A DNA stretch of 33,731 bases from Candidatus Woesearchaeota archaeon (GTDB lineage: Archaea; Nanobdellota; Nanobdellia; Pacearchaeales; GW2011-AR1), in assembly GCA_964632115.1 (NCBI GenBank), contig CAZWEB010000003.1, positions 1 to 33,731 of the forward strand, written 5' to 3'. This document shows positions 1 to 33,731 of this stretch, piece after piece. The position numbers were made by a program, and so were the translations under genes. Positions within the stretch are counted from its first letter, which is position 1, and each line of letters begins with the position of its first letter. The notes below the pieces were generated by a model that saw only the letters and a program-made list of their open reading frames with translations, was not told the origin of the DNA and did no database searches.

Positions 1-114
1 ATTTTTTCAATCCTGACAATAGGCCTTTTACTAGATATATTCAACACCTGGGTAACAAATGCCAGCATATTAAAATGGTATGTTGAAAGAAAAACAAGTG
101 GAGGAGCAAGGTAG
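1..114 (+). CDS. secF: SecF-like protein-export membrane protein, C-terminal fragment (5' end outside window)
   Basis: Frame 1 is open from base 1 to TAG at 112-114. It encodes a hydrophobic tail, IFSILTIGLLLDIFNTWVTNASILKWYVERK, directly upstream of SecD. The secF-before-secD order is the usual archaeal arrangement. Confidence 0.5.
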   Translation: MFSILTIGLLLDIFNTWVTNASILKWYVERKTSGGAR

Positions 115-118
115 TAAA

Positions 119-1642
119 ATGGCAAAACTAACTTGGAAAATATGGTTATTAATGATAGCCCTGATTCTCTCTTTATTATCTATATTCAGCTTTCCTCCGA
201 CTTTTATGGAAAAAGGACTTTTAATAAGGTCTGTAGAGCAAAATTCAACTGCTTACGAGTCTGGTTTAAGACAAGGACAAAAAATAATTGTGGTAGATAG
301 CAAAACAATTAATTCAATTGAAGATTACTCTCAGGCTATGGAGAAATTTCCAACAATAGAAAAAACAAAATTAATAATACAAACAACCGATCAGGAATTT
401 ATTTTATATGTCACTGATGCTCCTAAAATAACATTATCTAAAATTCCCTCAACAAGAATAAAATTTGGCCTAGATTTGCAAGGAGGAGCAAGAGCATTAA
501 TAAAACCAGAATCAGATGTTTCATCAGCAGATATTAATGATTTAATTGCAATTACTTCTGAAAGATTAAATGTATATGGCTTGACAGACATTGTTATACG
601 CCCTGTTAGCGATTTAGAAGGAAATAATTATATGCTTGTTGAAATTGCAGGAGCAACACCTGCAGAACTTAAAGATTTAATTTCAAAACAAGGAAAATTT
701 GAAGCAAAAATCGGAAATGAAACTGTTTTTGTTGGTGGAAATAAAGATATTACTTCTGTCTGCAGAAATGATGCTAATTGCGCAGGAATTGAATCCTGTT
801 CTTCAGTAGAAGGGGGAGAATATTGCAAATTCAGGTTTGTTATTTATTTAAGTGAAGAAGCTGCTAAAAAACAGGCAGAGATTACATCTACTTTAGGGGT
901 AAATATTACAGAACAAGGAAGATATCTTGATAAAAAACTAGATTTATATCTTGATGACCAGTTCTTAGTTGATCAGTCTCTTCTTATTAGTGAGGATTTA
1001 AAAGGCAGAACAACAACTCAAATTCAAATACAAGGTTCTGGTTCCGGAGCAACAAGGCAGTTGGCATATGAAGATGCCCAGCAAAGTATGAATAAATTAC
1101 AGACAGTCTTAATAACAGGGAGCCTGCCTTACAAACTTGAAATAGTCAAGCTAGATACAATTTCTCCAATGTTAGGAGAACAATTTTTATATTCTATACT
1201 CCTAGCAGGTTTGGCAGCCATCTTTGCAGTTGCTTTGATTGTTCTTATAAGATATAGAAATATAAAATCTTCTTTGGCATTATTATTCACAAGTTTTTCA
1301 GAGGTTTTAATTATCCTGGGAATAGCCTCTTTAATTAAGTGGAATCTTGATTTGCCAAGCATAGCAGGAATTTTAGCAGTTATTGGGACAGGAGTAGACC
1401 AGCAGATAGTTATTTTAGATGAATCCAGAACAAAATTATTGAGTGTCAAAGAAAGATTAAAGAGAGCATTATTTATTGTAGTTTCAGCTTATTTTACTTC
1501 CCTCGTCTCGCTATTGCCATTATGGTGGGCAGGTGCAGGGTTGTTGAAAGGATTTGCAGTAACAACAATTATTGGAATAACTGCAGCAGTGTTAATAACA
1601 AGGCCAGCATTTGCAGATATTATTAAGAAAATTGAAGAATAA
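119..1642 (+). CDS. secD: Protein-export membrane protein SecD
   Basis: There is an N-terminal TM helix, a large extracytoplasmic domain and a C-terminal multi-TM bundle with a SecD/F-type motif, IAGILAVIGTGVDQQIVILDE. ATG 119 (MAKLTWKIW) is preferred over the track start at 80 because it clears the SecF stop and follows GGAGG at 100-104. Confidence 0.8.
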   Translation: MAKLTWKIWLLMIALILSLLSIFSFPPTFMEKGLLIRSVEQNSTAYESGLRQGQKIIVVDSKTINSIEDYSQAMEKFPTIEKTKLIIQTTDQEFILYVTDAPKITLSKIPSTRIKFGLDLQGGARALIKPESDVSSADINDLIAITSERLNVYGLTDIVIRPVSDLEGNNYMLVEIAGATPAELKDLISKQGKFEAKIGNETVFVGGNKDITSVCRNDANCAGIESCSSVEGGEYCKFRFVIYLSEEAAKKQAEITSTLGVNITEQGRYLDKKLDLYLDDQFLVDQSLLISEDLKGRTTTQIQIQGSGSGATRQLAYEDAQQSMNKLQTVLITGSLPYKLEIVKLDTISPMLGEQFLYSILLAGLAAIFAVALIVLIRYRNIKSSLALLFTSFSEVLIILGIASLIKWNLDLPSIAGILAVIGTGVDQQIVILDESRTKLLSVKERLKRALFIVVSAYFTSLVSLLPLWWAGAGLLKGFAVTTIIGITAAVLITRPAFADIIKKIEE

Positions 1643-1651
1643 ATTTTAAAG

Positions 1652-2080
1652 ATGTTACCAAAATGGCATATCCTTGCAGGAGCAATTTTTTCATTAATTT
1701 TATTTTATTTTTTCAATATTAATTATTTTGAAGCGTCTCTTGTTTTTCTCTCTTCATTTCTAATAGATGCAGATCATTATTTCTGGTGGGTCTTAAAGAA
1801 AAGAAATATCTCTTTTTCAAAAGCATATTATTGGCTTAAAAATCTTTCTAAGAACCACAAGCCGAGAGTTGATTTATTTCATACTTTTGAATTTTTAATT
1901 TTCATAGGAATTCTGTCTTATTTTTTCAAGCCTTTTTTATTTATTTTAATTGGACTATTGTTTCATTCAATAACTGATATGATTGATATGCTTCCTGAAA
2001 TCACTCACTCAAAAAAATGTGGCAGAGAATATTTTTTAATTAGATATCTGTTAACAAAAGATAAGAAGAAATATCTTTAA
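1652..2080 (+). CDS. Small integral membrane protein, possibly a membrane-bound metal-dependent hydrolase (DUF457/YdjM-like)
   Basis: The protein has 142 aa and 4-5 predicted TM helices. His/Asp motifs sit at the membrane faces (IDADHYFWW, FHSITDMIDM). The gene starts 9 nt after the secD stop. Confidence 0.4.
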   Translation: MLPKWHILAGAIFSLILFYFFNINYFEASLVFLSSFLIDADHYFWWVLKKRNISFSKAYYWLKNLSKNHKPRVDLFHTFEFLIFIGILSYFFKPFLFILIGLLFHSITDMIDMLPEITHSKKCGREYFLIRYLLTKDKKKYL

Positions 2081-2086
2081 TTTTAA

Positions 2087-3151
2087 TTAGATATTTCTTT
2101 TCAAGTCTAGATCCAAACAATCACAGCCTCTTGACTCAAGAATTGATTTTAATTTTATTCTGTCCTCTGCACTTTTGCAGACAAACTGGACGCTTCCATC
2201 TCCCCCGCTGCCAACACATTTGCCCCCGTAAATAAGGGGCTGTATTTCTTCCAATCTAAGAACTTCATGGAGTTTTGGTGCAGTTAGCTCTTCAGGGCAA
2301 TGTGGGGCAAGATATCTGTCAAATTTATCCTGAGCCTCATTCATTAAATTTCCAAGTCTTTCACTATCTCCTTCTTCTATTGCTATTGCCGCTCTTTTGA
2401 CAATATATCTATTTATAGGTCCGAGGAAATCATGCTTATCTTTTTCTTCAGGCGTAGTTGGAAATGGAAAACCTTTATTTAAATGTGCCAAAATCTTTCT
2501 TGTATTCTTTCCTTTATTTAAATCAACAACCAGCATCAGGATATCTTTTTCAAATTTTAATTCTTTAATTTCAATATCGTCTCCGTCAAATATTATTAAA
2601 ATAGGGTTTGGATAAGCACATGCCTGGTCTAATTTCCCGCATCTTGATGGTGTTTTAATTTCTCCACGATAAGCTATGTCCATTTCTCTCTTTTTTGTCC
2701 ACTCTAATCCATGCAAAAGATTAAATGCTCTTGCAGTTAAAACACAGATAGAAGCAGAAGATGAAAGCCCTTTTTTTAAAGGCAAATCGCTTTTGTAATT
2801 TTCTATTTCTATTCCTTTATTCTGTGCTAGATTATAATTACTTATTATTTCATGCACAACCCCTGCAACATAGCTAAAAATATCCCCTTTTTGAGCAACT
2901 CCTAGTAGAATATCTTCTCTGAATGGTGTTTCAAAAATATTCTCTGAAATAGTTGATTTAAATTTGAAAAGCGGATCTCCTATTAATCTCGCTCTTGCAT
3001 AAGTTCCCTGATTTGTTGGAGCAACAATAGCATATCCTTTTCCAATTTCAGAATTCTGCCTTCTATGCCCTCCTGCCCAATCAGAATGCTCTCCAAAAAG
3101 GCATAATCTCCCAGGAACAAATAACTCTATTTCATTTACATCTCTTTCCAT
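2087..3151 (-). CDS. GHMP-family sugar kinase (galactokinase-like or heptose-phosphate-kinase-like)
   Basis: A galactokinase-like N-terminal signature is present (PGRLCLFGEHSDWAGG). The GHMP ATP-binding motif II is present (PLKKGLSSSASICV). A C-terminal GGGxG-like segment is present (GSGGDGS). Confidence 0.75.
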   Translation of the reverse strand: MERDVNEIELFVPGRLCLFGEHSDWAGGHRRQNSEIGKGYAIVAPTNQGTYARARLIGDPLFKFKSTISENIFETPFREDILLGVAQKGDIFSYVAGVVHEIISNYNLAQNKGIEIENYKSDLPLKKGLSSSASICVLTARAFNLLHGLEWTKKREMDIAYRGEIKTPSRCGKLDQACAYPNPILIIFDGDDIEIKELKFEKDILMLVVDLNKGKNTRKILAHLNKGFPFPTTPEEKDKHDFLGPINRYIVKRAAIAIEEGDSERLGNLMNEAQDKFDRYLAPHCPEELTAPKLHEVLRLEEIQPLIYGGKCVGSGGDGSVQFVCKSAEDRIKLKSILESRGCDCLDLDLKRNI

Positions 3152-3172
3152 TATTCTATCTGAAATTCCTGG

Positions 3173-3180
3173 TTTTAAAT
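3173..3180 (-). promoter_or_regulatory. Candidate archaeal TATA box for the GHMP kinase gene
   Basis: The minus strand reads CTATTTAAAACC. The box is centred 25.5 nt upstream of ATG 3151. Confidence 0.4.
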
Positions 3181-3222
3181 AGATTTTTGTTCTCTATTAT
3201 AATATATAACTATGTAAAAAAC

Positions 3223-3230
3223 TTAATAAA
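3223..3230 (+). promoter_or_regulatory. Candidate archaeal TATA box for the GT-C glycosyltransferase gene
   Basis: TTAATAAA is centred 25.5 nt upstream of ATG 3252. Confidence 0.4.
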
Positions 3231-3251
3231 CCTCTATTCTTGTTAATTACA

Positions 3252-5039
3252 ATGGAAGAAATTGAAAAAGAAGGTAAAGGAATTTTAGATAAAATAGTAG
3301 ATTTTTTCTTTTCAAACGACAATAGGAAATGGTTAATTCCAATTTTAATAATTGCAATAATCCTAAGAATCATTGTAATTAGCCATGTTGCTCCTGTTGC
3401 AGATGAGGTAGTTCATGGAACACACGCAATAAATATCATCAGTTCGGGAGTAATAAACGAGCAGAATCAGTGCCCTGTTTGGTTTTATCTAACTGATATG
3501 TCTTATATGATATTTGGAATAAATGCTTTTGCAGGAAGATTTCTTTCATTTTTCTTTGGAATTTTAACAATTCCTTTAATTTTTTTAATCTCTAAAAAAT
3601 TTTTTAATGAGAAAATAGCAGTGATTGCTGCATTTTTGCTGGCTATTTCAGCATATCATATAAATTATGCTTTAATGGAGATGGATGAAGCAATGATTTT
3701 TTTTATCTTATTTTCATTTTATTTTTTTATCAATGCTATAGGGAAAAAACAAATCTCTTATCTTTCAGTTATTTTAATGGCAGTAGCGGTTTTAATTAAA
3801 CCAATTGCCCTGACTTTTATTCCTGTATTTGCACTTTATTTTATCTTTATTTTATATAAGCAAACTCCTGAAAATAGAAAAAATATTCTGAAAAAAAACA
3901 CTTCTAGAATTCTCATCGGAGGGATTGTATTTCTGCTTTTTATGACTCCAGTTTTAGCATATAATTATATTCTTTATGAACAAAAAGGAATTGTTGATGT
4001 TCTATTTGCAAGATTTCTTAATATTAATAGAGAAATTTATTCTGGATTGCAGGGTTATGATAAGGGATTCTCCATCCAGGAGATTTATACCCAGGGAGTT
4101 CCATTAATTTTAAAAGGTTCTTTTTTTAAACTAGATCCCGCAATCTCTATTTTAGCTATTCTTGGATTTATTTTAGTTTTTATAAATAAAAAGTATCATC
4201 CTGCAAGATTTTTTATTTTGTTCCATATAATTACATTTATATTTTTAATGGGTTCTGCGCAAATGCAGACACATTTTGTTATATTTATGCCTCTGGTAAC
4301 TCTTGCTTCCTCGGCGTTCATATGCTTTGCCTCAGAAAAATTTTCAAATAAAATAAGTCCTAAAAAACTTATTTTTATATTATTAATACTGATTTTTGCA
4401 ATAAATTTATTTATTTTATTTCCATTTATAAAAAGCAAATCTGCAGTTTTTCAAGCAAGAGATTATGCTGTATCTAATATTGGGGAAAAAGATATTGTTG
4501 TTGCTGATGCTAGAATTTACCGCGGCAGAATTGCCTGGATGTTTAATGACAAACCCTATCTAGAATCTTCATACTTTCCGAGTCTTATTGAATTAGACAG
4601 AAATATCTCGGGAAGTAAAATTCCTATTACGGTTTATTTTATTGAGTGCGCTGTAGATGATTGCGGGTGGGGGACAATAGGCTCTCAGCCTGATTTTAAT
4701 GCTTCTGTTGAGCAATTAGCAGATTTATTTAAGACAAGTGCTTCACAGGAAAAAATAATTTATGGCGGCGGGGCTTATGAAGATGAAAAACAGCCATATT
4801 TTATAGTTTATAAAACAACAATAGGATTTTCATCATCTATTTACAAGTACATATCTGACACTCATGATTGGTTTTATTACCCTGTGCGTTGGGCTAAAAA
4901 TGACTGGTATGACAAATATTCTCCGCAGGGAATTTTTCAGATAACTTTTAACTCTTTTGGAAAATTATTTTTATGGATAGCAATAATTCTTGCTATTCTT
5001 TCTCCTATTCTATTAATCACAGAGTTAATTAAAAAATAA
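3252..5039 (+). CDS. GT-C fold glycosyltransferase, ArnT / dolichyl-phosphate-mannose protein mannosyltransferase (GT39/PMT_2)-like
   Basis: The protein is about 595 aa with more than 10 TM helices and an acidic first-loop motif (VAPVADEVVHG) typical of ArnT/PMT-type GT-C enzymes. It has a soluble C-terminal domain. ATG 3252 is preferred over TTG 3240. Confidence 0.65.
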   Translation: MEEIEKEGKGILDKIVDFFFSNDNRKWLIPILIIAIILRIIVISHVAPVADEVVHGTHAINIISSGVINEQNQCPVWFYLTDMSYMIFGINAFAGRFLSFFFGILTIPLIFLISKKFFNEKIAVIAAFLLAISAYHINYALMEMDEAMIFFILFSFYFFINAIGKKQISYLSVILMAVAVLIKPIALTFIPVFALYFIFILYKQTPENRKNILKKNTSRILIGGIVFLLFMTPVLAYNYILYEQKGIVDVLFARFLNINREIYSGLQGYDKGFSIQEIYTQGVPLILKGSFFKLDPAISILAILGFILVFINKKYHPARFFILFHIITFIFLMGSAQMQTHFVIFMPLVTLASSAFICFASEKFSNKISPKKLIFILLILIFAINLFILFPFIKSKSAVFQARDYAVSNIGEKDIVVADARIYRGRIAWMFNDKPYLESSYFPSLIELDRNISGSKIPITVYFIECAVDDCGWGTIGSQPDFNASVEQLADLFKTSASQEKIIYGGGAYEDEKQPYFIVYKTTIGFSSSIYKYISDTHDWFYYPVRWAKNDWYDKYSPQGIFQITFNSFGKLFLWIAIILAILSPILLITELIKK

Positions 5040-5053
5040 AATCCGATTTGAAA

Positions 5054-5782
5054 ATGGAAGTAGAAGAATTTGAGAAAACAAAGATATCTGTAGTTATACC
5101 TGTTTATAACGAGAAAAATACACTCTTGGAGATACTAAGGAGAGTAAAGGAAGTGAATATTCCCAAAGAGATTATTCTGGTTGATGATTTTTCAACAGAT
5201 GGAACCAGAGATGTTCTAAAACAGATTAATGAAGAGAACATAAAAGTAATCTTTCAGCCAAGAAATTTTGGAAAAGGATTTGCTCTAAGAACTGGATTTA
5301 AACAGGTTACAGGAGACATTGTTATTATTCAAGATGCTGACTTAGAATATGATCCAAATGATTATTATAATCTTATTCAGCCAATTATTAATGGAAAAGC
5401 AGATATTGTTTATGGAACCCGTTTTCCAAGAAAAAAAGGGCATCCTAATTTGTTGTATCCTTATATCTCCCTTTTTAATCCTTTTTATTTTGCAAACAAA
5501 ATTCTTACAATTATGGCAAATTTTCTCTACAGAACAGATATCACAGACGAGCCCACTTGTTATAAGGTCTTCAAAACAGAAATTCTTAGAGATATAAATT
5601 TAAAATGCATGAGATTTGAATTTTGTCCTGAAGTTACTGCAAAAGTCAGAAAAAAAGGATATAAGATTCATGAGGTTCCGATTGAATATAATCCAAGAAG
5701 TATAAAAGAAGGCAAAAAAATAAATTGGAAAGATGGAATAGAAGCTATTTGGACATTAATTAAATACAGATTTAATGATTAA
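5054..5782 (+). CDS. Family 2 glycosyltransferase (dolichol/polyprenol-phosphate sugar synthase-like)
   Basis: GT-A motifs are present: SVVIPVYNE, VDDFSTDGT and the DxD-type segment IIQDADLEYD. ATG 5054 is preferred over TTG 5048. Confidence 0.85.
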   Translation: MEVEEFEKTKISVVIPVYNEKNTLLEILRRVKEVNIPKEIILVDDFSTDGTRDVLKQINEENIKVIFQPRNFGKGFALRTGFKQVTGDIVIIQDADLEYDPNDYYNLIQPIINGKADIVYGTRFPRKKGHPNLLYPYISLFNPFYFANKILTIMANFLYRTDITDEPTCYKVFKTEILRDINLKCMRFEFCPEVTAKVRKKGYKIHEVPIEYNPRSIKEGKKINWKDGIEAIWTLIKYRFND

Positions 5783-5790
5783 AAATTAAA

Positions 5791-6300
5791 ATGGGAAAAT
5801 TTGACAGATTTATTCAGGACAGAATTTTGAGAAAAATAAGGCTACGAGCAGCTCTGAAAATCATAAACAAGCTTCAGCCAGGAACAATTCTAGATATAGG
5901 ATGTATGGATGATTACTTATTAAAAAAACTCCCAAAGAAATTTGATTATACTGGAATAGACTCAGAACCATTATGTGAAAATCCCAAAATCCAAAAAAAG
6001 AAAATTGAAGATCTTGTAAAAGAAAAAAAGAAATATGATCTTGTTCTGTGCACAGAGGTTCTTGAGCATCTTGATAATCCTGTTGAAGCCATAGAAAAGA
6101 TGAAAAAACTTTCAACAAAGTTTATATTAATTTCTGTTCCAAATGAACCTTTTTTTTCAATCGCGAGGCTGTTTGTTCCAGCAAAAGAGCATCTTTGGAC
6201 AATTTTCCCATGGACTTTAGAAAAACATTTAGGCAAGCCAGTTTTAAAGAAAAAAGCCTGTTTTAACAGGACATATATTGCTCTATGGAAAAAAGAATAA
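5791..6300 (+). CDS. Small class I SAM-dependent methyltransferase-like protein
   Basis: Rossmann methyltransferase order is kept: motif I region ILDIGCMDD, post-I YTGIDSE, motif II DLVLCTEVLEHL, motif III FILISVPN. Motif I lacks the usual GxGxG glycines. Confidence 0.55.
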   Translation: MGKFDRFIQDRILRKIRLRAALKIINKLQPGTILDIGCMDDYLLKKLPKKFDYTGIDSEPLCENPKIQKKKIEDLVKEKKKYDLVLCTEVLEHLDNPVEAIEKMKKLSTKFILISVPNEPFFSIARLFVPAKEHLWTIFPWTLEKHLGKPVLKKKACFNRTYIALWKKE

Positions 6301-6324
6301 ATATCTAACTCCACCTCATAAATC

Positions 6325-6332
6325 TTTAAATA
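6325..6332 (+). promoter_or_regulatory. Candidate archaeal TATA box for the class B radical SAM gene at 6355
   Basis: The sequence is AATCTTTAAATATA. The box is centred 26.5 nt upstream of the ATG. Confidence 0.45.
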
Positions 6333-6354
6333 TATTCTTTTTTATCAAACATCT

Positions 6355-7770
6355 ATGGAAGACAAAAGGGTAAAAAAGGTATTATTAATGAATATGCCCT
6401 CTACTATAAAGGTTTATGGCAAATCAGCTCTAAAAGGCATAATTGCTCCAAGACCCTTTGTTTCAATGGCAGAACTAGCTGCTTCTATTCTTGCTGCAAG
6501 TGCAGATTGCAAAATTCTTGACTTGCAGATTTCAGAAAAACCATATCAAGAGATAGTTGAAACAATAGATAATTACAAGCCCGATTTTATTGGGATAACA
6601 TTTACAACTCTTTTATTTGAAGAAGCAGAAAAAATTTCAAAATTTATAAAGGAAAAATATCCTAAAATAACAATAATCGCAGGAGGAGTTCACTCATCAA
6701 TCTATCCAGAGGAAGTAGCAAAAAGCCCATTTATAGATATTGTTGTTTATGGAGAAGGAGATGTGACTCTTCAGGAAATTGCTAAAGGAGTTCCTCTTAA
6801 AAATATAAAAGGAATTGTTTACAAAACTGCTGCAGGAATAATTAAAAAAAATCTTGCAAGAGAATTAATTCAAGATTTAGATTCTTTACCTATGCCTGCC
6901 TGGCATTTATTCAATCCAAGTATTTACATGAATCCAAAGGCAATTGCAAAAGAATCTCCTGTAGGAACAATAGGAACCTCTAGGGGATGTGTTTATGGTT
7001 GTGTCTATTGTAATAAATCTGTTTTTGGAAGAAAATTCAGGGCAAAATCTGTTAAAAGAGTCGTTGATGAATTTGAATTATTGAAAAAATCCGGTTTTAA
7101 TGAAGTTCATGTGTGGGATGATATGTTTGCCACTGACTTAAACAGGGCCAAAGAAATCTGTCTTGAGATAATTAAAAGAAATTTAAATCTAACATGGCAA
7201 TTAGAGTGTGGTGTCAGAGTTAATTCAGTAGATTTAGAGTTTTTTAAGCTTGCTAAAAAAGCAGGTTGTTACAAAGTTGCTTTTGGTTTTGAATCTGGAA
7301 ATGATTATATTCTAAAAACAATAAATAAAGGGGCAACAACCGAACAGGCAAGAAATGCAGTTAAATGGGCTAAAGAAGCAGGTATGGAAACATCTGGTTT
7401 CTTCATGCTAGGCTTGCCAGAAGATACAATTGAAACAATGGAACAAACAATTGATTTTGCATGTTCTTTGGATTTAGATTATGCAAAAGCAACTATCCTT
7501 GTACCTTTGCCATCTACACCTATTTTTGAAGAATTTGAGAAAAAAGGACTTTTAAAAACAAAAGACTGGACAAAATATAATTTTCATACTGCTTCAAAAG
7601 TATATGATCATCCCCATTTAGACTGGGAAACTTTAGAAGGGTATTATAATAAATTCCATAAAAGATTCTATTTCCGTCCAAGTTACATGATTAAGAGGCT
7701 TATAAAAAGCATAAAAAAAGGAGAGCTTATAGATAACATGAAAACAGCATTTAATACATTTGTAAAATAA
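6355..7770 (+). CDS. Cobalamin-binding (class B) radical SAM enzyme
   Basis: The N-terminal B12-binding-domain signatures are KVLLMNMP, IIAGGVHSS and VYGEGDVT. These are followed by SRGCVYGCVYC (CxxxCxxC) and FGFESG. Confidence 0.85.
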   Translation: MEDKRVKKVLLMNMPSTIKVYGKSALKGIIAPRPFVSMAELAASILAASADCKILDLQISEKPYQEIVETIDNYKPDFIGITFTTLLFEEAEKISKFIKEKYPKITIIAGGVHSSIYPEEVAKSPFIDIVVYGEGDVTLQEIAKGVPLKNIKGIVYKTAAGIIKKNLARELIQDLDSLPMPAWHLFNPSIYMNPKAIAKESPVGTIGTSRGCVYGCVYCNKSVFGRKFRAKSVKRVVDEFELLKKSGFNEVHVWDDMFATDLNRAKEICLEIIKRNLNLTWQLECGVRVNSVDLEFFKLAKKAGCYKVAFGFESGNDYILKTINKGATTEQARNAVKWAKEAGMETSGFFMLGLPEDTIETMEQTIDFACSLDLDYAKATILVPLPSTPIFEEFEKKGLLKTKDWTKYNFHTASKVYDHPHLDWETLEGYYNKFHKRFYFRPSYMIKRLIKSIKKGELIDNMKTAFNTFVK

Positions 7771-7955
7771 AAAATTTAAGTAACTAAATAAAATGCAAGA
7801 ACAAACAAAATGCAAAAACCAACAAAATTAATACAACCCTATATAAACTTGTTAATTAGAAATCTAAAATATTCTAGTTATGGTATTGTTAATTCAAGAG
7901 GATTATCTAAATTAAATATTGAGGGAAGAAATTTGTCATTCTTGCCATTAATATA

Positions 7956-9308
7956 ATGGAAAAACAAAAAACAATAATAATCTTAGGCGCAGGAATAACA
8001 GGCCTAGTTTCTGCATATTATCTCTCTCAAAAATATAAAGTTATTCTCATAGAAAAAGAGAAAAATATTGGAGGCATGTCTTATTCTCTTAATTATGAGA
8101 ACTTTATTTTAGATTATGGTCCTCATAAGATTTATACACAGTTGCCAGGAATTCTTGAGGAAATTGAACATGTGCAGAGTTTAATAAGAATAAAAAAGAA
8201 AAATTCAATCTATCTTCAAGAAAGTTATTTTGACTTCCCATTAAGTATAAAACAGGTTGCAACAAAAATGCCTTCAAAAGCATTTAGTGCTGGTTTGGAT
8301 ATAGTATTTAAATCTTTTAAAAAACTTCCAGAGGATTCTTATGAAAATTTCTTAAAAAACAGATTTGGAAAAACCCTTTATAATTTATCTTTCAGAGATT
8401 ATGCTGAAAAAATTTGGAAGTCTAATCCAAAAGAATTAGATGCAGAATTAGCAAAAAGAAGAATTGCAATCTCAAATATTTTTGAATTAATAAAAAGTGT
8501 TTTATTCAAAGACACCGAAAAAATAAGCGCAGATTTTTTTTATTATGCCTCCAAGGGCTCTAAACAATTAATTGATTCACTTGCACAAAAAATAAAAGAA
8601 AACCAAGGTGAAATAATCTTAAATAAACCAATTCAGGAAATAAACACTGATAAAAACAAGATAATTTCAGTGAGAATTAATGGAAAAACAATAAAATCTG
8701 ATTTTGTGCTTTCTACAATCCCTCTGCAGGATTTAATCTTGCTGCTAAAACCAAAAACAACAGAAGACATAAAAAATGCAGCTTCAGAACTAAGATATAC
8801 TGACACAAAAATAATTTATTTTATATTAAACAAGCCCAGAATCTCAGAAAATAACTGGATTTTCTTTCCTGAAAAAAATTTCTTGTTTCATAGAATAAGC
8901 GAGCAAAAATCATTCTCCCCAGAGACTTGCCCAGAAAATAAAACAGCCTTAATGGTAGAAACAACAGCTGAGTTAACAAAAGAAAATATTGAACTACTAA
9001 AAAAACAATTGGTTGACTTGAATTTATTTCAAGAGCAAGATATTGAAAAAATATTTATAAAGCAACTGAAAAAAGCATACCCTCTTTATAAAATAGGTTT
9101 TAAAGAAAATCTTAACAAAGTATTAGATTATCTCGATACACTAGAGAATTTTCTTACTATTGGAAGACACGGACTTTTTAATTATAACAATATGGATCAA
9201 TGCTGGGATATGGCAAAAAAAGCAGCAGAACATATAACTGCTAAAGGAACAAAAGAACGGTGGGAAGAATTGAGAAAGGAATTTGATAACTATAAGATTG
9301 TTGATTAA
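7956..9308 (+). CDS. FAD/NAD(P)-binding oxidoreductase (amine-oxidase / protoporphyrinogen-oxidase / UDP-galactopyranose-mutase-like fold)
   Basis: An N-terminal dinucleotide fold is present (IIILGAGITGLVSAYYL ... IEKEKNIGG). The C-terminal motif is TIGRHGLFNYNNMDQ. Confidence 0.7.
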   Translation: MEKQKTIIILGAGITGLVSAYYLSQKYKVILIEKEKNIGGMSYSLNYENFILDYGPHKIYTQLPGILEEIEHVQSLIRIKKKNSIYLQESYFDFPLSIKQVATKMPSKAFSAGLDIVFKSFKKLPEDSYENFLKNRFGKTLYNLSFRDYAEKIWKSNPKELDAELAKRRIAISNIFELIKSVLFKDTEKISADFFYYASKGSKQLIDSLAQKIKENQGEIILNKPIQEINTDKNKIISVRINGKTIKSDFVLSTIPLQDLILLLKPKTTEDIKNAASELRYTDTKIIYFILNKPRISENNWIFFPEKNFLFHRISEQKSFSPETCPENKTALMVETTAELTKENIELLKKQLVDLNLFQEQDIEKIFIKQLKKAYPLYKIGFKENLNKVLDYLDTLENFLTIGRHGLFNYNNMDQCWDMAKKAAEHITAKGTKERWEELRKEFDNYKIVD

Positions 9309-9325
9309 ACAGATTTAAAATTAAA

Positions 9326-10696
9326 ATGGCAAAAATATTATTTATTCAGGCAAATTATGATATTGATAATCCTCAAGATTATACTCCTTGGATGCCACTT
9401 GCTTTAATTGAATTAGCCACCCTATTAAAAGAAAAAAATCACGGGGTAAAAATTCTTGATAGAAATCTTTTTTTTAATAATGCGGGATTAATAAGAATCC
9501 TGAAAAATTTTAATCCAGATATTGTTGGCATGACTTGTTATACCTCTCCTGTTATAAAAGATATAAAGCAAATTTCTAAGATAGTTAAAGAAAACTCCAA
9601 CGCTTTGGTGATAATCGGAGGAGTTCACGCAGCTCTTGAACCAAAATCTTTACTAGATTTCCCATATATTGATTATATTGTCAAAGGAGAAGGAGAATAT
9701 CCTCTTCTTGAAATATGCGAGTTAATAGATAAGAAAAAAGCAGATAAAAAAAATATTTTGAAAATAGAAAATATAAATCATAATGAAATGAGGCCTTTTA
9801 TTAATCTTACTGAGCTCCCCATAATGGACTATGATTTGATTGATGTAAAAAAATATCCTGTAGCAACTTTTTATACAAGCAGAGGATGTCCTGGCAGATG
9901 CAGATTTTGTTATAATCTTGGAAGGAAATTGCGTTTTTATGACACTGAAAAAACAATCCAAATGATTACCCAGGTTCTTGACAAATATCACATAAGAGAA
10001 TTCACAATAGCTGATGATAACTTTGCAAATCTGAGCAACAGAACTACAAAAATTTGCAATTCTCTTTCAAAGTATAATGCTATTTTTCATATTTTTTTAA
10101 GGGTAGACCAGACTTTTGATAAAGTTATGAAAAACCTGAAAAAAGCAGGTTGTTGGTCAATTCAGTTTGGTTTTGAATCAGGAAGCCAGAGAGTTTTAGA
10201 TTTTATAAACAAAGACACAACAATTCAGCAGAATATAAATGCAGTAAAGCAATGCAGAAAATATAAAATATTTGTTGACGGCAGCTTTATGCTTGGATTG
10301 CCTACAGAGACAATAAAAGAAATGAATGAAACAGTTAGTTTCATAAAAAAATACAAGCCAGATTCAGTGGATATTAAAGTTTACAAACCTTATCCCTCAA
10401 CAGAGCTTTATGAATACAGTATTGCCAATAAACTAATGGAGCGTCCTAAAACACTCGAGGAGTGGGAAAATTTCTGCGATTTAAAAGAAGGATATCCTAA
10501 TGTAAGCAAAATTCCAACACCCCTTTTATTAAAAACAGTAAACCATCTAAGCAAAACTTCTTCATCAATTTATTTTAAGAAGGCTATTTTGCTTCTTGCA
10601 AATAGGCATTTTAATTACACTTTATTTAAAACCAAACAAATTATAAAGAACAAACTTGGCTTAAAGCACGACGATCAGAAAACAAGAAATTATTAA
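9326..10696 (+). CDS. Cobalamin-binding (class B) radical SAM enzyme
   Basis: Motifs seen: ILFIQANYD, IIGGVHAA, VKGEGEYP, then SRGCPGRCRFC and FGFESGS. Confidence 0.85.
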   Translation: MAKILFIQANYDIDNPQDYTPWMPLALIELATLLKEKNHGVKILDRNLFFNNAGLIRILKNFNPDIVGMTCYTSPVIKDIKQISKIVKENSNALVIIGGVHAALEPKSLLDFPYIDYIVKGEGEYPLLEICELIDKKKADKKNILKIENINHNEMRPFINLTELPIMDYDLIDVKKYPVATFYTSRGCPGRCRFCYNLGRKLRFYDTEKTIQMITQVLDKYHIREFTIADDNFANLSNRTTKICNSLSKYNAIFHIFLRVDQTFDKVMKNLKKAGCWSIQFGFESGSQRVLDFINKDTTIQQNINAVKQCRKYKIFVDGSFMLGLPTETIKEMNETVSFIKKYKPDSVDIKVYKPYPSTELYEYSIANKLMERPKTLEEWENFCDLKEGYPNVSKIPTPLLLKTVNHLSKTSSSIYFKKAILLLANRHFNYTLFKTKQIIKNKLGLKHDDQKTRNY

Positions 10697-10813
10697 AATA
10701 ATTGCTGGTTTTATCTTTCATGTCTTTGTTAAAATAGTGGGAGACAGCATAATATTTCTTTCTATAAATTACTGCTATCTCCTGAGAATAGGACACTCCC
10801 CTCTTTCATTATC

Positions 10814-10821
10814 TTTAAAAA
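10814..10821 (+). promoter_or_regulatory. Candidate archaeal TATA box for the flippase gene
   Basis: The sequence is ATCTTTAAAAATA. The box is centred 25.5 nt upstream of ATG 10843. Confidence 0.45.
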
Positions 10822-10842
10822 TACATTTTTCTTCTTGATTTT

Positions 10843-12381
10843 ATGATTAAGAAAAATGAAAACCTGACTAAACAGGCAGTTGAAGGAAGTTTCTGGGCGG
10901 GATTTGCTACTTTCTTGAATAGATTTGCCTCTTTATTTTTTAGTATTCTCTTTGCAAGACTTTTACTGCCTGAAAATTTTGGACTTTATAGCTTGACAAT
11001 GTCTATTGCATTTATCTTTATGACTTTTGCTGATTTGGGAATCAATGAAACCCTCATAAGATTTTTTTCATTATACAAGAATAAAGAGAAATCAACAGCA
11101 TATTTCCAATATATCTTTAAAATAAAAATTTTGCTGTCTTTTTTAGTCTCTTTAATTCTTTTTTTAGGCGCTTACCCACTTTCTTTTTTTATTTTTAAAA
11201 AACCAGAATTATTCTATCCCCTAATCGTAGCTTCAATATTCATATTATCCTCGCTATTTGTTTATTTTTTCTCATCGTTTTTTTATGCTATTAAAAAAAC
11301 CAAATATATTGGAATAAATGAAATATTTTTTCAATTAGTAAGAATTATTTTAATCATTTTTGTTTTTATTTTAATTTCCTCTGAATACCATGTTATTGCA
11401 ATAATTATTGCTTCAATTTTAACTAATCTATTTGTTTTATTATTGCTACTCTCTTGGTTGAAAAAACTTGCTCCGGGAATATTTAAAAAATCAAATCAAG
11501 TAATTGACAAAAAATCCCTTCTCAAATTTTTAGGTTATGCTACCATTGCTCAAATTTCTGGAATTTTTTTCAGTTATATTGATACTTTAATGCTTGGATT
11601 TTTTGTATCTTTTAGTTATCTTGGATATTATCGCATAGCTTTTAGCTTGGTTTTTGGAGTAATAGGGCTTTTTACTTATCTTAGCGTGGTTTTAATGCCT
11701 TTTTTTACCCGTTTGGAAAACAAGAGATTAAAAAGAGCCTTTAATAAATCAGTTAGATTTATTCTTATCTTTTCAATCCCTTCTGCATTTGGAATACTCG
11801 CTCTTGGAAGGTATTTCATAAGATTGCTCTATGGATATGAATATCTTCAGGCGCAATATCCATTTTATGTATTATCTTTTTTATTAATTCTCTGGATTCC
11901 AACAACTTTATTAATGACTTTATTTTTCTCGAAAGGAAAAATAAAAGAAATCCTTAAAATTAAAGTTTTTGCCTTAGTTTTAAATGTACTCCTGAATTTT
12001 GTTTTAATCTATTCTTTGATGTCCATTTCAGAGCTATGGGCTGTAGTCGGAGCCTCAATTGCAACACTCTTATCTTGGGTTTTTATATTTGTCAGCATGA
12101 TTATTATTTCAAGAAAAAAATTAAACATATCCTTAGAAAAAATCATTTTTGTAAAACCAATTATCTCAGGAATAATTATGTTTTTATCATTATACTTCTT
12201 AAATAGATTTCTAATTAGGGATATGACTCTTGTTTTAGGAGTATTGGAGATAATAGTCGGAGCATTAATCTATCTGATTTTAATGTATTTGATTAAAGGA
12301 ATTACGAGGGAGGATATGGAAACCCTAAAGAAACTTCCAGTATTTACTAAAATTCAGAGATTTAAAGAACTTAAATCCTAA
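10843..12381 (+). CDS. Wzx/MOP-superfamily oligosaccharide (polysaccharide) flippase
   Basis: The protein has 512 aa and about 12-14 TM helices. The N-terminus is typical of polysaccharide-biosynthesis flippases (GSFWAGFATFLNRFASLFFSILFARLL). It lies in a glycan cluster. Confidence 0.75.
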   Translation: MIKKNENLTKQAVEGSFWAGFATFLNRFASLFFSILFARLLLPENFGLYSLTMSIAFIFMTFADLGINETLIRFFSLYKNKEKSTAYFQYIFKIKILLSFLVSLILFLGAYPLSFFIFKKPELFYPLIVASIFILSSLFVYFFSSFFYAIKKTKYIGINEIFFQLVRIILIIFVFILISSEYHVIAIIIASILTNLFVLLLLLSWLKKLAPGIFKKSNQVIDKKSLLKFLGYATIAQISGIFFSYIDTLMLGFFVSFSYLGYYRIAFSLVFGVIGLFTYLSVVLMPFFTRLENKRLKRAFNKSVRFILIFSIPSAFGILALGRYFIRLLYGYEYLQAQYPFYVLSFLLILWIPTTLLMTLFFSKGKIKEILKIKVFALVLNVLLNFVLIYSLMSISELWAVVGASIATLLSWVFIFVSMIIISRKKLNISLEKIIFVKPIISGIIMFLSLYFLNRFLIRDMTLVLGVLEIIVGALIYLILMYLIKGITREDMETLKKLPVFTKIQRFKELKS

Positions 12382-13807
12382 AAACCCTTTTTATAAACTG
12401 CTTGCGCAAATTATATGCTTTTTTCAAAAATAAGGGGCTCAAAAGAAGAGGAACATGCCTTAATCTTAATGAGAGAAGATTAATTAAAAAGTTGCTTTTA
12501 TTAGTACTAAGTTGAAGAGATTTTATATCTCCATATATTTTTTTAAATTCTTTTTTTGAAATATCTCTTGACAGTAGGATATTTGCATCAAAATCAACTA
12601 AATCTTTTTCCTTTCGGTTGTAGTAGTCCTTATCAATTATCTTATTTTCAATTGCATAATTCCATATTGCTGTCCCTGGAAATGCAATTGTCTGGTAAAC
12701 ACTGAAATTTCTCAATGAGTTGTTTTTAATAAAATCATAAGTCTCTTTCATATCTTTGGCTGTTTCATAAGGAGAACCCACCATGAAAAAACCACCCACA
12801 TCAAATCCATATTTTCTTGCAATATCTAATGCTTTTTTATTATCTTTAACACTTATGATTCCACCCTTGAGATAATTTAAAACTTTCTGGCTTCCTGTTT
12901 CAAATCCAAATGTAATTGAAACAACATTTAATTTTTTTAATAATTGAGCATGTTCTTCATCAAAAACATCTGCCCTGCCGTATACATAGAATTTGATTTT
13001 TCCAAGAAGATTTCTTTGTTTGAGAAGTTTTGTTATTTCCCTGAGCCTCTCTTTATTAATTGGAAATAAATCATCATAAATTATTATGCTTCTGTATTTG
13101 TACTTTTTGTATAGAGTTTCAATTTCATTAGCAACTCTTTTAGCAGAAAAAAATCTTATTCTTCTGCCCCAAAAAGCACTTGAAGAGCAAAACTTGCAGT
13201 TATATGGACACCCTCTGGATGTTATCATAGAACCAGAAGGTTCAAAGCCATCTTTTGAAAGAAAACTTGGAAATCTATAATATTTCATATTTAACAAATC
13301 CCGTGCAGGCATTGGAATTTCATCAAGATTATCTATGCATTCTCCAGAACCAGTGCAAATCGATTCCTTATTCTCTCTGAAGATTATGCCTTTTATTTTT
13401 TTCAACTCTTTTGTTTTTATGCCTTTATTTTGTTTAATGCTCTCCAGAACTCTTGAAAAAGGAATTTCACCCTCTCCAGTTACTGCGATATCAAATACAG
13501 AATCGTTAAATGACTCAGGAGATGTTGTTACATGAACCCCTCCAATAATAAGTGTAGAATCAGGAGAGATTTTTTTTAATTTTTTTGCAATTTCCTTGAC
13601 AATATAGTAATTTGAACTTACTGCTGTCAGCCCAATAACCTCTGGTTTCAGCTCTTTTATTTTTTTTATAGTATCTGAATAGCTTAGTTGGTCAAATATT
13701 CTTACATTCCAGTCTGTTTTTTTCTTGATATAAGCAGCAAGATATGCTAGCCCTATTGGGGGATCAGCATCACTCATATAATCGGGATTAATTAATACTA
13801 AATTCAT
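12371..13807 (-). CDS. Cobalamin-binding (class B) radical SAM enzyme
   Basis: Motifs seen: MNLVLINPDY, IIGGVHVT, VTGEGEIP, SRGCPYNCKFC, FGFETGS. ATG 13807 is preferred over 13861 because it gives a typical N-terminus, avoids overlapping the upstream gene and has a TATA-like box 24.5 nt upstream. Start 13861 remains possible. Confidence 0.85.
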   Translation of the reverse strand: MNLVLINPDYMSDADPPIGLAYLAAYIKKKTDWNVRIFDQLSYSDTIKKIKELKPEVIGLTAVSSNYYIVKEIAKKLKKISPDSTLIIGGVHVTTSPESFNDSVFDIAVTGEGEIPFSRVLESIKQNKGIKTKELKKIKGIIFRENKESICTGSGECIDNLDEIPMPARDLLNMKYYRFPSFLSKDGFEPSGSMITSRGCPYNCKFCSSSAFWGRRIRFFSAKRVANEIETLYKKYKYRSIIIYDDLFPINKERLREITKLLKQRNLLGKIKFYVYGRADVFDEEHAQLLKKLNVVSITFGFETGSQKVLNYLKGGIISVKDNKKALDIARKYGFDVGGFFMVGSPYETAKDMKETYDFIKNNSLRNFSVYQTIAFPGTAIWNYAIENKIIDKDYYNRKEKDLVDFDANILLSRDISKKEFKKIYGDIKSLQLSTNKSNFLINLLSLRLRHVPLLLSPLFLKKAYNLRKQFIKRVFRI

Positions 13808-13827
13808 ATAAGTCTTTAAAATTAGAG

Positions 13828-13835
13828 ATTTATAA
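13828..13835 (-). promoter_or_regulatory. Candidate internal TATA box for the class B radical SAM gene starting at 13807
   Basis: The minus strand reads CCTTATAAATC. The box is centred 24.5 nt upstream of ATG 13807. Confidence 0.35.
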
Positions 13836-13847
13836 GGATTGTTAAGA

Positions 13848-14603
13848 TTAAGTAGATACATTCCCTATCTTATTATAAATAATTAGAAAATTTCTGACAA
13901 AAGCTATGAAACTAACAATTGTCATTAATATAAGATAATATCCAGGAACATTAAAAACAATGGCAAAAAACAGCAATGAAAAAGGATTAGCTGGCCTGAG
14001 CATCTCAATACAATAAGATTTCATTTTTTGAATAAAACTTTTCTTTGAGCTTTTATATCCTTTGATTCTGTATTCACCTGTTACTTGTTTTAATAAATCC
14101 AATCTTTTCTTTTCCTCTAAAGCCTCATAAAGTTTAAGCTTATTTAAATTATCAAAAATCAAAAAAAGACCTGAGACAATTCCCAAATAAAGATATATTA
14201 TGCTTCCTGAAACTCTATAAACCCCAACCCCTAATGCTAAAACTAAAAGTCCGCGGTTAACAGAGGAAAAAAGATTATCGAGATAAGGCCCTCCTAATGT
14301 TGTTTTTCCTGTCGCTCTTGCTATTTCTCCATCAAGATAATCTAGGAAAATAGCAAAATGATAAATTAAAATCCCCAATAATAAATACCAGTAACTTCCA
14401 ATAGTCATAATTAAAATACCAATTAATCCAATAATTCCCCACGCGAAGGTAATCTGGTTTGGAGTAATAAAAGGCAGAAATTTTGTAAAGAAATATGAAA
14501 CATAAGGAGAAACATATCCAAAGATTCTAATATTAACTGGGTGATCGTTCCAGACATCACAGTTTTTCTTTATGTCTTTTAATGTTATCTCTTTTTTCTT
14601 CAT
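13848..14603 (-). CDS. CDP-alcohol phosphatidyltransferase-family transferase (integral membrane)
   Basis: The family signature is DYLDGEIARATGKTTLGGPYLDNLFS, matching DxxDGxxARx8GxxxDxxx. By eye the final Asp is replaced by Ser. The protein is multi-TM. Confidence 0.8.
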   Translation of the reverse strand: MKKKEITLKDIKKNCDVWNDHPVNIRIFGYVSPYVSYFFTKFLPFITPNQITFAWGIIGLIGILIMTIGSYWYLLLGILIYHFAIFLDYLDGEIARATGKTTLGGPYLDNLFSSVNRGLLVLALGVGVYRVSGSIIYLYLGIVSGLFLIFDNLNKLKLYEALEEKKRLDLLKQVTGEYRIKGYKSSKKSFIQKMKSYCIEMLRPANPFSLLFFAIVFNVPGYYLILMTIVSFIAFVRNFLIIYNKIGNVST

Positions 14604-14624
14604 TTTAATTCATCGCAAAAACAG

Positions 14625-14632
14625 TTTATAAA
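14625..14632 (-). promoter_or_regulatory. Candidate internal TATA box for the CDP-alcohol transferase gene
   Basis: TTTATAAA is centred 25.5 nt upstream of ATG 14603. It sits in the 40-nt gap after the preceding stop. Confidence 0.35.
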
Positions 14633-14643
14633 TTTAAGGATAT

Positions 14644-16131
14644 TTACATATATTTTTCTTTATATATCTGGCTAAGTTTCTCAAAAACATTGTTTCCTTG
14701 TTTATCAAATTTCTCTGCTTTTTCTATTTCTGTCCACATTTCTTTTGGAAATTTTACATATAATGGGAATGTTCTTTGCAAACCCTTAACTTGTTCTCTG
14801 CTTAATTGAGGCATATCTAAACCAGCATCAGAACGATAATCTCCTGCAATAAAATCTTCAGGTAAATATCCTTTTTCAACACAAAGTTCTCTTAATCTTG
14901 TTCCACGATATGCGCAAAAAATATTTACTATTACATTGTGTGCTTTTAATCTCCTGTTAAGGTTTATAGTATCAAAGACAAGCTCTCTTGTTTCAGTTGG
15001 AAACCCCATGATATTATTTGCACAAACCCTTATTCCAGCCTTTTTTGCTAAGTCAAATGCCTCAGTTACTTTTTCATTAGAGACATAGCGATTAAGAATG
15101 TCTTTTCTAAATTCATCATTTCCATGTTCAACCCCAATACTAATCCCTTCACAGCCAATTTCTTTTATCTTGAGAATTCTTTCTAAATTTACAGTTTCAG
15201 GTCTTGTTTCAATCCAAAAAGGAAGCTTAATATCTTTATATTGTTCAACAAATTTATCAAATCTTTCTCTGTTCATCTGTAGAAAATTCTCAGCAACAAG
15301 ATAGAGATATTGCAAGCCATATTTTTCTTTTTTCTCTTTTAATTCATTTATAAAATTTTCAATGCTCCTTTGCCGAGGGTATTTTCCAATATCTTTATAT
15401 TTTGCTTGCAATTCATCATTACAGCAAAAAGCACAATGAAAAGGGCACCCCCTGTCTAATTCTATTGGTCCACTAATCCATATTTTTCCACCCATTGGTT
15501 TAAAAAAACGCTCTTTTTCGTAAATGCTCCAATCTTGATCAGGAAGTTCATCTAAGTTTACAAGAGGTCTCAATGGATTTTTTATTATTTTCCCACTTTT
15601 TTTAATCCATAAATTTCTAACATCTGAATATTCTTTTCCAGAGCCTATTCTGTCTGCAAGTTCAACAATTGCTTCTTCTCCTTCACCTATGCAAATCATA
15701 TCAAGATTAGGATTTTTAATTATTTCTTTACCAGCCATTGTTGCATGAATGCCTCCAACTATTTTTGGGATTCTTAAATCCTTTATTTCTTTCAATAAAT
15801 CTAAGGTTATATGATATGTTGATTCAACTGCAGAAAAACCAATAATTTCTGGATTAAACTCCCTGATCGCTCTTTTAAAATCTTCTGCCATATTGGTATT
15901 TTTTTTATGTATCCCAAATTTTGAAAGATCAGTTGGTAATACTTGCAATGTTTCAACTCTTGCTTCATCTCCTGTTTTTTCACTTGTTTTATAGAATGTA
16001 GTGTCAAATAATTTTGTTTTATGTCCTGCTTTTTTTAGACAAGCAGAAAGAACCGATACACCAATAGGAATAAGATTATCCATGTAACTATTTATATAAG
16101 TTAGCAATACTTTAGTCATTTTAATAAACAT
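14644..16131 (-). CDS. Cobalamin-binding (class B) radical SAM enzyme (divergent subtype)
   Basis: Motifs seen: KVLLTYIN, IVGGIHAT, CIGEGEEA, DRGCPFHCAFC, IGVEHGN. An alternative ATG at 16119 (MTKVLL) would remove the 11-nt overlap with the upstream NTase gene. Confidence 0.85.
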   Translation of the reverse strand: MFIKMTKVLLTYINSYMDNLIPIGVSVLSACLKKAGHKTKLFDTTFYKTSEKTGDEARVETLQVLPTDLSKFGIHKKNTNMAEDFKRAIREFNPEIIGFSAVESTYHITLDLLKEIKDLRIPKIVGGIHATMAGKEIIKNPNLDMICIGEGEEAIVELADRIGSGKEYSDVRNLWIKKSGKIIKNPLRPLVNLDELPDQDWSIYEKERFFKPMGGKIWISGPIELDRGCPFHCAFCCNDELQAKYKDIGKYPRQRSIENFINELKEKKEKYGLQYLYLVAENFLQMNRERFDKFVEQYKDIKLPFWIETRPETVNLERILKIKEIGCEGISIGVEHGNDEFRKDILNRYVSNEKVTEAFDLAKKAGIRVCANNIMGFPTETRELVFDTINLNRRLKAHNVIVNIFCAYRGTRLRELCVEKGYLPEDFIAGDYRSDAGLDMPQLSREQVKGLQRTFPLYVKFPKEMWTEIEKAEKFDKQGNNVFEKLSQIYKEKYM

Positions 16132-16846
16132 ATCCCATGCTTTTTAAGGTTTTATTTATTCTAGGGATATCTTCTTTTTTATCTAGTTCTGACCAGGCTA
16201 GATTCATTCTGATTAATCCAAACCAAGGAACATTTTTGCTTGTAGAATAAGCGCAATCTTCATAATATTCAGCATTATTCTGTTTTTTAATATTTTTTTC
16301 ATGCAGACAAAACATTTCATCAACAAATCTTTTGGAAAATTTAGATATCCCTGTAAATTCAAAAATTGTTTTGTTGCTAGGAAGAGATTTTCCTAGATAT
16401 CTAACTTTTTTATTTTTATCTAAAACCACATAAACTTCATCTCCCCCACCACAGCATTCTGTTAAAACAACAGCATTTTCTTTATCATGCTTGATTAATT
16501 CAGGAATTATTTGGGAATCATAAACTATATCTCCATCCAAAACAATACAATCCTCTGGTTTCTGCAGTGCCGAATAGAAAGAATGCATGCTTCCAGAAGT
16601 TTCATAGGAATTATTCCATAAATAATTTATTCTTAATTTTTTAAACTTTTTTCCTAATTTCCTTTTTATTTTTTCTCCTCTGAAACCCAAAACTACAGAA
16701 ACCTCACTAAGTTCAGTTTTAGCTAAAGATTCAAGAGAATACTCGATAATACTTTTCCCCCCTATTTCAAATAGAGGTTTTGGTTTTCCATTTAAAACAT
16801 CTTCTAATCTTTTTCCCATTCCAGCTGCAAGAATCACTGCCCTCAT
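16121..16846 (-). CDS. Nucleotidyltransferase (LicC/PntC-like sugar-phosphate or phosphonate cytidylyltransferase)
   Basis: The N-terminal NTP-transferase signature is MRAVILAAGMGKRL. The protein is about 240 aa. It lies immediately downstream of the AEP transaminase gene. ATG 16846 is preferred over TTG 16852. Confidence 0.75.
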   Translation of the reverse strand: MRAVILAAGMGKRLEDVLNGKPKPLFEIGGKSIIEYSLESLAKTELSEVSVVLGFRGEKIKRKLGKKFKKLRINYLWNNSYETSGSMHSFYSALQKPEDCIVLDGDIVYDSQIIPELIKHDKENAVVLTECCGGGDEVYVVLDKNKKVRYLGKSLPSNKTIFEFTGISKFSKRFVDEMFCLHEKNIKKQNNAEYYEDCAYSTSKNVPWFGLIRMNLAWSELDKKEDIPRINKTLKSMGYVY

Positions 16847-16848
16847 TT

Positions 16849-17955
16849 TCAAATAGTTATTAAATCCATTTCCTTGAGAGTTATTTTCATAGATTCTAAA
16901 AAGTTATTAATATCTTTGGAGTCTATTGCTCCTATGTTAGCCAGCCTGAATGTTTTTTCCTGTATTTTTCCAGGATAAATTGTAAATCCTTTTTCTTTTA
17001 ATAAGTTATGTAATTTTTCAAATGAATAATTTGAATGCTCTGGTTCATAAAATGTTGTTAAAAGATGGCTCTGCGGAACTTCTGGTTTATACCGTTTAAA
17101 TCCAAAACTTTCCATTCCATTAACAAGAATCCTCCAGATTTCCCTATACCTTTGGTTCCTTGCCCCTATTCCTCCTTCTTCAAAAAATTCATCAATTGCT
17201 TTTCTTAATGCATAAATTGTCTGAACAGGGGGAGTAAATCTCATCTGATTATGTTCTTTTAAGTAAATATACTGGTTGTATAAATTTAAATAAAAACTCT
17301 TTCCATAATCTTTTGTTTTTTCTAATTCTTCTTTTTTTGCTATAACAAAAGCAACCCCCGGCATTCCTTGTATGCATTTGTTGCTTGTTGAAACCATAAA
17401 ATCAATATTATTTCTTTTAATATCTAATGGTATTCCTGCAAAACTAGATACTGCATCAACAACAAAAACCTTTCTATATTTTTTTGAGATTTTTCCTATC
17501 TCTAAAATAGGATTTAAAATTCCAGTTGTTGTTTCATGATGAATTGCACTTACAACTTCAATTTCAGAATCTTCTCGCAATTTTTTTTCTAGTTTTTTTA
17601 AATCAGGGACATCCCCCCATTCTTCTTTCTGCTCAGAATAAGAAATCCCATAGGTTTTTGCTATATTGACTATTCTCTCCCCATAAGCGCCATTATTAAC
17701 AACTAATAATTTTTTTTGTGTAGGAACAACAGAACTTATCACTGCTTCAATTCCTGCAGTTCCGCTTCCCCCAAATAACACGCAATCATAATTCTCATTT
17801 CCATTTACAATTTTTATTAGGTCTTTGGAAATAGAATCCATCAATTCTCCAAACTCTTTTTCTCTGGGGCATATATCTGGAACTACTTGGGCCATTTTTA
17901 CAGAATCTGTGGTAGTTGCAGGACCCGGATTCAACAAAATTTCCCTTTTTATCAT
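16849..17955 (-). CDS. phnW: 2-aminoethylphosphonate:pyruvate aminotransferase (class V aminotransferase)
   Basis: The N-terminus LLNPGPATTTDSV and the PLP-lysine segment STSNKCIQGMPG are both typical of AEP transaminases. The length is 368 aa. It is divergently paired with phosphonopyruvate decarboxylase. Confidence 0.8.
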   Translation of the reverse strand: MIKREILLNPGPATTTDSVKMAQVVPDICPREKEFGELMDSISKDLIKIVNGNENYDCVLFGGSGTAGIEAVISSVVPTQKKLLVVNNGAYGERIVNIAKTYGISYSEQKEEWGDVPDLKKLEKKLREDSEIEVVSAIHHETTTGILNPILEIGKISKKYRKVFVVDAVSSFAGIPLDIKRNNIDFMVSTSNKCIQGMPGVAFVIAKKEELEKTKDYGKSFYLNLYNQYIYLKEHNQMRFTPPVQTIYALRKAIDEFFEEGGIGARNQRYREIWRILVNGMESFGFKRYKPEVPQSHLLTTFYEPEHSNYSFEKLHNLLKEKGFTIYPGKIQEKTFRLANIGAIDSKDINNFLESMKITLKEMDLITI

Positions 17956-17966
17956 TATTGTACTAG

Positions 17967-17986
17967 ATTATAAAAAAGCTTAAAAA
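17967..17986. promoter_or_regulatory. A/T tract around an AAGCTT palindrome, a candidate shared or bidirectional TATA region for phnW (-) and ppd (+)
   Basis: The sequence is TTATAAAAAAGCTTAAAAAC. CTTAAAAA is centred 25.5 nt from ppd ATG 18008. The same tract read on the minus strand (TTTTTAAG) is centred 27.5 nt from phnW ATG 17955. The whole spacer is only 52 bp. Confidence 0.4.
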
Positions 17987-18007
17987 CATATTGGTGATAT
18001 AAAGCAT

Positions 18008-19123
18008 ATGATTAGATGTGAAGATTTAGCAGACATATTTAAAAAAAATAACTTAACTTTCTTTTCAGGTGTGCCTGACAGCACTTTTAAAGAATGGATG
18101 AAATTTTTAGATGATGGAAATGGCTTGACAAATATACTCGCTGTAAACGAATGTGAAGCCATAGCCATGGTATCAGGATATTATCTTGCAACCAAGAATA
18201 TAGGTGTTGTTTACATGCAAAACTCTGGTCTTGGAAAAACAGTAAATCCATTAACTTCCTTGTGTGATAAAGAGGTTTATTCAATTCCATTAATTCTAAT
18301 GATTGGATTAAGAGGAGAGCCCGGAGAAAAAGATGAGCCGCAACACAAGAAAATGGGCAGGATAACTCTTCCCCTTTTAGATGTTTTGGAAATTCCTTAT
18401 GCAATTTTGCCAAATACTCTTGAAGAAATCTCAAAAGTGATAACTGAGATGAAAAGAGCATCTGTAGAAAAAAACTCTCCTGTGGCAATTATAATAAAAA
18501 AAGGATTATTAGAAGAATACACTTCTAAAAAAACAACAAAAACATATTATGAGATGTCAAGAGAAGACGCTATTAAAACCATAACTAATAATATTCAAAA
18601 TAATGGGGTTATAATTTCAACAACAGGAAAAGCGTCAAGAGAATTATTTGAGTATAGGATACAAAGAAAAGAAAAACCAAAAGATTTTTATACTGTAGGG
18701 GGTATGGGTTGTTCTGCTTCAATTGCAAATGCAATAGCTATGCAAAAACCAAACCTTCCAGTATGGGTTTTTGATGGTGATGGGGCTGTTTTGATGCAGA
18801 TGGGAACATTAGCAACAATTGGAAAATATCGAACAGAAAATCTTTATCATATAGTTTTTGACAATAATTCCTATGATTCAACAGGAGGGCAACCCACAGC
18901 CTCTTCAACAGTTAATTTTGAAAAAATAGCATTAGCCTGCGGCTATAAAACCGCCAGAACAATTCAAAAAAAATCAGATTTAGAAGAGTATCTTAATATT
19001 ATGAAATCGCAAAAAGGCCCGCAGATGCTAATAATAAAAATAAAAAGAGGCGCAAGAAAGGATTTAGGAAGGCCAACCACAACCCCCATAGAAAATAAAA
19101 TTGAGTTTATGGATAATTTATAA
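18008..19123 (+). CDS. ppd: Phosphonopyruvate decarboxylase (ThDP-dependent)
   Basis: The characteristic N-terminus is NNLTFFSGVPDSTFKEW. The ThDP motif is GDGAVLMQMG...(26 aa)...NNSYDSTGGQ. The length of about 370 aa is typical of Ppd rather than the longer acetolactate-synthase-type enzymes. Confidence 0.85.
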   Translation: MIRCEDLADIFKKNNLTFFSGVPDSTFKEWMKFLDDGNGLTNILAVNECEAIAMVSGYYLATKNIGVVYMQNSGLGKTVNPLTSLCDKEVYSIPLILMIGLRGEPGEKDEPQHKKMGRITLPLLDVLEIPYAILPNTLEEISKVITEMKRASVEKNSPVAIIIKKGLLEEYTSKKTTKTYYEMSREDAIKTITNNIQNNGVIISTTGKASRELFEYRIQRKEKPKDFYTVGGMGCSASIANAIAMQKPNLPVWVFDGDGAVLMQMGTLATIGKYRTENLYHIVFDNNSYDSTGGQPTASSTVNFEKIALACGYKTARTIQKKSDLEEYLNIMKSQKGPQMLIIKIKRGARKDLGRPTTTPIENKIEFMDNL

Positions 19124-19139
19124 GGAGATTAAATAAAAA

Positions 19140-20621
19140 ATGAACCCCAAAAAATTCAAAAAAATTATGCTTGTAAATCCTGCAAATACCATGCCCAAGG
19201 ATAGTGTAAGAAGACTAACATCTCCATTGGGTTTAATGTATCTCGGGGCTGTTTTAAAACAAGACAATTATGATGTAAAAATTCTTGATTCTACTTGTGA
19301 GGGTTATTATAACACCCAGATTTCAGGAGAGCATATAACCTACGGGCTGTCAGATGATGAATTTAAAAAAAGAGTAAGAGAATATGAACCTGATCTTGTA
19401 GGGATAACCTCTATGTTTTCTGCTCAGCAGAAAAATTCAATACATCATTGTGATTTAGTAAAATCAGTTAATCCAGAAATTCCAATTGTTCTTGGAGGAA
19501 TACATCCTTCTATTTTAACAGAAGAATCTACAAAAAATTCTTCTGTTGATTTTGTAATCATCGGAGAAGGTGAATATAGAATTATAAAACTTCTAGACGC
19601 CCTAAACAAAAATCAAAAACCAGACTTTGATGGAATTGCTTATAAAAACAAGGACAAGATTATTCTAAATCCAATGATTTCAAGAATAGATAATTTAGAT
19701 TCATTGCCTTTGCCTGCCCGGGATTTAGTAGAGATGGAAAAATACATTCAAATAAGTGTTCCTTTTAGCCCGTTTCCAAGAAAAGAACGAGTTGAACAAA
19801 TTATGACAACAAGAGGTTGTCCGTTTAACTGCAATTTTTGTTCAACAGTCCAATACTGGGGGCATCATTTTAGAGCAAGATCTGTGGAAAACGTCTTAAA
19901 AGAGGTTGATGAATTAGTAAGCAAATACAAGATACAAGAGATACAATTTTCAGATGATAATCTAACTGTTAATAAAAAAAGAGCAAAAGATCTTTTTAGA
20001 AGACTCAAAGATTATAATCTCTCTTGGTGCACTCCAAATGGATTAATGGTTCAAACTCTTGATGAAGAAATGATAAAGTTAATGGCAGAATCAGGAGCAT
20101 ATCAATTCAGTTTTGCAATAGAATCTGGGAGTGATAGGGTTAGAGAAAAAATAATTAATAAAAAGGTTCCTCCAAAAAAAGACGTTAAAGAATTAGTTGA
20201 ATTGTGCCATGATTATAATATTCAGATCCATGGATTGTTTATAGTAGGATTTCCAGGAGAAAAGCGTCCAGAAATAGATGAAACATTGCAATATCCATTT
20301 GATGTTAATCTTGACAGTGCATCTTTTTTTATTGCAAATCCCATGCTGGGCTCAAGGCTTTATTTTGAATGCAAGGAAAAAGGATATATACATGAAGAAG
20401 AAATGACATGGAATGTTAAAAATGCTGAAATCAACATCCCTGCAGACTCTCCAGATTTTGTGATGCCTAATTCAGAACTAGAAGAATTAGTTAATCAAAA
20501 AGCAAGAGAATTTAATGAATATGCTAAAACTAAAAATCCGGGAGCATGGGATACTAAATTCAGCCAATTCCTCAAAAGGCATGGAGATAATGCAGATTTA
20601 ATCTTGGGAAGAGTGACCTAA
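19140..20621 (+). CDS. Cobalamin-binding (class B) radical SAM enzyme, Fom3-like (candidate phosphonate C-methyltransferase)
   Basis: Class B motifs are VLGGIHPS, IIGEGEYR and TRGCPFNCNFC. Other segments match my recollection of Fom3: KIMLVNPA, PLGLMYLGAVLKQDNYDVKILD, EGYYN, YGLSDDE, LMAESGAYQFSFAIESGS, SASFFIANP. An SD-like AGGAG lies at 19123-19127. Confidence 0.8.
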   Translation: MNPKKFKKIMLVNPANTMPKDSVRRLTSPLGLMYLGAVLKQDNYDVKILDSTCEGYYNTQISGEHITYGLSDDEFKKRVREYEPDLVGITSMFSAQQKNSIHHCDLVKSVNPEIPIVLGGIHPSILTEESTKNSSVDFVIIGEGEYRIIKLLDALNKNQKPDFDGIAYKNKDKIILNPMISRIDNLDSLPLPARDLVEMEKYIQISVPFSPFPRKERVEQIMTTRGCPFNCNFCSTVQYWGHHFRARSVENVLKEVDELVSKYKIQEIQFSDDNLTVNKKRAKDLFRRLKDYNLSWCTPNGLMVQTLDEEMIKLMAESGAYQFSFAIESGSDRVREKIINKKVPPKKDVKELVELCHDYNIQIHGLFIVGFPGEKRPEIDETLQYPFDVNLDSASFFIANPMLGSRLYFECKEKGYIHEEEMTWNVKNAEINIPADSPDFVMPNSELEELVNQKAREFNEYAKTKNPGAWDTKFSQFLKRHGDNADLILGRVT

Positions 20622-22348
20622 AGATTACCAAGAATATCCCTTACAAAGTTTAAGTCTTTTATATTGTGGATTTCCAGCCAGCCGCCGTTTGTTTCATGTA
20701 CTGCTACTTTGAAATCTCTGTTAACTAGTTCCTGAAACATATCTGTATCAACTGCTTTTCCAAAACTTTCTGCCCCGTGGAATTTCCCAGTATGATTTGA
20801 TTTTAAGTCTTCATATACTTTGATTAGATTTTCAGCACCTTGTTTTGAAAATTTTGCCAAGCCAATGAACTCATGAGTCATTAATTCTTTTGGGATGCTT
20901 CTGCCAATTAAAACAACTTCATCATTAGAAGGCCTTAATCTTTGATATTGGATTTGTTTTCCTTTTTTTGTTATAACTCCATCAAGTTTCTTATCTATCT
21001 CATGTTTATGATAAAGATAAGAATTATCAACAACAATTACAATATCTTCTTTTCTTTCAAGAAGCTCATTTATCAATCTTTTGTCCAAAAGAATATCTGA
21101 ATTAATATAAATAAATCCTTTTTTCATTTTTTCTTTAGCCTGCATAAGACTATGAATCATCCCCAAAGAAGAGTATTCTGGATTATCAAAATAATTAATA
21201 TCTGAAATATTAAATTTTTCTTTCTGCCACCCAATTATGGCATTGATATTATTCAATCCCAGGTCTTTGAATATCTGAATTTGATGTTCAAGTAATGTTC
21301 TCCCATTTATATTAATTAAAGCTCTTGGAATATTTCCCATTGCTTGTTTGAATTCCTCATTTTCTTCTCCAGCAGCAGGAATAATCACAGAAGGAGTTTT
21401 TGAAAGCAATTCATCTTTTTCTTTTATATCTAAGAAGCCAACTTTATTAAAAATTTCTTTTACAGAAATAATATGTGGCTCTGCTTCTAATGCTCTTTCA
21501 TTCTCAAGAATTATGCTTCCAACATTATGCATTGCTTTGTATGCTGCGCGCAGCATATGATTTGCATAGATTACAATATTAAATCCATGTTCTTCTAATT
21601 CAGACTCTCTTACTGAACTATATGTTGTTGGTACGCATACTAAAGGTTTTCTTATGCCTATCTCTTTGCATAATTGAGAATATTCTTTTGCAAATTTAAT
21701 CACTTCTTCAGGGCTAGTAGACTTTGAATGAATCATTATTCCATCTGCGCCACTTTCCAAGTATTTTCTTGCGCGCAGCAAGGCATCATTAATCTCTTTT
21801 CCTGCAATTAAACTTTCTATCCTTGCTATAATCATAAAATCATCAGATCTTTGTATTTTCTTTCCTGCTTCAATTTTTTCAGCAAAACGCTCTGGTTCTT
21901 CTAAATGCTGAATTGTTCCTGATTCAAGGCTATTTCTTTTTGGAAATACCTTATCTTCTATTATAACTGCAGAAACACCCATTCTTTCTAATTTTGGAAC
22001 TAAATATTCAAAATGATGTATGTCTCCTCCTGTATCACCATCAATAATCAATGGCTTGTTAGTAACTTCTAAAATTTCAGATACTGTTCTTAATCTAGAA
22101 TCAAACCCAATAATCTCTATATCTGGATGTCCTTTTGAAGCAGAATCAGTTAAACTGCTTTCCCAGAAAAAATCAAATTCATTGATTTTTTTAATTCCAT
22201 TGTTATCTATCTCTGCACTTAAATCATTTGCAATCAAGGCGCTTATTGCACTATGAACTTCTATTCCCCTTACCAGTTTTTTAATCTCCAACGCTCTTTT
22301 GAGTTTTTTTCGCCTCTCTTCAGGAGATATTAAATATCTCAATGTCAT
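20618..22348 (-). CDS. pepM: Phosphoenolpyruvate mutase fused to a C-terminal nucleotidyltransferase domain
   Basis: The N-terminal half has isocitrate-lyase/PEP-mutase superfamily motifs (DGDTGG) and the PepM-discriminating signature IIEDKVFPKRNS (EDKxxxxxNS). The C-terminal half has an NTP-transferase start (VIIPAAGE...PRALININGRTLLEHQI). ATG 22348 is preferred over TTG 22360 because a TATA-like box is centred 25.5 nt upstream of it. Confidence 0.75.
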   Translation of the reverse strand: MTLRYLISPEERRKKLKRALEIKKLVRGIEVHSAISALIANDLSAEIDNNGIKKINEFDFFWESSLTDSASKGHPDIEIIGFDSRLRTVSEILEVTNKPLIIDGDTGGDIHHFEYLVPKLERMGVSAVIIEDKVFPKRNSLESGTIQHLEEPERFAEKIEAGKKIQRSDDFMIIARIESLIAGKEINDALLRARKYLESGADGIMIHSKSTSPEEVIKFAKEYSQLCKEIGIRKPLVCVPTTYSSVRESELEEHGFNIVIYANHMLRAAYKAMHNVGSIILENERALEAEPHIISVKEIFNKVGFLDIKEKDELLSKTPSVIIPAAGEENEEFKQAMGNIPRALININGRTLLEHQIQIFKDLGLNNINAIIGWQKEKFNISDINYFDNPEYSSLGMIHSLMQAKEKMKKGFIYINSDILLDKRLINELLERKEDIVIVVDNSYLYHKHEIDKKLDGVITKKGKQIQYQRLRPSNDEVVLIGRSIPKELMTHEFIGLAKFSKQGAENLIKVYEDLKSNHTGKFHGAESFGKAVDTDMFQELVNRDFKVAVHETNGGWLEIHNIKDLNFVRDILGNL

Positions 22349-22369
22349 GAGTAAGAACAATATACCATA

Positions 22370-22377
22370 TTTTTAAA
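22370..22377 (-). promoter_or_regulatory. Candidate archaeal TATA box for the pepM-NTase gene
   Basis: The minus strand reads ATATTTAAAAATA. The box is centred 25.5 nt upstream of ATG 22348. Confidence 0.45.
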
Positions 22378-22459
22378 TATTTATATACTCAATTTTTCCT
22401 GTTTTAAAACAAAAACCCAAGGTAAAATTCAATGATATATACTTCAAATTGCAATTAAA

Positions 22460-22469
22460 TTTAAAAATA
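22460..22469 (+). promoter_or_regulatory. Candidate archaeal TATA box for the class B radical SAM gene at 22489
   Basis: TTTAAAAATA is centred 24.5 nt upstream of the ATG. Confidence 0.45.
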
Positions 22470-22488
22470 AGAAAAATTCTTTGATAAT

Positions 22489-24003
22489 ATGAAGATAAAA
22501 TCCATGAAATCCTCTGATTTAAGAGATATAAGGAAAATTTCTAATGATAAAAGAAAAAAAGTTCTGCTGATTAATTGCAGAAGAAAAGGATATCTTCCAG
22601 CCCTGATGCCCCACATAGGACTTGGAATCTTGGCGGGAATTTTAATAAGAAGAGGGCACGAAGTCCTGGTTATTGATTATCTGCTTACTAATAATGTTCC
22701 CCCTATTGAAATGTTTTTAAAAAAATTTAATCCGGATGTAGTTGGAATTACTTCATATACTTGGAATATATTTGAAGTAAAAAAAACAATTGATGAGATA
22801 AGAAATTTTTCATCCTCTTTGCCAGTGATTATAGGCGGTCCACACACATCTATGTTTACAGATGATTTCAAACAAGACAAAAGAATTGATTATCTTGTTT
22901 TAGGAGATGGAGAACTGCTTATAATTGATTTGATTGAAAAAGCTAAAAGACAAAAAAAACCAGAAATACTATTCTCTAAAGAACTTGCAAAACTAGATGA
23001 TATTCCTTTTCCAAATTACCAGTGTTTTTACAAATGGGAAACAGTTCTTAGTTATCCCCTTTATACCTCCAGAGGGTGCCCACATAATTGCAATTATTGT
23101 TCTGTTTGGATCTTATGCAACAGGGTCTGGAGAACAAGAAGTTCTGAAAAATGCATAGAAGAACTTAGGCTTGCAAAAAAAATTTTCAAAAAAGACCTGC
23201 ATGTTTTTGTCGTAGATGACAGTCCGGCAATAGACAAAAAAAGATTTGCTGATTTTCTAAGATTATATATTAAAAGCAGATTAAGAATGAGACTCGAAGT
23301 CTATAATATGAGGGCTGATAATATTACAGAAGAAATACTCTCTTTGCTTAAAAAAACAGGCACTAAACATTTTACGGTGGCAGTAGAACACACAGATCCA
23401 GAAGTCTGTCAGTTGATGGACAAGCATGAAACTATTGAACAAATTGAAAATGCAATAAACCTGGTTAAAAAACAGGGATTTTTACTGACTCTTTTTTTTG
23501 TTATTGGTTTGCCAAAAGACAGTTTTGAAAAAACAAAAAAATTAATTAAATTTGCCAGAAAATTCAAGCCTTATGCTATCAATTGGAATATTTTTCAGTA
23601 TCTTGGCCCAAATAGGGCTGTAGAATGGTTCAAGGAGAATGGGAAAGTCGACGCAATTAATTACTCTCAGCCCTCTTTTAAAAAAGAAATTTTTTATCCA
23701 GAAGGAAAGCCTTTTGCAGAATATTCTGGCTTTACAAAACATGAGATAGAAAAAGCATATTTTATGGCAATCTTGAGGACAATATCTCCAAGTCTTAGGC
23801 TCAGAGATGCAGTAAGAATATTCAAAACAATCTCAAAATATAATCTCCAGGCAGATTTTTTTTATTGGCTTCCGAGAGGATTTTTAAAATCCCTAAGGAC
23901 CAAGTTTTATCTTTTTCAGTCTGCAGTAAATACTGTAAGAAAAGAAGGTATTATTAAAACTTTAAGAAAAATTATATACCTAAAGAAATTAGGAAGACTT
24001 TGA
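22489..24003 (+). CDS. Cobalamin-binding (class B) radical SAM enzyme
   Basis: Motifs seen: KVLLINCR, IIGGPHTS, VLGDGELL, SRGCPHNCNYC, VAVEHTD. Confidence 0.8.
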   Translation: MKIKSMKSSDLRDIRKISNDKRKKVLLINCRRKGYLPALMPHIGLGILAGILIRRGHEVLVIDYLLTNNVPPIEMFLKKFNPDVVGITSYTWNIFEVKKTIDEIRNFSSSLPVIIGGPHTSMFTDDFKQDKRIDYLVLGDGELLIIDLIEKAKRQKKPEILFSKELAKLDDIPFPNYQCFYKWETVLSYPLYTSRGCPHNCNYCSVWILCNRVWRTRSSEKCIEELRLAKKIFKKDLHVFVVDDSPAIDKKRFADFLRLYIKSRLRMRLEVYNMRADNITEEILSLLKKTGTKHFTVAVEHTDPEVCQLMDKHETIEQIENAINLVKKQGFLLTLFFVIGLPKDSFEKTKKLIKFARKFKPYAINWNIFQYLGPNRAVEWFKENGKVDAINYSQPSFKKEIFYPEGKPFAEYSGFTKHEIEKAYFMAILRTISPSLRLRDAVRIFKTISKYNLQADFFYWLPRGFLKSLRTKFYLFQSAVNTVRKEGIIKTLRKIIYLKKLGRL

Positions 24004-24005
24004 AG

Positions 24006-25148
24006 ATGAAAATAATTTTTACTCATTTAAAACCAGAGTTCTGGCAGTATAAAACAGCTTCTGTATTAAGAAAAAAAGGGGTTAAAACAATTTCCATATC
24101 TATTCTTGAATTTGACAAAGAAAAATACAAAAATGCTTTTGATGAAATAATCTCCCCAGAGCTGCCAAATCTTAAACCCGAAACATTATTAAAACAGTTT
24201 TTTAAAAATCCCCTAAAAATATTAAAATTTTTAATTAAGATATCTACAATAAAATCAGATGTTGCAATATGCCAGGGCGCTCCACACTATTTAACTGCTT
24301 TTTTCATCTGGCTTTTTAAAGGAAGATTTCCAAGAATATATTTCCCTTATGACATTAATTCTTCAAGATTTAGAAATCTTAAAGGTTATTTTCCCAAAAG
24401 AGAAATCTGGGGAGAAGAATCTTCTTTTAAAAACTGTGATGCAATCATAATTAAAAGTAAAAAACAAGAACTAGAACTTCTGCCAAAATATTTTAATACC
24501 AAAAACAAACCCCAACTAGAATTTCCATGCTATGTATCTTCTGAATGGAGTGTTCCTTATCAGCCAAAAAAATTATCTCGCAAAGACAAGCAAACCCATA
24601 TAGTATATACGGGAATTTTTATGGACGAGCCTGATTCATTTCATAAATCCATGCTTCCAGATTTTCAGGAAATTTTAAAGCAAAAAATACATTTCCACAT
24701 TTATTGCGCCTATAACAGCCTGAGTAAAGAACAATATTCTAAAATAACTAAAAATAATGAGAAATTAATGCCTTTTTTTCATGTTCATCAGTTTGTCTCA
24801 CCAGAAAAACTTTCTCAAGAAATTAGCAAATATGATTTTGGCTATTATTTTGTTGAATATAATGAAAATGCAGTTCCAGGTTCGGTAAAATTTGTAACAG
24901 GAAACAAGGTTTCTTCATATTTTGAGTCTGCAATTCCAGTAATAGTTTACAAAGGAAATTTAATCAACAGCAAAATGATTGAAGAGAACAATCTTGGCAT
25001 CTCTATTGAAAAGATGAAAAATCTGAAAGAAGGAATTAAAAAGTTTAACTATAATAAATCAATAAAATCTCTATTAGAATTTAGAAAAAAATATTCAGCA
25101 GATAATCATATAAATGAAATGATTGATTTTGTGAAATATTTAAACTAG
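24006..25148 (+). CDS. Hypothetical protein, weakly GT-B (GT4/GT1)-like
   Basis: The ORF is uninterrupted and about 380 aa. It begins 3 nt after the preceding radical SAM stop (the TTG 24000 alternative overlaps by 4 nt). Only loose GT-B-like landmarks are visible (HIVYTGIF, GNKVSSYFESAIPVIV). No catalytic motif was recognised. Confidence 0.35.
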   Translation: MKIIFTHLKPEFWQYKTASVLRKKGVKTISISILEFDKEKYKNAFDEIISPELPNLKPETLLKQFFKNPLKILKFLIKISTIKSDVAICQGAPHYLTAFFIWLFKGRFPRIYFPYDINSSRFRNLKGYFPKREIWGEESSFKNCDAIIIKSKKQELELLPKYFNTKNKPQLEFPCYVSSEWSVPYQPKKLSRKDKQTHIVYTGIFMDEPDSFHKSMLPDFQEILKQKIHFHIYCAYNSLSKEQYSKITKNNEKLMPFFHVHQFVSPEKLSQEISKYDFGYYFVEYNENAVPGSVKFVTGNKVSSYFESAIPVIVYKGNLINSKMIEENNLGISIEKMKNLKEGIKKFNYNKSIKSLLEFRKKYSADNHINEMIDFVKYLN

Positions 25149-25181
25149 TTTTTACAAAGATATAGACAAACTATAATAATC

Positions 25182-25189
25182 TTTATAAA
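25182..25189 (+). promoter_or_regulatory. Candidate archaeal TATA box for the GT9 gene
   Basis: The sequence is AATCTTTATAAAA. The box is centred 25.5 nt upstream of ATG 25211. Confidence 0.45.
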
Positions 25190-25210
25190 ACCGTATTAAT
25201 TTCATTAAAA

Positions 25211-26155
25211 ATGAAAGAAAGAGTGTTAATAATAAAAGCAGGCTATACTGAATTTCTTGAAGAAGAAAAAGATTCAAGACAAGTAAGTTTTGGTGATATC
25301 TTAAGAGTTACTCCTCTTTTGCATTTGTATAAAGATGATGATGTAACCTGGATGACAGATGAACAAGCTTTTCCATTACTAGAAGGAAATAAATATATTA
25401 GTCGGCTCATGAGATTTGACTGGATTAGTGCAGGACAATTAAAAAAAGAGAGATTCGACACTCTTATAAACTTGGAGAAAGTTCCAGGTGTCTGTGCAAT
25501 TGCAGATGATATTTATTCTGTGCGAAGATATGGATTTAGATTTGATCCTGAAGCAAGAAAAGCAAAAGCCTATGATAATGCTTTAGATGTTTTAACTGTC
25601 AGTTCTGATCCTAAAATTAAAAAACAAAATACTAAAACCGCCCAAGAACTTTTATTTGGGATGGTTGGAAAAAAATGGCGGGGGGAAGAATATATCTTAA
25701 GTTATCAACCAAAAACCAATGAAATATATGACATAGGGTTTAATACAATAGTTGGAAAAAAATGGCCTATTAAATCCTGGCCCGTTGAAAATTGGAATAA
25801 ATTAGAAAATATGCTTTCAGAAAAAAATTTAAAAATAAGCAGGCAAGAAAAACAATCAAAAGAAATATTAACTAATCTTGATAGTTACATGGATTGGTTA
25901 AATTCCTGCAACCAAATTGTTACTATCGATAGTTTGGGTTTGCATTTAGCATTGGCTTTAAAGAAAAAAGTAATTGGTTTGTTTGGTCCAACACCTTTTA
26001 AAGAGGTTTATTTTTATAACAGGGGAGAAGCAATTTTCCCTGAAAATTTTCCCTGCAAAGATTTGCCATGTTTTCAGAGAACATGTTCGCATGAGGTAAC
26101 TTGTATGGGTGCAATAACACCCGAGAAAGTTTATGAAAAAATTATTAAACAATAG
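25211..26155 (+). CDS. Family 9 glycosyltransferase (heptosyltransferase-like)
   Basis: The N-terminal segment is RVLIIKAG...GDILRVTPLL. The C-terminal segment IVTIDSLGLHLALALKKKVIGLFGPT matches the GT9 pattern xxDSGxxHLAAAxxxPxxxLFGPT. Confidence 0.65.
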   Translation: MKERVLIIKAGYTEFLEEEKDSRQVSFGDILRVTPLLHLYKDDDVTWMTDEQAFPLLEGNKYISRLMRFDWISAGQLKKERFDTLINLEKVPGVCAIADDIYSVRRYGFRFDPEARKAKAYDNALDVLTVSSDPKIKKQNTKTAQELLFGMVGKKWRGEEYILSYQPKTNEIYDIGFNTIVGKKWPIKSWPVENWNKLENMLSEKNLKISRQEKQSKEILTNLDSYMDWLNSCNQIVTIDSLGLHLALALKKKVIGLFGPTPFKEVYFYNRGEAIFPENFPCKDLPCFQRTCSHEVTCMGAITPEKVYEKIIKQ

Positions 26156-26173
26156 TAACACACTACAACAATC

Positions 26174-26181
26174 TTTATAAA
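26174..26181 (+). promoter_or_regulatory. Candidate archaeal TATA box for radical SAM paralogue A
   Basis: The sequence AATCTTTATAAAT is nearly the same 13-mer as the one upstream of the GT9 gene. The box is centred 25.5 nt upstream of ATG 26203. Confidence 0.45.
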
Positions 26182-26202
26182 TTTAAAATATTTTTTTAAA
26201 AA

Positions 26203-27366
26203 ATGGATAAATCTGAAAAAGATAAAATTTCTGTATTACCTACTGGAGACCAAAGATACAGGTTTAACTCTACAAAACTGCCCTGGCACATGGAAAGAGT
26301 AAGAAAAAGATTTGACAAAGGCGAACGAGTAGCACCAATACATATGGATGTTGGAATAACAAAAGCTTGCAATATCGAATGTGTTTTTTGTTTGGGATTT
26401 TATCAAAACATGACTGGAGAAATAATGCCTTATGATGCTACTGTAAATCTATTAAGAGATGCTCCTCAACTTGGAGTCAAATCAATGGGTATTATTGGAG
26501 ATGGTGAGCCCACATTAAATCCTGCTCTTTATGAAGCTATTAAATCTGGAAAAAAAGGAGGATTAGATATTGGGATAGCAACTAATGGTGTAGCTCTTAA
26601 TGAAAGTAAAATAGAAACTCTTGTAAAAAATTGTGTCTGGATAAGATTTAATTTGGGGGCAGTTGAAAGAGGGGCTTATAAAAGAGTTCACGGAAGAGAC
26701 TTTTGGCCAAGAGTTAAAGAAAATATTGAAAAAACTATCTCTACAAATGAAAAAGCAGAAAGACCATGCACCATTGGTTTGCAGATGGTTACAACTCCTC
26801 TAAGTCAAGATCAAATTATTCCTGAAGCAAAATGGGCAGTTGACATAGGCGCAGATTATTTTGAAATCAAACAAATGACTCAAGTTGATGATGCTCGCAT
26901 GATAAGTTTTCCTTTGGATTGGTATAAAAAACAAGATGTAATAGATGCCCTTAAGGAAGCAGAATCTCTCTCAACAGAAAGAACAATAATCATGCCTAAG
27001 TGGACAATGATGCAGTCAGGGGGAAAAAGAAATTATAATCATTGTCTGGATGTTTCACTTTTAATGCAAGTAAGTGGTAATGGGGAGTGCTATCCTTGCG
27101 CATACTTGTTTAATCATCCAGAATATCTGTATGGAGATTTAAAAAAACAATCTCTCGGAGAAATCTTAGAGGGCGATAGATACTGGAGAATTATAGAACA
27201 GATGGAAAAAAATTTTGATGTACATCAAGATTGTGAAGGATGTTGCAGACATGATAGAAATAATGAATTTCTTTATTATTATGTTCATGAAAAAGAGAGA
27301 TTCAAAGAATTCTGGAGATTAAATGTACAAGGTAAACCAACTCCAAGACATTTAAATTTTATTTAA
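26203..27366 (+). CDS. Radical SAM enzyme with C-terminal Cys-rich (SPASM/twitch-like) domain, paralogue A
   Basis: Motifs seen: GITKACNIECVFC (CxxxCxxC) and IGDGEPTLNP. The C-terminal cysteines are CLDV...YPC...DCEGCC. The protein aligns end to end with the 28328 and 30607 products, including the N-terminal KLxWHxxRV and the C-terminal HLNFI. Confidence 0.8.
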   Translation: MDKSEKDKISVLPTGDQRYRFNSTKLPWHMERVRKRFDKGERVAPIHMDVGITKACNIECVFCLGFYQNMTGEIMPYDATVNLLRDAPQLGVKSMGIIGDGEPTLNPALYEAIKSGKKGGLDIGIATNGVALNESKIETLVKNCVWIRFNLGAVERGAYKRVHGRDFWPRVKENIEKTISTNEKAERPCTIGLQMVTTPLSQDQIIPEAKWAVDIGADYFEIKQMTQVDDARMISFPLDWYKKQDVIDALKEAESLSTERTIIMPKWTMMQSGGKRNYNHCLDVSLLMQVSGNGECYPCAYLFNHPEYLYGDLKKQSLGEILEGDRYWRIIEQMEKNFDVHQDCEGCCRHDRNNEFLYYYVHEKERFKEFWRLNVQGKPTPRHLNFI

Positions 27367-27378
27367 TTAGTAATCTGA

Positions 27379-28254
27379 ATGGTAAAAAATATGCTGAAAG
27401 AAAAAATTTTAATTTTAGGATCTAAAGGACTATTAGGAACTGCAATAGAAAAAGTTTGTGAAGAAAGAACAGAAGAATATCTTGGACTTTCGCATAAAGA
27501 TTTGGATATTTCTGATAAAAGCCAATTAGAAAAGAAAATAGATGAATACTCTCCTAGAATAATAATAAATTCTGCTGCAATGATGGGAATCTCTCCATGC
27601 GAAGAAAACCCTCAAAAAGCCTTTGAAATTAATACTGTTTCTGCATTAAATCTTACAAAAATCTGCCAGAAGAGAAGTATCGCTCTTGTCCAGATCAGTA
27701 GTAACTCAATATTTGACGGAAAAAAAGGGGAACTATACTTTGAAGATGATGTTCCAAATCCTCAAAATATCTATGGGCTTTCAAAATATGCAGGAGAGAT
27801 ATGTGTCCAAAATAATTTATCCTCACATTATATAATCCGACTTTCAAAACTATTTGGCTCAAGAAGAAACAAAACTCCTGGTTTTGTAGATAAAATGATA
27901 GATTTAATGAAAGAAGGAAGAGAACTAAAAATTGCTGAGGATAGAATTGACACTTTTACATATTCTATGCATGCTGCAAGAAAAATATTATCCTTGCTTG
28001 AAAGTCATGTTCCTTTTGGGATTTATCATGTAGCAAATAAAGGTAGCACTAGTTATTATGATTTTGTATGCAGATTTGCAGAAAAAATTAGATATACCGG
28101 AAAAATTACAAGAGCAAAAGATAGGGATTTTCCTGCTTCTGCGCCGAATCCATTAAGGGTTGAATTAGGTTCAGAAAAGATTAGCAATATGCCTTCATGG
28201 GAAGAAGCCTTGGAGGAGTATGTTTCTGAAGAAAGAGAAAAACTAGGCTTTTAA
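27379..28254 (+). CDS. NAD(P)-dependent sugar reductase, dTDP-4-dehydrorhamnose reductase (RmlD)-like
   Basis: Motifs seen: ILILGSKGLLG (GxxGxxG) and the SDR catalytic YGLSKYAGE (YxxxK). The length of about 290 aa and the layout are RmlD-like. Confidence 0.7.
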   Translation: MVKNMLKEKILILGSKGLLGTAIEKVCEERTEEYLGLSHKDLDISDKSQLEKKIDEYSPRIIINSAAMMGISPCEENPQKAFEINTVSALNLTKICQKRSIALVQISSNSIFDGKKGELYFEDDVPNPQNIYGLSKYAGEICVQNNLSSHYIIRLSKLFGSRRNKTPGFVDKMIDLMKEGRELKIAEDRIDTFTYSMHAARKILSLLESHVPFGIYHVANKGSTSYYDFVCRFAEKIRYTGKITRAKDRDFPASAPNPLRVELGSEKISNMPSWEEALEEYVSEEREKLGF

Positions 28255-28327
28255 AACTATTATATTTTGGAGACTAATAATACTTTTAAATGAAAATTAC
28301 ATTAGCTAAATGCACAAATAAATAAAA

Positions 28328-29404
28328 ATGGCAGATAAATATTTAATGGATAGTCATAAACTTTTATGGCATCTAAAAAGAGTTAATGATTGGTTAGATT
28401 GTAAAAGAATTGTTCCTATTCATATTGATGTAGGTCTTGCCAAAGGATGCAATATAAAATGTCATTATTGTTTTGGTGTTCTTCAGGGAAACGAATATCT
28501 CAAGGGAAAGAGTAATTATTTTCCAAGAGAAGCGCTTTTAAATTATCTTAAATCTGCAGGGAAAATGGGTGTAAAATCAATGGGTTTTATTGGGGAGGGA
28601 GAACCCACATTAAATCCCGCACTTAATGAAGCAATTATTCAAGGTTCCAAATCAGGCATCGATATTGCGCTGGCGACTAATGGGATTTTATTTAATCCTT
28701 CAAAAGAAGTTCTGGAAAATTTAAAATGGATAAGATATAACATAAGCGCTGCATCTGATAATTCATATCGCAATCTTCATGGAAGTAAAGAGTTTAATAA
28801 AGCGATAAATAGCATAACGCAAAGTGTAGAGATAAAGAAAAAACATAATTTAGAAGTAACTGTTGGTCTCCAGATGGTTTTAACTCCAAAAGATGTTGAT
28901 GAAGCAGTTCCATTGGCAAAACTTGGAAAACAATTCGGGGTAGATTATCTCGTGATAAAACAATGTAGTGATACTTTAGAGAGCAAATTGGGAGTATATG
29001 ATAAACTGGAAGAAAACAGAAGAAAATATAACAAGGTTCTAAAAGAAGCAGAATCCATTAGCTCAGAAAATTATGATGTTATTGTTAAATGGAATAAAAT
29101 TACAGATACTAAGCAAGATTATGGGCGCTGTCTCGGAGTGCCTTTTCTTTTATATTCAAGTGGAGATGGAAAATTATTTCCATGCGGTATGTTTTTTAAT
29201 GAAGAATACTGGGATGCTTTTCTCATGGGGGATTTAACTAAACAATCATTTGGAGAAATAATCAAAAGCAAAAGATATTGGGAAGTTGTAAAAAGAGTTG
29301 AGAATATGGGTACTGCAAAATGTTATACAGGATGCAGAACAAATGCTATTAATTCTTTTTTGTGGAAATTAAAACATAAACCAAAGCATGTGAATTTTAT
29401 ATAA
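28328..29404 (+). CDS. Radical SAM enzyme with C-terminal Cys-rich (SPASM/twitch-like) domain, paralogue B
   Basis: Motifs seen: GLAKGCNIKCHYC, IGEGEPTLNP, C-terminal CLGV...FPC...KCYTGC, tail HVNFI. The stop TAA overlaps the next gene's ATG (TAATG at 29402-29406). Confidence 0.8.
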   Translation: MADKYLMDSHKLLWHLKRVNDWLDCKRIVPIHIDVGLAKGCNIKCHYCFGVLQGNEYLKGKSNYFPREALLNYLKSAGKMGVKSMGFIGEGEPTLNPALNEAIIQGSKSGIDIALATNGILFNPSKEVLENLKWIRYNISAASDNSYRNLHGSKEFNKAINSITQSVEIKKKHNLEVTVGLQMVLTPKDVDEAVPLAKLGKQFGVDYLVIKQCSDTLESKLGVYDKLEENRRKYNKVLKEAESISSENYDVIVKWNKITDTKQDYGRCLGVPFLLYSSGDGKLFPCGMFFNEEYWDAFLMGDLTKQSFGEIIKSKRYWEVVKRVENMGTAKCYTGCRTNAINSFLWKLKHKPKHVNFI

Positions 29405-30132
29405 TGGAAAAATTAGAATCAAAAGCAAAAAAACTTAGAAAAGAGACCATAGATTTTTCAATAAAAGAAGGAGATCCACATCTAGGTGCATGTTTTTCAG
29501 AAATAGAAATATTAATTTCACTATATGATTCTGTTTTAACTTCTAAAGATAAATTTATATTAAGTAAGGGACACGCCTGTCATCCACTTTATATTCTCTT
29601 AAGAGAAAAAGGATATAATCCTAAAATATCAGGGCATCCTGATATTGATGAACCAAATGGAATTTATTGCACAACAGGTAGTTTGGGACATGGTCTTCCA
29701 ATAGGTGTTGGAATGGCTTTTGCAAGAAAAATAAAGCATAAAAATGGGAGAATATACGTGCTAATGGGTGATGGAGAATGTGAAGAGGGGACAACATGGG
29801 AATCTGCTTTAATTGCTTCAAAATATAATCTTGATAATCTTAGAGTTATTGTTGACAACAATAAATTACAGGCACTTGAGAAACTTGTGTTGCCTCTTGA
29901 TAATCTAAAAGAGAAATTTAAAGTTTTTGGATGGGATGTTGATGAGATAGACGGGCATGATTTTAGTAAGATAATTCCTTCTTTGGAAAAAGAATCTTAT
30001 GAGGGTCCTAGGGTAATCATTGCTCATACAATTAAGGGAAAAGGATTAAGCTATATGGAAAATGATCCAAAATGGCATACAAGACCCCTAACACCTGAAG
30101 AATTAGAACAAGCATATGGGGAATTAAAATGA
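29404..30132 (+). CDS. Transketolase-family ThDP enzyme, N-terminal (PP-domain) subunit
   Basis: Motifs seen: SKGHACHPLY and TGSLGHGLPIGVGMA. The ThDP motif is GDGECEEG...(27 aa)...NN. Confidence 0.8.
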   Translation: MEKLESKAKKLRKETIDFSIKEGDPHLGACFSEIEILISLYDSVLTSKDKFILSKGHACHPLYILLREKGYNPKISGHPDIDEPNGIYCTTGSLGHGLPIGVGMAFARKIKHKNGRIYVLMGDGECEEGTTWESALIASKYNLDNLRVIVDNNKLQALEKLVLPLDNLKEKFKVFGWDVDEIDGHDFSKIIPSLEKESYEGPRVIIAHTIKGKGLSYMENDPKWHTRPLTPEELEQAYGELK

Positions 30133-30605
30133 GAAGAGAATTTGGAAAATTAATTGTTGAACTTGCTGAAAAGGACAAGAACATAATGTTAATTGTAGGA
30201 GATTATGGGTATGGGATGCTTGATGAATATAGAAGAAGATTTCCTAGTAGATTTTTTAATATAGGGGTATGTGAACAGAGCATGATTGGTTTGGCATCTG
30301 GGATGGCTTTAGAAGGATTTAAACCCTATGTTTATACAATAACTCCCTTCCTCATAGAGAGGCCTTTTGAACAAATTAAGTTAGATATTGACCAACAAAA
30401 TGTTAATGTAAAACTGATTGGATATGCAGATTATCCTACGCACGGACCAACACATGCCGAATTAGATGCAAAAGGACTAATGAGTTTATTAAAAAATATT
30501 AAAAGTTATTTTCCTAAAAATTCAGAAGAAACTAGAAGGTTTTTATTAGAATCCTATAAATCTGAGTGTCCCACGTTTATCAGCTTAAAAAAGACTCTTT
30601 TATAA
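30129..30605 (+). CDS. Transketolase-family ThDP enzyme, pyrimidine-binding (Pyr) subunit, lacking the usual C-terminal domain
   Basis: Motifs seen: FPSRFFNIGVCEQSMIGLASGMALEG (conserved Glu of the EQ motif) and THGPTHAELDAKGL. The protein ends after 158 aa, at the boundary of the Pyr domain. An ATGA overlap joins it to the upstream subunit. Confidence 0.75.
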   Translation: MRREFGKLIVELAEKDKNIMLIVGDYGYGMLDEYRRRFPSRFFNIGVCEQSMIGLASGMALEGFKPYVYTITPFLIERPFEQIKLDIDQQNVNVKLIGYADYPTHGPTHAELDAKGLMSLLKNIKSYFPKNSEETRRFLLESYKSECPTFISLKKTLL

Positions 30606-30606
30606 A

Positions 30607-31659
30607 ATGAACTTAGAAGTAGACAATCACAAATTAATGTATCACCCTAAAAGAGTTTCTGAATATCTTGAAAAAGGAGATTGTTTTCCAGTTTATATTG
30701 AAATTGGTCCAACAAACAGATGCAATCACAGATGTGCTTTTTGTGCACTTGATTTCCTAGAGCATGGGGGATATGATATTGACCGGGATGTTTTATTAAA
30801 AAATTTAAAAGATATGGCTGAACACGGTGTAAAATCAATAATGTTTGCAGGAGAAGGAGAACCCCTTTTGCATAAAAATATTGCTGAATTTATAAGATAC
30901 TCAAAAAACCAAGGAGTAGATCTATCAATAACTACAAATGGAGTTTTGTTTAATCGTGAAAAAGCAGAAGAAATACTTCAATTTCTATCATGGATAAGGT
31001 TTAGTGTAGATGCTGCAAATAAAAAGACATATGCAAAAATACATGGAACTAAAGAAAGAGATTTTGATAAAGTCATAGAAAATATAAATTATTCCTCACA
31101 ATTAAAAAAACAAAAAAATCTTCAAACAACTATTGGAGTTCAATGTTTAGCTCTTTCAGAAAATATAGAAGAAATAGAAAAATTAGCAGCAATTTGTAAG
31201 AAAATAGGCGCAGATAATCTGCAAGTTAAACCTTATTCCCATCACCCGCTAAGTAAAAACGATTTTTCAGTTTCTTCAGCCAGACTTTCTGAACTGGAAA
31301 ATTCTCTTAAAAAATTTGAAGACGAGAATTTTAAAATATTTTATAGAAAACAAACAATAGAAAGAATTTCTCAGGGAATTAACTATCCTGAATGTTATGG
31401 TCTGCCTTTTTTTGCTTTAATTGATTCAAAAGGAGATGTGATCCCATGCAATCTCTTTTACAATAATCCAGGGTTTACATACGGAAATTTGAATGAAAAA
31501 AAATTTAGTGAAATTTGGACAAGCAACAGAAGAAAACAAGTTATTAAAAAAATAAAAAGAAAAGGAATTTCTGAATGCAGAAGAGGATGCAGGCTAGATG
31601 TAATTAACAGGTACTTGCAAAGGATTAAAAATCCAGATTTACATGATAATTTTATATGA
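30607..31659 (+). CDS. Radical SAM enzyme with C-terminal Cys-rich (SPASM/twitch-like) domain, paralogue C
   Basis: Motifs seen: GPTNRCNHRCAFC, AGEGEPLLH, C-terminal CYGL...IPC...ECRRGC, tail HDNFI. It starts 1 nt after the transketolase stop. Confidence 0.8.
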   Translation: MNLEVDNHKLMYHPKRVSEYLEKGDCFPVYIEIGPTNRCNHRCAFCALDFLEHGGYDIDRDVLLKNLKDMAEHGVKSIMFAGEGEPLLHKNIAEFIRYSKNQGVDLSITTNGVLFNREKAEEILQFLSWIRFSVDAANKKTYAKIHGTKERDFDKVIENINYSSQLKKQKNLQTTIGVQCLALSENIEEIEKLAAICKKIGADNLQVKPYSHHPLSKNDFSVSSARLSELENSLKKFEDENFKIFYRKQTIERISQGINYPECYGLPFFALIDSKGDVIPCNLFYNNPGFTYGNLNEKKFSEIWTSNRRKQVIKKIKRKGISECRRGCRLDVINRYLQRIKNPDLHDNFI

Positions 31660-32072
31660 GCCTAAAAAATAAAAGAGCAGTCAAGGTTTTTTTGATTAAT
31701 TCAAAAAAGGAAATTTTATTGCAGCTAAGAGATAACAAGCCAGGTATATATTACCCCGGATATTGGGGTCTTTTAGGAGGAGCAGTTGAAAATAATGAAT
31801 CTGAATTAGCTGCAGCAAAAAGAGAAATAAAAGAAGAAATTAATTTAGAGATTAAGAATTTAATATTTATAGGGATAACTAAATCTTTAGGAAGAAATAA
31901 GAATAGTGATGTTTATTTTTTTAAATCAAAAATAAATATTCCCTTAAATAAGATTAAATTAAATGAAGGGCAAAAAGTTGAATTTTTTAAGCTAAAGGAC
32001 ATATTGAAATTAAGAACTCCAAATTTTTTAAAAAAGTTTATCTGTGCAAACCAAGATAAAATTCTGAGTTAA
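31656..32072 (+). CDS. Nudix hydrolase
   Basis: The Nudix box is GAVENNESELAAAKREIKEEINL, matching Gx5Ex7REUxEExGU with the last Gly replaced by Asn. An ATGA overlap joins it to the upstream radical SAM gene. Confidence 0.75.
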   Translation: MSLKNKRAVKVFLINSKKEILLQLRDNKPGIYYPGYWGLLGGAVENNESELAAAKREIKEEINLEIKNLIFIGITKSLGRNKNSDVYFFKSKINIPLNKIKLNEGQKVEFFKLKDILKLRTPNFLKKFICANQDKILS

Positions 32073-32108
32073 TCTCTATTTGAAATATATTTTCTTTTGC
32101 CATAATGG

Positions 32109-32116
32109 TTTTAAAC
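32109..32116 (+). promoter_or_regulatory. Candidate archaeal TATA box for the radical SAM gene at 32137
   Basis: The sequence is GGTTTTAAACC. The box is centred 24.5 nt upstream of the ATG. Confidence 0.4.
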
Positions 32117-32136
32117 CTATTTTTAATCTATAAGAT

Positions 32137-33030
32137 ATGGGTGATCAAAAAAAGGTAGTCATTCCAGATACTTACAAGTATATTTCAGCATTTCTTACGA
32201 TGAGATGCAATCTTAATTGTAGTTTTTGTCTTAATTCTCTTGATAAAAACAAGGAGTTTAATAGAAAGAAATTCAGAGAGATATCTGGAAAACAATGGGT
32301 AGAAGCATTAAATAGGGTCCAACCGAGACGAGATATTCCTGTTACTTTAAGCGGTGGAGAACCATTTTTACATAGAGATTTTATTTATATCCTTAATAAT
32401 TTAAAACCAGAACTAAATATAGATATTCTCACAAATTTATCCTATGAAAAAGGCTTGGAAGAATTCATTAAAAGTGTAAAACCAGAAAGAGTGAAAAGAG
32501 ATTCTCCATATGCTTCTATTCGAGTTTCTTACCATCCAGAACAAATGGGGGATGGAAAAAGACTAGTTGAAAATGTAAAAAGATTTAAAGATTCTGGATT
32601 CAGCATTGGAATATGGTCTGTTTTATTCCCAAGCCCACAGCAGCTTTCTGCAATTAATCAAATGCAATTTAGGTGCAGAGATTCTGGAATTGATTTTCGG
32701 CTGAAGGAATTTACAGGAGAATATAAAGGAGAACTATATGGAGATTACTCTAAATATAAGAATTCTGTTTTGCAGGAAAAAACAGAAGAATGCTTATGCA
32801 AAACTTCTGAATTGCTTATAGCACCTAATGGAAATATATATAGGTGCCATAGAGATTTATATGAAGGAGAAAATTCAGTTGGAAGTCTGCTTAGTCCTGA
32901 ATTTGAAATAGAGAATATCTTCAGGCAATGCAATAAATATGGGCAGTGCCATCCCTGTGATGTAAAAGTAAAAACAAACTACAAGCAGCAGTTCGGGCAC
33001 ACCAGCGTGGAAATAAAGAAAATTGAATGA
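32137..33030 (+). CDS. Radical SAM enzyme (small, with C-terminal Cys cluster)
   Basis: Motifs seen: LTMRCNLNCSFC (CxxxCxxC) and LSGGEPFLH. The C-terminal cysteines are ECLC...RCH...QCNKYGQCHPC. Confidence 0.75.
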   Translation: MGDQKKVVIPDTYKYISAFLTMRCNLNCSFCLNSLDKNKEFNRKKFREISGKQWVEALNRVQPRRDIPVTLSGGEPFLHRDFIYILNNLKPELNIDILTNLSYEKGLEEFIKSVKPERVKRDSPYASIRVSYHPEQMGDGKRLVENVKRFKDSGFSIGIWSVLFPSPQQLSAINQMQFRCRDSGIDFRLKEFTGEYKGELYGDYSKYKNSVLQEKTEECLCKTSELLIAPNGNIYRCHRDLYEGENSVGSLLSPEFEIENIFRQCNKYGQCHPCDVKVKTNYKQQFGHTSVEIKKIE

Positions 33031-33062
33031 ACTCTCTGTAATTTATCCAATTTTCAATTAAG

Positions 33063-33100
33063 TTAATAATATAATTAGGTAGAACCTTAATAATATAATT
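33063..33100 (+). repeat. 14-bp direct repeat TTAATAATATAATT x2 (33063-33076 and 33087-33100)
   Basis: Read directly. It lies between the last island gene and the IS hairpins. In DNA this AT-rich it could be chance. Confidence 0.4.
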
Positions 33101-33152
33101 TAGTAAGAGAAATATAAATTTACAATCTATTCAAGGTATTATTAATTCTTCT

Positions 33153-33190
33153 GCAAGAAATCCGCATAGTTTAGTGTGCGGATGAATTGC
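33153..33190. repeat. Bulged hairpin: GCAA-gaa-ATCCGCA / TGCGGAT-gaa-TTGC
   Basis: A 7-bp stem pairs 33160-33166 with 33177-33183 around a 10-nt loop. An outer 4-bp stem pairs 33153-33156 with 33187-33190 across a 3-nt internal mismatch. Confidence 0.6.
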
Positions 33191-33221
33191 GTTACATATT
33201 TATTTCTTGAATGATTATGAA

Positions 33222-33245
33222 CAATGAGTTAGTTGTAACTCATTG
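33222..33245. repeat. Perfect 10-bp inverted repeat CAATGAGTTA / TAACTCATTG with 4-nt loop
   Basis: Read directly: 33222-33231 pairs with 33236-33245, and the loop is GTTG. Confidence 0.75.
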
Positions 33246-33287
33246 CAATCAACAATAGTTAGAACTTTCTCACCTAAATAAACTTTT

Positions 33288-33306
33288 GCATTCGCTTAGC
33301 GAATGC
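33288..33306. repeat. Perfect 8-bp inverted repeat GCATTCGC / GCGAATGC with 3-nt loop, just upstream of the tnpA SD/ATG
   Basis: Read directly: 33288-33295 pairs with 33299-33306. It ends 4 nt before GGAG and 13 nt before the ATG. Confidence 0.7.
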
Positions 33307-33318
33307 TATGGAGAAAAA

Positions 33319-33731
33319 ATGGAAACACAAAATCTAGCAAATGAATATGAACACTATAGCCATTCAGTTGGAACATTAATGCTTCATCTTGAATGGGTAA
33401 CTAAATACAGATATAAAATGTTTAGAAAAGAAGAGCAGAAAAACCTTGTTACTGCCTGCATCAGAAGAGCTGCAAGTCTGCATGAAATTAAAATTATTGA
33501 AATTCAAGTAATGCCCGAGCATGTTCATGTAGCTGTTCAAGTTGCATTAACTTTATCTCCTGCAAAAGTCTTGCAGATTTTAAAAGGAATTAGTGCAAGA
33601 CTTTTCTTTATGAAAAATCCAAAGGCAAGATTAAGATTGCCCAAAGGAAATTTATGGAGTAAAGGAAAATTCGCAGCTTCTCTTGGTTTTATTCAAGTTG
33701 GTGCTGCGAGAGAATATATAAAGAAACAAGC
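33319..33731 (+). CDS. tnpA: IS200/IS605-family Y1 (HUH) transposase TnpA, 3' end cut by window edge
   Basis: I translated this by hand. The product is METQNLANEYEHYSHSVGTLMLHLEWVTKYRYKMF...MPEHVHVAVQ (HUH motif) ...LWSKGKFAASLGFIQVGAAREYIKKQ, with the catalytic-Tyr helix YIxxQ. An SD-like GGAG lies at 33310-33313. Confidence 0.85.
   Translation, partial: METQNLANEYEHYSHSVGTLMLHLEWVTKYRYKMFRKEEQKNLVTACIRRAASLHEIKIIEIQVMPEHVHVAVQVALTLSPAKVLQILKGISARLFFMKNPKARLRLPKGNLWSKGKFAASLGFIQVGAAREYIKKQ

What the first reader, a model, noticed from the sequence alone, without database searches (positions are those of the whole stretch)
6355..24003. Six cobalamin-binding (class B) radical SAM paralogues in about 18 kb of one island
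Seen in sequence: ORFs at 6355, 9326, 12371(-), 14644(-), 19140 and 22489 all share one architecture. Each has an N-terminal Rossmann-like domain with GG[VIP]H and G[ED]GE motifs:
- IIAGGVHSS / YGEGD
- IIGGVHAA / KGEGE
- IIGGVHVT / TGEGE
- IVGGIHAT / IGEGE
- VLGGIHPS / IGEGE
- IIGGPHTS / LGDGE

About 80-100 aa later each has xRGCxxxCxxC. They are clearly diverged from one another and are not recent duplicates.

Established knowledge: class B rSAMs mostly methylate unactivated C or P centres (Fom3, PhpK, GenK, ThnK, CysS, hopanoid methylases). A few do other radical chemistry (BchE-like cyclases).

Inference:
- This density in a glycan/phosphonate locus, rather than a RiPP or antibiotic cluster, is unusual.
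- It suggests iterative or multi-site radical methylation of a phosphonate head group, sugar or lipid.
- It also implies a strong cobamide requirement in an organism that probably cannot make cobamide. That would be a possible host-dependence point.
Basis: partly seen in the sequence, partly recalled or inferred. Interest (0 to 1): 0.85.

Follow-up and report, generated by a model that had tools for sequence, protein, structure and literature searches.

The report
Six B12-radical-SAM genes, archaeal glycan island
A small, probably host-dependent archaeon carries a cell-surface sugar and phosphonate gene island with six different vitamin-B12-type radical enzymes; two of them most likely add methyl groups to an activated aminophosphonate in the way the fosfomycin enzyme Fom3 does, and none of the six has a known product.

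Summary
All six ORFs have a B12-binding domain and a radical-SAM core above Pfam cut-offs. They share only 22-32% identity, and each has its own orthologues at 55-81% elsewhere. The window holds four further radical SAM genes, ten in all.

The island is a mosaic surface-glycan locus of a Woesearchaeota-like DPANN archaeon, next to SecD.

- **B5 (19140) and B4 (14644)** belong to a conserved module: PEP mutase, phosphonopyruvate decarboxylase, AEP transaminase, nucleotidyltransferase, rSAM, CDP-alcohol transferase. Relatives fuse these genes (AEP transaminase + nucleotidyltransferase + B5; B4-like + cytidylyltransferase + PEP mutase). B5 is 35% identical to Fom3. I infer Fom3-like methylation of nucleotide-activated 2-aminoethylphosphonate.
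- **B1, B2, B3 and B6** sit in separate cassettes with glycosyltransferases. B1, B2 and B3 recur in islands with no phosphonate genes within 10 kb, so they probably tailor sugars. The chemistry is unknown: methylation, or HpnJ/AprD4-like rearrangement.

Arrays of five to seven such genes also occur in Deltaproteobacteria and Omnitrophota glycan loci, so six is high but not unique. No paralogue reaches any curated family cut-off, and no paper I found assigns these arrays. Cobamide dependence cannot be tested from this window.

The parts
80..1642 (+). SecD-like export protein with PDZ domain; chromosomal flank that anchors the island
   Evidence: PF02355 62.8 bits. Orthologues at 60-63% identity flank comparable islands in L085, L014 and L023.
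3240..5039 (+). PMT_2 / GT-C-type membrane glycosyltransferase, which would use a lipid-phosphate-sugar donor
   Evidence: PF13231 56.9 bits. 43% orthologue in the same position in L085.
5048..5782 (+). GT2 of the polyprenyl/dolichyl-phosphate-sugar synthase type (AglJ/ArnC/PpgS-like); first gene of the GT2-MT-B1-flavoprotein cassette
   Evidence: PF00535 127 bits. Best NCBIfam models are AglJ, ArnC and PpgS, all below cut-off. 59-73% orthologues in L020, L084, L085 and L087.
5791..6300 (+). Small SAM-dependent methyltransferase of the cassette
   Evidence: PF13489 56.3 bits. 55-73% orthologues in L020, L084 and L085.
6355..7770 (+). B1: class-B radical SAM, HpnJ-like; predicted tailoring enzyme for a lipid-linked sugar
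   Evidence: PF02310 64.1 and PF04055 91.5 bits. Best NCBIfam is HpnJ, 235.6 bits against a cut-off of 577.6. Orthologues at 81/75/74/65% in L084, L020, L089 and L085. After GT2 and MT and before the flavoprotein in L084, L020 and L085; in L089 a B1 orthologue and the flavoprotein are separated by two other genes.
7956..9308 (+). FAD-dependent oxidoreductase (amine-oxidase / UDP-galactopyranose-mutase-like fold), partner of B1
   Evidence: PF01593 69 bits and PF03275 28.4 bits. PRK07208-type, below cut-off. 54-59% orthologues in L084, L085, L087, L089 and L090.
9326..10696 (+). B2: class-B radical SAM of a rare orthogroup
   Evidence: PF02310 59.4 and PF04055 79.1 bits. Only about five 50%-identity representative clusters at 48% identity or more among 1.84 billion representatives. 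65% orthologue in L087/L088, in an island with no phosphonate genes.
10843..12381 (+). Wzx/MurJ-type flippase
   Evidence: PF01943 95.8 bits. 62% orthologue in L084.
12371..13861 (-). B3: class-B radical SAM of a DPANN-restricted orthogroup; last gene of the AEPT-NTP-B4-CDPOH-B3 operon here, but not bound to phosphonate genes elsewhere
   Evidence: PF02310 66.6 and PF04055 100 bits. About 65 relatives at 46-64% identity; all of those that carry a source name are Nanoarchaeota, Pacearchaeota or 'archaeon'. Orthologues in L084 (64%), L085 (63%) and L087 (56%); the last two have no Ppm, Ppd or AEPT within 10 kb.
13848..14603 (-). Divergent CDP-alcohol phosphotransferase-family membrane protein; predicted to move the phosphonyl group from the CMP-phosphonate to an alcohol acceptor
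   Evidence: PF01066 39.2 bits, cut-off 22. DxxDGxxAR...G...D is present but the fourth Asp is Ser; it is Ser, His or Gly in all 8 relatives aligned. Adjacent to B4 orthologues in L003, L084 and L090.
14644..16131 (-). B4: class-B radical SAM of the conserved phosphonate module
   Evidence: PF02310 64.6 and PF04055 85.8 bits. Orthologues at 69/63/59/57/55/50% in L003, L016, L012, L084, L090 and L004, always beside phosphonate-pathway or CMP-transfer genes. A B4-like domain is fused to CTP_transf_like + PEP_mutase in L089.
16121..16852 (-). Stand-alone nucleotidyltransferase (NTP_transf_3)
   Evidence: PF12804 57.9 bits. 58% orthologue directly upstream of B5 in L003. Forms the middle domain (48% identity) of the L090 AEPT-NTP-B5 fusion.
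16849..17955 (-). 2-aminoethylphosphonate (AEP) transaminase
   Evidence: TIGR03301 443.1 bits, cut-off 360.8.
18008..19123 (+). Phosphonopyruvate decarboxylase
   Evidence: TIGR03297 451.2 bits, cut-off 312.5.
19140..20621 (+). B5: class-B radical SAM of the Fom3 / SD_1168 subgroup; predicted C-methyltransferase acting on nucleotidyl-AEP
   Evidence: PF02310 72.5 and PF04055 90 bits. NF038361, 352 bits against a cut-off of 575. 35% identity over 491 columns to Fom3 of the S. viridochromogenes fosfomycin cluster. 2430 relatives with E<1e-20, some fused to a nucleotidyltransferase. AEPT-NTP-B5 fusions in L084 and L090. Model fold matches TsrM, QCMT and TokK.
20618..22360 (-). PEP mutase with a C-terminal nucleotidyltransferase domain
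   Evidence: TIGR02320 349.3 bits, cut-off 319.55, and PF12804 31.1 bits. 68% orthologue in L003.
22489..24003 (+). B6: class-B radical SAM of a very rare orthogroup, always paired with the next gene
   Evidence: PF02310 60.2 and PF04055 74.5 bits. Only about 19 proteins above 34% identity among 5.8 billion. 64-65% orthologues in L089 and L090, each followed by a Gtf3_C-like glycosyltransferase.
24000..25148 (+). Gtf3_C-like glycosyltransferase, partner of B6 (4-base overlap with it)
   Evidence: No Pfam hit for the window protein itself. Weak NCBIfam sugar-transferase match. Orthologues at 43-54% in L089 and L090 carry PF26337.
25211..33030 (+). Downstream sugar-tailoring operon: GT9, rSAM-SPASM (26203), RmlD-like reductase, rSAM-SPASM (28328), split transketolase (29404 and 30129), rSAM-SPASM (30607), NUDIX, rSAM (32137)
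   Evidence: Pfam hits. GT9 (60%) and the 30607 rSAM (47-59%) recur beside B3 or B6 orthologues in L087 and L090.
33319..33731 (+). IS200-type Y1 transposase gene, cut by the window end; right edge of the island
   Evidence: PF01797 88.9 bits. Reading frame.

Best explanation
The region is a mosaic cell-surface glycan and phosphonate tailoring island of a Woesearchaeota-like DPANN archaeon. It lies between SecD and an IS200 transposase gene. The six class-B radical SAM genes are independent, long-diverged tailoring enzymes spread over at least three cassettes.

**1. Phosphonate module (shown by profile scores)**
- PEP mutase makes phosphonopyruvate, the decarboxylase makes phosphonoacetaldehyde, and the transaminase makes 2-aminoethylphosphonate (AEP).
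- Inferred: a nucleotidyltransferase then makes CMP-AEP.
- Inferred: B5, the Fom3 relative, uses a 5'-deoxyadenosyl radical and methylcobalamin to C-methylate the two-carbon chain of CMP-AEP. This parallels Fom3 turning CMP-2-hydroxyethylphosphonate into CMP-2-hydroxypropylphosphonate.
- Inferred: B4 carries out a second radical step, most simply a second methylation, on the same nucleotide-bound phosphonate.
- Inferred: the divergent CDP-alcohol-transferase homologue then moves the modified phosphonyl group onto a hydroxyl of a lipid or glycan and releases CMP.

**2. GT2-MT-B1-flavoprotein(-B2)-Wzx cassette with the GT-C enzyme**
- Inferred: the GT2 loads a sugar on a polyprenyl phosphate.
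- Inferred: B1 and B2 modify it before it is flipped and transferred outside the cell. The precedents recalled here (from my own knowledge of their substrates) are HpnJ and MoeK5, which act on lipid-linked sugars.

**3. B6 and B3**
- B6 with its fixed Gtf3-like glycosyltransferase partner, and B3, are further sugar-tailoring units that swap between islands.
For: **Domain architecture.** Confirmed for all six. The fold is confirmed for B5.

**Phosphonate enzymes.** Ppm, Ppd and the AEP transaminase pass NCBIfam equivalog cut-offs.

**Conserved synteny.** Ppm(-NTP)/Ppd/AEPT/NTP/B5/B4/CDPOH occurs in a Nanoarchaeota single-cell genome (L003). Parts of it occur in L004, L012, L016, L020 and L025.

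**Fusions in relatives.**
- NTP+B5: P0027, P0037, P0071.
- AEPT+NTP+B5: L084 and L090. The AEPT domain scores 418 bits, above the TIGR03301 cut-off.
- B4-like+CTP_transf+Ppm: L089.

**Link to Fom3.**
- B5 is 35% identical to Fom3, which I identified by its FomA and FomB neighbours.
- Both score best on NF038361: 352 bits for B5 and 293 for Fom3.
- Fom3 recognises cytidylyl-HEP, according to the title of Sato et al. 2017 as listed in PMC9204698.
- CMP-AEP formation by Ppm-linked nucleotidyltransferases is described in PMC6697681.

**Other cassettes.**
- B1 follows GT2 and MT and precedes the flavoprotein in L084, L020 and L085; L089 also has a B1 orthologue and the flavoprotein nearby.
- B6 is always followed by the Gtf3-like glycosyltransferase.
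- B1, B2 and B3 orthologues occur in L085 and L087 with no Ppm, Ppd or AEPT within 10 kb.
- The same GT2 + GT-C + class-B-array theme occurs in bacterial loci L017 and L057.
- HpnJ is the best curated model for B1. A review co-clusters HpnJ with Fom3 and MoeK5 in a sequence similarity network (PMC9204698).
Against: - No paralogue reaches any curated family cut-off, so no chemistry is established.
- The substrate, the position methylated and even methyl transfer itself are inferred.
- SD_1168, the named member of B5's best model, has an unknown physiological substrate and may do C- or P-methylation (PMC9204698).
- The window has two nucleotidyltransferase domains, and their division of labour is unexplained.
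- The CDP-alcohol transferase homologue lacks the fourth Asp of the family signature.
- B3 sits in the phosphonate operon in the window and in L084, so a phosphonate role for it here is not excluded.
- The two B6 orthologues seen both lie in islands that carry phosphonate genes, so a phosphonate-linked role for B6 is also not excluded.
- Loci were fetched with a B5 query, so co-occurrence counts for B4 and B5 are biased.
- Cobalamin binding is untested. AprD4 is among the closest fold and sequence matches, and to my knowledge it does not use cobalamin.
Confidence: 0.55

Rival explanations
1. One reading: all six enzymes act together as methylases on one product, methylating a single phosphonate head group (or its carrier) iteratively or at several sites.
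For: All six lie within 17.6 kb around the phosphonate genes. B3 is co-operonic with AEPT-NTP-B4-CDPOH: its start overlaps the CDPOH stop. Iterative class-B methylases such as TokK and CysS are described in PMC9204698.
Against: B1, B2 and B3 orthologues occur in related islands with no Ppm, Ppd or AEPT within 10 kb. B1 recurs with the GT2, MT and flavoprotein genes and B6 with a Gtf3-like glycosyltransferase, whatever else is present. A two-carbon aminophosphonate offers too few positions for six distinct enzymes.
Confidence: 0.08
2. Several of the six are not methyltransferases. They would carry out other radical chemistry on sugars: ring contraction as proposed for HpnJ, OxsB-like rearrangement, AprD4-like dehydration or deoxygenation, or epimerisation. 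Some may not use cobalamin at all.
For: The best curated models are the non-methylases HpnJ (B1, B2) and BchE (B3, B4, B6). AprD4 is the best PDB sequence match for B1 and B4 and a top fold match for B5. Reviews list HpnJ and BchE as class-B non-methylases (PMC9204698). A SAM methyltransferase, a flavoprotein and SPASM rSAMs in the same operons fit multi-step sugar remodelling.
Against: All scores are far below family cut-offs, so the best-hit names carry little weight. According to the reviews, most characterised class-B enzymes are methylases. B5's closest characterised relative, Fom3, is a methylase.
Confidence: 0.3
3. B5 (and perhaps B4) is a P-methyltransferase that makes a phosphinate, as PhpK does and as shown in vitro for SD_1168.
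For: B5's best curated model is named 'Sden_1168 family B12-binding radical SAM P-methyltransferase' (352 bits). It also hits the PhpK family at 126 bits.
Against: From established phosphinothricin biochemistry, P-methylation needs a P-H phosphinate substrate. None of the enzymes that make one was detected in the window. Fom3, a C-methylase, hits the same model at 293 bits, so the model name does not discriminate. Fusions with an AEP transaminase point to an ordinary aminophosphonate substrate. SD_1168's physiological reaction is unknown (PMC9204698).
Confidence: 0.08
4. The enzymes tailor membrane lipids (isoprenoid chains or polar head groups) rather than glycans, as HpnP/HpnR do for hopanoids or the archaeal GDGT-modifying radical SAM enzymes do.
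For: The CDP-alcohol transferase homologue scores best, though weakly, on archaetidylinositol-phosphate synthase (39 bits). Class-B enzymes that act on lipids exist (PMC9204698; PMC11214058, listed). A phosphonolipid head group is a plausible product of the phosphonate module.
Against: The operons are made of GT2, GT-C, GT9, Gtf3-like, Wzx and RmlD-like genes. No lipid-synthesis gene is present. No hit to HpnP/HpnR or ladderane models comes near cut-off.
Confidence: 0.1
5. It is a RiPP (proteusin-like) cluster in which several class-B rSAMs methylate a peptide.
For: Arrays of class-B rSAMs are typical of polytheonamide-type clusters (PoyB, PoyC; PMC9204698). Weak hits to RiPP C-methyltransferase models (TIGR03975, 43-100 bits).
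Against: The window is gene-dense, with a largest intergenic gap of 185 bp and no precursor-like ORF. There is no protease, cyclodehydratase or ABC exporter. Every neighbour is a glycan or phosphonate enzyme.
Confidence: 0.02

Closest known systems
[quoted passage not shown]
   Same: B5 is 35% identical to Fom3 over 491 alignment columns, and both score best on NF038361. In both systems the PEP mutase carries a nucleotidyltransferase domain and a phosphonopyruvate decarboxylase is adjacent. Relatives fuse the rSAM to the nucleotidyltransferase, which fits a nucleotide-bound substrate.
   Different: An AEP transaminase stands where the aldehyde reductase would be, so the substrate would be the amino compound and not the hydroxy compound. 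No epoxidase, FomA or FomB is present. A second module-specific rSAM (B4) and a CDP-alcohol-transferase homologue are present. The context is a surface-glycan island of an archaeon, not an antibiotic cluster. B5 is not a Fom3 orthologue: 35% identity, against more than 100 relatives at 47-71%.
SD_1168 / NF038361 (Shewanella denitrificans class-B rSAM)
   Same: It is the best-scoring curated model for B5, matched end to end (residues 6-480 on profile positions 62-537 of 560).
   Different: The score of 352 is below the cut-off of 575, so B5 is not a member. SD_1168's own physiological substrate is unknown (PMC9204698).
Phosphonyl tailoring (Pnt) pathway: Ppm-Ppd-AEP transaminase plus PntC cytidylyltransferase making CMP-AEP for cell-surface decoration (PMC6697681)
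   Same: Ppm, Ppd and the AEP transaminase are above equivalog cut-offs. A nucleotidyltransferase is fused to Ppm. The neighbourhood encodes glycan biosynthesis.
   Different: A term search of that paper found no mention of radical SAM enzymes or CDP-alcohol transferases. Here two class-B rSAMs are inserted between activation and transfer, which predicts a modified phosphonate rather than plain AEP.
HpnI/HpnJ (hopanoid GT2 plus a class-B rSAM that contracts the ring of a lipid-linked glucosamine) and MoeK5 (class-B C-methylase in moenomycin biosynthesis)
   Same: B1 scores best on HpnJ over its full length (235.6 bits) and sits two genes after a GT2 (GT2, MT, B1). HpnJ, MoeK5 and Fom3 co-cluster in published similarity networks (PMC9204698).
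   Different: The score is far below the 577.6 cut-off. There are no hopanoid or moenomycin genes. The partners are a small SAM methyltransferase, a flavoprotein, Wzx and a GT-C enzyme.
Structurally characterised class-B enzymes TsrM, TokK and MgmA/QCMT, and the related AprD4
   Same: The predicted B5 fold superposes with TM 0.64-0.71 on these structures: a Rossmann domain plus a partial TIM barrel.
   Different: Sequence identity is only 15-21%. The C-terminal helical region differs. To my knowledge AprD4 works without cobalamin, so the fold does not prove cobalamin use.

Membership tests
Class B (cobalamin-binding) radical SAM enzymes | N-terminal B12-binding Rossmann domain (PF02310) above the gathering score | tested here: met
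   59.4-72.5 bits against a cut-off of 32.1 for all six.
Class B (cobalamin-binding) radical SAM enzymes | Radical SAM core (PF04055) with a CxxxCxxC cluster motif after the B12 domain | tested here: met
   74.5-100 bits against a cut-off of 29.5. CxxxCxxC at residues 188-229. R-G-C...C..C is invariant.
Class B (cobalamin-binding) radical SAM enzymes | Three-dimensional fold like the solved class-B enzymes | tested here: met
   B5 only: pLDDT 92.6; best matches are TsrM, MgmA, AprD4 and TokK, E 1e-25 to 1e-18, TM 0.64-0.71. Not modelled for the other five.
Class B (cobalamin-binding) radical SAM enzymes | Actual binding and use of a cobamide | not testable with these tools
   No DxHxxG motif is present. 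From my own knowledge this is usual for class B, where cobalamin is bound without a protein His ligand. Also from my own knowledge, AprD4 has the fold without cobalamin.
Sden_1168 family (NF038361), the curated model nearest to B5 and to Fom3 | Whole-protein score at or above the curated cut-off (575 bits) | tested here: not met
   B5 scores 352.2 bits. The other five score 69-130 bits.
Fom3-type CMP-phosphonate C-methyltransferase | Orthology to Fom3 | tested here: not met
   35% identity to Fom3 of the S. viridochromogenes fosfomycin cluster. B5's own orthologues are 47-71% identical. This is a related subfamily, not the same one.
Fom3-type CMP-phosphonate C-methyltransferase | Works with a cytidylyltransferase that supplies a nucleotide-bound phosphonate | tested here: inconclusive
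   Genomic evidence only: adjacency to nucleotidyltransferase genes and NTP-rSAM, AEPT-NTP-rSAM and rSAM-CTP_transf-Ppm fusions in relatives. The substrate was not assayed.
PhpK/BcpD P-methyltransferases (TIGR04479) | Score at or above 600 bits | tested here: not met
   Best of the six is 139.6 bits (B1); B5 scores 126.
HpnJ (TIGR03471) | Score at or above 577.6 bits, with hopanoid gene context | tested here: not met
   B1 scores 235.6 and B5 173.5. No hopanoid genes are present.
BchE anaerobic cyclase (TIGR02026) | Score at or above 481 bits | tested here: not met
   124-198 bits.
AEP biosynthesis / phosphonyl tailoring pathway | PEP mutase, phosphonopyruvate decarboxylase and AEP transaminase each above the equivalog cut-off | tested here: met
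   TIGR02320 349.3 > 319.55; TIGR03297 451.2 > 312.5; TIGR03301 443.1 > 360.8.
AEP biosynthesis / phosphonyl tailoring pathway | AEP-specific cytidylyltransferase (PntC activity) | not testable with these tools
   NTP_transf_3 domains are present on Ppm and as a separate gene. Their specificity is unknown.
CDP-alcohol phosphotransferases (PF01066) | Complete signature D-x2-D-G-x2-A-R-x8-G-x3-D-x3-D | tested here: not met
   The Pfam score is 39.2 against a cut-off of 22. The fourth Asp is Ser in the window protein, and Ser, His or Gly in all eight aligned relatives.
RiPP (proteusin-type) clusters with class-B rSAM arrays | A precursor peptide gene and a peptide-processing or export gene in the cluster | tested here: not met
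   Intergenic gaps are 185 bp or less. All ORFs have glycan, phosphonate or rSAM annotations.

The most novel reading that the evidence does not exclude
Two linked readings are not excluded by the evidence.

- DPANN archaea, and several bacterial phyla that carry the same module, may decorate their surfaces with a so far undescribed natural phosphonate. This would be a C-methylated (singly or doubly) aminoalkylphosphonate made on the CMP-activated intermediate by two dedicated class-B radical SAM enzymes.
- More generally, arrays of class-B radical SAM enzymes may be a recurrent, uncharacterised tailoring layer of GT2/flippase/GT-C extracytoplasmic glycosylation systems in both domains. That would make cobamide supply a requirement for building the cell surface of organisms whose lineage rarely has a complete cobalamin pathway.
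Probability: 0.35. Interest if true: 0.8.

Novelty: new variant of a known kind. Interest (0 to 1): 0.62.

Why it matters
- **New phosphonates.** To my knowledge, class-B radical SAM enzymes are known in phosphonate chemistry only from antibiotic pathways (Fom3, PhpK). Here a widespread, well-conserved relative (over 2400 proteins with E<1e-20) sits in cell-surface phosphonate modules of archaea and many uncultured bacterial phyla. This predicts new natural phosphonates and gives SD_1168-type enzymes a testable physiological substrate.
- **A wider pattern.** The same survey shows that arrays of class-B enzymes recur in lipid-carrier glycosylation loci, a context in which I found no assigned function.
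- **Host dependence.** Six cobamide-type enzymes in one surface island of a reduced-genome archaeon would link vitamin scavenging to surface structure. That bears on host dependence in DPANN, but it needs bin-level checking.

Tried and rejected
- **Rfam and tRNA scans.** Neither found anything, so there is no cobalamin riboswitch and no tRNA-marked island border.
- **Base composition.** GC is a uniform 28-33% across the window, so there is no compositional sign of recent transfer.
- **PDB sequence searches.** Only distant matches (QCMT, AprD4, OxsB, TsrM, TokK), which is not enough to assign chemistry.
- **Source contig.** Looking up the window's own contig by the B5 protein returned only a 2-kb duplicate contig and no extra context.
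- **SD_1168 primary paper.** PMC4362910 is not held, so its gene context could not be read.
- **Literature.** Seven searches found no paper on class-B rSAMs in cell-surface phosphonate or glycan islands. The phosphonate surveys checked by term search (PMC8942020, PMC9381506, PMC8931226, PMC6697681) do not discuss these enzymes.
- **Representative search for B2.** The job was lost once and rerun.
- **RiPP reading.** Rejected for lack of a precursor gene.
- **'One iterative system' reading.** Rejected because the paralogues travel separately between islands.
- **Not attempted.** Structure models for the other five paralogues; a metagenome-wide neighbourhood survey; any search of the rest of the genome bin for cobamide genes (not available).

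Full report
**1. Observation**

The window is AT-rich (GC 28-33% throughout) and gene-dense. I call them B1 to B6.

- Each matches PF02310 (B12-binding, 59-72 bits, cut-off 32.1) at the N-terminus and PF04055 (Radical_SAM, 74-100 bits, cut-off 29.5) after it.
- The quoted GG[VIP]H and G[ED]GE motifs and the RGCxxxCxxC motif are present and invariant in the alignment. The spacing between GGxH and the Cys motif is 81-111 residues.
- Pairwise identity is 22-32%.
- A ColabFold model of B5, built on 34 homologues, has pLDDT 92.6. It finds TsrM, MgmA/QCMT, AprD4 and TokK as its best structural matches, with TM 0.64-0.71.
That makes ten in about 27 kb.

**2. Where it sits**

- On the left are a SecD-like gene and a YdjM-like gene. 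On the right, at 33319 to the window end, is an IS200-type transposase gene.
- SecD orthologues at 60-63% identity flank comparable islands in an unclassified archaeal MAG (L014), a Woesearchaeota MAG (L023) and a metagenome contig (L085).
- Where a source names them, the closest relatives of B3, B5 and B6 are Nanoarchaeota, Woesearchaeota, Pacearchaeota or 'archaeon'.
- I therefore take the organism to be a Woesearchaeota-like DPANN archaeon, and the region to be a variable surface-glycan island at a fixed chromosomal site.

**3. Anatomy**

Three operon groups can be read from strand and overlaps and from the profile hits.

- **(a) Plus strand, 3240-12381.** GT-C/PMT_2 glycosyltransferase, GT2 of the polyprenyl-phosphate-sugar synthase type (best models AglJ, ArnC, PpgS), small SAM methyltransferase, B1, FAD oxidoreductase, B2, Wzx flippase.
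- **(b) Phosphonate genes.**
  - Minus strand, 17955-12371: AEP transaminase (TIGR03301 443 > 360.8), nucleotidyltransferase, B4, CDP-alcohol-transferase homologue, B3.
  - Plus strand: phosphonopyruvate decarboxylase (TIGR03297 451 > 312.5), then B5.
  - Minus strand: PEP mutase (TIGR02320 349 > 319.6) with a C-terminal nucleotidyltransferase domain.
- **(c) Plus strand, 22489-33030.** B6, a Gtf3-like glycosyltransferase, GT9, rSAM-SPASM, RmlD-like reductase, rSAM-SPASM, split transketolase, rSAM-SPASM, NUDIX, rSAM.

**4. Each paralogue has its own history**

I fetched 78 genome loci with a profile of the B5 family and ten contigs through the B3, B5 and B6 homologues. I then clustered all 193 class-B rSAMs in them. 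Each of the six falls in a different orthogroup.

| Paralogue | Orthologues (identity) | Recurring context |
|---|---|---|
| B1 | L084 81%, L020 75%, L089 74%, L085 65% | After GT2 and MT and before the flavoprotein in L084, L020 and L085; B1 and the flavoprotein both present in L089 |
| B2 | L087/L088 65% | Rare: about five 50%-identity representative clusters at 48% identity or more among 1.84 billion |
| B3 | L084 64%, L085 63%, L087 56% | About 65 relatives at 46-64%, named ones all DPANN |
| B4 | L003 69%, L016 63%, L025 63%, L012 59%, L084 57%, L090 55%, L004 50% | Beside phosphonate-pathway or CMP-transfer genes |
| B5 | 2430 relatives with E<1e-20; 47-71% identity across archaea, Riflebacteria, Omnitrophota, Planctomycetia and others | Phosphonate module |
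| B6 | L089 64%, L090 65% | Very rare (about 19 proteins above 34% identity in 5.8 billion); always followed by the Gtf3-like glycosyltransferase |

**5. What ties B5 and B4 to the phosphonate**

- The block Ppm(-NTP)/AEPT/Ppd/NTP/B5/B4/CDP-alcohol transferase is contiguous in a Nanoarchaeota single-cell genome, L003. It recurs in part in L004, L012, L016, L020 and L025.
- Relatives fuse the genes:
  - nucleotidyltransferase + B5: P0027, P0037, P0071;
  - AEP transaminase + nucleotidyltransferase + B5 in one 1115-residue protein in L090, and the same type in L084, whose N-terminal domain passes the AEP-transaminase cut-off;
  - a B4-like rSAM + cytidylyltransferase + PEP mutase in L089.
- One fetched locus, L049, is the fosfomycin cluster of Streptomyces viridochromogenes, since FomA and FomB lie directly downstream. 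Its class-B gene is therefore Fom3.
  - B5 is 35% identical to it over 491 columns. The other five are 23-25% identical.
  - Fom3 and B5 share the same best curated model, NF038361: 293 and 352 bits, cut-off 575.
- Fom3 recognises cytidylyl-2-hydroxyethylphosphonate, according to the title of Sato et al. 2017 as listed in PMC9204698. Ppm-linked nucleotidyltransferases that make CMP-AEP are described in PMC6697681.
- The simplest reading is as follows:
  - AEP is made and nucleotidylated.
  - B5 methylates the carbon chain of the nucleotide-bound AEP.
  - B4 performs a second radical step on the same intermediate.
  - The CDP-alcohol-transferase homologue installs the product on an alcohol acceptor.
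- The pathway enzymes are shown by profile scores. Everything after AEP is inferred.

**6. What separates B1, B2, B3 and B6 from the phosphonate**

- L085 has SecD, YdjM, PMT_2, GT2, MT, B1, the flavoprotein, B3, another class-B gene and Wzx. L087 has B2, B3, GT9, a Gtf3-like glycosyltransferase, the transketolase genes and the 30607-type rSAM.
- tblastn with the window's Ppm, Ppd and AEPT finds nothing in either locus.
- B1's best curated model is HpnJ (235.6 bits over the full length, cut-off 577.6). HpnJ is proposed to contract the ring of a hopanoid-linked glucosamine, and it co-clusters with Fom3 and MoeK5 in published networks (PMC9204698).
- With a polyprenyl-phosphate-sugar-type GT2 upstream and a flippase and GT-C enzyme in the same operon, B1 and B2 most plausibly modify a lipid-linked sugar before export.
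- B6 is tied to its glycosyltransferase partner. The two B6 orthologues seen both lie in islands that also carry phosphonate genes, so its independence from the phosphonate is not shown.
- B3 occupies a variable slot. It follows the CDP-alcohol transferase in the window and in L084, whereas B6 takes that position in L090.

**7. How unusual is six?**

- I used an HMM built from the six and required both domains. The 78 genome loci (about 21 kb each) carry the following numbers of class-B genes: one (34 loci), two (22), three (9), four (7), five (3), six (1), seven (2). These are the counts after removing the window and the earlier loci L001-L005, which that call also counted.
- The richest loci are Deltaproteobacteria (L017, L022, L019) and Omnitrophota (L057, L012, L030). 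Of these six, only L012 has phosphonate genes.
  - L017 reads YfhO (GT-C), GT2, MT, then seven class-B genes.
  - L057 reads flavoprotein, deacetylase, GT2, six class-B genes, PMT_2-TPR.
- DPANN relatives carry one to four.
- Single proteins with up to four class-B rSAM domains also exist: P0295, at 2331 residues, has these plus a SPASM-type one.
- Six is thus the highest count seen among DPANN relatives here, but the phenomenon is recurrent.
- None of these arrays is assigned. No paralogue reaches any NCBIfam cut-off, and seven literature searches found nothing on them.

**8. Caveats**

- Cobalamin binding is not shown. There is no DxHxxG motif, which to my knowledge is normal for this class.
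- AprD4 is among the nearest fold and sequence matches, and to my knowledge it works without cobalamin.
- Methyl transfer is inferred only for B5, by its relation to Fom3. For the others, non-methylase chemistry is a live rival.
- SD_1168's physiological reaction is unknown.
- The CDP-alcohol-transferase homologue lacks the fourth Asp of the family signature, as do all eight aligned relatives.
- Most loci were retrieved with a B5 query, which biases co-occurrence counts.
- The cobamide-dependence idea cannot be tested on one contig. It only agrees with a survey reporting that cofactor pathways, including cobalamin, are rarely complete in Woesearchaeota (PMC8421398).

**9. Verdict**

- The finding is real.
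- The interpretation needs splitting into two parts:
  - a Fom3-like, two-enzyme tailoring of nucleotide-activated AEP, which is a new variant of a known kind and widespread but uncharacterised;
  - four independent sugar-tailoring class-B enzymes of unknown chemistry.
- Interest is moderate to high. The module gives a concrete, testable prediction of new natural phosphonates, and it points to a broader, unstudied link between class-B radical SAM arrays and lipid-carrier glycosylation systems.

Noticed in passing
window 26203-27366, 28328-29404, 30607-31659, 32137-33030: Four more radical SAM genes, three of them with SPASM domains. They are interleaved with an RmlD-like reductase, a split transketolase and a NUDIX hydrolase, which brings the window to ten radical SAM genes. 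The 30607 type recurs (47-59% identity) beside B3 or B6 orthologues in L087 and L090.
   Followed up: partly
window 33319-33731: An IS200-type Y1 transposase gene (PF01797, 88.9 bits) runs off the right end of the window. It may mark the edge of the island.
   Followed up: partly
window 13848-14603 (and L003, L004, L084, L090, L020, L085, L002 homologues): The CDP-alcohol phosphotransferase homologue keeps DxxDGxxAR...G...D but has Ser at the fourth signature Asp. The position is Ser, His or Gly in all eight aligned relatives. This is a whole subfamily without the residue that I recall being described as the catalytic base in this family.
   Followed up: partly
L090 435-3782(-); L084 1-3147(-); L089 3-2702(+): Multi-enzyme fusions in related islands: AEP transaminase + nucleotidyltransferase + class-B rSAM (1115 residues), and class-B rSAM + cytidylyltransferase + PEP mutase.
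   Followed up: yes
L084, L089, L090 (phosphonate modules of related islands): These relatives carry extra genes that the window lacks: phosphoglycerate kinase, Ldh_2-family dehydrogenase, semialdehyde dehydrogenase, cupin, HD hydrolase, Fe-alcohol dehydrogenase and a 2-hydroxyacid dehydrogenase. This suggests different or more elaborate phosphonate products in sister islands.
   Followed up: no
P0295 (2331 aa), also P0297, P0304, P0305, P0334 (hits to B2): Giant proteins with two to four matched class-B radical SAM stretches in tandem. P0295 has five Radical_SAM stretches, four B12-binding domains and one SPASM domain.
   Followed up: partly
L017 1-14815; L022 8553-21221; L057 987-15034: Bacterial loci (Deltaproteobacteria, Omnitrophota) with six or seven class-B radical SAM genes in a row. 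L017 and L057 also have a GT2 and a GT-C (YfhO or PMT_2-TPR) gene. None has phosphonate genes within the fetched locus.
   Followed up: partly
window 16121-16852 and 20618-22360: There are two nucleotidyltransferase domains in one module: one free-standing and one fused to the C-terminus of PEP mutase. The free-standing one also gives a faint hit to the 'Sden_1164 family' model from the same Shewanella cluster as SD_1168. Their division of labour is unexplained.
   Followed up: no
window 2087-3151(-): A GHMP-family kinase (galactokinase/mevalonate-kinase-like, below all cut-offs) lies between the SecD/YdjM flank and the GT-C gene. It may be a sugar-1-kinase that feeds one of the nucleotidyltransferases.
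   Followed up: no

What the first reader, a model, noticed from the sequence alone, without database searches (positions are those of the whole stretch)
16849..22348. Complete C-P bond-forming core (PepM, Ppd, AEP transaminase) in a probable DPANN-like archaeal island
Seen in sequence:
- The 20618-22348 product carries IIEDKVFPKRNS, the EDKxxxxxNS signature that separates true PEP mutases from other isocitrate-lyase-superfamily members.
- The 18008-19123 product has the Ppd-type N-terminus (FFSGVPDS) and a GDG-x26-NN ThDP motif.
- The 16849-17955 product has the AEP-transaminase N-terminus (LLNPGPATTT) and a SNKCIQG PLP-lysine segment.

Established knowledge: PepM -> Ppd -> AEP transaminase is the canonical route to 2-aminoethylphosphonate.

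Inference: this organism makes an AEP-type phosphonate. As far as I know, the one characterised archaeal phosphonate pathway is the methylphosphonate route of marine Thaumarchaeota. No MpnS/HEPD/HppE-type cupin oxygenase and no iron alcohol dehydrogenase is present here, so the product should differ.
Basis: partly seen in the sequence, partly recalled or inferred. Interest (0 to 1): 0.8.

Follow-up and report, generated by a model that had tools for sequence, protein, structure and literature searches.

The report
Archaeal aminoethylphosphonate pathway with B12 methylases
A small uncultivated DPANN archaeon carries a real gene set for making the carbon-phosphorus compound 2-aminoethylphosphonate, and the set sits among activating, probably methylating and membrane-transfer enzymes, so the likely end product is a modified phosphonate attached to the cell envelope rather than free AEP.

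Summary
The products of 20618-22348(-), 18008-19123(+) and 16849-17955(-) each score above NCBIfam's curated cut-offs for PEP mutase, phosphonopyruvate decarboxylase and AEP aminotransferase. Every quoted motif is present. SecD and PepM relatives place the contig in DPANN (Nanoarchaeota, Woesearchaeota, Pacearchaeota).

- PepM is fused to a nucleotidyltransferase-like domain.
- A cobalamin-type radical SAM gene (19140-20621) lies between Ppd and PepM.
- The AEPT operon continues with a PntC-like cytidylyltransferase, a second conserved B12 radical SAM enzyme, a variant CDP-alcohol phosphotransferase and a third B12 radical SAM enzyme.

Orthologues of the 19140 enzyme lie next to phosphonate genes in archaea and four bacterial phyla. 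Three separate database proteins fuse such an orthologue to the PntC-like transferase. In other DPANN genomes a 42-44% identical relative sits in a Fom1/Fom2/FomC/Fom3-like gene set.

Best reading: PEP to AEP, then CMP-AEP, then Fom3-like C-methylation, then transfer to an envelope lipid or glycan. The AEP core is solid. Methylation and transfer are inferred.

The AEP core with PntC is a known kind. The B12 radical SAM version is an uncharacterised variant. Interest is moderate.

The parts
20618..22348 (-). PepM fused at its C-terminus to a nucleotidyltransferase-like domain. The PepM domain is about 21446-22303, with the EDKxxxxxNS motif at 21929-21958. The NT-like domain is about 20621-21388.
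   Evidence: TIGR02320 349.3 bits, above cut-off 319.55. Pfam PEP_mutase 171.6 bits and NTP_transf_3 31.1 bits. Catalytic residues are conserved against 1m1b. The NT-like domain matches LicC 1jyk best (40 bits) but lacks the GxG(T/S)R arginine. That arginine is missing across all 117 aligned homologues.
18008..19123 (+). Phosphonopyruvate decarboxylase (Ppd), a single polypeptide. The ThDP motif GDG-x26-NN is at 18776-18868.
   Evidence: TIGR03297 451.2 bits, above cut-off 312.5. Sulfopyruvate decarboxylase models score below their cut-offs. The best PDB matches are the alpha and beta subunits of the putative phosphonopyruvate decarboxylase 9iz3.
16849..17955 (-). AEP aminotransferase of the AepZ/PhnW type. 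The PLP-lysine segment SNKCIQG is at 17365-17385. It is the first gene of a minus-strand operon.
   Evidence: TIGR03301 443.1 bits, above cut-off 360.8. The best PDB match is the AEPT domain of T. denticola Tde1415 (344 bits), followed by PhnW 1m32 (290 bits).
19140..20621 (+). Cobalamin-type (class B) radical SAM enzyme, 16 bp downstream of Ppd. It is the proposed Fom3-like methylase of the nucleotide-activated phosphonate.
   Evidence: Pfam B12-binding 72.5 bits and Radical_SAM 90 bits. CxxxCxxC at aa 227-234. The best NCBIfam hit is the Sden_1168 family at 352 bits (cut-off 575), and the next is HpnJ at 173 bits. The AF2 model has pLDDT 89.4, and its top folds are MgmA, TsrM, AprD4, TokK, CysS and OxsB. 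Orthologues are linked to phosphonate genes and are fused to an NT domain.
16121..16852 (-). Stand-alone PntC-like cytidylyltransferase. It overlaps the AEPT stop codon by 4 bp.
   Evidence: The best PDB match is the PntC domain of Tde1415 (6pd1), 82.6 bits over the full length. Tde residues R15, K25, K153 and E196 are conserved. E104 is replaced by Asp, as in LicC. This is the domain type fused to orthologues of the 19140 enzyme.
14644..16131 (-). Second conserved class B radical SAM enzyme. It overlaps the NT gene by 11 bp.
   Evidence: Pfam B12-binding and Radical_SAM. CxxxCxxC at aa 229-236. Orthologues at 59-69% identity lie next to relatives of the 19140 enzyme in L004 (Nanoarchaeota), L010 (Omnitrophota) and L014 (Nanoarchaeota).
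13848..14603 (-). Variant CDP-alcohol phosphotransferase family membrane protein. It is the proposed transferase that moves the phosphonyl group from the CMP conjugate to an envelope alcohol.
   Evidence: PF01066 39.2 bits, above cut-off 22. The motif D88xxD91G92xxA95R96...G105xxxD109 is present, but the fourth Asp is Ser. The same loss occurs in 13 of 14 such proteins next to these radical SAM genes. Orthologues are in L001/L004 (53%), L083, L018, L082 and L007.
12371..13861 (-). Third class B radical SAM enzyme and last gene of the AEPT operon, overlapping the transferase gene by 14 bp. Its role is unassigned.
   Evidence: Pfam B12-binding and Radical_SAM. No close orthologue was found in the related phosphonate loci.
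22489..24003 (+). Fourth neighbouring class B radical SAM enzyme, divergently transcribed from PepM. Its link to the phosphonate pathway is uncertain.
   Evidence: Pfam B12-binding and Radical_SAM. It is only 22-29% identical to the other five.
10843..12381 (+). Wzx/MurJ-type flippase. Together with GT2 (5048-5782), PMT_2 (3240-5039) and GT9 (25211-26155) it forms the envelope-glycan context.
   Evidence: Pfam Polysacc_synt 95.8 bits, PMT_2, Glycos_transf_2 and Glyco_transf_9. The same context is seen in L001, L018 and L021.

Best explanation
This is the phosphonate branch of a cell-envelope biosynthesis locus in a DPANN archaeon.

Shown by sequence: PepM converts PEP to phosphonopyruvate, Ppd pulls the reaction forward to phosphonoacetaldehyde, and the AepZ-type aminotransferase makes 2-aminoethylphosphonate (AEP).

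Inferred, strongly: the stand-alone PntC-like transferase (16121-16852) couples AEP to CTP to give CMP-AEP.

Inferred, moderately: the cobalamin radical SAM enzyme 19140-20621 methylates the aminoethyl carbon chain while it is CMP-bound, as Fom3 does with CMP-2-hydroxyethylphosphonate. The second conserved enzyme, 14644-16131, may do the same. The product would be a 2-aminopropyl-type phosphonate.

Inferred, weakly: the variant CDP-alcohol phosphotransferase (13848-14603) moves the aminoalkylphosphonyl group from CMP onto a membrane lipid or lipid-linked glycan. The neighbouring flippase and glycosyltransferases then handle that carrier.
For: - Core enzymes score above curated cut-offs and keep their catalytic residues.
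- The NT matches the crystallised AEP cytidylyltransferase Tde1415 over its whole length, with R15, K25, K153 and E196 conserved. The AEPT matches the other Tde1415 domain best, and the two genes overlap.
- Operon structure: AEPT, NT, a radical SAM gene, the CDP-OH transferase and another radical SAM gene overlap or nearly abut on the minus strand. Ppd and the 19140 gene are 16 bp apart on the plus strand.
- Conserved synteny: the Nanoarchaeota single-cell genome AM-311-I10 has PepM-NT, AEPT, Ppd, NT, the 19140 orthologue (62%), the 14644 orthologue (69%) and the CDP-OH transferase (53%), in the same secDF-ydjM setting.
- Gene linkage: there are 12 distinct loci whose radical SAM protein scores 450 bits or more against the 19140 enzyme. 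Of these, 11 carry an NT gene and 8 carry PepM, Ppd or AEPT. They include Planctomycetia, Magnetococcales, Omnitrophota and Riflebacteria. Two of the other four are contigs under 7 kb.
- An unbootstrapped NJ tree puts every PepM-linked enzyme in one half (16 of 33) and none in the other half (0 of 48).
- Gene fusions: three separate database proteins (P0147, P0157, P0191) fuse the PntC-like NT to a 57-60% identical orthologue of the 19140 enzyme.
- Fosfomycin parallel: in DPANN loci L014, L018, L021 and L022 a 42-44% identical relative sits beside a CyTase-PepM fusion (Fom1 architecture), Ppd (Fom2) and an Fe-ADH (FomC). A stand-alone CyTase gene is present in three of the four and a CDP-OH transferase in two.
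- The predicted fold is that of class B radical SAM enzymes.
- PntC and Fom1/Fom3 chemistry come from PMC6697681 and PMC9204698.
Against: - No enzyme here has been assayed.
- The 19140 enzyme falls below the Sden_1168 cut-off (352 against 575 bits). It could not be compared with a real Fom3 sequence.
- Class B radical SAM enzymes also catalyse reactions other than methylation. Top fold matches include AprD4 and OxsB.
- Orthologous loci L083 and L012 have no PepM within 10 kb, and L007 has AEPT but no PepM or Ppd. The NT, radical SAM and transferase trio may therefore also act on non-phosphonate head groups.
- The CDP-OH transferase lacks the fourth signature Asp.
- The PepM-fused NT-like domain lacks the P-loop arginine, so its role is unclear.
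- Close relatives carry B12 and SPASM radical SAM genes in the same secDF locus without PepM. Not all six B12 enzymes here need act on the phosphonate.
Confidence: 0.5

Rival explanations
1. Plain AEP decoration. The core and PntC make CMP-AEP, which is transferred unmodified to a glycan or lipid. The B12 radical SAM enzymes modify sugars or lipids of the same envelope polymer, not the phosphonate.
For: - AEP tailoring without radical SAM enzymes is the common known pattern (PMC6697681, PMC8942020).
- secDF loci of close relatives hold B12 and SPASM radical SAM genes without PepM.
- Four of the six B12 enzymes here have no phosphonate-linked orthologues.
Against: - NT-radical SAM fusions exist.
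- Orthologues of the 19140 enzyme are tightly and cross-phylum linked to PepM, AEPT and NT.
- Sibling DPANN clusters have a Fom1/2/C/3-like gene set.
Confidence: 0.27
2. P-methylation. The 19140 enzyme, like PhpK or SD_1168 in vitro, forms a second C-P bond and gives an aminoethyl(methyl)phosphinate.
For: The best family hit is the Sden_1168 'P-methyltransferase' model at 352 bits. SD_1168 methylated a phosphinate surrogate in vitro, but its physiological substrate is unknown (PMC9204698).
Against: - P-methylation needs an H-phosphinate. From established knowledge of phosphinothricin biosynthesis, that arises through phosphonoformate and CPEP mutase.
- No CPEP mutase or PhpF/G/H-like set is in the window.
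- The score is below the family cut-off.
- A 2026 review lists SD1168 among Csp3 methylases (PMC12931638).
Confidence: 0.05
3. The trio of NT, radical SAM enzyme and CDP-OH transferase is a generic head-group module. It would act, for example, on phosphoethanolamine-like phosphates and be only loosely co-located with the AEP core.
For: L083 and L012 have the module without PepM within 10 kb. L007 has it with a transketolase and a transaldolase-like gene instead of PepM and Ppd.
Against: - In 8 of 12 orthologous loci a phosphonate-specific gene is adjacent.
- Only 10 kb of flank was visible, so PepM may lie further away in the exceptions.
- L007 still carries an AEPT that is 62% identical to the window's.
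Confidence: 0.13
4. Catabolic or misassigned genes. The aminotransferase would be a degradative PhnW, or PepM and Ppd would really be methylisocitrate lyase and sulfopyruvate decarboxylase homologues.
For: The degradative PhnW model TIGR02326 also scores 387.5 bits, below its cut-off of 400.8.
Against: - No PhnX, PhnA or PhnY was found.
- PepM and Ppd exceed their own cut-offs, and the rival families fall far below theirs.
- The EDKxxxxxNS motif and the catalytic residues are present.
Confidence: 0.02

Closest known systems
PntC-type phosphonyl tailoring pathway: Ppm, Ppd, AEPT and an AEP cytidylyltransferase (T. denticola Tde1415, A. rimae Ari1348; Rice et al. 2019, PMC6697681). Also the 'Burkholderiales_CDP-OH' cluster group (Li & Horsman 2022, PMC8942020).
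   Same: - The same three core enzymes.
- Ppm fused to a PF12804 domain, the commonest Ppm architecture.
- A second, stand-alone PntC-like transferase with the Tde1415 catalytic residues.
- A CDP-alcohol phosphotransferase family gene and a glycan or lipid context.
   Different: - The host is a DPANN archaeon.
- Cobalamin radical SAM enzymes take the place of the alpha-ketoglutarate oxygenase of the Burkholderia group.
- The transferase lacks the fourth signature Asp.
- The Ppm-fused NT-like domain lacks the P-loop arginine. The PntCs characterised in that paper were a monomeric protein (Ari1348) and an AEPT fusion (Tde1415), and that paper does not report an assay of a Ppm-fused domain.
Early fosfomycin pathway of Streptomyces: Fom1 (CyTase-PepM), Fom2 (Ppd), FomC (Fe-ADH) and Fom3 (B12 radical SAM C-methylase acting on CMP-HEP). 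Described in PMC6697681, PMC9204698 and PMC8158854.
   Same: - PepM is fused to a nucleotidyltransferase.
- Ppd and a class B radical SAM enzyme are adjacent.
- The phosphonate is nucleotide-activated.
- Sibling DPANN loci (L014, L018, L021, L022) reproduce the full Fom1/2/C/3 gene set.
   Different: - Here an aminotransferase replaces FomC, so the substrate would be CMP-AEP rather than CMP-HEP.
- The fused domain is PF12804 at the C-terminus, not PF01467 at the N-terminus.
- No Fom4/HppE epoxidase or FomD hydrolase is present.
- The pathway ends in a membrane transferase, so it looks like envelope decoration rather than an antibiotic.
- Direct sequence comparison with Fom3 was not possible.
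SD_1168 of Shewanella denitrificans OS217 (NCBIfam NF038361)
   Same: It is the best-scoring curated family for the 19140 enzyme, at 352 bits across nearly the whole model. It is a class B radical SAM enzyme.
   Different: The score is below the 575-bit equivalog cut-off. SD_1168 was shown only to methylate a surrogate phosphinate in vitro, and its physiological substrate is unknown (PMC9204698).
Methylphosphonate pathway of Nitrosopumilus maritimus: PepM, Ppd, an alcohol dehydrogenase and MpnS
   Same: It is an archaeal PepM and Ppd start, with proposed attachment to a surface polymer (as described in PMC9381506).
   Different: There is no alcohol dehydrogenase and no MpnS here. The amine branch is used instead.

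Membership tests
PEP mutase (isocitrate lyase/PEP mutase superfamily) | EDKxxxxxNS motif that separates Ppm from other superfamily members | tested here: met
   EDKVFPKRNS at aa 131-140.
PEP mutase (isocitrate lyase/PEP mutase superfamily) | Score above the curated equivalog cut-off and above the sister families | tested here: met
   TIGR02320 349.3 bits, above 319.55. Hydrolase 155.9, PrpB 103.8, CPEP mutase 46.1.
PEP mutase (isocitrate lyase/PEP mutase superfamily) | Catalytic residues of Mytilus PepM (D58, D85, D87, E114, K120, N122, S123, R159, H190) | tested here: met
   All are conserved in the alignment to 1m1b.
PEP mutase (isocitrate lyase/PEP mutase superfamily) | PEP to phosphonopyruvate mutase activity | not testable with these tools
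   Needs an enzyme assay or 31P NMR.
Phosphonopyruvate decarboxylase | Curated equivalog score, ThDP motif, and distinction from sulfopyruvate decarboxylase | tested here: met
   TIGR03297 451.2 bits, above 312.5. ComE-like 132 (below 221.5) and ComD-like 87.9 (below 147.95). GDG-x26-NN found.
AEP aminotransferase (AepZ/PhnW) | Curated equivalog score and PLP lysine | tested here: met
   TIGR03301 443.1 bits, above 360.8. SNKCIQG found. Best PDB matches are the Tde1415 AEPT domain and PhnW.
PntC (AEP cytidylyltransferase), stand-alone 16121-16852 | GxGxR...PK signature and Tde-PntC residues R15, K25, K153, E104 and E196 | tested here: inconclusive
   R15, K25, K155 (equivalent to K153) and E198 (equivalent to E196) are conserved. 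E104 is Asp106, as in LicC. The match is full-length at 82.6 bits. Substrate preference was not tested.
PntC, the PepM-fused domain 20621-21388 | GxG(T/S)R P-loop arginine and the PK lysine | tested here: not met
   The sequence is AAGEENEE...IPR. The arginine is absent in all 117 homologues. The lysine is Arg here and Lys in 92 of 117.
Class B (cobalamin) radical SAM enzyme | N-terminal B12-binding Rossmann domain, CxxxCxxC motif, and the class B fold | tested here: met
   PF02310 72.5 bits and PF04055 90 bits. CPFNCNFC found. The AF2 model matches MgmA, TsrM, TokK, CysS and OxsB.
Sden_1168 family (NF038361) | Score at or above the equivalog cut-off of 575 bits | tested here: not met
   352.2 bits. 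It is a related but separate clade.
Fom3-like methylase of CMP-activated phosphonates | Genomic partnership with a phosphonate cytidylyltransferase, PepM and Ppd | tested here: met
   Adjacency, NT fusions and Fom-like sibling clusters.
Fom3-like methylase of CMP-activated phosphonates | Methyl transfer to C2 of the CMP-bound phosphonate | not testable with these tools
   Needs an in-vitro assay. No Fom3 sequence was obtainable for direct comparison.
Fosfomycin biosynthetic cluster | FomC (Fe-ADH), Fom4/HppE epoxidase and FomD | tested here: not met
   No Fe-ADH or cupin hit in the window.
CDP-alcohol phosphotransferase | Signature D1xxD2G1xxAR...G2xxxD3xxxD4 | tested here: not met
   Seven of eight signature residues are present and D4 is Ser. 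D4 is missing in 13 of 14 cluster-linked homologues. PF01066 is above its cut-off at 39.2 bits. It belongs to the family by profile but is a variant by motif.
Methylphosphonate pathway | MpnS and a phosphonoacetaldehyde reductase | tested here: not met
   No such Pfam or NCBIfam hits.

The most novel reading that the evidence does not exclude
DPANN archaea, and a scattered set of uncultivated anaerobes (Omnitrophota, Planctomycetia, Magnetococcales, Riflebacteria, Asgard archaea), use Fom3-type cobalamin radical SAM chemistry on CMP-AEP. Sibling clusters would use it on CMP-HEP. The products would be C-methylated aminoalkyl- or hydroxyalkyl-phosphonate head groups not yet described, installed on envelope lipids or glycans by a CDP-alcohol transferase subfamily that lacks the fourth Asp. 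On this reading the early fosfomycin pathway is an offshoot of a widespread cell-surface tailoring pathway.
Probability: 0.4. Interest if true: 0.7.

Novelty: new variant of a known kind. Interest (0 to 1): 0.55.

Why it matters
AEP biosynthesis with CMP activation is the commonest known use of PepM, so the core alone adds only a new host lineage. DPANN archaea were not mentioned in the phosphonate surveys read here.

The added value is the conserved partnership of a PntC-like transferase with a distinct clade of cobalamin radical SAM enzymes. If the prediction holds, three things follow:
- It gives a testable substrate (CMP-AEP) for an uncharacterised branch of class B radical SAM enzymes.
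- It predicts new methylated phosphonate head groups in anoxic environments.
- It links fosfomycin's unusual CMP-dependent methylation to an older envelope-decoration pathway.

It would also mean that a genome-reduced symbiont invests in a phosphatase-resistant, B12-dependent surface modification.

Tried and rejected
- Exact look-up of the PepM product on public contigs found nothing for either start codon. Cluster look-ups gave no names.
- tRNA and Rfam scans of the window were empty.
- The bacterial promoter and terminator scan found fewer sites than chance and is not applicable to archaea.
- A real Fom3 or SD_1168 sequence or description could not be obtained. PMC4362910 and PMC6103835 are not held, and two supplements lacked the sequence.
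- A literature search for natural 2-aminopropylphosphonate or C-methylated AEP found only synthetic or NMR-probe uses. Searches for DPANN phosphonate biosynthesis and for CMP-AEP with radical SAM found no report.
- Compositional island: rejected, since GC is uniform.
- Sulfopyruvate decarboxylase, methylisocitrate lyase and CPEP mutase identities: rejected on scores.
- Catabolic PhnW reading: rejected, since no PhnX or PhnA is present and PepM and Ppd are.
- P-methylation: considered unlikely, since no route to an H-phosphinate is present.

Full report
**Observation**

The window is a 33.7 kb contig with about 30% GC throughout and 29 substantial ORFs.

- The 20618-22348(-) product scores 349.3 bits on the PEP mutase equivalog TIGR02320 (cut-off 319.55). 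Phosphonopyruvate hydrolase (155.9), methylisocitrate lyase (103.8) and CPEP mutase (46.1) all fall far below their own cut-offs.
- The product carries EDKVFPKRNS. It keeps every catalytic residue of Mytilus PepM in the alignment to 1m1b.
- The 18008-19123(+) product scores 451.2 bits on the Ppd equivalog (cut-off 312.5). It scores below cut-off on both sulfopyruvate decarboxylase subunits.
- The 16849-17955(-) product scores 443.1 bits on the PhnW-AepZ equivalog (cut-off 360.8). Its best solved relative is the AEPT domain of T. denticola Tde1415, followed by PhnW.
- No Fe-ADH, MpnS, HEPD or HppE-type gene is present.

**Taxonomy and setting**

- Every named SecD relative is Pacearchaeota, Woesearchaeota, Nanoarchaeota or an unclassified 'archaeon', at 64-68% identity. 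Unnamed relatives reach 94%.
- The closest named PepM relatives are Nanoarchaeota.
- Related contigs carry archaeal RNA polymerase and ribosomal genes.
- The phosphonate genes lie in a glycan and envelope locus just downstream of secD-ydjM. The same anchor is seen in a Nanoarchaeota single-cell genome and in a Woesearchaeota MAG.
- Relatives with 76-78% identical SecD carry different sugar genes there and have no PepM within 10 kb.
- The region is therefore a variable envelope locus, not a compositional island.

1. PepM is a fusion. Residues of about 321-576 are an NTP_transf_3 domain. PF12804 is the commonest domain fused to Ppm (PMC6697681). This domain lacks the GxG(T/S)R arginine, both here and in all 117 aligned homologues, and its PK lysine is Arg here. 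Its activity is therefore uncertain.
3. The AEPT gene heads an operon of overlapping genes:
   - a stand-alone nucleotidyltransferase (16121-16852);
   - a second class B radical SAM gene (14644-16131);
   - a CDP-alcohol phosphotransferase family gene (13848-14603);
   - a third class B radical SAM gene (12371-13861).

The stand-alone transferase aligns end to end with the crystallised AEP cytidylyltransferase domain of Tde1415. R15, K25, K153 and E196 are conserved, and E104 is replaced by Asp.

**Is the radical SAM enzyme part of the phosphonate pathway?**

Five lines of evidence say yes for the 19140 enzyme.

1. Its best curated family by a wide margin is the Sden_1168 family of phosphonate-cluster radical SAM enzymes (352 bits, against 173 for the next family). 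The score is below the 575-bit cut-off. The other five B12 enzymes in the window score only 69-130 bits on that model.
2. I scanned one genome per species with a family alignment and scored the neighbours.
   - There are 12 distinct loci whose enzyme scores 450 bits or more against the 19140 enzyme.
   - Of these, 11 carry an NT gene and 8 carry PepM, Ppd or AEPT.
   - They include Planctomycetia, Magnetococcales, Omnitrophota and Riflebacteria.
   - Two of the remaining four are contigs under 7 kb.
   - Among 69 more distant relatives, only 9 have PepM nearby.
   - An unbootstrapped neighbour-joining tree places all PepM-linked enzymes in one half (16 of 33) and none in the other half (0 of 48).
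3. Three independent database proteins fuse a PntC-like domain to a 57-60% identical orthologue of the 19140 enzyme. That domain is 32-36% identical to the window's stand-alone NT.
4. In four other DPANN loci a 42-44% identical relative sits beside a cytidylyltransferase-PepM fusion, Ppd and an Fe-alcohol dehydrogenase.
   - A stand-alone cytidylyltransferase gene is present in three of the four loci. A CDP-alcohol transferase scoring above 80 bits is present in two of them, L018 and L021.
   - This is the Fom1/Fom2/FomC/Fom3 gene set of early fosfomycin biosynthesis.
   - In that pathway Fom3 methylates CMP-2-hydroxyethylphosphonate (PMC6697681, PMC9204698).
   - The window is the amino version: AEPT replaces the dehydrogenase.
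5. The predicted structure (pLDDT 89.4) has the class B fold. Its best matches are the methylases MgmA, TsrM, TokK and CysS, and also AprD4 and OxsB.

The second enzyme (14644-16131) has 59-69% identical orthologues next to relatives of the 19140 enzyme in three loci from two phyla.

**Proposed mechanism**

- Shown by sequence: PEP to phosphonopyruvate to phosphonoacetaldehyde to AEP.
- Inferred: AEP plus CTP gives CMP-AEP, through the PntC-like enzyme.
- Inferred: radical, methylcobalamin-dependent C-methylation of the CMP-bound aminoethyl chain, through the 19140 enzyme and perhaps the 14644 enzyme.
- Inferred: transfer of the phosphonyl group to a membrane alcohol by the CDP-alcohol transferase. 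The Wzx-type flippase, the GT2, GT9 and PMT_2 enzymes nearby would then handle the carrier.

**Caveats**

- The transferase lacks the fourth Asp of the family signature, as do 13 of 14 cluster-linked homologues. From my own knowledge, that residue is thought to be the catalytic base.
- Orthologous loci L083 and L012 show no PepM within 10 kb. L007 pairs AEPT, NT, the radical SAM enzyme and the transferase with a transketolase and a transaldolase-like gene instead of PepM and Ppd.
- Class B enzymes are not all methylases.
- No authentic Fom3 sequence could be obtained for direct comparison.
- P-methylation is unlikely because no route to an H-phosphinate is encoded.

**Comparison with the known, and novelty**

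The AEP core with CMP activation and a CDP-alcohol transferase matches the PntC tailoring logic and the 'Burkholderiales_CDP-OH' cluster group (PMC6697681, PMC8942020). That part is a new member of a known kind, in a lineage not mentioned in the phosphonate surveys read here.

The conserved PntC and B12 radical SAM partnership, in its AEP-type form, was not found in the searchable literature. Reviews list SD1168's physiological substrate as unknown (PMC9204698). I therefore rate the whole as a new variant of a known kind, with moderate interest.

Noticed in passing
window 6355-33030: Ten of 29 genes are radical SAM enzymes. Six are cobalamin-type and only 22-32% identical to each other. Three are SPASM-type, and one is small. 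This is a heavy investment for a genome-reduced, presumably B12-auxotrophic archaeon.
   Followed up: partly
window 26203-32072: Three SPASM radical SAM paralogues (28-38% identical) all end in H-[LVD]-N-F-I. They are interleaved with an RmlD-like reductase, a split transketolase (29404-30132 and 30129-30605) and a Nudix hydrolase. Riflebacteria locus L007 has a SPASM radical SAM gene, a transaldolase-like gene and a full transketolase inside its NT, AEPT, radical SAM and CDP-OH cluster. This hints at a functional link.
   Followed up: partly
window 20621-21388, and 117 homologues: The nucleotidyltransferase-like domain fused to PepM lacks the P-loop arginine across the whole homologue set (AAG-[EKR][DN][PK]...). 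It may not be a conventional cytidylyltransferase.
   Followed up: partly
window 13848-14603; L001, L006, L007, L008, L018, L021, L082, L083 and others: CDP-alcohol phosphotransferase homologues next to these radical SAM genes form a subfamily without the fourth signature Asp. The position holds H, S, A, G or I in 13 of 14 cases.
   Followed up: partly
protein P0194 (metagenomic orthologue of 19140-20621): An intein with an HNH endonuclease is inserted inside the CxxxC|xxC iron-sulfur motif of an orthologue.
   Followed up: no
L012 8031-10007: In an unclassified archaeon, a nucleotidyltransferase is fused to a cofactor-independent phosphoglycerate-mutase-like (PhosphMutase/Metalloenzyme) domain. 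It lies directly upstream of a 45% identical relative of the 19140 enzyme, with phosphodiesterase and sulfatase family genes and no PepM within 10 kb.
   Followed up: no
L002 and L003 (PepM 69% identical to the window's): The cluster has PepM-NT, a 184-aa unknown protein, an Asp/Glu-racemase-like protein, AEPT, NT, a phosphodiesterase and a sulfatase. It has no recognisable Ppd.
   Followed up: no
window 5048-12381, and L018 2273-8293: A module of GT2, a small methyltransferase, a B12 radical SAM enzyme, an FAD oxidoreductase (UDP-galactopyranose mutase/amine oxidase-like) and Wzx is conserved beside a HEP-type phosphonate cluster in another Nanoarchaeota MAG. Identities are 59, 52, 75, 56 and 37%.
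   Followed up: no
L082 (archaeal, GCA_040961665.1): This is a hybrid cluster. It holds a CyTase-PepM fusion, a second CyTase, Ppd, an aldehyde dehydrogenase, two NT genes, LicD, a CDP-OH transferase, AEPT and a 67% identical orthologue of the 19140 enzyme.
   Followed up: no
L021 17406-19397: A 663-aa fusion of a GT2 glycosyltransferase with a radical SAM domain lies in the Woesearchaeota HEP-type locus.
   Followed up: no

What the first reader, a model, noticed from the sequence alone, without database searches (positions are those of the whole stretch)
19140..20621. Fom3-like cobalamin radical SAM enzyme between ppd and pepM, paired with an aminotransferase instead of fosfomycin tailoring genes
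Seen in sequence: this class B radical SAM ORF sits between ppd and pepM. An SD-like AGGAG lies 12 nt upstream of its ATG, which is 16 nt after the ppd stop. Its stop overlaps the convergent pepM stop. Beyond the generic B12/rSAM motifs, several segments match my memory of Streptomyces Fom3: PLGLMYLGAVLKQDNYDVKILD, EGYYN, YGLSDDE, LMAESGAYQFSFAIESGS, SASFFIANP.

Established knowledge: Fom3 C-methylates cytidylyl-2-hydroxyethylphosphonate, and the Fom1 cytidylyltransferase domain supplies that substrate.

Inference: a cytidylyltransferase domain is fused to PepM here, but FomC and HppE are missing and PhnW is present. The methyl acceptor may therefore be a cytidylylated amino- or oxo-phosphonate. 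That would give a C-methylated AEP derivative (2-aminopropylphosphonate-type), not a fosfomycin intermediate.
Basis: partly seen in the sequence, partly recalled or inferred. Interest (0 to 1): 0.8.

Follow-up and report, generated by a model that had tools for sequence, protein, structure and literature searches.

The report
Fom3-type methylase in aminoethylphosphonate pathway
A vitamin-B12-dependent radical enzyme related to the fosfomycin methylase Fom3 sits in a gene cluster that makes 2-aminoethylphosphonate for the cell surface. It probably methylates the nucleotide-activated form of that compound, which would give a methylated phosphonate head group that has not been described.

Summary
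ORF 19140-20621 is an intact class B (B12 + radical SAM) enzyme lying between ppd and a convergent pepM. It matches authentic Streptomyces wedmorensis Fom3 over its full length (37% identity, 311 bits). The other five class B paralogues in the window reach only 89-157 bits.

It is not a Fom3 orthologue. It belongs to a large uncharacterised family, with more than 120 clusters at 47-71% identity in uncultured archaea and bacteria.

The family shares five signature residues with Fom3, the SD_1168 family and intermediate clades. These residues are rare in relatives from non-phosphonate contexts.

Gene context splits cleanly:
- Fom3 and its nearer relatives always sit with an Fe-alcohol dehydrogenase (the HEP route).
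- This family sits with a PhnW-type AEP transaminase, a PntC-like cytidylyltransferase (fused to the enzyme in some genomes) and a CDP-alcohol or LicD phosphotransferase. It never sits with FomC, HppE or FomD.

Best reading: it C-methylates CMP-AEP to give a CMP-2-aminopropylphosphonate-type donor for a lipid or glycan. This is inferred, not shown. I found no published precedent. I class it as a new variant of a known kind, of moderate to high interest.

The parts
19140..20621 (+). Class B (cobalamin + radical SAM) enzyme, 493 aa. It belongs to an AEP-pathway-associated family within the Fom3/SD_1168 superclade and is the predicted CMP-AEP C-methyltransferase.
   Evidence: Pfam PF02310 and PF04055. 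NF038361 352 bits, below the 575 cut-off. 37% identity and 311 bits to verified Fom3. The family forms a clade with bootstrap 100.
19209..19580 (+). B12-binding (Rossmann) domain, residues 24-147
   Evidence: PF02310, E 3.6e-20
19803..20291 (+). Radical SAM core, residues 222-384. It includes the CxxxCxxC motif at nt 19818-19841 (C227, C231, C234).
   Evidence: PF04055, E 2.6e-25. Sequence read directly. The cysteines are invariant in alignment A1.
19123..19127 (+). AGGAG, 12 nt upstream of the ATG. Function doubtful.
   Evidence: SD-like motifs are not enriched upstream of ORFs in this window.
18008..19123 (+). Phosphonopyruvate decarboxylase (Ppd). It is co-directional with the target and 16 nt upstream, so the two are probably co-transcribed.
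   Evidence: TIGR03297 451 bits, cut-off 312.5
20618..22360 (-). PEP mutase (residues ~20-305, nt 21446-22303, with the EDKxxxxxNS motif) fused to a C-terminal PF12804 LicC-like NTP-transferase domain (residues ~326-580, nt 20621-21385).
   Evidence: TIGR02320 349 bits, cut-off 319.55, and PF12804. PDB hits 5UNC/1M1B and LicC 1JYK. Motif read in the translation.
16849..17955 (-). 2-Aminoethylphosphonate transaminase (PhnW/AepZ type)
   Evidence: TIGR03301 443 bits, cut-off 360.8
16121..16852 (-). PntC-like nucleotidyltransferase, the predicted AEP cytidylyltransferase. In other genomes this domain is fused to the N-terminus of orthologues of the target.
   Evidence: Best PDB hit is 6PD1/6PD2, T. 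denticola PntC, E 2e-22 over the full length. Glu196 is conserved and Glu104 is replaced by Asp. The fusion protein P0037 has an N-terminus that matches PntC at E 7e-32.
14644..16131 (-). Second class B radical SAM enzyme, a conserved partner of the target in a subset of genomes. Role unknown; a further modification of the head group is possible.
   Evidence: Pfam. Orthologues at 50-69% identity lie next to the target orthologue in L013, L093 and L094.
13848..14603 (-). CDP-alcohol phosphotransferase family membrane protein. It is predicted to transfer the CMP-activated phosphonate onto a lipid or glycan alcohol.
   Evidence: PF01066, E 1e-9. Orthologues are present in L093 and L094. A CDP-OH_P_transf or LicD gene is present in 7 of 7 long orthologue loci.

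Best explanation
The ORF encodes a methylcobalamin-dependent radical SAM methyltransferase of the same mechanistic type as Fom3. It is recruited to the 2-aminoethylphosphonate (AEP) branch of phosphonate metabolism rather than the hydroxyethylphosphonate (HEP) branch.

Proposed pathway (gene identities are shown; the order of steps is inferred):
1. PepM converts PEP to phosphonopyruvate.
2. Ppd converts this to phosphonoacetaldehyde.
3. PhnW converts this to AEP.
4. The PntC-like transferase at 16121-16852, and/or the PepM-fused domain, converts AEP to CMP-AEP.
5. This enzyme methylates CMP-AEP.
6. The CDP-alcohol phosphotransferase (13848-14603) moves the methylated phosphonate from CMP onto a membrane lipid or surface glycan.

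Proposed catalysis, by analogy with Fom3: the reduced [4Fe-4S] cluster cleaves SAM to a 5'-deoxyadenosyl radical. The radical abstracts a hydrogen from C2 of the CMP-bound phosphonate. The substrate radical takes the methyl group from methylcobalamin. Cob(I)alamin is then re-methylated by a second SAM.

The predicted product is CMP-2-aminopropylphosphonate. The regiochemistry (C2 rather than C1) is assumed from Fom3. The adjacent second class B enzyme (14644-16131) may modify the head group further.
For: 1. Class B architecture and an intact cluster motif.

2. Specific affinity to the phosphonate-handling class B enzymes.
- 311 bits and 37% identity to verified Fom3, against 89-157 bits for the five window paralogues.
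- 295 bits to a bona fide SD_1168-family member, P0287.
- The family scores on average +33 bits better on a profile built from the Fom3-side clade than on one built from other relatives. The window paralogues score 50-100 bits worse on the Fom3-side profile.
- An NJ tree joins the family with the Fom3-containing clade at 70% bootstrap.

3. Signature residues. R25, P211, Q322, H364 and S393 are at least 90% conserved in this family and in the Fom3 clade, and 81-98% conserved in the intermediates. They are present in the SD_1168 representative. They occur in only 3-15% of other relatives and are absent from the window paralogues.

4. Context.
- Among 7 orthologue loci with 10 kb flanks, 7 have an NTP-transferase and a CDP-OH or LicD phosphotransferase, 6 have PhnW, and 5 have PepM plus Ppd. 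None has Fe-ADH, HppE or FomD.
- Two short loci also carry PhnW.
- All 10 loci of the Fom3 clade and intermediates carry an Fe-ADH.
- None of 74 other relatives has PepM, Ppd or PhnW.

5. Rosetta-stone fusions. P0027, P0037 and P0071 join a PntC-like domain to this enzyme. PntC itself was crystallised with CMP-AEP and prefers AEP (PMC6697681).

6. The Fom3 precedent. Fom3 uses a CMP-phosphonate substrate and abstracts hydrogen at C2 (PMC8158854).

7. A syntenic locus, L100 (SecD 58% identical), carries an HEP-type cassette with its own rSAM subtype at the same genomic position.
Against: - There is no biochemical evidence. The substrate, the regiochemistry and even methyl transfer itself are inferred.
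- Two orthologue loci (L011, L094) show no PepM within 10 kb, and L094 has no PhnW either.
- With denser sampling the backbone of the tree has bootstrap of about 1.
- About 75 clusters at 50% identity score above the Fom3-clade representative. The link to Fom3 therefore rests on signature residues, context and profile scores, not on a resolved phylogeny.
- The neighbouring class B enzyme (14644-16131) could be the AEP methylase instead.
- The context correlation comes from few independent lineages.
- 2-Aminopropylphosphonate was not found as a natural product in the literature I could search.
Confidence: 0.55

Rival explanations
1. It is a functional Fom3 equivalent. It would methylate CMP-2-hydroxyethylphosphonate to CMP-2-hydroxypropylphosphonate, and the HEP-forming reductase would be encoded elsewhere.
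For: Fom3 is the closest characterised homologue. The shared signature residues and nucleotidyltransferase partners fit. Fom3-clade members at 58-60% identity also occur in surface-decoration contexts without HppE (L097, L098).
Against: No Fe-ADH or FomC homologue is found in the window or in any of the orthologue loci, whereas all 10 loci of the Fom3 clade and intermediates have one. PhnW is present in 8 orthologue loci. Position 212 is Tyr in every Fe-ADH-associated sequence examined, but Phe in this family.
Confidence: 0.07
2. It is a P-methyltransferase of the PhpK/BcpD or SD_1168 type and would make a phosphinate (C-P-C).
For: The best NCBIfam hit is NF038361, named 'Sden_1168 family ... 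P-methyltransferase', at 352 bits.
Against: The score is far below the 575 cut-off, and Fom3, a C-methylase, hits the same model at 300 bits. PhpK model TIGR04479 gives 126 bits against a cut-off of 600. The window has no genes for making an H-phosphinate substrate. The physiological reaction of SD_1168 is itself unknown and is described as 'C- or P-methylation' (PMC9204698).
Confidence: 0.05
3. It methylates the aminoethylphosphonate moiety, but not as the CMP conjugate. The substrate would be free AEP, or AEP already attached to the lipid or glycan.
For: The cluster logic (PhnW, phosphotransferase) is equally compatible with this order of steps. The class B family includes enzymes that act on large substrates.
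Against: Fusions with a PntC-like cytidylyltransferase domain and immediate adjacency to it (L093, L094) argue for channelling of the nucleotide conjugate. Fom3 requires the CMP conjugate (PMC8158854). Residues shared with Fom3 and SD_1168 suggest a common recognition element.
Confidence: 0.13
4. The family acts on a non-phosphonate CDP-amino-alcohol head group, such as CDP-ethanolamine, and its link to PepM is only frequent co-location in surface-polysaccharide islands.
For: L094 has the four-gene set rSAM2, NTP-transferase, target orthologue and CDP-OH transferase, with no PepM, Ppd or PhnW within 10 kb. L011 lacks PepM within 10 kb.
Against: Five of 7 long loci have PepM plus Ppd and 6 of 7 have PhnW. 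None of 74 more distant relatives has any of the three. The nucleotidyltransferase partner resembles the AEP-specific PntC more than LicC.
Confidence: 0.08
5. It performs non-methylating class B chemistry on the phosphonate, such as a rearrangement, a cyclisation or BchE/HpnJ-like chemistry.
For: The secondary NCBIfam hits are HpnJ (173 bits) and BchE (165 bits). Class B enzymes include non-methylases (PMC9204698).
Against: Those hits are generic. All six paralogues in the window give them, often at higher scores. The nearest characterised relative is a methylase.
Confidence: 0.07

Closest known systems
Fom3 (Streptomyces wedmorensis, UniProt Q56184), the cytidylyl-2-hydroxyethylphosphonate C2-methyltransferase of fosfomycin biosynthesis
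   Same: Class B architecture. Full-length alignment at 37% identity. Shared signature residues R25, P211, Q322, H364 and S393. It is encoded with PepM, Ppd and a cytidylyltransferase, which implies a nucleotide-bound C2 phosphonate substrate.
   Different: It is a separate family, not an orthologue: Fom3 orthologues are at least 56% identical to Fom3. It is partnered with a PhnW transaminase instead of the FomC Fe-ADH. There is no FomD or HppE. The product is apparently passed to a CDP-alcohol or LicD phosphotransferase rather than hydrolysed and epoxidised. Position 212 is Phe rather than Tyr.
SD_1168 / NCBIfam NF038361 (Shewanella denitrificans class B enzyme; physiological substrate unknown)
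   Same: It is the best NCBIfam model hit (352 bits). The target is 35% identical (295 bits) to family member P0287. The same five signature residues are present.
   Different: The score is below the 575-bit cut-off. SD_1168 members carry an N-terminal extension of about 60 residues. Position 212 is Tyr. The one context recovered (L101, 6 kb) was uninformative.
Pnt (phosphonyl tailoring) pathway: Ppm-Ppd-AEPT-PntC plus LicD-like transferases (Rice et al. 2019, PMC6697681)
   Same: The same core is present: PepM fused to a PF12804 domain, Ppd, an AEP transaminase, a PntC-like gene (E 2e-22 to 6PD1), and a phosphotransferase in a glycan or lipid locus.
   Different: The described Pnt pathway has no radical SAM step; the paper does not mention one. 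Here one or two class B enzymes are inserted into the module.
PhpK/BcpD P-methyltransferases (phosphinothricin)
   Same: They are class B radical SAM enzymes acting in a PepM-derived pathway.
   Different: TIGR04479 gives only 126 bits against a cut-off of 600. Several window paralogues score as high or higher. There is no phosphinate pathway context.

Membership tests
Class B (cobalamin-dependent) radical SAM enzymes | N-terminal B12-binding Rossmann domain followed by a radical SAM core | tested here: met
   PF02310 at res 24-147 (72.5 bits, cut-off 32.1) and PF04055 at res 222-384 (90 bits, cut-off 29.5)
Class B (cobalamin-dependent) radical SAM enzymes | CxxxCxxC motif that binds the [4Fe-4S] cluster | tested here: met
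   C227-x3-C231-x2-C234, invariant in 26 family members
Class B (cobalamin-dependent) radical SAM enzymes | Binds cobalamin and transfers methyl by a radical route | not testable with these tools
   Requires reconstitution and an enzyme assay
Fom3 (CMP-HEP C-methyltransferase) orthologous group | Sequence falls inside the Fom3 clade | tested here: not met
   37% identity. The Fom3 clade is 56-89% identical to Fom3. The target family is a separate clade with 100% bootstrap.
Fom3 (CMP-HEP C-methyltransferase) orthologous group | Co-encoded with an HEP-forming Fe-alcohol dehydrogenase (FomC) | tested here: not met
   There is no FomC-like hit in the window or in any of the 11 family loci. All 10 Fom3-side loci have one.
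Fom3 (CMP-HEP C-methyltransferase) orthologous group | Downstream FomD hydrolase and HppE epoxidase | tested here: not met
   tblastn finds neither in the window or in family loci
Fom3 (CMP-HEP C-methyltransferase) orthologous group | Partner cytidylyltransferase that supplies a CMP-phosphonate | tested here: met
   A PntC-like gene and a PepM-fused PF12804 domain are present, and fusions exist in orthologues. The domain family differs from Fom1's PF01467.
NF038361 Sden_1168 family | Score at or above the curated cut-off (575 bits) | tested here: not met
   352 bits. A true member, P0287, scores 964 bits.
TIGR04479 PhpK family P-methyltransferases | Score at or above the curated cut-off (600 bits) | tested here: not met
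   126 bits
Pnt-type AEP surface-tailoring cluster (Rice et al. 2019) | Ppm with the EDKxxxxxNS motif, Ppd, AEP transaminase and a PntC-type cytidylyltransferase, clustered together | tested here: met
   TIGR02320 349 bits, TIGR03297 451 bits and TIGR03301 443 bits, all above their cut-offs. EDKVFPKRNS is present in the translation. PntC 6PD1 matches at E 2e-22.
Pnt-type AEP surface-tailoring cluster (Rice et al. 2019) | CMP-AEP is actually formed and transferred to a glycan or lipid | not testable with these tools
   Requires enzymology or 31P-NMR on cells

The most novel reading that the evidence does not exclude
The two conserved class B enzymes (19140-20621 and 14644-16131) would act in sequence on CMP-AEP. 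Together they would build a branched or extended aminoalkylphosphonate head group, for example 2-aminopropyl- and then 2-amino-2-methylpropyl- or 2-aminobutyl-phosphonate. A CDP-alcohol phosphotransferase would then install it on a membrane lipid or surface glycan of a DPANN-type archaeon. This would be a new class of natural phosphonate, the first phosphonate conjugate assigned to such archaea, and the first radical C-methylation alpha to an amine on a nucleotide-phosphonate.
Probability: 0.2. Interest if true: 0.8.

Novelty: new variant of a known kind. Interest (0 to 1): 0.62.

Why it matters
- Only one class B radical SAM enzyme, Fom3, has an established phosphonate substrate. PhpK's physiological substrate is still debated and SD_1168's is unknown. 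A large, widespread sister family tied to the AEP branch would extend Fom3-type chemistry from an antibiotic pathway to cell-surface tailoring.
- It predicts a phosphonate not yet reported from nature (C-methyl-AEP), which could be looked for in environmental 31P-NMR and lipidomics data.
- It gives enzymologists a second natural substrate pair (CMP-HEP versus CMP-AEP), with candidate discriminating residues such as Tyr versus Phe at position 212, for studying substrate recognition in this poorly understood enzyme class.
- It implies that small-genome uncultured archaea and bacteria depend on cobalamin for their surface chemistry.

Tried and rejected
- Viral contig scan with the family alignment: nothing closer than 31% identity.
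- SD_1168 primary paper (PMC4362910): not held.
- Genomic context of an SD_1168-family member: only a 6-kb contig with no informative neighbours.
- PDB: no Fom3 structure. The best sequence hit is 9CCB at 86 bits over the core only, so no residue-level structural inference was possible. I did not run structure prediction because the tools return no coordinates with which to place the signature residues.
- Larger NJ tree (325 sequences): it keeps the family next to the Fom3-containing clade, but backbone bootstrap is about 1. I therefore do not claim a resolved sister relationship and rely on signature residues, profile-score differences and context.
- The P-methyltransferase reading suggested by the NCBIfam name was rejected, because Fom3 hits the same model and neither reaches the cut-off.
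- The Shine-Dalgarno reading of AGGAG was rejected as unsupported.
- Literature searches for a C-methylated AEP, for 2-aminopropylphosphonate as a natural product, or for a radical SAM step in AEP tailoring found nothing relevant.
Full report
**Observation**

The ORF at 19140-20621 (+) is real and intact (493 aa, ATG to TAA).
- The ppd stop is at 19121-19123, and 16 nt separate it from the ATG.
- AGGAG lies at 19123-19127, 12 nt upstream of the ATG.
- The ORF's TAA (20619-20621) overlaps by 2 nt the stop of the convergent pepM ORF (20618-20620).
- Pfam finds a B12-binding domain (res 24-147) and a radical SAM core (res 222-384). The cluster motif is C227-x3-C231-x2-C234.
- The AGGAG is present, but SD-like motifs precede only 5 of 29 ORFs here. 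That is the background rate, so I give it no weight.

**Neighbours**

Curated models above their cut-offs identify three enzymes:
- Ppd: TIGR03297, 451 bits.
- PEP mutase: TIGR02320, 349 bits, with the EDKVFPKRNS motif.
- A PhnW/AepZ-type AEP transaminase: TIGR03301, 443 bits.

PepM carries a C-terminal PF12804 (LicC/MobA-like) nucleotidyltransferase domain. Fom1 instead has an N-terminal PF01467 domain. Rice et al. report that both fusion types are common in Ppm enzymes (PMC6697681).

A separate 243-aa nucleotidyltransferase (16121-16852) has T. denticola PntC as its best solved relative. PntC is the AEP cytidylyltransferase crystallised with CMP-AEP. The match is E 2e-22 over the full length. 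The amine-contacting Glu196 is conserved, and Glu104 is replaced by Asp.

Downstream on the same strand lie a second class B enzyme (14644-16131), a CDP-alcohol phosphotransferase (13848-14603) and a third class B enzyme.

The rest of the window is a surface-glycan island. It holds glycosyltransferases of families GT2, GT9 and PMT_2, a flippase, an RmlD-like reductase, a split transketolase, a NUDIX protein and four SPASM/twitch-type radical SAM genes. No Fe-ADH, HppE or FomD homologue is present.

**Is it Fom3-like?**

I recalled a Fom3 sequence from memory and then verified it. It is 100% identical to a gene in S. wedmorensis NRRL 3426 that sits beside FomA (624 bits), FomB (561 bits) and a Fom1-type CyTase-PepM.
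- Against this Fom3 the target gives 311 bits and 37% identity over the full length. The five paralogues give 89-157 bits. The target is closer to Fom3 than to any paralogue (161 bits or less).
- The best NCBIfam model is NF038361 (SD_1168 family) at 352 bits, below its 575 cut-off. Fom3 itself hits that model at 300 bits.
- A true member of that family, P0287 (964 bits), is 35% identical to the target.
- The PhpK model scores 126 bits against a cut-off of 600.

The target is therefore a member of neither named family, but it belongs to the same superclade as both.

**The family**

- More than 120 clusters at 90% identity are 47-71% identical to the target. Named sources include Nanoarchaeota, Promethearchaeia, Riflebacteria, Omnitrophota, Elusimicrobiota and Magnetococcales MAGs.
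- Three of these proteins (P0027, P0037, P0071) are fusions with an N-terminal nucleotidyltransferase domain. In P0037 that domain matches PntC at E 7e-32.
- In a search of representatives at 50% identity, the family collapses to a few representatives. The Fom3-clade representative ranks about 77th. Fom3 is the closest characterised relative, not the closest relative.

**Phylogeny and signatures**

- A 199-sequence NJ tree gives the family 100% bootstrap. It joins the family, with sisters L021, L024 and L036, to a clade at 70%. That clade holds Fom3, intermediates at 42-49% identity to Fom3, and L016.
- With 325 sequences the same neighbourhood is recovered, but backbone support collapses.
- Two independent tests support the grouping:
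  - Family members score on average +33 bits higher on a profile built from the Fom3-side clade than on one built from the other relatives. The window paralogues score 50-100 bits lower on the Fom3-side profile.
  - Five residues (R25, P211, Q322, H364, S393) are at least 90% conserved in this family and in the Fom3 clade, and 81-98% conserved in the intermediates. They are present in the SD_1168 representative. They occur in only 3-15% of other relatives and are absent from the paralogues.

**Context dichotomy**

| Group | Loci | PhnW-type transaminase | Fe-ADH (FomC-like) | Other |
|---|---|---|---|---|
| Target family, 10 kb flanks | window, L010, L011, L093-L096 (7) | 6 of 7 | 0 of 7 | NTP-transferase plus CDP-OH or LicD phosphotransferase in 7 of 7; PepM plus Ppd in 5 of 7; no HppE or FomD |
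| Target family, short loci | L012, L015 | both | none | - |
| Fom3 clade and intermediates | six Streptomyces loci, L097-L100 (10) | 1 of 10 (L097, 8 kb away) | 10 of 10 | - |
| More distant relatives | 74 loci, 33 with at least 8 kb of flank | none | - | no PepM, Ppd or PhnW in any |

Sources.

- The sister loci L021 and L024 carry PepM, Ppd and PhnW.
- L100 is syntenic with the window: SecD is 58% identical, the small downstream protein 38% and the flippase 41%. At that position it holds an HEP-type cassette with its own rSAM subtype.
- Position 212 is Tyr in every Fe-ADH-associated sequence examined. It is Phe in this family and Val in L021 and L024.

**Mechanism (inferred)**

Fom3 methylates C2 of CMP-HEP. 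A 5'-deoxyadenosyl radical abstracts the pro-R hydrogen, and methylcobalamin donates the methyl group (PMC8158854). PntC makes CMP-AEP (PMC6697681). The most economical reading of the data is that this family does the same reaction on CMP-AEP. The product would be a CMP-2-aminopropylphosphonate-type donor, which the CDP-alcohol or LicD phosphotransferase then uses. I give this 0.55.

Shown: gene identities, the family relationships as described, the fusions and the context statistics.
Inferred: the substrate, the regiochemistry, methyl transfer itself and the acceptor.

**Weak points**

- L011 and L094 lack PepM within 10 kb.
- The deep tree is unresolved.
- The context correlation rests on few independent lineages.
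- The conserved partner enzyme at 14644-16131 has orthologues at 50-69% identity beside the target orthologue in L013, L093 and L094. It might carry the proposed activity itself or add a second modification.

**Novelty**

- Two reviews of class B enzymes (2022 and 2026) list only Fom3, PhpK/BcpD and SD_1168 in phosphonate chemistry. SD_1168's substrate is unknown.
- The Pnt-pathway paper and the phosphonate branch-point inventory do not describe a radical SAM step on AEP.
- Searches for C-methyl-AEP or 2-aminopropylphosphonate as a natural product found nothing.

I class this as a new variant of a known kind: Fom3-type chemistry moved to the AEP surface-tailoring branch.

**Host**

The host is probably a DPANN-type archaeon. 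This is an inference from several observations:
- GC content is 30.8%.
- The closest named homologues are archaeal.
- The contig carrying P0004 (67% identity) has archaeal ribosomal proteins.
- The syntenic locus L100 encodes RNA_pol_N.

Noticed in passing
window 14644-16131 (-): A second class B radical SAM gene forms a conserved pair with the target. Orthologues at 50-69% identity lie directly beside the target orthologue in L013, L093 and L094, and a fragment is present in L095. It has no specific family hit; the best are BchE (124 bits) and HpnJ (113 bits).
   Followed up: partly
window 6355-7770, 9326-10696, 12371-13861, 22489-24003, 26203-27366, 28328-29404, 30607-31659, 32137-33030: The window holds ten radical SAM genes in 33.7 kb: six class B and four SPASM/twitch-like. 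It also has a split transketolase (29404-30605). Similar sets (SPASM rSAMs, transaldolase, transketolase) recur near target orthologues in L011, L095 and L096. This suggests a larger conserved sugar-modification module.
   Followed up: partly
L100 (ena ERZ27248937 k141_93772) compared with window 80-2080 and 10843-12381: L100 is a syntenic archaeal locus: SecD is 58% identical, the small protein 38% and the flippase 41%. At the same position it carries an HEP-type cassette: CDP-OH transferase, CTP_transf_like, rSAM P0174, CyTase-PepM, Ppd and Fe-ADH. This looks like cassette exchange between AEP and HEP variants.
   Followed up: partly
P0074 (797 aa homologue, 51-55% identity): An intein of about 306 residues with an HNH endonuclease (PF14890, PF13392) is inserted inside the CxxxCxxC motif. 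The N-extein ends at RGCPFR and the C-extein resumes at CVFCS, so the insertion lies just before the second cluster cysteine.
   Followed up: yes
L097 (Telmatospirillum MAG), L098, L099: Fom3-clade proteins at 47-60% identity to Fom3 occur outside actinomycetes. L097 and L098 lack HppE and sit next to CDP-OH or sulfatase-type transferases and glycan genes, so 2-hydroxypropylphosphonate may be a surface decoration there. L099 has CyTase-PepM, Ppd, Fe-ADH, a metallophosphoesterase and a cupin with 80 bits to HppE, which may be a fosfomycin-like cluster.
   Followed up: partly
L010 18948-20246 and L096 14304-15590, compared with window 20618-22360: Within the same rSAM family, the PepM partner carries either a C-terminal PF12804 domain (window, L093, L095) or an N-terminal Fom1-type PF01467 domain (L010, L096). 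The two nucleotidyltransferase folds appear to be interchangeable in this module.
   Followed up: no
window 16121-16852 (-): The PntC-like protein has Asp where Tde-PntC has the amine-contacting Glu104, as LicC does. The PntC-like domain fused to the rSAM in P0037 keeps Glu. This may reflect a roomier pocket. It was not tested.
   Followed up: no
window, upstream of all 29 ORFs: SD-like motifs are not enriched upstream of start codons: 5 of 29 ORFs against a background of 17.5%. Many gene pairs overlap or abut by a few nucleotides, which suggests SD-independent initiation in this organism.
   Followed up: yes
window 18087-18488 (-): A 133-aa TTG ORF lies antisense inside ppd. It is very probably spurious, because it is fully contained in a gene with a 451-bit family match.
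   Followed up: no

Follow-up and report, generated by a model that had tools for sequence, protein, structure and literature searches.

A radical SAM and transketolase-like gene cassette of a Woesearchaeota archaeon that may tailor a heptose-type sugar

What might an archaeon do with three paralogous radical SAM (rSAM) enzymes encoded next to a ketoreductase, a thiamine enzyme and a Nudix hydrolase? The question is raised by a window of 33,731 nucleotides, the whole stretch of DNA analysed here (contig CAZWEB010000003.1, Candidatus Woesearchaeota archaeon). Its positions 26203-33030 carry three full-length paralogues, A, B and C, interleaved with an RmlD-like gene, a two-subunit transketolase-like (TK-like) enzyme, a Nudix gene and another rSAM, D (Table 1). 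The reading frames and their junctions, -1 nt for B/TK_N (TAATG), -4 for TK_N/TK_pyr (ATGA), +1 for TK_pyr/C and -4 for C/Nudix (ATGA), are exactly as an earlier, sequence-only reading gave them. That reading let the cassette begin with rSAM A; the GT9 gene directly upstream belongs with it, and its product is probably the transferase for what the cassette makes. The RmlD-like product shows the motifs GxxGxxG and YxxxK, and against TIGR01214 it scores 214.6 bits, slightly below the cutoff of 224.05; the Nudix box is nearly intact. Neither a characterised member nor a solved structure or paper turned up for this rSAM family, for the TK-like subfamily or for the module as a whole. The answer that we prefer, with middling confidence, is that the cassette (25211-33030), probably of a DPANN archaeon, is this lineage's version of a widespread, uncharacterised module that tailors a heptose-type nucleotide sugar destined for a surface glycan.

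Table 1. Genes of the cassette and the matches that support their assignment
Feature	Coordinates	Strand	Evidence
GT9-family (heptosyltransferase-type) glycosyltransferase	25211..26155	+	PF01075 3.2e-14, 53.3 bits vs cutoff 22
rSAM A, twitch-type radical SAM	26203..27366	+	Radical_SAM + SPASM matches
RmlD-like NAD(P)H-dependent SDR ketoreductase	27379..28254	+	PF04321 RmlD_sub_bind 9.7e-65
rSAM B, most conserved family member	28328..29404	+	Radical_SAM + SPASM; 7 invariant Cys
TK-like thiamine-diphosphate enzyme, PP-domain subunit (TK_N)	29404..30132	+	PF00456 Transketolase_N 1.5e-28
TK-like enzyme, Pyr-domain subunit (TK_pyr), short form	30129..30605	+	PF02779 Transket_pyr 2.7e-18
rSAM C, second conserved orthologue group	30607..31659	+	Radical_SAM + SPASM
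Nudix hydrolase	31656..32072	+	PF00293 NUDIX 2.9e-16
rSAM D, shorter, distantly related, Cys-rich C-terminus	32137..33030	+	PF04055 Radical_SAM 4.9e-10

The paralogy of A, B and C, noticed at first as a whole-length alignment, is far beyond chance: over their full length A and B are 38% identical (E 3e-87), B and C 33% (2e-70), A and C 28% (7e-46). Searches with PF04055, PF13186 and NCBIfam models gave for each of the three a Radical_SAM and a SPASM (PF13186) match above the gathering score, while no NCBIfam model reached its cutoff for rSAMs of this family. All the motifs picked out by eye (the K-L-x-W/Y-H-x-x-R-V N-terminus, CX3CX2C, the C-terminal cysteines and the H-x-N-F-I end) are confirmed, and conserved across 113 homologues from other loci, where exactly seven cysteines, four of them C-terminal, and a final H-x-N-F-[I/V] are invariant. 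With no more than four conserved C-terminal cysteines, the domain is of the twitch kind and has a single auxiliary cluster, so that of the former label, 'SPASM/twitch-type', the second half stands and the full seven-cysteine SPASM does not. An AF2 model of rSAM B (pLDDT 85) has as its best fold match in the PDB the nucleotide-sugar enzyme DesII, followed by SkfB, SuiB, anSME and BlsE, with TM values (0.55-0.69) that are generic for the SPASM/twitch superfamily; the C-terminal domain of the family matches the twitch domain of BtrN. As a separate matter, a nucleotide patch said to be nearly identical in A and B is identical at 58 of 69 positions (84%). It encodes a peptide 87% identical, with third-codon-position identity of 61% against 43% gene-wide, so that the patch is explained by amino-acid conservation in an AT-rich genome and not by recent gene conversion.

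This cassette is one copy of an enzyme set that is widespread in bacteria, archaea and viruses. Its core, conserved across phyla, comprises the RmlD-like reductase, B, the TK-like pair and C; frequent companions are Nudix, an HldE-like kinase/nucleotidyltransferase, a GmhA-like isomerase and a GT9 heptosyltransferase. Taking as anchors the B orthologues, which are 52-79% identical and spread over archaea and many bacterial phyla, we counted neighbours within 10 kb in 43 well-flanked metagenomic loci. The RmlD-like gene is there in 42 of the 43, the TK-like subunits in 38 and 37; a C-type rSAM is found in 23, Nudix in 20 (it is present in L004 and L009, and in L008 lies between rSAM C and TK_N), and HldE-like and GmhA-like genes, in 21 and 17, accompany about half. 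GmhB (2/43) and transaldolase (1/43) are rare. Gene order is the same in Hydrothermarchaeota, Thermodesulfovibrionales, Planctomycetota, Omnitrophota, Acetivibrio and an archaeal relative; among the carriers of the module, Acetivibrio cellulolyticus CD2 (region of WP_010681171.1) can be cultivated. GT9 homologues 42-55% identical to ours sit within the same module at L012, L022, L032, L048, L061, L072 and L075. In dozens of loci the neighbours are sugar-nucleotide genes and glycosyltransferases. rSAM C, whose closest orthologues carry the names Pacearchaeota or Nanoarchaeota, adjoins the GmhA-like and TK-like genes in most bacterial loci. rSAM D had been called unrelated, which it is not: it matches the A/B/C profile with an hhalign probability of 97% and has an orthologue (52% identity) in L004, and D-type enzymes recur in 5 of the 43 B-anchored loci, beside C and GT9, and, beside A-type genes, in 41 of the 78 loci on viral contigs.

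It is these companions that give a link with NDP-heptose, missed in the sequence-only reading: related loci hold genes that are HldE-like or GmhA-like or encode GmhB, and GT9 lies next door. In L007-L009 the first protein of the operon is of the CTP_transf_like+PfkB type and has the two RfaE/HldE domains as its best NCBIfam matches, and a GmhA-like SIS protein comes next; L007 ends with GmhB (187.5 bits, above the cutoff of 178) and also carries a true FSA/TalC-type transaldolase (311.8 bits; cutoff 245.95). Family rSAMs are found fused to CTP_transf_like (P0123, P0173, P0264) and to SIS_2 (P0189). As the HldE-like and GmhA-like proteins score under the NCBIfam equivalog cutoffs, the substrate could be another ketose phosphate. 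Within the window there are no homologues of HldE, GmhA, GmhB or transaldolase, so that in this organism the heptose link is drawn from GT9 and from orthology with the other loci. NDP-heptose enzymes are known from archaea and viruses (PMC11461863).

Once this link is admitted, a simpler scheme comes to mind, a plain NDP-heptose route where the TK-like enzyme (together with transaldolase if there is one) does no more than supply sedoheptulose-7-phosphate and transfers no two-carbon unit to the product, GmhA, HldE and GmhB make NDP-heptose, and the rSAMs and the RmlD-like enzyme epimerise or deoxygenate it. A full pentose-phosphate pathway is often absent from DPANN and similar small genomes, and in L007 the TK-like genes do stand together with HldE-like, GmhA-like, GmhB and transaldolase genes. 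The TK-like enzyme, moreover, has as closest solved relative of its PP subunit a functional split transketolase (6yak), and retains all its cofactor and donor-side catalytic residues: H26, H66, H100, H261 and GDG..N (E. coli TktA numbering) are kept in 52 of 52 module homologues, one Gln at H66 excepted, and TK_pyr keeps E411, H473 and R358. Yet the residues that in real transketolases bind the acceptor's phosphate and C2 hydroxyl are lost. The TK_pyr of the window has S385 replaced by G, H461 by A, D469 by H, R520 by K and F434 by I; in about 55 module homologues S385 becomes G/K/I/V, H461 G/A, D469 Q/L/M/A/G/S/H and R520 K/T/Q (mostly Lys), the first three never being canonical and all four being replaced in essentially all copies, whereas the characterised split transketolase 6yaj retains them. 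With a TK_pyr subunit of only 158 aa, devoid of the Transketolase_C domain, the 'split transketolase' of the earlier reading is indeed made of two subunits, but it is not an ordinary one. The TK-like gene is also more constant than the heptose genes that it would feed. Furthermore, E1-type enzymes take its place in L008, L094 and many viral loci, an ALS-type enzyme is fused to an rSAM (P0124), neither type being able to make sedoheptulose-7-phosphate, and TK_pyr itself is fused to rSAM C (P0434). The altered pocket and these fusions lend support to a non-standard role, and we see the plain route as a possible but distinctly less probable account.

Where does the reductase belong? It had been proposed that A and the RmlD-like enzyme form a deoxygenation pair, with B, transketolase, C and Nudix as a separate nucleotide-sugar line. 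The pairing of an rSAM with a ketoreductase, as in AprD4/AprD3, is a known logic for deoxygenation, the two genes are only 12 nt apart, and the order A-RmlD-B is repeated in a close relative (L095). Across phyla, however, the conserved partner of the reductase is B, not A: its gene immediately precedes the B orthologue in 45 of 68 loci, and loci with both but with no A-type gene are the rule (for example L004, L007, L009, L002). rSAM A belongs to an orthologue clade of its own (its orthologues are 45-66% identical, against about 40% to B orthologues), found in L094, L095 and many viral contigs, real viral genomes included, beside D-type rSAMs, thiamine enzymes and a cytidylyltransferase-like gene; an RmlD-like gene is mostly missing there (present in 7 of 78 viral-contig loci). 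The deoxygenation pair is thus unlikely. What survives of the earlier scheme is nucleotide-sugar remodelling, with which the glycan-precursor context, the twitch rSAMs, the DesII match and the unusual TK-like enzyme agree.

We hold equally doubtful a route of the teichoic-acid or CDP-glucitol kind, where the TK-like enzyme would build an unusual ketose phosphate, CTP_transf_like activate its phosphate, the RmlD-like enzyme reduce the keto group to an alditol and the rSAMs deoxygenate or epimerise. Stand-alone CTP_transf_like genes do accompany the module (L004, L012, L014, 22 of 78 viral loci), often with neither kinase nor isomerase, GmhB is nearly absent, and a logic of this kind underlies the making of CDP-6-D-glucitol in Campylobacter jejuni; but GT9 enzymes are sugar (heptosyl) transferases rather than phosphotransferases, the nucleotidyltransferase domain fits heptose-1-P adenylyltransferase (95.6 bits) better than glycerol-3-P cytidylyltransferase (37.8 bits), and the PfkB kinase and GmhA-like isomerase are there in about half of the loci. 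Finally, that the rSAMs are peptide (RiPP) or metallocofactor maturases merely lodged in a glycan island is very improbable: the top-scoring NCBIfam matches are indeed the tungsten cofactor rSAM maturase, PqqE and sactipeptide/ranthipeptide maturases, and the fold matches include SkfB, SuiB and anSME, but the NCBIfam scores are far under cutoff (for example 72-118 bits against 380), the cysteines are not the two-cluster SPASM set, general gene calling revealed no RiPP recognition element or precursor among the neighbours, and what is conserved beside the family, or fused to it, consists of sugar-nucleotide enzymes.

Coming back to a module that tailors a heptose-type sugar, we infer its substrate, the order of its steps and the chemistry of each enzyme as follows. 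The rSAMs (B and C, to which A adds a further paralogue, and D) would use the 5′-deoxyadenosyl radical to abstract a C-H hydrogen of the sugar and, with their single auxiliary [4Fe-4S] cluster, would turn a secondary alcohol or a diol into a sugar with a keto or aldehyde group, either through BtrN-like oxidation or through radical dehydration; in BtrN and anSME, auxiliary clusters serve two-electron alcohol oxidation. The carbonyl might then accept a two-carbon unit from the TK-like enzyme, a role that we propose in view of an intact donor side and of an acceptor pocket no longer fitting a canonical sugar phosphate, or it might be reduced by the RmlD-like enzyme, the fixed partner of B. Nudix would trim or edit the nucleotide handle, and the GT9 enzyme would transfer the finished sugar. 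Known systems offer a parallel: with YerE/YerF, and with AviB1/B2 and Pau7, a thiamine enzyme and a ketoreductase make two-carbon branched sugars (PMC4753412).

The cassette is built around three paralogous radical SAM enzymes, rSAM A, B and C, in a window of about 30% G+C. Their paralogy, proposed in the sequence-only reading, holds from end to end: A and B are 38% identical (E 3e-87), B and C 33% (E 2e-70) and A and C 28% (E 7e-46). The gene junctions from B to the Nudix hydrolase also agree with that reading, at -1, -4, +1 and -4 nt. A stretch of nucleotide sequence common to A and B, previously described as near-identical, is similar to a lesser degree (58 of 69 nt, the encoded peptide being 87% identical). 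The likeness is there because the GEPTLNP loop is conserved; recent gene conversion, considered as its origin, is rejected, amino-acid conservation accounting for the patch. The GT9-family glycosyltransferase gene located just upstream is part of the same unit. Upstream of it lies a gene for a 382-aa protein with no Pfam match (24000-25148, + strand). As a 32% identical homologue precedes the core genes in L004, a related archaeal locus (7400-8623), this protein may be a further, so far unrecognised, component of the cassette. The Nudix box of the hydrolase, GAVENNESELAAAKREIKEEINL, follows the consensus GX5EX7REUXEEXGU with a sole deviation, Asn for the last Gly.

Genes of the radical SAM cassette, the phosphonate cassette and the B12-binding radical SAM set in the window
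Feature	Position	Strand	Match or cassette
GT9-family glycosyltransferase	25211-26155	+	PF01075
rSAM A	26203-27366	+	PF04055, PF13186
RmlD-like short-chain reductase	27379-28254	+	PF04321
rSAM B	28328-29404	+	PF04055, PF13186
Transketolase-like PP-domain subunit	29404-30132	+	
Transketolase-like Pyr-domain subunit	30129-30605	+	
rSAM C	30607-31659	+	PF04055, PF13186
Nudix hydrolase	31656-32072	+	PF00293, 60.1 bits
rSAM D	32137-33030	+	PF04055
PEP mutase fused to nucleotidyltransferase domain	20618-22360	-	phosphonate cassette
Phosphonopyruvate-decarboxylase-like TPP enzyme	18008-19123	+	phosphonate cassette
Class-V aminotransferase	16849-17955	-	phosphonate cassette
NTP transferase	16121-16852	-	phosphonate cassette
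CDP-alcohol phosphatidyltransferase	13848-14603	-	phosphonate cassette
B12-binding radical SAM enzyme	6355-7770		
B12-binding radical SAM enzyme	9326-10696		
B12-binding radical SAM enzyme	12371-13861	-	
B12-binding radical SAM enzyme	14644-16131	-	
B12-binding radical SAM enzyme	19140-20621		
B12-binding radical SAM enzyme	22489-24003		

All four radical SAM enzymes of the cassette exceed the PF04055 gathering score, and the shortest of them, rSAM D, which had been set apart as unrelated, turns out to be a distant relative of the A/B/C family (hhalign probability 97%). The family is large: a search with the A/B/C profile brings in 1,175 representatives of clusters formed at 50% identity (E<=1e-30). 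Of the Cys columns, exactly seven show no variation among 113 near-full-length homologues from other loci: those of the CX3CX2C motif and four in the C-terminal part (C268, C286, C332 and C336 in B). N-terminal residues K11 and H15 are kept in 111 and 109 of these homologues respectively, and the proteins end in an H-x-N-F-[I/V] tail, with its His in all 113 and its Asn and Phe in 110-111. The SPASM model PF13186 is matched at 22.8-40.6 bits (cutoff 21.5). The four conserved C-terminal Cys columns fall short of the seven-Cys, two-cluster SPASM pattern, and this set would provide the ligands for the single auxiliary cluster of the twitch subfamily. Since four Cys suit one such cluster, the C-terminal domain of A, B and C fits, as judged from its sequence, a twitch-like domain with one putative auxiliary cluster rather than a full SPASM domain. 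Modelled with AlphaFold, B (pLDDT 85) comes closest in fold to DesII, and it also matches SkfB, SuiB, anSME, BlsE and viperins, at the superfamily level only; searches of the PDB by sequence and by fold gave no match for the family closer than that level. Two family members, P0161 and P0368, harbour an intein with a LAGLIDADG homing endonuclease domain near their N-terminus.

Which enzyme works with the reductase is seen when the locus is compared with its relatives. Homologues of the cassette genes were mapped on 80 metagenomic loci anchored on B and retrieved by an alignment scan, 43 of which have adequate flanks; a scan of a genome collection with a single protein returned six loci. In the 43 well-flanked loci we find the RmlD-like gene 42 times, the PP and Pyr subunits of the transketolase-like (TK-like) pair 38 and 37 times, a C-type rSAM 23 times and the Nudix gene 20 times, together with HldE-like (21) and GmhA-like (17) genes, and, less often, GT9 (6), D-type rSAM (5), GmhB (2) and transaldolase (1). 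Of the 68 loci having at least 1 kb of upstream sequence, 45 have the reductase gene immediately upstream of B. The earlier pairing of the reductase with A has therefore to be revised: by presence and by position it is B that is its conserved partner. In bacteria the genes usually run HldE-like, GmhA-like, C, (Nudix), TK_N (PP domain), TK_pyr (Pyr domain), RmlD-like, B, and we call the recurrent core, namely RmlD-like, B, TK-like pair and C, the module. Orthologues of B, 52-79% identical, occur in Elusimicrobiota, Thermodesulfovibrionales, anammox Planctomycetota, Omnitrophota, Hydrothermarchaeota and Acetivibrio cellulolyticus. The reductase itself matches PF04321 across 276 residues, narrowly misses the RmlD equivalog TIGR01214 (214.6 bits for a cutoff of 224.05) and carries the GxxGxxG Rossmann (GSKGLLG) and YxxxK catalytic (YGLSK) motifs of the SDR fold. 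As for RmlA, RmlB and RmlC partners, the 29 non-nested ORFs scanned in the window comprise no 4,6-dehydratase and no RmlC epimerase.

The TK-like pair is more than a transketolase cut in two, as it had been taken to be, for the Pyr subunit of the window (158 aa) is also devoid of the transketolase C-terminal domain (no PF02780 match) and hence of the three-domain architecture. The same short form is found in L004, L012-L014, L051, L052, L054, L061 and L064, while the Transketolase_C domain is retained in most bacterial copies. About 55 copies from module loci were aligned to Escherichia coli TktA, whose numbering we use. On the cofactor and donor side they are what one expects of EC 2.2.1.1, with the GDG..N motif, the activating Glu and the donor-side His: H26, H100, H261, D155, G156, N185 and E160 are present in every one of 52 copies, H66 in 51 of them, and E411 and H473 are kept in the Pyr subunits. 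In true transketolases, residues of the S385, H461, D469 and R520 type hold the phosphate and the C2-hydroxyl of the acceptor. Here Ser is present at position 385 in none of the copies, H461 is replaced by Gly or Ala, D469 by Gln, Leu, Met, Ala, Gly, Ser or His, and F434 by Ile, and position 520 is Lys in 49. Canonical His461 and Asp469 are kept by a single outlier, that of L060, which is an ordinary transketolase and the one exception. Among solved structures, both subunits are nearest to the split transketolase of Carboxydothermus hydrogenoformans (PDB 6yak/6yaj; E 4e-45 and 7e-19), which is likewise divided into two genes between the PP and Pyr domains. The solved enzyme differs in retaining the canonical acceptor-site His, Asp, His and Arg, whereas the window has S385G, H461A, D469H and R520K, and in having a Pyr-side chain of 341 aa complete with its C-terminal domain. 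With its acceptor-side residues so altered, the subfamily probably handles an acceptor different from the canonical one. Across the family loci E1-, ALS- and TK-type thiamine enzymes hold the same place, and two fusions are on record, an ALS-type enzyme joined to a family rSAM (P0124) and a short Pyr subunit joined in frame to a C-type rSAM (P0434). These fusions suggest that the TK-like enzyme acts in a complex with a radical SAM partner.

A link to heptoses comes from the genes that surround the module. In L007, another related locus, a CTP_transf_like+PfkB protein has as its best matches both RfaE/HldE domains, in reversed order (nucleotidyltransferase first) and below the equivalog cutoffs, a SIS protein is closest to GmhA, and a HAD protein passes the GmhB cutoff (187.5 for 178 bits). 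In three cluster representatives a family rSAM is naturally fused to a CTP_transf_like domain, and natural fusion to a SIS domain also occurs. GT9 enzymes make up the heptosyltransferase family; the GT9 protein of the cassette scores 53.3 bits against PF01075 (cutoff 22) and stays under the equivalog cutoffs of LPS heptosyltransferases I and II. The likeness to the ADP-heptose pathway is thus one of gene content: in many loci the module is bordered by genes for GmhA-like, HldE-like and GmhB proteins, and GT9 is inside it or adjoining. Unlike the module, the known pathway has no radical SAM or transketolase-like step; moreover GmhB is rare in the loci and all three precursor genes are missing from the window, where GmhA, HldE and GmhB have no tblastn match. 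For the source organism the heptose link is therefore indirect. Enzymes of NDP-heptose synthesis are known from archaea and viruses (PMC11461863).

The most far-reaching reading, which we offer with more doubt than conviction, is that the cassette makes an undescribed sugar. A radical SAM enzyme would create a keto or aldehyde group on an NDP-heptose-type (or ketose-phosphate) precursor, and the TK-like enzyme, in complex with a radical SAM protein, would add glycolaldehyde to it, giving a C9 or a C2-branched heptose that the RmlD-like enzyme would reduce and GT9 transfer. In what we regard as the most likely mechanism, the twitch enzymes would install a carbonyl on a nucleotide-activated heptose-type sugar, either through a BtrN-like two-electron oxidation or through radical dehydration. 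The TK-like enzyme would place a two-carbon unit on a non-canonical acceptor, which resembles what happens in YerE/YerF and AviB1/B2-Pau7; the RmlD-like enzyme would reduce the keto intermediate, with epimerisation or deoxygenation as the net result, the Nudix hydrolase would edit the nucleotide handle, and GT9 would transfer the product. The main rival has the TK-like enzyme do nothing but supply sedoheptulose-7-phosphate, a reading favoured by the transaldolase and GmhB of L007, yet it squares poorly with an altered pocket, with thiamine-enzyme types that replace one another and with their fusion to radical SAM proteins. It is unlikely that A, B and C are peptide or cofactor maturases: with A to D none of the named NCBIfam radical SAM families (maturases, MoaA, DesII, BlsE, viperin and others) reaches its cutoff (best scores: A 80, B 72, C 118 and D 37 bits; cutoffs 180-650). 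The source names seen are all generic radical SAM labels or automatic calls such as MoaA, GTP 3',8-cyclase and PqqE. Should the reading as a C9 or C2-branched heptose be true, one toolkit would be serving archaea, many anaerobic bacteria and viruses.

rSAM A belongs to a third orthologue clade, being 45-66% identical to its own orthologues and about 40% to those of B. In a Patescibacteria genome (L094) the neighbours of an A orthologue include an HldE-like gene and an SDR as well as two E1-type thiamine enzymes. A second type of sub-module can be discerned in L008 (11089-15230) and L094 (3093-9990), in which an extra family rSAM adjoins E1 alpha/beta-type thiamine enzymes, separate in the former and fused in the latter, together with a 4,6-dehydratase-like SDR, an arrangement that recalls two-carbon branching of the AviB1/AviB2 type. 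An alignment-based scan of IMG/VR yielded 78 loci (L098-L175) where family members are mostly A-type (43 loci), with adjoining D-type rSAMs (41), and are accompanied by either E1-type thiamine enzymes (29) or TK-like genes (23) and by a small cytidylyltransferase-like gene (22). Many of these viral cassettes associate a D-type and an A-type rSAM, a thiamine enzyme, the cytidylyltransferase-like gene and glycosyltransferases (for example L101 7187-10800, L108 5461-10356 and L119 4953-8014). A large terminase gene stands beside the cassette in L108, and DNA polymerase, primase and helicase genes in L119, so that some of these contigs, at the least, are genuinely viral. GenBank phages gave one weak family match only, at 23% identity. 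'Radical SAM cassettes' in host-recognition clusters of pelagimyophages are mentioned in PMC7029224. Another A-type enzyme, P0310 (L096/L097, 10001-11077), is carried by 44 contigs of about 35-49 kb, its neighbours being many short ORFs with no Pfam match and one weak AAA ATPase match; its context may be that of a virus or other mobile element, and IMG/VR, scanned with this one protein, gave no relative.

L004 is the closest relative of our locus, with 77% identity for B, 68% for the reductase, 63-66% for the TK subunits, 59% for C and 52% for D, on a contig that bears genes for an archaeal ribosomal protein and an RNA polymerase subunit. In both, glycan genes are flanked by SecD (59% identical) and a small downstream ORF (window 80-2080, L004 15930-17928), which places the glycan island at a conserved chromosomal position; the content of the island differs between the two. 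L095, also a close relative, retains the order A, RmlD-like, B, and the named orthologues closest to C are from Pacearchaeota and Nanoarchaeota. From these affinities the most probable source of the window is an archaeon of the DPANN type. Elsewhere in the window, a phosphonate cassette of the 2-aminoethylphosphonate type spans 12371-22360 on both strands. That the radical SAM cassette serves it was considered and rejected: the annotated loci L002, L004, L005, L007, L008, L094 and L095 have no PEP mutase, and we therefore treat the two cassettes as separate. Six B12-binding radical SAM genes are interleaved with glycan and phosphonate genes, which brings the total to ten radical SAM genes. Among the glycan genes, a flavin amine-oxidase or UDP-galactopyranose-mutase-like protein (7956-9308, + strand) may act in the ring contraction or the oxidation of a sugar. 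Just after the radical SAM cassette, a putative TnpA gene of the IS200/IS605 type (33320-33731, + strand), present by its 5' part and with an HUH motif that reads EHVHVAV in the sequence, runs past the contig end, with a hairpin-forming inverted repeat near 33160-33190.

Surface glycans determine recognition between phage and host. If it were clear what the module produces, the glycan loci of uncultured archaea, anammox bacteria, Campylobacter fetus and marine viruses would be easier to interpret, and NDP-heptoses are known as innate-immune agonists (PMC11461863). Members of the radical SAM family occur in archaea, DPANN and others, in bacteria of at least seven phyla and in real viruses. NCBIfam, the PDB and the literature gave no characterised member or solved structure of it, and a full-text search on radical SAM enzymes with transketolase, nucleotide sugars, heptose or branched sugars returned no paper on the family or the module. 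As far as sequences tell, the module would combine known kinds of chemistry: radical SAM sugar tailoring, thiamine-dependent sugar branching and NDP-heptose pathways. For enzymology it makes a target that is both clearly delimited and widespread. Its fixed partnership of an RmlD-like enzyme, an atypical transketolase and NDP-heptose genes offers a testable entry that could yield new radical carbohydrate chemistry, and could reveal a new use of the transketolase fold.

Among known systems BtrN, the butirosin 2-deoxy-scyllo-inosamine dehydrogenase and founding twitch-domain radical SAM enzyme, resembles the family in having a CX3CX2C core followed by a short C-terminal domain with one auxiliary [4Fe-4S] cluster (predicted in the family), and in its carbohydrate context (suggested in the family by the neighbouring genes). 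The family profile matches BtrN residues 161-223, the twitch region, with E 2e-10. Similarity of the cores, by contrast, does not rise above the superfamily level (Foldseek rank only 43), and the family has motifs of its own, N-terminal K-L-x-W-H-x-x-R-V and invariant C-terminal H-x-N-F-[IV], neither of which BtrN has to our knowledge. DesII (PDB 8hzv, 8hzy), the best structural match of the B model (E 7e-14, TM 0.63-0.69), is a nucleotide-sugar enzyme, the dTDP-4-amino-4,6-dideoxyglucose deaminase/dehydrogenase, but the two share just 13-14% identity, and against the NCBIfam DesII model the score is about 30 bits for a cutoff of 450; we know of no four-Cys auxiliary cluster domain in DesII such as defines the family. 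The fixed pair of RmlD-like enzyme and B would suit the logic of AprD4/AprD3, where a radical SAM enzyme makes a keto-deoxy sugar that a dedicated SDR reduces. The comparison is by logic alone: AprD4/AprD3 act on an aminoglycoside pseudodisaccharide (apramycin C3' deoxygenation), not on a nucleotide sugar, and were not among the matches of the NCBIfam, PDB sequence or fold searches. Finally, YerE/YerF and AviB1/AviB2 (Pau11/Pau12) with Pau7 share with the module a thiamine-diphosphate enzyme and a ketoreductase within a sugar-nucleotide pathway, where thiamine-dependent two-carbon branching of NDP-keto sugars is followed by ketoreduction (PMC4753412). These systems obtain their keto acceptor from NAD-dependent 4,6-dehydratases and have no radical SAM enzyme, and the fact that the commonest thiamine enzyme of the module is transketolase-like suggests glycolaldehyde, instead of acetyl, as the unit donated.
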